This document shows, in pieces, positions 1 through 64,000 of a DNA stretch of 64,000 bases. The notes under the pieces were generated by a model. It was given only the letters and a program-made list of their open reading frames with translations. It was not told where the DNA came from and did no database searches. Source of the stretch: Saccostrea echinata (Eukaryota); assembly GCF_033153115.1 (NCBI RefSeq), contig NW_026889764.1:12834001-12898000 (forward strand). The letters run 5' to 3'. How positions within the stretch are numbered: position 1 is the first letter of the stretch; the number at the start of each line of letters is the position of its first letter. Position numbers and translations under genes: made by a program.

Positions 1-394
1 AGTACCTTAACATGTGAAAATTTCAAATCCTATGATGAGGATGAAAGAAAACAAAGACAAGGCCAAGAAAAAATTTTTAAGTGCTCAAATTACTCTATGT
101 GCCAACTAATACTGGCATATATTTATTAATTATACATGTAATTGACATGAAATTTGGATGTCTTAATTTTTATTATTTTTTCTTTATCATTTCAGAAGCA
201 ATGCCGTCACTGTCAGGGAAATAAAGCCAGGATTATGTAAAAATTTGAAAAAATAAACTCAAGATTAATACTTGAGATTGTGTTCTTTGATTTCTTATTA
301 TTAAGTGATTAAAGGACAAGAGTACTATTTAGTTAAGTTTGCAATCCAAAGAAATACAAAATAATTAAATAATAAATGTAAGTGAGAAATAAAA

Positions 395-592
395 TTAACA
401 TATGTTTAACATATGAAAAACATATGAACATAAACATATGTTAACCATATGTTCATACAAAACATATAAGAAACATATGTTAAACATATGTAAAACATAT
501 GTTGCTCGTTTTTTATGGCGAACATATGTTTCAGAACATATGTTCAACGTATGTTCAACATATGTTAAACATACGTTGCAATTTTTCCTGTG
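395..592. mobile_element. Terminus of a CACTA/EnSpm-like non-autonomous element with AACATATGTT palindromic subterminal repeats
   Basis: Many copies of (aa)catatg(tt) ending in tttttcctgtg (CAC-type end on the other strand). The partner end is not in the window. Confidence 0.5.
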
Positions 593-1296
593 TAAACGAT
601 CTCTTCTTAACATTTACAATAACAGTCTAAGAAACTAAGGACTTCTGAACATTTCCCAGATACATGTACATTATGTAAAGATATGTTATATGGAACAGTC
701 TTCAATCCAAAGGTTGTATTTGGGTACTATTCACTCCTGCATTCCAATGCTTAAATGATTAACGAGATATTTTATAGAGTGCTTCTATTTTTGTCAGATC
801 TAGATTAGAGAAAGACCCCCCCCCCCCCCCCCCTCTCTCTCTACCATCTTCCCTACGAAAATTCTCAACAAATATTGTTTTCTTTTAAGCTTGATATTGT
901 GTAAATTAGATGAAATTCATTTCAATGATCATTGCAAAGAAAAAATATATACATGCAATCGTCATAAGAACCTTGAATACCGGACCTAACTACGTGGGTT
1001 AGAAGATGATTGTGCTTTTGACTGGCCATGGTCAGCAACAATCGGTTTTCGTGTGAAAGATAATAATATTCAGTGCTTGTAAAAATATTTTTTGAACATA
1101 CTGTATGTAGATATTGTTGAAACGAAAAACTAAAAAAAAAATATAATTGTAATTTAATGAATAAAGACAAGCGAGAAATAGAAAATGAAAAAAATGACCA
1201 TACTGAAATAATATAGCCTACTATGATGTCAACAATCAACTAAAATATCTACACATGAAAAGCAAAACATATATTTAAGTAGCTTAAGACAGTGTA

Positions 1297-1298
<2 letters not shown>

Positions 1299-1331
<33 letters not shown>

Positions 1332-1353
1332 TAGATAGATAGATAGATAGATA
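1299..1353. repeat. Compound microsatellite (AT)n(AGAT)n
   Basis: Read directly from sequence. Confidence 0.95.
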
Positions 1354-2389
1354 GTCCTACTTTATGTACTTTTAGTCAAATGTTTACTTATATACACTAT
1401 ATAACCACGAACATATACATGTAGTTACATTTTTTAAAGCCCGAGATAATAAGCACTGCCCCCAGATTTACTTGATCAATATACCCCCGTCAATCAAATT
1501 AAGGTCCATCATTAGGTGTTTGAAATTGATTGACATTTAGGTACTAGTCCCTGTGTATAACTTGTGCACCTTGTTTGACGCTCATGGTGATCATCTAATT
1601 AACTTTCGGTCTTTTGATGTTTACTACATATCTAACAGCGCGATAAAGAAGCCGCATCGATGTAATTTTTTAAGCTTGATTATAATTATCTGTAGTACAA
1701 AAACATGGAAAAAACTGATTCAGTAAAATAAATTCTGTATATTAACTTTTTGTTAAAAAAGTAATTTTCGATTCAACATACAATTTGATTGTAAAGTATA
1801 TAAGGGGCTGAAAAATTACGATAAATATAAAAAAAGAAGAAACCTGCGGACATGACGCTTTCTGTGAGGATGAAAACAAAAACGTCTGTTTAGTAACAAC
1901 TTCACCTGGACGAGGTATTTGGGGTCTCTCCTTTTTTTACTCAAAATTTCTTGCTACGTTGGTTGCCTCCTTACGGGATGTTAAAGATATTTCTTGGAAG
2001 AAATACATAGATTAACAATTAATATATATTTTGTTTTTAATTGTTTAATTATAATCTAAATTTGCTTAAATACATATATTTTAATTCTGTGAAAGCATCG
2101 TTCTCGCAATTTTTTCATCATAGGACACATTTACTAAAAATAAGACGACACGACTTTTCATACAAATAGGAATTTGAAGTAACTTCAATATTGTCCGTGA
2201 TCGGAACTCAAATACTACGACATTTTTTTTTACAATAATAACAGACAAGAATGAATATCTCACTTTTACAAATGCACTTAATGTATTAATTGATTTTAAC
2301 GATGAACTCAACTCATTGCTACAATGAAATAACTAGGTACATAGATTTTTTATGAAGAAAATCGGTGGTGTTTCTGTATGATGGATATT

Positions 2390-2545
2390 AGTTATATAAT
2401 GTCAATTAAATGGTTATCATTTATGCATCTCTTGCAATGATTTGTTTGTTTCTTTGAGGTTTTTATGTCAGTTAAAAGCTCTTAAGAACTTATGTTTATT
2501 GCTTTAAATTCCGAGATTAAATAAAATGTTTTGATTCTGATTCCG
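2390..2545 (+). mobile_element. 3' end fragment of a CR1/L2-like LINE
   Basis: aataaa followed by tgattctgattc tail; similar to the reverse-oriented LINE tail at ~26670-26760. Confidence 0.45.
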
Positions 2546-3150
2546 AGGTATCCTTTGAAAGAAATTCTTAGGAATAAAATCCTTATGAAAGATATAAGAT
2601 TGTATACAAAGTTTTACTTTTTTGCATTTTCTAAATGGTATTATTTCTTTTTAATCTATTGCATTACTGTAAAATAAATAAGCAAATAACTTTCTTCTGA
2701 TTAATTGAGCAGCAAACAAATGGTATGTATAGCACACTGATAGTATAAGTATGAAGTCATAGTCCAGTCCTGAAAGATTCTTATACTTTTATTTGTGCTT
2801 TATTGCCTTACTTTGATTTTCTAATTGTGATATATTCATTTGGAACACTGTTAAAATATTTTCAACAAATAAATCGATGTCTTTGTATATTTTTTTCAAT
2901 GTTGAATGAAAGTTCACGATATTTTTTTTTTGAAATGTATCCTGTGTATTAATTACGTGTTGAGCTAAGCTAGGCACACCTGAAATGCAATAGCTTAAGT
3001 CGAATCCTTCTGATCATATGACACTTTCCCGGGTATTGTGTCGCAAAATAACCGTTTTAAACCTATTTTATAACTGCTCAAGCAGAACAATTCATGATAT
3101 TTCAATTCTAAAAAGTGTGGATATGATAATGTAAATAAAGGATGTTTAAA

Positions 3151-6100
3151 ATGATGATCGCAAGACGTAAGTACAAACGTGTTTATATTCATCTGGAGTG
3201 TTTTCATATAAATTCCAGCTAAGAGAAAATTTAAGATCGGCTAGCTTTAAGTAGATATAATAAAAATTTATTAATAAACAAACGTCGTTATTGTAGGGTA
3301 TCCCACACTTTTAGCACGCTTGTTGGTACTCTTCACTCTTTCTACACTGGATATGAGATGTGTGTTGAGTAGCCTATTGAATGAGTATGTATGTTTATAT
3401 ATTGAGTTTATGTAAAATAGCTTTTTAAGGGGGCCGACTGGGATTTTCATTGCGCAATATTTTGCGCAGCATAGTAAAATAAAGCGTATTTACTCTTTTA
3501 AAGCAACTATGTTTAAATAATTTATAAAAATTAACAAATTTAGGAAATCTCAGGTTAAAAAATCTAATTAAGTTTTTAAATAACTGATTTTATAAACGAT
3601 TTTTCAAATGATGGGTAGATAGACGTCGTAATAGTATGTTTTTTGAGGTTATGAAAAACTGAAGTTCTTAAAGCGGGGTCATTAATTATGTCATGAAATA
3701 AAAAGTATAAAATAGATGCTCTTGAAATTTTTAAACATAGGAAATTGAGATTCTCAAAATCATTTTTACCATATTTTTATGTAAATCTGTGGTATCTGTC
3801 ATATTTTGTTGTACTCCATAAAAACAAGAAAATATCATGAATTTTGACATTTTGAGATGCCCCCTCTGGAAACCAGACGGTAGATTTTTGTTTTTCTTGC
3901 ATAAAATGTACAATATAGTATTACCCATCAAATAATATAATTTGAGGAAAAAGTCTACAGTAGCGTTTGTATAATTTGCTCCGAAGTGCTAAAAATGGAA
4001 TTTTTCCATATAATCCTACAGTAAATATACCTGTATTTTGAGATGGTCCCTAAAATAGAACCAGACGGTAGGTTTTCACTAAACTTGGCATATATACTGA
4101 AGTCAATGTAAGGTACTTATGGTATCAAATTAAAGAGTTTCTCTATAGTAGTTTTCACACAATAAAACCTCAGTCGGCTCCCTTAAATACTTTCTTAAAG
4201 CTATCTTTTTTGTGTAATCTAATTCATAATAACTGTAAATAAACACGTTTTACTTTCTATCGTAAAGTGTTCCCCCCTCCTCCCCAGAAAATATTTTTTT
4301 AGTGTAACATTTATTTGAAATATTGCATAAGTAATACATAAATTAATGTTATTTTTCTTCTTAAAGGACAATACCTCCTTATTTTTTATGATTTATGCAG
4401 TTTTTTTAAATGAATTTCAACGTTTTTACTTTGTTTACTTCCTGTTGTCTGCTATAATTCAAAATTAGTGCTTTTGAAAACAATGAGATACGTATAAGGA
4501 AGGAATTTTAAAACCAGTCATAATTTTTAAACACTGAGTAATCCACAATGTGATTTGTTTTCTGTGGAACAAAGCATGGGAAAAAAGAAGAATTTAGCAA
4601 ATAGAAACGGCTGGTCAATCTAGGAAAGTAACATTTACAAATAAAAGAGGCTTGGAAATATCGATAAAAATGAATGACTGATTAAAGTGAATAGGAGTTA
4701 GTTTTCTAGGCCTACCAGAACTTGCCTTTGTTAAATTTCTTTCTTCTTTTAAATTAAAGTGAAATATTAAATAAAAAGTTAAAGTCCATTCCTTGCACAC
4801 GTCTTAATAAGGCTTTCTAATTTTAGAAACACGAATTTTAAACAATAGAAGACGACATGAAGTATAAAAAGTTATAGGGAGATTATTCATAGAAACTTGA
4901 TATACCATAAGAAAGAAGAACTTGATACATCNNNNNNNNNNNNNNNNNNNNNNNNNNNNNNNNNNNNNNNNNNNNNNNNNNNNNNNNNNNNNNNNNNNNN
5001 NNNNNNNNNNNNNNNNNNNNNNNNNNNNNNNNNNNNNNNNNNNNNNNNNNNNNNNNNNNNNAGTGAATTATTTGAGCTTTCTGTTTAAAATTTTTTAACT
5101 TATGTTATGTTAGTTTAAGAGTTGTTGTAAAATGTGCTTCATAAATAAAATTAATTTCATTACAATGTACATCCTTTATTAAAACTGGTGTCCAAATAAA
5201 TACATCTAACTTCTATTCACAATGACAGTGTATTATAAAGGGTCTTTTGCATAGTTTTTGTTCTTCTATGCGACAATTATGTAATTATATAAACCCTGTT
5301 AAGTTAAATATACGTTGTAATTTAAAGGCAAACACTATCAGCTTTGCATTAAAGATTCAGAACATTTGGTAACTTGAGAACACACAAAATGACAATAGTT
5401 ACAACGAATGTCACGTTTTTAGAAGGCTGAATTAATAAATAAAACTTATCGGGCTTGATACTGTACTGAACTAGCCAGGAAGATAGACTGAAATTTAATA
5501 CATTTTCAACAGTGAATTTACACGATCAATATGTGCTGGTCCCAGCTGACAAAGCAAAATGATGGCAGTTTCAAATATCTTTAATATGCCCAACAAAACA
5601 AACTGAATTTGAATTGCGCTACTTATGCTTCATTCCTATACTTCATAAAAATTCTTACAAACAAAGATACATAGCGGGTTCCAGTAAATGTTCTTTCAAG
5701 CCCCTTTCTTCACTCCTCACTAAAATATTAACAACAGTGTATGAGAATCATCAGGAGTAATGCATATATTCGAGAAGTGGTGTAATTCAGTTGTGGATAC
5801 TTAAAATCTCCAAGGAAGTATTAGAAAATTTGAAATCACAAAATTTTACCAAAATCAGTAACATGAAAACGTATAAGTTTTCAACACATTATACAACCAT
5901 TCCCCACGATAAATTAAAGTCCAGGCTTTTTGACATCATAGACAGCTGCTTTTTCTTTTTGGAGATCAAGTCTTCCAACAAACTCTTGGAATTTCCATGG
6001 GTAACAAATTGTGTCTTTTTATAAGCATATTATTATTCTTATTCATATCAAGCACAATTTATTCAAAACCTTGCACATGAGAGTAAGAAAATATTTGCTG

Positions 6101-9100
6101 GGGCCTTCAGCTCGACATTAAGAAATATCGACGACGTATTATCAATAATTACTTCCATTCATATATCAACTCGATATATCCCAGTGAACTTAAAATAAGA
6201 TACCAAGAGTCTAACACATCTGTTTCAAATTTGAATATTTTAATAGAAAAAGACATTAATGGTAGTCTAACAACTAATTTATGATAAACGTGATGACTTC
6301 AACTCTTCTTTCTATCGTCAACTTACCTTATTTACATCTCAATATACCCTTATTACCTGCATATTGAGTTTATATCTCCCAGTTGAATCAATACGCAAGA
6401 GCATGCTCTACGTACGAACAAATTCTAAAACGAGGCAAGCTATTGACAAATAAGTTGATGAAACACTCGTTTGATGTCAGCATATCGCAAGTTCTTTCGG
6501 TTATCAACAAATACAATTTATCGTTAATTCAAATGCTGACTGACGTTTTAATTACTAATTGTTAGACCATTATTAACACACTGAACTGTCTACGGAATTT
6601 CCCGTTTGCCTGATCATGAACAGGAGCACACGGCGGGTTGACCGTTTACTCCATCATGGCATCTGATCCCACCTCTGATCCATTTAGAGGTTCGTGTTTG
6701 CTCTGCTCTCGATTTGTATTGTTTAATGGACTCTTGAGCTTAATTACTGTTCGTTTTCTCCTGATGACGAATAAGTGACGTGACGTCAGAGTTCTCTGCT
6801 AGATGCTATTAATATCCCCAATTATGAATGGAACTGATAAGTACTGTAAAAATCGCCAAGTGAACAAGGTGCATTATCGACCAGACCACAAATAATTATT
6901 TCACTTTGAAAAACAGATTTAATCTTTAATGGTTAATTCTCATTAATCATACCGTATAAGCAGAACTCTTAGCGAGGATTCTATTTTGGCATTTCAAGCG
7001 AGGATGTGGAGATCGCTAAAGTTGAATATCGTTGACTGTGCCTTCTGCGTAGGTGGTAACCATTATTTCAAGGCATCATAGAATTGCTAAAATTTCTTCT
7101 CACTAAAATTAAATACCGATTTTTGAGGACAAATCGCTAAATTTGTGTCTCGCCAAAAATTCCACTCCTACGGTAAAATATATTACTACAGTCTGAAAGA
7201 ATATCAGAAGTGCGGCCATATTCTTGATTTCCTTCCCTTTATGAAGATTGTAGTAAAAACACTCCCTGGCCTGTTATAAAATGCAGAGTTAATAAACTGT
7301 CCGGACAGAGATTGAAACTTCCAAAGTTTCTCCAAGTATGCTGTTTACAATGTATATATACAATTTTTCTAATCTCACATGTCGTCTCAACCGCTCAGTT
7401 AAGATGTCAGAGCCTATGGCACTGTAATACAAAAGGACAGAGGCAAAGCGAAATTCAAAGAATGAGAAAATTCAAATATTTTTTTGTCGTTGTTGTTCAC
7501 TTGTGCTTCGCACTCGTGAAAATTTCCAAAATTCCTGCCCCACTCCAGAAATAGATTCCATAACCAACATTTACAAAATATTGAATATCTTATATATGTA
7601 AGCAGGATTCTCCATCATTTCAAATTTAACTGTGGCGCAAGACTTACACGAAGTGCTAATATTCGCGGTCATTTCGAAATCTAATTCGCGAAGGAACCAC
7701 GAAAAAATTTGAAAAACACCACAACCTCAATGAATCAATAGTTTAATACACAAATGACATTTATTATTTGACAATTTGATTAATAAATTTAATAATAAAG
7801 GCAAATAATCGATATCAAGTAAATATAGTGTAAAACAAAATTGAGGTAGTTTCCAAAATATATACATACTGTAAAAAAGACACCCCACAGATAAGTACCT
7901 TTAAATAAACAAATATAAGCTTATAGAATCTGAAATTTAAAGTACAAATAACAAGTTATCAGCATTAAACCCGATTTTTTTTAATTAAAAAATAAGTTTA
8001 CAAAAGTTAAATTATACAGTGTTTACTAAAGTACACAGGAAATTCTATGAAGTCACACATTCACGCTAACATATTATATCATATTTGCAATTATCGATCT
8101 GAAGACTGAAATATCTAAGAAAAAATACGATTCAAAGAAGTACTAAAGGTCAAGATCTATTAAATGAAAAGTAATTACAGATTTCTTAAATTTGAGAAAC
8201 GAACTCCTTTAGTAATCCATCAAATTTATTGCTTAATAAATTAAGGTGTATTGGGACATAATTTTTAGGTAAATTCAATGAAAACATTTTATTTCTAAAC
8301 ATATTTCTGTTAAATAGCCGTAAGGAGGGGGAAAAGTAGTTTAAATTAAGTTTGACATTATAATGGATCTAGCACAAAAAAAAACAGTCTAAACTACTAT
8401 ATCTTGACCTTAAGCGGTTAAAAGTTATAATATTTTGGTGGATCTATCGGTAAGTTTTCAACATTACAAAAAACACATGATTACGATACACATACGACGT
8501 TAGACTCGCAATTCCAGTGCAATTTTAGAGACTTGGTTATCCGTAGATCTATTAAAGCCTGAATTAAATGATATTAAAAATTTCATTTGTAATTATCGTG
8601 AAGTGTGGAAAAATGGCTAGCAAGTGTCAAGCGAGGTCTAGAGGATAATTAATTATGCAAGCCAAACAATTAGAGTAAATTAACTGTTTAGCATTTGAAA
8701 CTGAAAAAAAACAGTTCGTGATTTGGAGGTTTGTTTGGTTTATAAATTTATATATTTATCTTACTGACGATCTTACTGTGGCGCTAATATTTTAACTGTG
8801 GCGGAACTATGGCGCTAATTTTTTACTGTGGTGCTAAGAAATTTAACTGTGGCGTTAAACGGCCCATGGAGAACCCTGTGTAAGACTACAAAGTTCGATT
8901 TTCACGCTAAAGCCCGATTGTCTCACTAAAGCCCGATGCTTCTGCACCGATCGGTGTCGGTGTCGATACGGACGCTAATGTCCGGTGGTCACGCCAAATA
9001 TTCCGATGGCTCGTTTCCTATGAGACTTAATGCGCTTAAGTGCAATGGTGCGGAGAAACAATCAACGTTTATATAATGTCACAATATTCCGACGTCAATC

Positions 9101-12100
9101 CTTGACGCCGTTGTCCGAATACCGACAGTGTAGTATAAGTCATAACATACGATTTGACCAATTTTGCTTACTGCTTGCATCTATTTGAGATTTTATTCAT
9201 CGCACACCACTCGACCGATAAAGATTAGTTCTTGCACAGTCTTGAGTGATTATGGGATAGCTTCACATCCACCGAAAAGATTAAGGGTTAGCCCTCGCAC
9301 ACTATTCGACAAAATAGAGTTAGTCTCGCACCCGCCAAAAAGATTTATACTATACCCTTGCTCACTATTCGACTGATTTGGGATAGTTTCGCACCCATCC
9401 GTGAGATAAGGGTTAGCCTCGCACCCACTCGAGAATTAGGGCTAATAGTACAATTATATATTTTTGCATATTCTAGTGAACCATTTCACAATAGTGATCA
9501 AATATTCATTTGTATTCATTTAAGGAGGAGAAGGGCCTTGAGCTGAAAAAATACTTGTCATTCAATTTTTTTTTATATTTTGTATATTTATTATTAAGTA
9601 TGTCCCACTAATCTTAAAGCAGTTATATCATTAGGTTTCTTACCTTATTTTGGAGATATTGATTGACAAATACCATGCCCTACAGTATCTAAGTGGAGTT
9701 TTAATTATCCATGTTTCCGGGCGCATTACTCTGTCCATAATGGGATTTTTTTAAGCATACATAAAAAATATCAAAGTGGACATGTATCTTTTAAAATATT
9801 TCAGAGTATAACTAGGATTTAAAATTCAAAAAAGCAAGTTTTGTCTATCACACTGCATCTGGATAGGGAAAATTACGCACTTTTTAAGACAACTTAAACA
9901 ATGAAAATCGTAATTTACAAAAAATTCTATCATTCAATATTTTTTAATTTACGTTGAAATGCAAATCCTTCAAATTATTGATTAACTGTAAAAGTTTCGA
10001 ATGATGAAGCTGACCTAAATATTGCACAGGACATCGTTAAAGACGACATAAGCAGGAAAAAAACTTGTCATGTTTACATTTCTCGAGTACGGGAAAAACC
10101 AACTATGACGTCACATGTAAGCTAAATAAGCAAATTAAGATATACCTACATAAGATTTCCGTCATCAGCCATGCAAAAATAATTTTGTGTTCCCCGTTTC
10201 TCCAAATACTTCATCATATACTGATTATGACCTGTTTGTACATACATGTAATAATACCGCCCCTCTGTTCACCGAGTATGATCTTGCTGTACTAACAGAT
10301 CGTGTATGACGTCACCGACTTGTTGGACGCACAGTTCAAAGAAACAGAGGAGTGGATCAATCTTTTTTCATAATTTGTCAATGTTTACAAGAATGCTAAA
10401 CTTATTATTTTTTATAATATAAGATGGTAATTAAAGATAAAAAATTGTCAAAAATTTATACAAGAACTGATGCTTTACACGTTTTGCACTCATATATATG
10501 GAGACTATGACGTAGTTTAACAAAGTCATGTGACCATGTGTACTTCATCCCCTTAAAACCATCGGACCTTGGCTTTTTGAGACATCAGCACAGAAGTACT
10601 ATGACGTCATAAACTTTAATTTTTTACGCATCTTCGGACTTTGCGTGTCAAACCATCGACTGATTGATTGTATGTTGTTTTACGTCCCGTTCGAGAATTT
10701 TTCACTCATATAGAGACGTCACCATATACCGCGGTGAAGGCAAGTTTAGACCTTTACTCGGCACTCAGGACTATTGGGCAGTGAGGTATCTTTATCGTGC
10801 CTACGCCTGCCATGACATGGGGCCTCGGTTGTTAAAGTCTCATCCGAAGGACTCGCAATTTTCACTTCAAATTGCCGAGTGCTTGGCGAAGGAACAGTTG
10901 CCACCTATTTTTTTATCGACCTAGGTCAGTCTCGGCCAGGGCTGGAACCCACGACCTTCCAATCACGGAGCGAGCGCTCTACCAAATGAGCTACCGTGAC
11001 GGTCTNNNNNNNNNNNNNNNNNNNNNNNNNNNNNNNNNNNNNNNNNNNNNNNNNNNNNNNNNNNNNNNNNNNNNNNNNNNNNNNNNNNNNNNNNNNNNNN
11101 NNNNNNNNNNNNNNNNNNNNNNNNNNNNNNNNNNNNNNNNNNNNNNNNNNNNNNNNNNNNNNNTTAAAGAATTGTGATTTTTCTTCCAATAGAATTGATT
11201 GTTTGGGGAAGATTTTAAGCCAATACCAAAGTCTTAATAGTTGTCCATGGGATATCAGTACGTTTTAATAATATAATTGATACAATTTTATTTCTACAGT
11301 GAATCAATGCTGAAAAATGTTTTATTTCTACAGTTTATCAATGCTGAAAAAATGTTAGGAATACCCATCAAATATTTTATTAGCAACTACATGTTCTGCT
11401 GTAACATGTAACAAAGTAAACTCGGAATGTGATGTACAGGATCAACGAGGCATCAATGTTTCAGTTACAGTGTACTTGTCAATGATTCCTTTCGTTCAAA
11501 ACCACAAGGTGATACAAACCTCATGGTGTCAATGCAAAAACGTTGCTTTTGTATGCAATCTTACTAGTAATATTCCAGGTAAGGGAATTAATAATTGATA
11601 AGTTAATTGGTCGTTAATAGACATTTGTCATTGTAGTAGCACTGACGAAAATGTACGTGTAACAAATAAATATTTGCTGTTTCCTTATAAGTACTAATGA
11701 AATAGAAAAAGTTTAGTTCAATTCAAAATTGCCTGTGATATCTTTGGGACAACCATTTGTAATATTTTAATGTTTGATATTCAATCATTTTAAAAACTTT
11801 TCTGAAGTATGTCTGCGGAGAAAACTGAAGTGTACAATACAATGCTTTTAAATGTTTTATGTATGCACTGAAAAATAAGGGGAAAGATCGATTACAGGTT
11901 ACATAAAGGATCGTGGTATCCTGTTTTTCATATACTGAGTGGAACCAAATCAGATATTTTTGTGTTTAATTATTGATACAGTGCAACTTGATAAACATTT
12001 ATTGATGAACAAGAAATTGTATATAGATAATCTATGTAGTTGTACTTAACTTTACTATCTTCTATCAGTTGTTCATTTTTCACGATAACTTCCTCCTACT

Positions 12101-34724: not shown

Positions 34725-34910
34725 TGAAGATAACGAACAGTCATCGATCTAAAAAAAAAAAAGAGAAATCTATAAACAATACAAATATGTGAACAGGGCA
34801 TAAACACGAACCCCTGGAAATTCCAGAGGTGGATCAGGTGCCTAGGAGGAGTGAACATCCACTGTTCACCTCTCATACCCGACGTGTGGTCCTTGTCATA
34901 ATCGGGAAAA
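34725..34910 (-). mobile_element. Penelope-like element 3' end fragment
   Basis: gaagataacgaacag...ccagaggtggatcaggtgcctaggaggagt. Confidence 0.7.
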
Positions 34911-36421
34911 CAAGTCCTGTGTATAAGTATCTATAGTTAGATATCTCTCATCACATACTTTTTGAGTACTTACTTGCCAAATTTTCATTTTCGTGTAAAT
35001 TTGTCATATCAAAAATTATATTCATTTCAATTATGCGTTCTCTAGTTAACACCTGGAAACTATTTTGACAATTACGATAACAAACCCTGTACACGACTTG
35101 TTCTGGGGCATACATACGAAAACTTAAATTCTTTAACATCTAAATAATTCATTTCAAAATACATAACGCTTCTTTGATTCGCTTCTTGCGATCAAGGTTC
35201 AAACTAACTGAATGATTATTAAATAAAAGAGGTCAATAAAATAACATATTATCTACACACGCAAAACATTACAAGTATAATATGTTACAATGAAGGCCTG
35301 TTCAAAGGTAACATCTTTAGTATCCTCAAAACAATGTCAGTAATGCATTAACACATTTCTTGCAGTTCCTTTATTTTTTCGTTCTCAACCATGATACCAG
35401 TAGATTTTTTATTTCCTAATTGATCTAAGTTTCTAAAATTTTCGAATAGAAATATAAGAAATTTGTTTTCCATTCTGACACTCTGTATGCCTATAGGAAC
35501 TTTTTAAGAATGAATTCCATATCATCTTCACAGTTTTTGTACTTAAAAAGGACTAATAACACTTGGTTGTGCTGTACGTACATCTGCTTGGGTGAAAATA
35601 AAAGGTCAGTTAAGACTTGTATTAAGAAATAGGGAAATTTGTCTTAATTTTTTATCATACAAATCTCACAGGCCTTTAATTGAAATGGATGCCGATTTCG
35701 TGCGAATTTGAAGAAAAAATACTGAGGGTTATACTGATGAGATTATTTGTTGCCTGGATATCTATAGGGCGACAGACGCAGTAAAGATAAATGACTAACA
35801 GTACAGTATTAAATTTCACACAACAAAAAAATTAAATGTAAACGTGTCAGTAAATCAGGTTTAACAGAGCTAGGTTAAAGGTCATGACTGTACCTTGAAG
35901 CAATAATACCGACCAAGTTGGACATTTAAAAGGATTAAACCGGAAGAGTGTTTTTATTTATCCTGATGTTACGATGTACATGTACATAAGTGTTAGGTAA
36001 GTAAAAAGAACCATGTTGAAGGGTGACGTTTTTGTTCAATCTTTAAATAATTCAACGATTGTTTGTTTTTTTCTTTTTTTAAACAAAAATTGCGATTCTT
36101 ATTTCAGGAATTTCTTCGTACCCTTCTTTTCTTGCATTATTTATGTGAGAGCAAACTTTATAAAGTCGCAGTCTACAAATGATTTCATCGATGCGTAAGT
36201 ATTCATATCTTCAACAACATGTATGTATATACATATTCCATGGATAAATGAATATACATGTATATTAAAGAGGTCTAAGCATAAAAGGGGTATTTCCATA
36301 AACTCATGTGATTTTGATTTCACGCTTCGCCTACCATGTTTTGACGCCTTTAAAATAACAGTCTGTTGTACATCTATGATGTATGTACTGTAGGGTTTGT
36401 TGATGTCGCAGCTATGTTGCT

Positions 36422-36916
36422 TTAAGGTCAAGATCTAGTAAATGACTTTAGACTGTTTTTTTTTTTGGTGCTAAATCCATTATGATGTCATAATCAATAT
36501 AAACTTTCTTTTTCCCGTACTAAGGCTCTGATAGAATTATGTAGAAAATGAAGTATTTTCATGGAATTCAATTTGAAATCATGTGAAAAGTAAACCCGAT
36601 ACCTATGTTCAATATAATATTATTTCAAAGAAGAGGCTAAGAACTTACAAATTACCATTTTCTGAGAGACTGTAGGCAATCTGGATACATTTCCTTTGTC
36701 TGATATGGAAAAAACTCCTATATTCATGACTGGTTTTCTTAATTTTTCATTGAAAATGACAGTTTAAAATATGATTTTTCGTCTTGTTTACCTACAAATT
36801 ATGCCCCGATACACCTTATATGACCAAGCTATAGTTATAAAGCACCATTAAAGGAATTTATTCCTCAAATTTGAGGAATCTGTAGGCTCCTTTCATTTAC
36901 TAGATCTTGACCTTAA
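36422..36916 (-). mobile_element. TTAA MITE family A (reverse orientation)
   Basis: ttaaggtcaagatctagtaaa ... tttactagatcttgaccttaa perfect TIR. Confidence 0.85.
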
Positions 36917-38164
36917 ATTAATTTAAACATACTATTACGAGCTAAGTTTTGATCCAAATCCGTAAACTATAGGTAAGTAGAGCCCGACCGCGAAATTAGT
37001 TATATCGAGCATTTTTCTAAAATCACATGACTTTGTTGATTTCGTGACGGATATTTAGTACTAAAATTGCCCAAAAAATGCATCGGTACAAGTGATTACT
37101 AGCTACGATTAATGTAAACTTTTTGTTACATAAACAAATTAATCGTATCTTTTTTTATGATATTTGCTGGGTGCAAGTCTGAATTTTACTTGTACAGCAA
37201 TTATTTCATGAAAAACCTCACCTTACCTACACACATACGGATATTTTCACTCTACATGTACATCGCAATTTATAAAAAAAAATATCACACAATCATCCCA
37301 ACAAGATGCTGTTAGAGAGCAAGCTTCTTACATGTACATAAATACTCACATATTATCTTCAGTTTATCCTTACAAATCACTTGTGCCAGTCTGATATGTA
37401 CACGATTTATAAATTGTAACTTCGGAAGTGTAAGGGGGAACATTTCGATATATATACTTTTACAAAATAATGTTTTCAATTCTATAACAATATCTAAACA
37501 AGGCGTATTATTTCTGTGTAAAAACAGGTTCGTCAGGTATCCTTAAATTTATTGTTCACTCATAAATGATTGACGTGATTTCACAGTGACTTCATAAGTG
37601 GTAGACATGTTCAACACACTCAATATATACATGTACCATTGAGGTTGGAAAAAATCAATCATTTTATGGATTTAAACTTTAGTACATAACATATGCGTTA
37701 TAAATCGGTCTCAAATGTTAATTTAAGTAATAAGGTGTCATTTTAAAACCTTTATCGGGACGTACATGTAATTACGGTTTGGCATGTGATCAAAAGGCCT
37801 TTCGGGCTTTATGGGAATTGATCACATGACCAACCCGTATTTACATCCCGAGAGAGTCTAAAAATAGAATATTATTTCTTAATGTTACCTTTTTGTTATT
37901 GTTTTAATAGCTGCATATCAGACAAGGGGAAAGAATCACGATATTACTGTTAATGTTCGCCACCATAACAGCGCATTGAAGCTTAAAACGACGTAAAGTC
38001 CAAACATCTGAATGCCACATTGACATAAAATCCATTTTACATGATGTAAAAGTAATGACACTTTACCCGTTAAGTCTCAAGTTTGCAGTACCATGACATC
38101 ATATGTTATTATGACGTAATTTTTAAGAGCCATTCTTTGTAATGACTTGAACTTTTATATAGGA

Positions 38165-39830
38165 GCTGTGGCACGCATAGTCTCAGAATTTCTCCAAACT
38201 CTTAATGATAAAAATCTTTGATACCGTTAACTCAAATCAGGCAAAAATTGGTTGCTATGTGTCATGGTTACCATAGCAACATGTCCTAAAATTTGAAAAA
38301 TGGCATTTTTCACCATGTTCAGAGTCCCAGTTAACGTTTGCAGCAAAGCAAACAAGTGGCAATGACTGTTTCTGAAAATTGAAGGCCTGGTGTCTTAAAT
38401 GCATGATAAACATGTTTGGTAAATCATCTATAACATACGTTACTATGGAAACAAAGTATTCAAAAGTAATAATTTTGTTCATTAAATTTTATAAAGTCAT
38501 ACACTTAACAATAAAAACAATTATAGGTTGAAATGCAAGCAAATAATAGAGAAGAGATCCTTGTAACATATACCAAGGACAAAATATGATATTTCTTATA
38601 GGTTGGCAATGGTTGCCATGGTTTTAATACCACAAAGGGATTTTAAATTTACTCTCTTAGTGTTTTAATCTTATCCTATCTTTTTAAAAAGCATATTTCT
38701 ATATAACTGATGATCAATTTTTAAAGGCCTTGGTGTGACCCTAATTTTCACATTTCAAAAAATTCAAATTCAATTCTTTAAATAGTGCGTTGCTATGGAG
38801 ATAAGGCGAAAAAAACATGCATAAAAATCTGAAAAATACTCTGTTTCCTTGGATACGTACCGTTGTATGTAGATTCCCAAAACTTTAATGATTGATATAT
38901 GTGAACAACTAACCTGACTTTGAATTTTGACTATCACCCAACCTCTAACTGGATGCAAAAAGCTGGCACAAAGGGTCTAATATTGACAAAAAATTAACAA
39001 AATCGAACATTTTCTCTTCTTGGTAACCATAGCAACAGTGTTGTATTTTTCAACAACCTTTATCAATATATGATATTCAACTTTAGTTCTACGAGATAAG
39101 TGCTATTCAAGGTGATTCAAATGATATTTTTCTTGATTAAAAGGTTGGTAAATTCCTAAAGCAGCAAAAAAATATCACTTTAAACAACTAGTACGTTGTT
39201 TCCATGGTTACACTGCAAAGTAACAATTAATCTCAATTTTTCCTATGTTGTCGGTGTTGCAAGGTCCTAAGGATGCATATGTGCCAGTCATGAATTTTAT
39301 TGTTTTCCCTCACGATAGTAGCATTAACCCAATCATAGCAACAGATTTTGCATGGTAACACTGTGTTACCATGGCAACCATGAAAGTTATTTTTAGAATA
39401 ATATTGCCAATACCTAATTACATGAGGTCAAATATTTTTCATTGTTTTTCTTACGTTGTTGATTGAGTTTGATCATGTAACATCTATCATTTGTGGCTAT
39501 AGAGCGTTTTCAGCATTTTTCAGCATCTAAAATGTATTCCAAATGTACCCATGGTTACCACTTACTTAGAGATAAATTCTAAATAGTTTCTTAATAGCAT
39601 AAGTGTCATGTTTTTGGGAGAATGGTTTGTTTGTTTTTCTATGTCTTTATTAAGGCTTAATAAAGATTTAAAGTGGCTGAAAATCTCAATTTTTTCATCT
39701 TTTCTGGCTGTTACCATGGCAACCAAGACACATAGCAACGAAATTTTATTTGATATATGTTTCTGGTGTCAAGTTGTAATAATGGGCAAAGTTTCATCAA
39801 AATCGGTGACCATGCGTGGCAAAGAAGTTT
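38165..39830. mobile_element. Non-autonomous DNA element rich in ccatggcaac/gttaccat motifs
   Basis: Imperfect TIR ggcacgcatagtctcagaattt / aaatcggtgaccatgcgtggc; many dispersed RTTRCCATRG motifs. Confidence 0.55.
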
Positions 39831-39852
39831 AAGTGGTTACAGAGAATCGCTA

Positions 39853-40570
39853 TTAAGTAGTTCGAGGAGATAATCAAGTACGATTTAATGTAAATGTCAG
39901 AAAGTAGGTGAGGTTCTCAGAATTCAGTTGTTTTTCATATAGAGTTCTCTCGATCTTGTACTTTTGATAAATGTATGTAAAATGAAAACTGTTTAGGGTC
40001 ACAGTTGTTATGGAAACATGGACATAAAAAATTTCCTAGAAACCGGTCAATTTTTCATGTTGGTGGTAACAAAATGTATACTACAGCAACGATATTCTTA
40101 TTTACTGGTATAATAGAGATACACATTTTCAGTTTATCAAAAAACACAAGTTATAGGTATTAGATTTAAAGATAGTTCTGTGGTTGACATTAGTATATAT
40201 ATCTTTATATGTTTTTGGATTTTTGATGATTCAGCAATTTTAATGATATTCGTTAATTTAAAATTGTAATCAAGCTATTATAGTCTTTGCGTGTATCTCG
40301 AAGATTTTCCTTTCAGAGTTTGATTTTAAAAGCGCTTTTTTTTTTACCTAGCAACAAAAATTTGAGTTTTGATAAACAAGAACTGAAAGTAGCAAATTAA
40401 AAAAAATGGCATAAATTGGTATAAATTGTTATCTTTTAGTACCAGAAACAACACTTCAACATTTCACAATTTTGGGTAAAATCACCGAATTCTGAGAAAC
40501 CTCTTATGTCTTATATACTCATTTTGTTTGATTTTTACATGGACTTGACTTAACTTTTCTGAACTACTTA
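39853..40570. mobile_element. MITE (taagtagttc/gaactactta TIR) containing a nested GAG-terminated TIR element (39910-40503)
   Basis: Inner TIR gaggttctcagaattc / gaattctgagaaacctc. Confidence 0.65.
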
Positions 40571-40594
40571 GAAATGAGGTCATAATAATCACAG

Positions 40595-43500
40595 ATGCAG
40601 TTAGATGGTGCACTGCGATATTTTACGGATATTCTTATCCTAACTGCGTCATTCTCTCAAAATACTTATGGCATTTATTTGAAGTAATTGACAAAATAAC
40701 ACTTATTTGCCTCAAAATATATTTTCGTATCATGATAATACCAGGTTCCAATATATAGCAACAAAAAAGTTGGGGAGGGGATGACAAGTCAGCCAAAGTT
40801 GAAAATTTCCATTCAATATGACCAGCAAAAGATTCTTTAAAAAACTCCCACTTGGCCCACTCACTCAACCCCATTCCCACCACTATTACCTGCCTCGTTG
40901 TTTCAATTTCCAGTTGATAATTAAACCAATTAACACCGATTTCTTTTGGAGCTTTCAAGAATACTTATTGTTATAAATATTAAATATGTATATATCTCTT
41001 AAAGTCTTATTACCACAGGTTCAACTGCTTGGGATCTGTGGTGCAGGCATACAAATCCTTTTCAAACGGTTGTGCATGGAATATAGGTATGTTTGTTAGA
41101 CTGTAAACAACACAAACCTGAAATAAAAGATCACATAAAACTAAGCAGGCAATTTTTGATTGCCTAAATGTAACTTGATTCAATTCCCATGATGTGTGTT
41201 AATGTAGAAAATGATACGAGGGTCACGTATTAAAAATATTATTTGTGTTTTGTTGCCTTAATACGGAAGTTAAATGAAATTATTTGAAACATTATTAGTT
41301 TAGTTGCAGAGTATTTTTAAATGACTTTGCAGAGCAAAGTTCACGACAGGTACATGACGTTATAGTTTATTACACAATAGAATGTGGGTAAAAAAAATCT
41401 ATATGTAATTTGCTTAAGCGTGTGTCTGTATTGCATGAAACCTTTCGAACATCACTAATTTTAACGAAGAAGGAAAATAAATATGTACGAGGGCTGTTCG
41501 GAAATTGTAATGGCTCTCTTTTCTAATGAACATCTCTTGGTGAAAATTGGTATATACATTTAAAAAACACTAACAATATATAAAAGGAATAAAATAATTT
41601 AAAAATATGTTCCCCTGTTTATGTTATACCAGTGCAGTTGATGGTAGGGTTATCCGGCGTAGTCACGTAATCAGATAATGGAAATAAATACAATTTAATT
41701 TCTATTTCATTTTATGCAAGTTTGATAGAATTTAGGCAAGAAATACGGAGTTCATAAATAAGTTTCATTACGGTATAGAAATCTGGTTACGACAGCAAAA
41801 TAATTTTTCACATGTTTTTATTGCCGACTAAATAACATTGACCAGCGGTGCAAAGGTCTGTCCTGCATGATGCTTGTCAAGCTGTATATGACGCTTCATT
41901 TACTTTTACATTTGGGTAGCAACGACACATTTTATTTTTTTTAATTGTCCAAGAAAAGAGAGAGTTTGATTTCTATAATAATAAATAAAGATGACCAAAA
42001 AGCAAGAGCGAGAAAAATCTACAGCTAACATGACGTTAAAATGACGTAGCGATGCTCATCCATGTTTTAGACATATGCAAGTTTATTATCTCACTGGTAC
42101 TTATGTAATGGTCATATTAACTAGAAATTATACACATTGGTACCATTTGTTCATGATAAAGTGTTGACGAATTTTCATGAATTAATTTGTTTCTTTTATA
42201 GAGTAAAAATATAGGTCTCAATAATTTCCGAACAGTCCTTGTTCATAAATAATATCTCTATTTCAAAGTGTTGGCATAGATGTGGATAATCTCACCTTCA
42301 ATAAATCAGTAAAGCTAAAACGCTTAGATACAGAGGATTTTTGAAGAAATATTTGCTTGCACGTTTTACAACCTCACCATAATAAAGTGTCATTTTTTGA
42401 TCATTTTAAGGTTTATGTTTGTTTTCTCTTGTCTTAAGATGTGACCTGTTCCAATGATGAAATCAGCTGTCTCAATTCGAAACAGAGTTGTAAATACTGG
42501 AGAAAGTTCAACAAAGTCAAAGTTTCTTTTTCCCTACAATTATCATCATCCATTTTTATAAATGACAGCAAAGAACTCACAAAATTATCGAAACGATGCT
42601 ACTGTGAAGAATACTTTATCAACTGTTCAGTTAACAGTGAAATTCTCATTAACAATCTCGGTAAGATTCAATTCTATATTCTATATAAAAGTTGCTCTTT
42701 TATTTATTTATTTTTTTTTTTTTTTGGTCTTTTTTTTTTCTTGTAAAAAGGCATTAGTTGTATCTACCACAAGATCTCAAATAAATTAGAATATTTGGAT
42801 TGATGGACAACAAGATTTAATTGTTATTAATACTGAATGTTTCTTTTCGTTTTTCCCCTATCCCATTAGTGCACGAGGACACATGTATTACTAGTCCATT
42901 ATTCACATCGACGACCAAAGAAGGTATTTCTATATTAAATGATATGGTAATAATAAGAATAAGCTATATATATTACCAAGGAAGTCATTGAAATCTATAC
43001 AAAAGGCAGTCCCTTCATTAATGCAACTAATAATCAATTGAAAGTTTAAATAAAGAGCTTATGGCAATTCGGCCATATTATGTTTTTTTCTACTATACAT
43101 AGCTAACTAAATCAGTGTTCATTGTAAAATGTACTTGGATTGAGGAGATTCATAATTTGACACGATGCAAACTTTATTATGGCTCAAAAATATATTCCTT
43201 AAAATCATTTTAAGCCACGAGAAAACTTATCACAACAACATTGAGTACCGGCATAACAACAACAAGGACGAAAGATTCTTCAACAAAATCAAAGAATACA
43301 TCAGAAAATAAAAATTCAACATGTTTACCTGAACTAGGTATAATTAAATTTTTAAACTTTTAACTCAAATCAGTTACATCCTTGTAAATTTCGTATGGTC
43401 TACCAATATGTCTGATATATCCATAGTATACATTTTAAATCACTACAAATATTTCCCATTTCAGAGTATTTAAAAGACTCTACGGAATATGAAACAGGTA

Positions 43501-44036
43501 AGTTTTTTTTTATTGGTATAAAATATATGCCGGTCCTTCGGATGAGACCGTATAAACCTAGGTCCCGTGTCGCAGTAGGTGCTGGCACGAAAAAGATCCC
43601 TCACTGCTCAATGGCCGTAAGTGCCGAGTATAGGACAAAATTTGCAGCTCTCCACAGGCAAGTGGTGGCGTCTCCATATGAGTGAAAAATTCTCGAGAGG
43701 GACGTTAAACATTAGACAAACAAACAAACAAAATTTATGCATCTGATATGATTTTTTTGAATCGCTTTCATACAGCTAGTGCCTGGTTTGAATTGAATTT
43801 TACATTAACAGAATATGGTGCAATATTTGGCGCACTCCTTGGAGGTATCGTACTGGGGGCCGCGGTGGAATTCCTTATCACCACCGTATTACGAAGAGCA
43901 AAATTAAGGAGGGATCAGAAAAAGTAATTTAATAGAGATACATGTACAACCCTCCCTGAAACTTAATTTCTATTGAATATTCCTGATGACTTTTTTTTTT
44001 TATTTTAATTGCAATATACATGTACAACAATTTCTA

Positions 44037-44072
<36 letters not shown>

Positions 44073-46771
44073 TAAAGAAAATTTTCATAGCTCATTCGAA
44101 CGAAGTAACGAAATAATTCTTAACATCTATATGTAACTATTGTAAAAGCATCAGTATAAATCATCATTGACTCACACCTTTTAGTTTATAGGCTTTTCAT
44201 TGAAAAATACATTTTGAGAAAAATCTACATTGTTGATATTTGTTTTATCATGATTTTAGACGTCGACTGTCTTTGCAGGGATACTGGGGACATCAAGCTC
44301 ACAAATAACCCAGCTTATGACTGTAGTTCACTTAAAGTTTCTGTTGAGGGTGATTATGATGAGAAACCCATGGGACACTTGTATACACAAATTACGCATC
44401 AAAACGTATGTCCTTTGTCTTTTGATTATTTGTGGTATTGATGATATGCTACATGTAACAAAAACGTCAAATTGTCTTTGCTAAAACATATTGATAGATT
44501 TAAGAAAATGCTTTCATTTTGCAATTACATGTAATAAAAACTTGAAATGCATATACACATTTTCTTGACATTGCATTTAAATAACTGTCTACATGTAACT
44601 CCTTTCTAACATAATACAGGATAATCTAAAATATCTTGTATATTTTTTAAGGATAATAATTAAAAGCTCTCAAATGGCAAAAAAAAAAAAAAAAAAAAAA
44701 TTAAAGAAACATATCACATTTTAATATAATTATGCTTTGACATTTTGTACAGTTTATATCACATACAATTTACGTACAGTACCAACCAGACCCAACTCTG
44801 ACACAAAGCAGTCCCAGAGCAGTCCCGGGGACTGCTTTCTGGGACTGCTCTGAGAGCAGTCCCACAGCGGTCCCAGCAGTCCCAGAAAGCAGTCCCAGCG
44901 GTTCCAGCAGTCCCAGTGGGCGGGGTTAATTAATTTAATGGGCGGAGCTTACTCAGAAATGAGATCATCAATAAACAATGTAACTATAAAAGGCAGTTGA
45001 AATTGATGATCCATTTCTTTCTGAGCAGTATCAATTCTCATGCGACAGTCATTTTTGAACTGTTAAGAAAATCGCACTATGCGTATAGAAACAAATAATG
45101 AATATTGAACAAAGAAGACGTTCACACCTACAAATAACATGAATATTTAAACACAGCTTTGTGGTATATTAATTTTTCACCAAAATAAATCAATTTCTTA
45201 ATTTACTGTCATTGATATTGGTTTCCATATTCATTTATTTATTTTTTTTTTATAGAAAATTAAATTTGAGTTATTTATTTTCTATCAAAACTAGCTTTAA
45301 ATAGACCTTATAATTGAAGAGCAAGGCCGATTTCCATACTATACTCTGAATGCAGTTTTCTTACGTACTGGAGCTTTTGAAAAATTCTTTGAGTATTATA
45401 TTTCAGTCATGATTATTTTCACTGACTTGCCAATTTAATTATCGTTAGATTATCTATGTAACAGAAAACAATAATACTTTTATTATATAAACGTTTAAGT
45501 GTATATCTGTAAATCACGCAAATGGAACCCTCAGATTATGTTCAAAATTAATTAATCCCGAAATAAACGAAGATGTTTTGCAGTACATAGATTGAAATTA
45601 GTGTCATTGTTGACCAGCATGTTCAGTGATGTGTAACACTGATACCTAAATAACATGCATTGACTTTCTGCTAATCATGCCCGAAGGCGATTGAAACCTC
45701 AGGTGTTGACACTGTTTTATACATTTGTATTGCTTTTTATTAATCGGCCAGGAAAACACAAACAAAACAAATAAGAAATAGGTCACAATTCCCAATAATT
45801 TAAAAATGTTTATAAGTTTACTCTTTTAATAACTTCTTTATAAATCAAAAACAAATTCATAAATAGATCCCCCAGTAATTGTTCACAAATATAATTGTTT
45901 AAATGACTGAAGAATGGTAGAATAATTTTATTTCATGGTCATTTAATAAATTATTAGGTTTTATTTGAGGGCATTAAAAAAAGCATGGAATGCTCTTTTT
46001 TAGGGTGGTTTTAGCTTTTTCAAGTTACAAAAAAAAATCCAGCACAGTACGTCCCTTTGAATATCTTATTGTAATGACAAGTTTGTTTTTTTTTAAATAG
46101 TGCTAATGCAAACTTTGAGTACATACCGTAAATTGACAGCATTAATTAATTAAATAGGCCTAGATATTTTTTTCAAACACCTGTATTAAAGTTTTAATTA
46201 GCATTAATTAAATGAATAGGCCTTAGAGAGATATTTTTTTTTTCAAATACCTGTATTAAAGTTTAATTCAAGGGATAGAAGTCATCTCCTGACTTCCCTT
46301 TTAACTAATTTCATTTTATAAAATTAAATTCTGGATTACAATTGTGTAAATTTACAGCCCTGAAGACATTTAATAATTACATGTATATCTATCTCTACTT
46401 ATTAAAATGTTGTAAGAAATCCTTGGGCATTTTTATTCTTTATCTTTAACACCTCTATGCTGAAAGTAAACAAAACAACAACAGGGAGCCTGCAAATTCA
46501 GAATACACAAGGGGCGGAGCTATCATACTCAGAACCTTTTTCATGCATGAGTGAACAAAGCAGTCCCAGGGACTGTTGGGACTGCTGGGTCTGCTTTCTA
46601 GAGCAGTCCCAGAGCAGTCCCACAGCGGTCCCAGAGCAGTCCCACAGCAGTCCCAGTGCGGTCCCAAAGCAGTCCCGGGGACTGCTTTCTGGGACTGCTT
46701 AGGTGTCAGGTTGGGTCTGGTTGGTACTGTACATTTACTTTTTAAACTACAATCCTATCTTAAAGAATAAT

Positions 46772-46812
<41 letters not shown>

Positions 46813-48342
46813 CAGCACATGATATATTCTATTTGATCAGTATCTTTAGGTGACGGTTTTTCTTATAATTTGTGATCACTTTTATCCACACGTCTAGACT
46901 GGTATTTCAAACATGAGATTCTTAAGGGGTATTAGTTTTGGTGTATATACTTTGTCTCCGAAAAAATTCCATACATAAATTTAAGTTTAAGGGGCTGAAA
47001 TTAGGGGTTTGTTAGGAAACATCTGAAGTCTTCCTCAGCTCTCGATGTAACCACTTTCAACAAGCATTCTGAGATTATTGCATTAGCAATACTAGTCCCC
47101 TACCGGCAAGTGTAATCTGGTTCCCGTTCAAAATTGAAAATGCCATAATTCCGTCAAAAATCAATGAAGCGGAACGAAATGCAAACTTGATCTATAACTC
47201 ATCAAGGTAAAGTCACATACCAAAAATCAGCTAAATATCTGCAAGCGTTTAGAAAAAAAGTGCAGAAAACCCCGAAAAATTGAAAAGGTCGTAATTCCGA
47301 AAAAAATCATTGAAGCGGAAAGAAATGCAAAGTTAATCTGTAACTCATTAAGATACACTCACATACCAAAAATCAGCTCAATATCTGCAAACGTTTAGAA
47401 GAAAAGTGCGGAAAACCAAGTGGGACAGACTGACAGACAGACACAGGGACAGCTAGACAGACAGACGGACGGACAGACTCAGAGGAAACCTATAGTCCCC
47501 TCCGGTTTCACCGGTAGGGGACTAATAAATAGCATTTTTTTGACGTTATTTTGTCATGTCAGAGTCAGCATCACTCAGTTTAAACTTATACATTAAAATG
47601 ATGGGCATGTCAGATTAATTGATCATAAATTAAATATGTACTATGATCGGTGACATTTGTTGCTGAGGATCTAAATAGTTTTAGTTATTTAGGAACGCCA
47701 TTGTAATCAGATAGAATCGAAGTGTTTCTAATAGTATGTGATCTACATCATGATTAATACTGTAAACCATATATTATATGCTTTCTTTTTGTCCGCGAAC
47801 GGTCGGTTAACTAATCCCCCATAATTAAGTAATTTCGTTATTGAAGAAATGATGAACAACCGGTTAGCGACAATAAATATCCGTAATCAAAGGTTGAAAA
47901 CGGATTTCACGTTGATTCTTCGTATTGGTACATTATGTATAATATCTGACCTGTATTTCATATTTGTATTTCATATTCCATATTAAGCTCGAATACTGTT
48001 CGTTATCTCCACATATTTCATATATATCTATTTTAGCAATGGCCAAAGGTTTCACAATCAAGACATGGAGATTATGAAAATAGTGGACAAAAGGCAGGAA
48101 TGATAGTTGATCAATTATACAATCACCTCAACGAAAAAGAGGAAATAGATCGGGCGGACTACTATGACCATGCTGGTGTTGTACAAACGTCACCTCAACT
48201 GGAAGATTATGGAATTTTAAAGTCGAATTTTAAAGATTCCAATGCATACACAGAAGTCGTAGGTGAAGGATTTAAGACCAAGGAAAACCATCATGACTTG
48301 AAAGAGAAGAAATATTTAGTTCTTGAAAAAGAACTTAGTTGA
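40595..48342 (+). CDS. Paralog 4: ~377-389-aa type I transmembrane Cys-rich receptor-like protein with 3 stalk exons and longest Tyr-motif tail
   Basis: Exons 40595-40683 (MQLDGALRYFTDILILTASFSQNTYGIYLK), 41019-41086 (FNCLGSVVQAYKSFSNGCAWNI), 42439-42660 (VTCSNDEISCLNSKQSC...RCYCEEYFINC), stalk 42870-42923, 43215-43337, 43465-43497, TM 43776 (or in-frame 43812)-43923 (YGAIFGALLGGIVLGAAVEFLITTVLRRAK), 44279-44405 (NPAY, LYTQI), 48037-48342 (YENS, YNHL, YDHA, YGIL, YTEV, YLVL). All GT-AG, same phase pattern as paralogs 2/3. Confidence 0.85.
41488..42241. mobile_element. Mariner-type MITE
   Basis: ta-cgagggctgttcggaaatt ... aatttccgaacagtccttg TIR. Confidence 0.75.
43530..43731 (+). mobile_element. 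5'-truncated SINE between stalk and TM exons of paralog 4
   Basis: ccttcggatgagaccgtataaacc core through (aaac)n tail. Confidence 0.85.
44777..46729. mobile_element. TA-TSD non-autonomous transposon (Tc1/mariner-type CAGT ends) with 11-bp gcagtccca subterminal repeats
   Basis: Perfect inverted match tacagtaccaaccagacccaac / gttgggtctggttggtactgta including the TA. Confidence 0.9.
47089..47527 (-). mobile_element. Helentron-type HINE (second family)
   Basis: tagtcccctaccgg subTIR, duplicated internal unit, (gaca/ggac)n microsatellite, terminal hairpin tagtcccctccggtttcaccggtaggggacta. Confidence 0.8.
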
Positions 48343-48481
48343 AAAACATACCAGTTTATATAACTGTAATACTTGTTTGTTATTAAGGATAATCGTGTTC
48401 AAATATCTAAACGTGTAAATTCACAATTTGTTCAATAGAAAAATGTTTCTTCGTTTTTTGTTCAAATGTAATTTGATTATC

Positions 48482-50126
48482 TTAAACTTTTATTCCGAAC
48501 ACTGTACCTTGTCATTTTTTATCTTTACTTTTTACATTTCACATTCCATATCTTAAACTTTGAACTATCATATTTTGAGTAAAAGCAATGAAAAATCAAA
48601 CATCAATCAGTTCATATTTGATATGCTCCCATTCGTGTGTCCGTATTTTACCATTCGTACTATAAAAAGGGCATCTAATCTACAAGTGTGAAATCAACAT
48701 GTTTGTCGAATTTTGACTTGACCCTGTATGGAAAGTCACGAAAGCTTCCGATAAGTAGGCTGTAATTCTAGAACAGTCGGATGCTGAAAACGCCGGTATA
48801 ATTCTTGAAGATTTCTTTCTAAATACTATTCAGGTACATATTCCTTTACCAGATATGATATTTTTGTTCATTTGAAATGAACTGTATCTCAAATCAACGG
48901 AAATTCACATCTTTTATATCAATTTAAAGTTTTCATCTCATCAAAATGATATAATGAGTTTACTGATAGTTTTAGTCAATATGCAAGGAGACAAAAAAAC
49001 GTCTTGAAAAGTTTATTTTCATCAGTAATTTAGATTTGAATACTTGTGTGTTGGATGCTATTTGCTAAGGTAGACCCAACACCGGTGCACCTGGCGTCCC
49101 CCCATCCATACCCCTCTTTTTTCTGGCCATTTTATGAAAAAATGTAGTGATCACGGAGTGGCGGGTTCTTGGACCAGACTAGAAGAAAACGGTATGTTCC
49201 AGAATAATTATTTCAAAGTATTGCTTATTTCTTTGCAATAAGAATTGTATCTCTTTTTTAATGTATCAATAAAATGTAAACAGCAAATGTCAAAATGGAA
49301 CCTGCATTTCTTCCAAATATGTCCTAAGTTTATCAAACATTTTAAGTACTGGGTTGGAATTATATACTACCTTACCTTTTTATTGTATATTTAGTAGATA
49401 TAGTGTACTTTAAAACTGGCTATTTCAATTGAATGCGGTCAATATGTTTTAATAAACATACATATTTTCTCAAAGAATGGCGAATAAATGACAAGCAGAA
49501 ACTAATTTAAAGGTTTTATGCTGTCCAAAAAATAAAAAGGGGGGAGAGAGTTATTACTTATTATAATTATGATCAAACATACCTAAAACATGTAAATCAT
49601 GAAGAGATTACACGTGTTATTGTTTAAACCGGGTCGGTTTAATTTTGTAGTTATAGGGATTTTTTCCCTTTCTAAAGTGATAGAGAGTTCAGGTAAATTA
49701 TGATAATCAAAAAATGTCGCAAGATATGAGAATATACCATGCAAATGTAAAATGCACACTCTAGGTACAGTATATAAAAAGAAATCTTTTAAAGTAATTC
49801 CGAGTCTTTAATCATCCAACAGTACTAAATTTACCGCCCACGAATCTTGTTTTCGTTACTTTCCATACATGGTAAAGTAAAAACTCGACACACATGTTGA
49901 ATTGACAATCATAGAGTTGTTTTTGTCAGATGTCACATATATATAGTTCGAATATGTAAAATACGGACTCACAAGCGGAACATATCAAATACGAAATAAT
50001 TGATTTTTTTTTTTTAGAATAACGTACTCAAAATATGGAAATACAAAGTTTAAGATACGTGATATGAAGCATAAAAAGGAAACGCCAAGAAGAAAAAAAC
50101 AATGCCGTGTTCGAAAAAGAGTTTAA
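48482..50126. mobile_element. TTAA-flanked element with long (~200 bp or more) degenerate TIRs
   Basis: cttaaacttttattccgaacac / gtgttcgaaaaagagtttaag, plus inverted matches 48550-48665 vs 49944-50057; second copy at ~58707-60191. Confidence 0.7.
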
Positions 50127-50616
50127 GGTCAAGATCTAGTCAATGAAAGGTGCTTACAGATTTCTCAAATTTGAGAAAGGAGTTCTTTTAATGATCCTTT
50201 ACAAATACAGCTTGGTAAAATAAGGTGTATTGGTATAAATTTTTTGGAAAAATGAACGAAAAAACAACATGTTTCAAGCTGTCATTTTTAATGAAAAATG
50301 AAGAATGTCAGGTAACAATCTCAGAGGGTTTTTTTCCAGCTCAGAAAAAAAAAATATATCAGTATTGCCTACAGTCTCTCAGAAAACATTTTTTCGTGTC
50401 TTCTTGACCTCTACGTTAAAATCAAATTTAATTGAATGTAGGTATCCTGGTTACTTTTGACATGATTTCAAATTGTATTCCATGAAAATGCTTCATTTTC
50501 TACAGAACTCTATTATAGCCGTAAAGTGCGGGAAAAAGTAAGTTTGAATTGATTATAATGTCCTAATGGATCCAATACCAAAATGACTAAGCTCATTAAC
50601 TATATCTTGACATTAA
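50123..50616 (+). mobile_element. TTAA MITE family A
   Basis: ttaaggtcaagatctagt ... actatatcttgacattaa; second copy 60188-60636 inside the duplication. Confidence 0.8.
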
Positions 50617-51403
50617 GATTAACAATTCACAACTGTGTAAAATCCAATTCACAATTTTCAATCAAAAAATTGACTTTACACGTCTGAATTTTTTAACACT
50701 ATCACCCTCCATAGATCATAGTAATACGTATTTACGCAATCAATACCAGAATATTAAAAACCCACTACTCTAAACAGCTTTATATTTCTATTATTATCAA
50801 CTGTGTAGTTGTTCTTTTTTTTCGTCTTCATAACTTATTTAACATCTAGGACGATTCTGATTGGCTGCTTAAATACCAAAGACAATTCTAATTGGCTGAA
50901 TTTCACATGTCTTACTGAAGTTCATGCCCATGATGGTACAATGAAAATGCTGATAAAAGATATTTTTGTAAACATCTACTTTTTATTTTTTTTTTATTTT
51001 TAAACTTTTCCCTCTTATATTTCATTTTAACAGATCATCAAAGTATATTACAGGGGACGTATATACAAACGGGAAAGGCAACTTCTTCAGTGTTTATTTT
51101 ACAAAAACACACAAATTAATGTTATAATGATAGAAATATCATAACAAGTGCTCGTTAGTGACAGGTTTTCCCAAACTTTTGTTCCTAAATTTTTTATTTA
51201 TTTTTTTTTCTTATTTTCAAGATACACTCAGCATATGCATGTATACGAAGGTTGTTCGAAAAGTTCGCGGACAAGTTCGAATCAATTTTTTTTTTCAAGG
51301 GGGGGGGGGGGTTTCCACCCAAGTCAAAAAAGAAATCCAACCCAGAATTTCTTGAAAAAGAACAACCAATTAAAGAAAAGAAACTAAACTGTTTTCTCGA
51401 ACA

Positions 51404-51758
51404 TGATTGATTGATTGATTTTATGTTGTTTAACGTCCCATTCGAGAATTTTTCACTCATATAGGAATGTCATCGTATGCCGGCGAGGGGTCCAAATTTA
51501 GACTATACTCGGCACTCAGGGACATTGAGCAGTGAAAGTTCTTCATCGTGTTAACGCCTACCGTGACATGGGACCTAAGTTTGTAAGGTCTCATCCGATA
51601 AACCCATGACTTTCACTTTTAGTACTGGGCGCTTGGCGAAGGAACACTTACTACCTATGTTTACATCTTAGGTTTGACGCAGCGCAGCGAACGAAAATCT
51701 AACCCGGGCCTACCAGTCACGAAGCATGCGCCCTACCACTTTGCTACTGTGACTGGTC
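51404..51758 (-). mobile_element. tRNA-derived SINE with (AATC)n tail
   Basis: Collinear with 10661-11004. Confidence 0.85.
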
Positions 51759-52705
51759 TTTCCCGAATGTGAAAAAGGTATATCGTAAGCTTCATAAGTA
51801 AGACTTTTCCTACCAACTTAACAAGGGTCATATTTGTTAACATTATAAGCTGCTTTAGTAAATACATTTAATAACCCTGCAAATTCCGGGGGAGGGTGGG
51901 GGAGTACGGACCCTTTCGCCCCCCCCCCCCCCGTAGATCCGTGCATGATACAGCTATATCATTTACGTGTAGATAAAGTATGTCACTTTTTTTCAAATTA
52001 ACATTCATAGACATTTTTCCGAAATTAAAAATGCACTGTTAAAGAGCATAAATATATATTGTAATATTTCACCTGTCATTTGACGAAATTTTAAATTAAA
52101 TTTGAGGGTTTATGACTCTTTATAGCTAAATATAGATGATCAATGCAAAACAACAAAGTGAAGAGTGGCAACGTCACTGAACGTCTTTGGGCTATTAAAG
52201 AATTATGCCTGCAGACGGGAATATGATGAAAGAGACTAATATGTGTTTAGATGTTGCCAGGGATTGCCTTTATCTCGGACCAGTGTCTGAATGGTTGTAG
52301 CTTTGTTAGAATGAAAGGATTGATATTTTTGATGATCAACTCCTGCAATACCCCAAATACCCCGCTTATCGCATGGACATTGAGCCTATGGATTTTGCAT
52401 TGTTTCCATACCTGATCGCTTAACTGTGTATACTGATTTATCAGATCTCATTAATATCCGACGCGCCACAAAAGATAAAAGTAGCCTGTCTTTCTAACAA
52501 TATTCAAGTTTTAAGTATGGAAAAAGACATGAAAAGTCTAGAACAGTTAGAAATTTTAAAAAACGTCAAGTTAAGAAATCATGTGAACGCACAATTAATA
52601 TTTTTGCATATTTTCAAAATTTAGTAACTGGAGCTGATTTTTATATACTAATAAACAAAAGATAAGAATTTAATCAGACATACTGCATTCTTCGAAGTAC
52701 ACAAT

Positions 52706-55700
52706 AAAGAGCTAAATCCACGAAGGGGCTAAATCGGCTCAATCATCAAAATAAATGGAACTTTCTCACATAATACTCTAAGATTTGTATGTTGTAAAAC
52801 AATTTATTTTTTAACAATATCTTTTCTGGTTTTCTTTTTATAATCGTTTAAATTAAGTATTGTTTTCCTCATCAATACTATCACGTCATTACGTTGACGT
52901 TACATACTTTAACGTCATGACGTTGACATTTTGTATAAGTAACACATGTACGTTATTAATGGAATAAAAATCACCAATATATGCTCCTCTTTAAGATTTT
53001 AGGAAAACTTTATTATGAATTTTTCAAGAAGTTTTGAAAACTTTTGGGTCTATATTTAAATTGAAGCTATTTGTATTTTAACGAAACACCAAATATTTAT
53101 ATACATTTGTCTGGTTAAATCGTGGATATATGTAACACGATTTAAATGAAAATAGGGGACACATTTAGCTGAAAATTACAGCAAGTGTTAAACTATCGTA
53201 ATAGAGTTGAACTGAATTTTGTAGTAAAATATACACTAGTAGCCATGGATAAGGATTTTATCGTTCTTAAATGTGTTGTAGTATGGTCCTATGGCGTACA
53301 AAAAGAGATTTTATAAAAGAATGCACAAGTGCTCTTTAATAACGTAAACATAAAATTAAAAAAAAAAGTTGCATTAAAAATGAATACGTTTGAAGTGACC
53401 ATCTATTATATTGTCATTCTGAAGATTTCGCTGCACTTTCGTAATTTAAGGCATTTCCCGGGCATTTGAAATGAATTTGTAGTAACATACATGTACATGA
53501 AATACACGAAAAATAATGACGTTTGAGGGCTTTCCACAAGACAGTATATTTAGGAAAGAAGCCACTACAGACTTTTGACCGAGTTAAGATTGATGCAAAG
53601 CATCAAATCGGCAGCCAAAAAAAAAAAATTGCACTTTAATTTTATTTTACAAGGAAGAGTCAAAAGAAAACACAAGATCTCCAAAGTATTTGAATTTCAA
53701 AACGGAACATGAAGTTTTAAAAAAAAAAAACAAAACAAAAAAACAAGATAAACGGAAATGACATGTATGCCACTTTATTCAATTCAAATTACTCAATCAA
53801 AATAAAATTCACTAATTAATGGTAAATATGTTATATCATCAAAGTGAAAAGTTAATTTTATATACGAGATCTCCAAATGACAAAAAGGATAACCTTTTCA
53901 TGTGATAATAACCTGGACTCATGCCGATGATTTCTGCAGACTATGCTGCACATTGCGATAACAAACAAAATAATAAATGTATAAAGTGTAGAAAAATATA
54001 TCTTAGCGTCAATTACAGCTACAGCATATAAAAAACATTTTTAAAAAAATTGATTTTTATTTATGAATTTTGGCACTGTAATTCACATCCACAGAAATGA
54101 AAATGATTACATGTTCCTTTCATATCTTACACACTCCCCTGTTGGAGACTACCTATTGTAAACCCTTTTAATAAAATCATAAAGTAATAATTGTCTGGTG
54201 AATTGAAACATAATCTCAACAACTCAGACTTTCATATACTTCAAAGCCAGTTTTAACATTTTACTCATAATTTTCATATATTCAGAAATTATTCTGTCGA
54301 GCTGCTAATAACGTTTCGTGTCTCCATGTGCACTTTCTAACACAACCACAAATAGATAGGCGATAATTATAATGAGTATAGTTGACGGTGAAATAATCAT
54401 AATATCGTATACATATGGCGTATGAGATTTTTAACTCGGACGCTTTCTGATCGGGACTTTTTTGTAAACGAAAAAACACGGAAACAGCTACCGTCAGTAG
54501 TGAATGACTATCATTACCAGTGGCGCATCCAGGAATCTTGAAAGGGGGCGACCAGTTTTGGGTCGGGGTAGGGGCCCACGGCCACACCAAAAAATATTGA
54601 TTTATTAAATCGTATATACATTTTGGGCACAAAGCCCCCCCCCCCCCCCTCCTAAATCCGCCAGTGATTACAATCCGTATATTACTTATTTAATTCAAAG
54701 AAGTAAAACTACCGTCCAAAGCATTAATTGTCTATAATGAGCAGGACATTATTGCATCGTTTACAGGTACATGTATTATGAATTGACTGAAAATTGGAGA
54801 GAGAAAAAAAATAACAATAATACATTCGGGACATACGTGTATAATGCATTCTTGCACGCAATGACCGAGGTCACGAAAAATCAATCGTTCTTAAATTACA
54901 TTTTTATCATACAGATTGAAAAAACAAATTCAAAACTGCGATTGCACGGATTATTCCACACTAAATATACAAGGACTAATATAATGGTATTGTATAATTA
55001 ATTCACTTAATACCACTTTCTTGTTTAAATGACACTAGTAATTGGTCGAACTGTTACCTATTAAAGTTCACCCAAAATTGAAAATGAGTGAGGGTGGGAA
55101 TCCCTAATACCCCTTCCCTCCTCTACTGTTGTCTTATTTTTGTAATACCCCCCCCCCCCCCTTATGAATTTACACTACCATGATTATTTAAAAGGAGCAA
55201 CTCAAAATAGAAAGGGATAGCAAGTAGCCTCCCTTTGATTTTTTTTCCATATGTTGGCTAAGTCACAGCATGCAGGCGATACTGAAATTACTTAGAGTTG
55301 TCACTACCTTGGTAATAAGTTATTCGTTTGTACAATGTATTTGTTTTATAAAGGCCTATCACAAAAATTACAAAACGATCTGTAAAATCATAGACCTAAA
55401 ATCAATCTATTTTGTTTATTTGATGTCAACTCGAATTTTCTAGGTTCTATATTATGTAACAGGCTAGGGGGAAAAGAGTACAAATTATTATTTTAAACAT
55501 TTCAGCATATTGATGAGTAAAATAGAGATCAGCTACATGAAGAAAAAGTCTTGGGTCAGGACTGAGGCACGTAGTACACACAAGTACAAAAAGTCGACAT
55601 TATTGCATCTGCATGCGGTCTTGTTTAACAACTTGAGAGTTTTTCGTACTTTTTTGCATCACAACACACAAAATAACATATTATAGACAGAACATTTGCA

Positions 55701-56167
55701 TTTCTAAACTTTTTCGTATTAACAAAAGCAATACAAAATCTTTTTTCTTTTTTATTTATGTGAGGTATACCCCGTAATTTCCACTGTGGTAGTCGGTGCT
55801 TAGAGATTGGAATCGAACGAAAAGTAAAGATTTCGATGTGGCCACACCCCTCGAACAAAATTAAAATATGCTCTACTTATTCATATTGTAATTTTTTTTT
55901 TAATGGTATAAATTTAATTTTGTTCGAAGGGTGTGGCCACAGCAAAAAATTGAACTAAAGACGAAAAAAATGCATTATTTTGATAAAAAGTATGAAAGTG
56001 CAGACGTTTTCTGTATAAATATGACGTCATCAAATAAAAAAATCTGCATAAACTTTTTAAGTTTGATACTTAAGGATAATATTTCTATTGTTAATTTTCT
56101 TCTTCCCCTCAGTTTAATTTTCCTGAAAAAATAGGCCGGTTTAGCCCCTTCGTGGATTTAGCTCTTT
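52706..56167. mobile_element. 3.4-kb non-autonomous TIR element (superfamily uncertain, Sola-like GAG end possible)
   Basis: aaagagctaaatccacgaaggggctaaa / tttagccccttcgtggatttagctcttt perfect inverted repeat. Confidence 0.8.
54518..54666. mobile_element. Short MITE with 5-bp ATTAC TSD
   Basis: cagtggcgcatccagg ... cctaaatccgccagtg flanked by attac on both sides. Confidence 0.75.
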
Positions 56168-56502
56168 CCCGAGAATAAATTTGTCCGCAAACTTTTTTAA
56201 CAACCTTTATATATATATATATATATAAGGAAGGTCAACGAATATTCGAACATTCGAATATTCATTCGGTGAGTTAATGTTCGAATATGAATTTAAGATT
56301 TGAATATTCGGTGTTTTTCAAATTTCACAAAAAAGAGATAATAATTATTAATTAGAGCAGTGCTGGAATTATCCCCCCCCCCTTTTTTTACTAACGATCC
56401 CCTGATTTTTTTTCACTACTTTCTTATCTTATGGATCTTGTAAATTATATCATTTTGAGTATGGTATAAAAGAAATAAACAAGAAATATTGATGTACATG
56501 TA

Positions 56503-57530
56503 CGAGGGTTGATCCAAACGTTCGTGGAATTTCTTTCTAAAGTTTTATTGTTACGTGATTGAAGCAAACTAAAGACATGACTATAAAATAGAGCCATTAT
56601 GCTAAAACAGTTGAAACTTTCACCACATTCCAATTACCATTAAGATCACACGAGCTTTCTTAACTTAGACAGTTGTAAAATCCGGGGGAGACTTTGACGT
56701 AACGTCAAGTCAGGTATGTCACGTCACGTTCTAGGAACATCTCACTCTCTCGTTAGAAATTCTAGAGAACACTGCTTTCTTCTCTCCATTTCTGCCTTCG
56801 AGGAAGGCCTGGGTACCCATATTGCATCCACTTTCTTCATCTTACCATCATTTTCAAAATACGCTCTGTCTTCCATATGATTTTCCAATTTCAATAGCAA
56901 TGTCAAGCAAAGTGCATCGGTGGTCCACGTCCATAAACGCTTTCAATTTGTCTACGAGGAAAGAACGCCCTTGAAATAGGCTGCTGGACCTTTCGTCATC
57001 CAAAATTCTATTTTCCATAAATTGCTTACTACACTTGAAGACCGGTTGCTAACTTACTTTTCTTCTGTCTGTATCGTTAATATATGCTTCTGAGTCAGAG
57101 TGTATCCGAGATTTTCACAAAACTGAAGACCGAATTTCGACATTGTCTAACAAAGTCATCATGATCAAAAATCATCAATAAAAAACACTAAATATGCAAT
57201 AAAATAAATGAAACTTTCACACAAAGGTTTATAGAAGTTCAACCAATTGTAATTATGATATCATTTTCGTTTTATATGAAACTTAGCGCATTTTTTTTCC
57301 ACAGTGAGTATCAAGAATAAAAAAAATTATGAACAAAAAATGTCTCCCCCGCATTTTCAACCGTCCGTTTCTATGGCAACTGCCAAAGTGTTACTATCAT
57401 GAATTTTAAAAATATTTTTTATAAAGAAAATTCAACAAGCCTCTATATTTTCATCTGTAATTTTCAATCACTTCCATTAAAAAATAAATAGAATATAAAG
57501 AAATTCTACGAACTTCTGGATCAACCCTCG
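56503..57530 (-). mobile_element. Mariner-family element, same deletion derivative as 24579-25631
   Basis: TA TSD; TIR cgagggttgatccaaacgttcgtggaatttct / agaaattctacgaacttctggatcaaccctcg; collinear body. Confidence 0.9.
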
Positions 57531-57944
57531 TATAATACAAAAAGTTTTTTTAAATAGTTTGATGTGAGCAGATCTAGAATCGAAGACAACGACATGAAAC
57601 CCTTTTTGAATGTCTAGAAGACGCGTGAAGAGTGTACTTATGAAAATAATTTTTATTGATCATTGAATTGATAGAATCAGCCTGTAATATTGTAAAGGGC
57701 TCAGCTTCAGAATAATGCATCAATTACTTGATTATCTTGGGTTGAATATATTCCTGAATTTTAAAATCGTTATCGGGAAATTAACGATCTAGGAAAATTG
57801 TCTATGGAAGTGTATTTTATTGTGTCATTAGTTTTTTTCTTATTTTTTTATTTTCGTTTTTTTATTTAGTTTCAGGTTTTATTTTATAATTTCGATTTTT
57901 ATTTAGTACTTTTGTATTAGTTTTGGTTTGCCCTATTAAATATT

Positions 57945-60636
57945 CGAAAGCAATGGTTGATAACGGATTTTACCTTGATTTTTCGCACTCGTATAACATT
58001 TGGTTAACAGTTTTCATTCATATTTATTTTAACAATGGCCAAAGGTTTCACAGTAAAGGCATAAAGATTTTGAAAGTAGTGGATAAAAAGTAGGAATGAT
58101 AGTTGATGAAATATACAATCACCTCAATGAAAAAGAAGAAATAGATCGAACGGACTACTATGACTACATGTATACTAGTGTAAATTCACAATTTCTTCAA
58201 TCGAAAAGGACAAGAAAGGCTACGACCCTTTTTGGCACCTGGTTTGGGGTGTCCTTTAGAATGATGCAATAGTTTAACAATTGAAAACCTGTTGTCAACC
58301 CTTCAACAATATGGTTATAGGTTCTAATTTATGGGATACACAGAGGTCACAGGAAGGTCAGAAAATAGTAGAATCTATATAGGTTCGCAGCACTTTTCAG
58401 AAACTACAAAGAGTGTTGAAAATAACTATGAATTAAACTTAGATTTTTAACTTGGTTATGCCCTTGCAATATTGAATTTATAGATGATCTCAATACTGCA
58501 GGTATATTTGCTAAAATCACGTGACTGCCACATTACGTGACAATCCTAAATAGGAAATATAAACGTCCTCAACATGAAGTTTTCAGCCACATTACAATTG
58601 TCCGATAATATTAAAGGCCTAAAAAGAATCGCCCATCCCTGTTAAGAATGTACTTTCTGTCTAAAAAATTCGCCGATATTTCCATTTGGCACCTTAACTG
58701 TACTGCGTAAACTTTTATCCACAACACTGTTCCGTGTAATTCTTGATGTTTCCTTTTTACATTTCACATCTTAAAATTTAAACTATTAGCTTTTAGGTAA
58801 GTTTTTGTGAAAAACCAAACATCAATCATTTTATATTTGATATGCTCCCATTCGTGTGTTCGTATTTTACCATCCGTACAATAAAAAGGGCATCTAATCT
58901 ACAAGTGTGAAATCAACATGTTTGTCGAATTTTGACTTGATCCTGTATGGAAAGTCAAGAAAACTTCAGATAAGTAGGCTGTAACTCTAGAACAGTCGGA
59001 TGCTGAAAACTCCGTTATATTTCTCAGGCACATATTCCATTACCAGACATGATATTTTTGTTCACTTGAAATAAACTGTATCTCATATCAACGTAAATTG
59101 TCATCTTTTATACCAAATGAAAGTCTTCATCTCACTAAAACCAGTATATAATACACAATGATTTTATAGATAGTTTTAGTCGAGATGCAGAAAGACAAGA
59201 AAAACGTCTTGGATAGTTTATTTTCATCAGTAATTTAGATTTTAAATTGAATACTGGTCTGCTAGGTACTATTTGCTAAGGCAGATCCAATACTGGAGCA
59301 CCAGCTGGCGTCCCCCTATGCCTACCCCTATTTTGATTTTTTTTTTAAATTTGCTTGTTTAACTTGTGTATGCTCTCAAATAAGTCGACAGGTAAAATTC
59401 AGTAATTCATAATCAAGAAATTAATTTTACATATACAGTAACTCATCGTCACACACATAGGATTTCATGTGCCAAATGAGAATGGAATATTTAAAGTAAT
59501 ATGGCATTAATACAGGATGGATGCAAGAGGAAGAGTGGATTGAAAAAATTATTGTTTAAAACGCGTAAAACGTTAAATAAAAAATAATTGAAAATTATTC
59601 CTTATTATAATTATTATCAATCATACTTAAAACATGTAAATCAGGTAGAGATCTCACGTGTTATTGTTTAAACTATTATTGTTTATCGGTTTAATTTTGT
59701 AGTAATAGGGATTTTTGCGTATCCAAAGTGATAGAGAGTACAGGTAAAAACATGATAATCAAAATAATGTCGCAAGATATGAGAATATTCCGTGTAAATA
59801 TAAAATGTACCTTCTAGGTATAGTATATAGAGAGAAATCTTTAAAAATAATACCGAGACTTTCAACATCCGACTGTACCTCGAATCTGAAGTTTTCCTTA
59901 CTTTCCATGTATGGTAAACATGTTGATTTAACAATTATAGAGTTGTTTTTGTCAGATGTCATATCTATAGTACGGATATGTAAAATACTGACTGACAAGC
60001 AGGAATTCGAACATATCAAATACCAACTGATTTTTTTTTTCAGAATAGCTTACTCAAAATAAGGTATAAGTCAAAATTCGTTGATTTTACAATTATAGAG
60101 TTGTCAAAATAAGGAAATACAAAGTTTTAATCAAGTGATACGAAGCATAAAAAGGAAACGTCAGACAACGCAGTCTCGAAAAAGAGTTTAAGGTCAAGGT
60201 CTAGTACATGGAAGGTGCCTACAGATGTCTCAAATTTGTGAAACGAGTTCTTTTAATGATCCTTTGCAAGTACAGCTTGGGCTTGGTAAAGTACAGTGTA
60301 TCGGGATATAGCGTTTTGGGAAAATCAACGAAAAAACATATTTTAAGCTGTCATTTCCAATGAAAAATGAAGAAAGTCAGGTATAAATGTCAGTGTTTTT
60401 TTTCCAGCTCAGAAAAAGGAAATGTATGAATATTGCCTACTGTCTCTCAGAAAACAGTTTTTCGTATCTTTTTGACCTCTACTTCAAAATGATATTTAGA
60501 TAAATGTATGTATCGGGGTTTCTTTTACATGATTTCAAATTGTATTCCACGAATGTTTAAATTGATTATGATGACGTAATGGATCTCGCACCAAACAGAC
60601 ACAGCATAAAGTCATTTACATGTACTAGATCTTGAC
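57945..60636 (+). repeat. Segmental duplication of the paralog-4 3' region (~47880-50616)
   Basis: Collinear similarity across last-intron end, terminal exon, 3'UTR, long-TIR element and adjacent TTAA MITE; extra ~0.5 kb at ~58207-58700. Confidence 0.8.
58033..58206 (+). pseudogene. Dead duplicate of the paralog-4 terminal exon (fifth-copy remnant)
   Basis: Aligns to 48037 onward (QWPKVSQ*RHKDFESSG*KVGMIVDEIYNHLNEKEEIDRTDYYD). Acceptor AG changed to AA, two in-frame TAA stops, then a deletion joining to 3'UTR sequence matching ~48415. Confidence 0.85.
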
Positions 60637-61165
60637 GGTGTCAGGTCATTTCTCTCTAAAACCCTTTCTCTCCTAGGTTATTTCTCTCCAATACCATTTC
60701 ACGGCAGGTCATTTCACTCTCCTACCTAGGTCATTTCACTCCTAATCTGTCTGTGTTCTTGTACTCGTGTCTTTTGAAATTAAATTCATAACACGGATAA
60801 AAACTGAACGTGAGAGAGTCTACTGTTATGATGAAATCAAATAAGCTAAAACTGTGACCGAATCTTTGGCATGTAGAGGACTTCTTCGTCCACAAGAACC
60901 ATATTTTGAAGGGAAAATATTAATCCAGAGTTAATAAATTCCATCAACAAAATCATTTTAACTGGTTCAGTATATAATAAAATTTCGTCTTTATAGAAGC
61001 ACTAAGATTTACAAGACATGTTTATAAATAAATCAAAATCGGTACTATAAAAAAGATGTATATGTGAGAAATTTACCTTTATAAATTAATTTCATACCAC
61101 TGATATTCGAAACAAAGCAGTTTCATTTTTAATTTAATGTAATAACAAAACGGATATACAAATAC

Positions 61166-61202
<37 letters not shown>

Positions 61203-63612
61203 TTTAAAGTTATTACTTTGTAAAAATTTTTTGAACTAGGAAATGAAGACACATGAAAAGAAAGAAAAAAAATGAAACGTTATAAAGTTTGCTAATAATA
61301 TTGAAATTAAACATTAATACATGTATTCACATATTAAAATGTATACAATATGTACATAGTAGCCTCCCGAATTATAAGAAGGATTACTATATATTAACTG
61401 AAATAAATTGTAGACGCAAATAAATGGTTTTTCAGTTTTAAAAGTTGATTTATTCAGTTTGTCCAAACTCACCTCTAAGAAATGGCTTTTTGTAATTATT
61501 TCATCCTAATACTTCACCCAAGGTAACTAAATACTAGAAACAATGACTATTTAATTGTCAAATGTTATGAAAGTATGCTTAGTTCCATATCGCAAAAAGA
61601 ATTGATCTATGGAAATATATTTAATTTTTTTATGGTACAGATGTATATTAATTCAGGATATTCATAAAAGATTGTTTGTAATTTCAATCGTTGTTCAATC
61701 TGATTCTTCTCTGAACAAAATCTGTATTAAAAGAAGATGCGTCGTGTTACAATACTGAAGACATGTCTACAACGTGAACGCCTTTAAAGAAGGTTAGACA
61801 GTTGACAAAAACAATCTATGAGTTATTTGCAGCTTTATTATGAATCAAATGCTTTCACTATTCAAAAATACAGTGAAAAAGACGATAACTTCATCGTACT
61901 CAAAGCAAATTATTTTTATGAAATAAAAGAAAACCCATATATGTGAAGACACCCAGGACAACTACTCTTGAAGCGGAAATTAATATTAAAGAGGCTGTCC
62001 TGCACGTTTCGATTTGATTTTTTTCCTCAAAAACTAAGTGGAAAAAAATCCCCTAGGCTGTCTCTCCATTCTTTATATTGAGGTGTGAAATACACTTATA
62101 ATGCAATTCAAATTCGTAGAAGACACCCAAAGATGGAGAACAGATTATTGAAAAAACGGCTCTAAAGAATCGATTTATGCATCCATCGATTCCGATGCAA
62201 AGTCTGATCAAAGTACATCTAAAGAAAATATTTACCCTTTTCACATTATATAAATATATAATAAAACATGCCAAATAGAGTCTAGAAGATAGTTATTTTT
62301 CTTAATTTTACGAAACCTTCTATTTATAGGATAGAAATATTAAGCAATCTGACAATGCTATATTGGTAAAAATTGCGCAAGAGGCATAGGGCCCTTTTAA
62401 AGTAATACTTCTTACCAGGTTTAAATGGAAAATACCTATAATTACTATAAAAGATTTACTCAGGGCATTAGTCATGATGAAATAAATGAGGAACTGCTTC
62501 TACATGTATATCATTTATAGGATATCCTCGTAAACTTATGCTCTGATTCGGGCAATAGTTTCGGGGAGAAAAACTTGTTTAACTTCATATGAGGAATATT
62601 GAAATATTTTGGATGTTTGTAAATATACTATATTATAAACCATTTCGTATACTTAGTGTACTATATGTATATATGTTTGAGAAATGTCCCTTATTTTCAA
62701 ATTCGCATCAATCCCGATAAAGTTAAAGCAAAATATAAAAAAAACAAAAACAAATAAACAATCTATAGCTATATAATTGATATAGTTACGCATATAAAGA
62801 ATTCGTTTTTAAATTCAATTAATTTTGCAACCATATTTAAACTAAGCAATCTAGTATTTTTTGCGAAATAAATAAACATTTTCACATTAATTAATTCCAT
62901 TCAGGATCAGTTTCATTTTGATCAGGAAATGTTTAAAATTCACAACTAGCACGTTTTCTAAAATTTCGCAGTTTTATTTCTGTAATTATTTAAAATATGG
63001 TTGCTTAATATTTCCTTCCAAAATGGATCATTCAGAACTTAATGAATTCTCGATCTGATATTAAAGCAACTGAAAATTCACACATAAACATATGTTCCCA
63101 GCATGTATATATTTTGCCTTTGTATAATGCTGATAAATTTGATAGGCAACAAATACAAAATTTGCGTTTTTACATTACATATTCTTGATAAAAGCAATAA
63201 AAAGTAGATAAAGAAAAGAGAACAAAGATTATATACCAGGTACTATTCTTAGTTTTCATGATCGATATTATTAAGTCTACAAAAATAAATAAATAAATAA
63301 CACAAAAATAGATGCTTGATTTTTCAAAATAAGTTTTTAAAAGAAAATTTGTATCAATGCGTTCACATACAATTTGATCAATCATTAAACAAGAATAAAT
63401 AAATAAATAAGAATTAACTTACCCAGTAATATTAACAGATTTCAGTACTTATTCAAATAATAATAGTACTAGTATAAAGACGTTTAGTATGAAAACACAA
63501 ATAGTTTTAAAATCATTTTTTTTTAAATTGGAAAGAAATAATTAAATAACTTAAAAATAGTCATGTCCAAAGGTAAACCGACAATTTTCATATTTGGAGT
63601 GAAATGACCTGG
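60637..63612. mobile_element. Large DNA transposon with aggtcatttcactc subterminal repeats, possibly a decayed MULE
   Basis: Several ggtcatttc(a/t)ctc repeats at 60643-60743, inverted copy ggagtgaaatgacctgg at ~63596-63612; truncates the MITE TIR at 60636. No intact ORF; right boundary uncertain. Confidence 0.45.
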
Positions 63613-64000
63613 TTCATTCATACTTTATTTCCCTCATTAGAGGATTATGTGAAGACAGATAGTTACATATATACAATCAAGAATAAACACATAGTAAATA
63701 TAGATACAAACAGCAAAATAACATGCAATAAACGGCTAGACAAGCAAGATGAAAGGGAAATAAGAAGATAAATAAATTAGTCAAATAAAAAATAAATAGT
63801 ATTGATATATTCACAAATTTGTAAATTAAAGGCCACTGCATATTGTGAGTGAAAGTCGATTGGCGCATTTGCTACTGGAATTGGAGGGCTTGGTTGTAGC
63901 ACGTGGCAACATTTCGTATGTATCGAAAGTTGGTCACAATAAGCTGCCGAAGATCTTTTCCAGATAGTAAATGAACAGAATTACGACCAAGAAGAAAAAG

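Follow-up and report, generated by a model that had tools for sequence, protein, structure and literature searches.

A tandem cluster of four paralogous receptor genes, P1-P4, occupies positions 3151-48342 of the window, a 64,000-nucleotide stretch of the Saccostrea echinata genome, all on the forward (+) strand. Comparison of the genes with each other, with transcripts and with other oysters confirms that they are genuine related genes. The predicted products are type I membrane proteins with a cysteine-rich ectodomain, a stalk, one transmembrane (TM) segment and, in three of the four, a tail with a conserved set of tyrosine motifs. The eight-cysteine receptor family is new as a described family. 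The most probable reading is that these are oyster-restricted phosphotyrosine-signalling receptors for a putative ligand, in which a private eight-cysteine head is combined with a shared TM-tail chassis.

Exon structure and transcripts

Paralogous exons on the + strand were found by self-comparison of six-frame pieces of the window. The Cys region of P1 (11359-11595) is similar to that of P2 (20026-20292; 71% over 76 aa, E 1e-34) and P3 (30338-30682; E 1e-13), and the Cys exon of P4 matches the P1-P3 profile with all six cysteines aligned (hhalign probability 89%, E 2.3e-6). The TM, juxtamembrane and terminal exons likewise pair between paralogues. Protein models were obtained by joining the exons by script. 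All four are open over 7-10 exons, and every intron has GT..AG borders. Repeats are abundant in the introns of the cluster.

The preliminary description had proposed one exon plan for four same-strand paralogues, and exon ends, phases and self-comparison agree with it. A short exon in phase 2-1 (65, 65, 65 and 68 nt in P1, P2, P3 and P4) is followed by a phase 1-1 Cys exon (195, 201, 210 and 222 nt), one or several phase 1-1 stalk exons, a TM exon with a phase 2 end, a juxtamembrane exon with a phase 0 end and, last, the terminal exon. Two details had to be corrected: in P1 and P2 the signal peptide is encoded by two exons instead of one, and the TM exon of P1 ends in phase 1. The lengths given for the spliced reading frames were reproduced (P2, 338 aa; P3, 269 aa; P4, 389 aa with the first exon originally chosen).

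P2 is transcribed and spliced exactly as predicted. All seven junctions are present in spliced contigs from four runs of two studies (exons about 98-99% identical), and the transcript reaches 5' to at least 18900. The coding part of exon 1 (18985-19000) is joined to the 88-nt signal-peptide exon (19123-19210) by the junction 19000 to 19123 in runs X1, X2 and X3. Further junctions connect the latter to the 65-nt exon with two cysteines (19889-19953; 19210 to 19889), the 201-nt Cys exon with six cysteines (20045-20245; 19953 to 20045), the 129-nt phase 1-1 stalk exon (22021-22149; 20245 to 22021), the TM exon with a GAALGGVG glycine zipper and a phase 2 end (23304-23421; 22149 to 23304), the juxtamembrane exon with NPAY and YSSI (23569-23707; 23421 to 23569, in all four runs) and the terminal exon (23904-24164, stop codon 24162-24164; 23707 to 23904, in X1, X2 and X3). 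The gaps 21493-21644 and 23727-23895 are bridged by spliced contigs, at 20245 to 22021 and 23707 to 23904 respectively. Since the two joins have GT..AG borders and keep the frame, these assembly gaps lie inside P2 introns. All seven exonic differences between the P2 transcripts and the reference change an amino acid, a number too small for a test.

The Cys exon of P2 is identical to RefSeq XP_061179037.1. A truncated 139-aa model of P2 (LOC133187634) is the only S. echinata annotation of the cluster found among 1.84 billion representative proteins. Thus the cluster, earlier called hidden, is indeed largely unannotated in this species, whereas its orthologues in other oysters are annotated by RefSeq as "uncharacterized protein".

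The P1 model has 328 aa. Exon 1 (coding part 3151-3166, ATGATG..., 16 nt, donor GTAAGT) lies in a block conserved with P2 18985-19000, and the signal-peptide exon (3297-3384, 88 nt, phase 1 to 2) is 76% identical in DNA to P2 19123-19210. The 65-nt exon (11193-11257, two cysteines, phase 2-1) starts 30 nt past the assembly gap 11006-11163. This gap and another one, 4932-5061, both fall within a putative 7.8-kb intron, whose junction, 3384 to 11193, is phase-compatible, as seen from the sequence alone. The Cys exon (11384-11578, 195 nt, six cysteines, phase 1-1) was identified by its paralogues. The stalk exon (12375-12521) uses an internal acceptor, and the model is open only with it: acceptor 12368, the counterpart of the P2 stalk acceptor, leads to a TAA codon and a frameshift. 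The phase 1 end of the TM exon (13702-13797, 96 nt) is offset by a shifted acceptor in the following juxtamembrane exon with NPAY (15299-15426; acceptor 15290 is also in frame). The terminal exon (15535-15786, stop codon 15784-15786) contains YEN, YDHL, YDHA and YDVL-x8-YTEV. The stalk exon is thus damaged, yet the gene can remain in frame. One spliced contig in run X4 is P1-like, a hint that P1 is expressed.

In P3, the tentative signal exon (29309-29391, 83 nt, MANKTLCFLLFVCSG...) alone among the ATG exons upstream of exon 2 combines a hydrophobic core with a phase 2 donor, and it gives the open 269-aa model. The 65-nt exon (30189-30253, two cysteines) fits the exon plan, the Cys exon (30360-30569, 210 nt) matches its paralogues, the Thr-rich stalk exon (32440-32508, 69 nt) has no phase 1-1 competitor in its interval, and the TM exon (32647-32764, 118 nt) keeps the model open. 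The juxtamembrane exon (33028-33157) has SSIY in place of NPAY, and the short terminal exon (33260-33394) has no significant likeness to the family tail. P3 has lost both NPxY and the central part of the tail, and its C-terminus is a PDZ-ligand-like -SHL. Thus it would signal differently or serve as a modulator.

P4 most likely starts, as P1 and P2 do, with two exons, of 17 nt (coding part 35980-35996, donor GTAAGT) and 87 nt (36108-36194), to give 394 aa. This start is proposed because the two exons together are as long as those of P1 and P2 (17 + 87 nt and 16 + 88 nt) and because the N-terminus then aligns to the Ostrea edulis orthologue. The model with this signal-peptide exon reaches 229 bits against orthologue P0012, vs 216 bits with an alternative first exon (40595-40683), which yields the 389 aa of the preliminary description. 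The 68-nt exon (41019-41086, two cysteines, phase 2-1) fits the exon plan. The 222-nt Cys exon (42439-42660) is followed by three stalk exons, 42870-42923 (54 nt, with VHEDTC... shared with the O. edulis orthologue), 43215-43337 (123 nt, Thr/Ser-rich) and 43465-43497 (33 nt); the latter two, as well as the TM exon (43776-43923, 148 nt), are placed by the open model. The juxtamembrane exon (44279-44405) carries NPAY and YTQI, again in accord with the exon plan, and the terminal exon (48037-48342) has the family tail motifs, YEN, YNHLNE, YYDHA, YGIL-x9-YTEV and YLVLEK. A decayed copy of this exon with two TAA stops (58033-58182, + strand) lies within a segmental duplication of 47936-49800; no Cys, TM or juxtamembrane exon that would go with it was seen in its vicinity.

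Ectodomain, membrane segment and tail

The eight cysteines form the pattern C-x12/13-C in the short exon and C-x4/6-C-x6-C...C-x-C-x6-C in the Cys exon, which is invariant in P1-P4 and their orthologues. The 923-Mb genome of S. echinata contains four copies of the Cys exon, all in this cluster. Among the 1.84 billion proteins, eight representatives were found; those with a name are all "uncharacterized" proteins of oysters (Saccostrea, Ostrea, Magallana). Thus the ectodomain family is restricted to oysters, and the "bivalve" family proposed before was too broad.

The impression that the ectodomain is neither Ig nor EGF was borne out by the searches. No Pfam family matched the ectodomain, no Ig model of Pfam was hit, and the EGF and EMI models gave no match at E <= 1 with single exons or full-length orthologues. 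A sequence search of PDB with the ectodomain returned nothing. The AF2 model of the ectodomain, built on a shallow alignment of 15 rows, has pLDDT 85-93 over residues 31-120 and shows one helix packed against a four-stranded antiparallel sheet, without an Ig match. Foldseek with this model found nothing at E < 0.3, and the best VIA Z was 3.5. The absence of a fold match for a predicted structure is not proof of a new fold.

In the models the N-terminus has a hydrophobic core, and basic residues come after a single hydrophobic GxxxG segment; AF2 places a helix at the TM segment. This suggests type I topology of P1-P4, with a signal peptide and a single TM segment. There is a weak resemblance between the TM-juxtamembrane profile and APP C99 (E 0.006-0.009, about 80 positions). 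Weak matches to TM_ErbB1 and EphA2_TM were also obtained.

The tyrosine motifs of the tails, already described, were found again. The set NPAY, YxHLNE, YYDHA and YTEV is present in P1, P2 and P4, and is absent from P3 with its SSIY and unrelated short terminal exon. NPAY is conserved together with YDHL, YDVL or YGIL, that is, NPxY with YxxL. The tyrosine pairs are YDVL-x8-YTEV (P1, P2), YGIL-x9-YTEV (P4) and YDHL-x11-YDHA. They do not conform to the canonical ITAM, YxxL/I-x(6-12)-YxxL/I as quoted in PMC6994640, as their second half ends in V or A. Motifs as short as NPxY and YxxL can also occur by chance, but here they are conserved across genera: the eight cysteines, NPAY, YxHL and YD are invariant over five full-length orthologues.

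The TM-plus-tail module is characterized by the glycine-zipper TM, NPxY, YxN, YxHLNE and YxxL-x8-YxxV. Genome-wide, the tail profile has 23 matches, with clusters on C15, C11 and C29, and NPAY and GxxGG TM exons adjoin such matches elsewhere in the genome. The module is thus a wider one, also present at 20 or more other genomic places.

Orthologues and selection

Members of the family are LOC134281802 of S. cucullata, LOC125655326 and LOC130047848 of O. edulis, and LOC105342948 / A0A8W8LXT8, A0A8W8M2U1 and K1QDZ1 of Magallana gigas. These "uncharacterized" proteins share the eight-cysteine pattern, stalk, GxxxG-type TM segment, NPAY and the YxHLNE / YYDHA / YTEV tail with P1-P4, at 33-61% identity over full length, and none has a described function or domain. 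In local blastp with the script-joined models, P2 matches P0002 (61%, 1e-151), P4 matches P0012 (39%, 2e-75) and P3 matches P0003 (33%, 3e-42). Exon-only profiles match family proteins at 1e-30 to 1e-5. The ZP domain is about 260 aa long. The UniProt name of A0A8W8LXT8, "ZP domain-containing protein", was rejected, since no Pfam family matches at E <= 1 (P0006, P0021) and the ectodomain is too short.

The tree consists of two clades, each with 100/100 support and each spanning Ostrea, Magallana and Saccostrea, which points to an old, small, conserved cluster that is not expanding. The branches are long, and orthologues from the two Saccostrea species are only about 60% identical. In the one pair compared, P1 vs P2, the ectodomain exons have dN/dS values of 0.09 and 0.21, which indicates purifying selection on the P1/P2 ectodomain.

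Possible mode of action and alternative readings

Phosphotyrosine signalling by these receptors, the reading we consider probable, could proceed as follows. The signal peptide would be followed by the ectodomain of about 90 aa, an N-glycosylated Thr/Ser-rich stalk, the glycine-zipper TM segment and the cytoplasmic tail. The stalk would be built of symmetric phase 1-1 exons, each of which could be skipped in frame. The head, private to the cluster, would bind a putative ligand, and the glycine zipper would support dimerisation or clustering. The tails, with NPxY, YxxI, YxN, YxHLNE, YYDHA and an ITAM-like YxxL-x8/9-YxxV pair, would then become tyrosine-phosphorylated, with NPxY recruiting PTB adaptors and YxN and YxxL/V recruiting SH2 proteins. 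The TM-plus-tail part would be a signalling chassis common to 20 or more further genes for single-pass receptors elsewhere in the genome. A role in immunity or engulfment is likewise conjectural.

Draper, CED-1 and MEGF10 are type I receptors whose tails combine NPxY, bound by the PTB adaptor CED-6/GULP, with YxxL/ITAM-type motifs acting through Shark/Syk. The tail motifs suggest the same signalling logic for the oyster receptors. However, membership in that family was rejected, as EMI and EGF-like repeats are absent; instead, there is an unrelated eight-cysteine head and a non-canonical ITAM-like pair. The proposed logic would also be that of CgIgR of Crassostrea gigas, another single-pass oyster surface receptor with tyrosine motifs in its tail, which in hemocytes signals from its ITAM through Syk to ERK (PMC6994640). 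CgIgR differs in its five Ig domains and its classical ITAM, YxxL-x(6-12)-YxxL (PMC6994640); the cluster encodes no Ig domain, and the last residue of its second half-motif is V or A.

Three other readings were considered. Chance ORFs, transposon-derived fragments or dead pseudogenes could be suspected from the stop and frameshift at the canonical stalk acceptor of P1, the decayed terminal exon and the repeat-filled introns. This is very improbable given frames open across so many exons in four genes, invariant cysteines and motifs in three genera and an ectodomain dN/dS far under 1, and for P2 it is refuted by the precisely spliced transcripts. A fast-diversifying immune or allorecognition cluster, in which pathogens or conspecifics drive ectodomain divergence and the tails form paired variants, takes up the analogy drawn in the preliminary description. 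KIR/LILR, teleost NITR and Hydractinia Alr clusters are large, copy-number-variable, fast-expanding and of the Ig superfamily. Like the oyster cluster, they are tandem type I receptors whose ectodomains differ and whose tails vary, as the P3 tail does here. The divergence of the paralogous ectodomains to 29-70% identity, the long branches and low identity within Saccostrea, the amino-acid changing P2 differences, too few for a test, and the presence of ITAM-Syk signalling in oyster hemocytes (PMC6994640) also agree with such a role. However, there are only four copies in the genome, the clades are kept across genera with no sign of a lineage-specific burst or rapid turnover, the ectodomain exons of the pair compared are under purifying selection, and the ectodomain has no Ig or other known recognition fold. 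The analogy is therefore weak and this role unlikely, while tandem paralogous type I receptors with an ectodomain that is neither Ig nor EGF and tyrosine tails are retained from the earlier interpretation.

It is likewise doubtful that these are non-immune surface proteins (adhesion, developmental or endocytic cargo receptors) with NPxY serving mainly for internalisation or PTB docking, as APP or relatives of the LDL receptor use it; intramembrane cleavage at the glycine-zipper TM segment might then also take place. A housekeeping-like cell-biological role would suit the conservation of orthologues and the purifying selection, and the weak TM_ErbB1 and EphA2_TM matches agree with it. APP C99 also has a GxxxG glycine-zipper TM segment followed by a cytoplasmic NPxY. 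However, APP has E1/E2 ectodomains and an otherwise unrelated tail, and the resemblance, driven by TM composition, is under any curated threshold and below significance for homology. Oyster restriction speaks against a core developmental role, and the several conserved YxxL and YxN motifs besides NPxY make SH2 signalling more likely than mere endocytosis.

Gene models of the cluster and transcription of P2

In a six-frame self-comparison of the window, a series of plus-strand pieces recurs in the same order. The Cys-rich piece at 11359-11595 matches those at 20026-20292 (71% over 76 aa, E 1e-34) and 30338-30682 (E 1e-13). The transmembrane (TM) piece at 13617-13802 pairs with 23279-23422, the NPAY-bearing piece at 15154-15447 with 23474-23726, and the Tyr-rich terminal piece at 15535-15783 with both 23941-24161 and 48037-48339. 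The Cys exon of the fourth gene is too diverged for plain BLAST to match it to the other paralogues, but it aligns with the profile of the first three (hhalign probability 89%, E 2.3e-6) with six of six cysteines in register.

Models of the four paralogues, P1-P4, were built by reading splice sites and phases around each recurring piece. The signal region is followed by a two-Cys exon of phase 2-1 (65, 65, 65 and 68 nt in P1, P2, P3 and P4, respectively), a six-Cys exon of phase 1-1 (195, 201, 210 and 222 nt), stalk exons of phase 1-1, a TM exon, a juxtamembrane exon ending in phase 0, and a terminal exon. The exon plan that a preliminary description had ascribed to all four genes was thus recovered. 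The spliced frames of P1 (328 aa), P2 (338 aa) and P3 (269 aa) are open, with GT..AG at all introns, and that of P4 is open at 389 aa with one candidate first exon and at 394 aa with the other start; the earlier counts of 338, 269 and about 377-389 aa for P2, P3 and P4 are reproduced. Two details of the plan had to be amended. In P1 and P2 the signal region is formed not by one exon but by two, a 16-nt coding start (ATGATG..., donor GTAAGT), conserved between these genes, and an exon of 88 nt. The TM exon, described as ending in phase 2, ends in phase 1 in P1, and this is compensated by a shifted acceptor of the following exon. The P1 stalk exon contains a TAA and a frameshift if started at 12368, the acceptor homologous to that of P2, and is open if started at 12375.

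The start of P4 is most likely arranged as in P1 and P2, judging by exon layout and alignment. Candidate exons at 35980-35996 (17 nt) and 36108-36194 (87 nt), both with donor GTAAGT, add up to the same 104 nt, and with them the alignment of the N-terminus to the O. edulis orthologue begins at residue 15. The other candidate for the first exon, at 40595-40683, fits the previously reported 389 aa; it was downgraded, as it gives 216 bits to this orthologue compared to 229 bits for the two-exon start.

The preliminary description had proposed checking the junctions against RNA. Contigs from four public runs (two studies) were aligned to 18900-24200, and for P2 all seven predicted joints are present in spliced contigs: 19000-19123, 19210-19889, 19953-20045, 20245-22021, 22149-23304, 23421-23569 and 23707-23904. 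All are GT..AG, and the exonic identity is about 98-99%. P1-P4 are real, paralogous genes, and the transcription and splicing of P2 agree with its model. The first of these joints demonstrates the two-exon signal region of P2. Two joints span the assembly gaps 21493-21644 and 23727-23895; both gaps therefore fall within introns, and the mRNA carries the exons on either side of them as a continuous, in-frame sequence. The gaps 4932-5061 and 11006-11163 fall within a putative 7.8-kb P1 intron, from 3384 to 11193, whose junction has compatible phases. P1 may be expressed as well, as hinted by one contig of run X4 that resembles P1 where the juxtamembrane and terminal exons join. The P2 introns at 20316-21377 and 22440-22800 are covered at high depth by many diverged contigs (85-95% identity) with their own GT..AG joint, 20807 to 20930; they derive from repeats transcribed at other genomic sites and do not belong to P2.

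An oyster family with an unclassified eight-Cys ectodomain

The joined models served for frame checks, blastp against the related database proteins, dN/dS and the tree; database searches, folding and look-ups used single exons or database proteins as queries. The profile of the four Cys exons had eight matches among 1.84 billion representative proteins. The best one, XP_061179037.1 of S. echinata (LOC133187634, 139 aa), is identical to exons 1-4 of P2 and then runs through the donor at 20245 into the intron, 20246-20295 (...GKGIYNGFSKIVLNKI). It is a truncated RefSeq annotation of P2, and the truncation is probably due to the assembly gaps. All remaining named matches are "uncharacterized" oyster proteins. 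These are LOC134281802 of S. cucullata, LOC125655326 and LOC130047848 of O. edulis, and LOC105342948 / A0A8W8LXT8, A0A8W8M2U1 and K1QDZ1 (a fused model) of Magallana gigas. No S. echinata representative of P3 or P4 appeared in this protein search, which suggests that both genes lack an annotation. A search of the 923-Mb genome with the Cys-exon profile recovered the four window copies and no others. A protein homologue search with the family profile and the tail region was nearly empty and missed known members, and was not relied on; a literature search by locus names found no paper mentioning the loci. P1-P4 are members of an undescribed family that is confined to oysters.

The maximum-likelihood tree contains two clades, each with 100/100 support and each represented in Saccostrea, Ostrea and Magallana. 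Clade A is formed by P1, P2, P3 and the related oyster database proteins P0002, P0003 and P0008, and clade B by P4 with P0004 and P0006; P3 has a long branch. Since both clades span the three genera, the cluster is older than their split. Synteny in other oysters is suggested by adjacent accession numbers, by a contig in common and by the fusion in K1QDZ1.

The ectodomain, or head, resembles no described domain. Pfam searches with single exons and full-length orthologues yielded no family at E <= 1 beyond noise, the NCBIfam search yielded only TM-driven noise, and the PDB sequence search, with a single protein and with a profile, yielded no ectodomain match. The ESM Atlas, searched twice, gave no usable match and contained no model. 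With a full-length model, Foldseek and VIA-align were dominated by the TM helix; hence the ectodomain-only RefSeq fragment was folded and searched. The AlphaFold2 model, from a 15-row family alignment, is confident at residues 31-120 (block pLDDT 76-93) and comprises a helix, which ends at residue 47, plus four antiparallel strands. Foldseek of this model against the PDB found nothing below E 0.3, and VIA-align against 48,161 representative chains gave a best Z of 3.5, under the noise level of the tool. UniProt names the P4-type orthologue of M. gigas, A0A8W8LXT8 (P0006), a "ZP domain-containing protein"; this identity was rejected, as no Pfam family, ZP included, is found at E <= 1. The ectodomain clearly belongs to none of the Ig, EGF and ZP types, in agreement with the earlier remark that it does not look like Ig or EGF, although the absence of a match does not prove a new fold. 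It is a compact, cysteine-locked unit for which neither Pfam nor the PDB has a relative.

The shared transmembrane and tail module

The tail motifs NPAY, YxxI, KVSHVxPIVRYEN (YxN), IY[DN]HLNE, YYDHA and YxxL-x8/9-YTEV are kept across genera, and the clade B tails additionally end in Y[FL]VLEK. In P3, SSIY replaces NPAY, and the short terminal exon ends in -SHL and has no significant similarity to the tail of the family; the suggestion that this exon keeps the start and the end of the family tail was dropped (hhalign E 0.074, probability below 1%).

The terminal-exon profile matched 11 places in the genome, and 23 after four outside copies had been added to it. These places group at 15.0-15.4 Mb of C15, 1.42-1.82 Mb of C11 and 38.66-38.74 Mb of C29. 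Twenty or more further loci have the same tail (YNHLNE, YYDHA, YFVLEK) and different ectodomains, and the outside tail exons are adjoined by NPAY exons and GxxGG TM exons. One annotated example, LOC133184828, has a short EGF/EB-like head in place of the eight-Cys one. The outside loci share the TM segment and the tail but not the head, so the chassis in common is TM-plus-tail, and the cluster is distinguished by its eight-Cys head. These loci look like a larger receptor family with one signalling chassis. The analysis provides a verified structure of the genes in a cluster that lacked annotation in S. echinata, together with a conserved tail module that ties it to 20 or more other receptors.

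We rate P1-P4 as tyrosine-motif single-pass receptors with an unclassified head. Judging from the motifs, they would be type I receptors whose disulfide-locked head binds a ligand. The stalk may be glycosylated and varied in length through exon skipping. Skipping keeps the frame, since all stalk exons are of phase 1-1, and it is in precisely this region that the orthologues from S. cucullata, O. edulis and M. gigas have differing RefSeq isoforms. The glycine-zipper TM segment would favour dimerisation, and the tail would be tyrosine-phosphorylated, with NPxY recruiting PTB adaptors and YxN and YxxL/V recruiting SH2 proteins. The predicted signalling logic is like that of Draper/CED-1/MEGF10, but P1-P4 are not members of that family. 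They may also work like the ITAM receptor families without belonging to them: in the P1-P4 family the second half of the ITAM-like pairs ends in V or A and does not fit the canonical ITAM definition. The TM-juxtamembrane profile is weakly similar to APP C99 (E 0.006-0.009), which reflects motif architecture (glycine zipper and NPxY) and is not evidence of homology. The oyster Ig receptor CgIgR was experimentally shown to signal from ITAM through Syk to ERK in hemocytes (PMC6994640), so the downstream machinery exists in oysters.

Selection, possible roles and intervening repeats

The exons of P1 and P2 were compared from 3297/19123 to 15535/23904. By the Nei-Gojobori method, dN/dS is 0.09 in the two-Cys exon, 0.21 in the six-Cys exon, 0.37 in the TM exon, 0.46 in the juxtamembrane exon and 0.84 in the terminal exon. 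Thus the ectodomain is constrained rather than diversifying in this pair. Two observations point the other way, although the numbers are too small for a decision: the congeneric orthologues within Saccostrea are only about 60% identical, and all seven well-supported differences between transcripts and reference in the P2 coding exons are non-synonymous, namely S22T (19170), K24N (19178), Q68E (20077), S72T (20089), I86V (20131), V237M (23660) and Y273H (23964). From 5' to 3', dS drops from about 1.8 in the 65-nt exon through 0.76 in the Cys exon to 0.09 in the terminal exon, which suggests that gene conversion or a mosaic duplication affected the 3' parts of P1 and P2, or that a younger duplication boundary lies there.

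The analogy with KIR/LILR-type immune clusters, put forward in the preliminary description, does not hold for the fold, the size of the family or its turnover, nor, tentatively, for selection. A different reading, which we consider possible but rather doubtful, is that the eight-Cys unit is a new extracellular fold and the cluster is one arm of an oyster-specific receptor system. The chassis (NPxY, YxN, YxHLNE, ITAM-like) would then have been exon-shuffled to different heads in 20 or more genes in several chromosomal clusters, making up a lineage-specific set for hemocyte recognition or engulfment that arose independently of Ig, EGF or lectin domains. Many surface receptors of oysters are lineage-specific, and little of their signalling has been mapped; to our knowledge, adaptive immunity is absent in these animals. 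If the tail couples to PTB and SH2 adaptors, the family would offer a tractable entry to Draper- or ITAM-like signalling on new mollusc recognition domains, given the small ectodomain, the four genes and the clear orthologues in the farmed M. gigas and O. edulis. If the role is non-immune, this would be an ordinary lineage-restricted orphan receptor family.

A segmental duplication of the 3' part of P4 and the sequence downstream of it links 47936-49800 to 57890-60060. In the copy, the terminal exon (58033-58182) is interrupted by two TAA stops, and no matching upstream exons accompany it. An element of about 300-400 nt is repeated at 10664-10986, 27273-27487, 29575-30007, 43403-43775 and 51415-51612. 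The sole Rfam/ARAGORN match in the window is a tRNA inside one of these copies (27388-27460, minus strand, 29.5 bits in Rfam), and the element is probably a tRNA-derived SINE dispersed in introns and spacers. Decayed transposon fragments lie between and inside the genes (5760-6780, 16590-17180, 24300-28300 and 31400-32350); an RVT_1 reverse transcriptase was found at 27547-27843 and 31927-32268, and a DDE_3 transposase fragment at 27979-28212, all on the minus strand. The last intron of P4 contains a Ser/Pro/Ala-rich repeat (...SSPTAVPEQS...) at 44725-44950 and 46406-46770, open in several frames on both strands, which resembles a low-complexity minisatellite more than a coding sequence.
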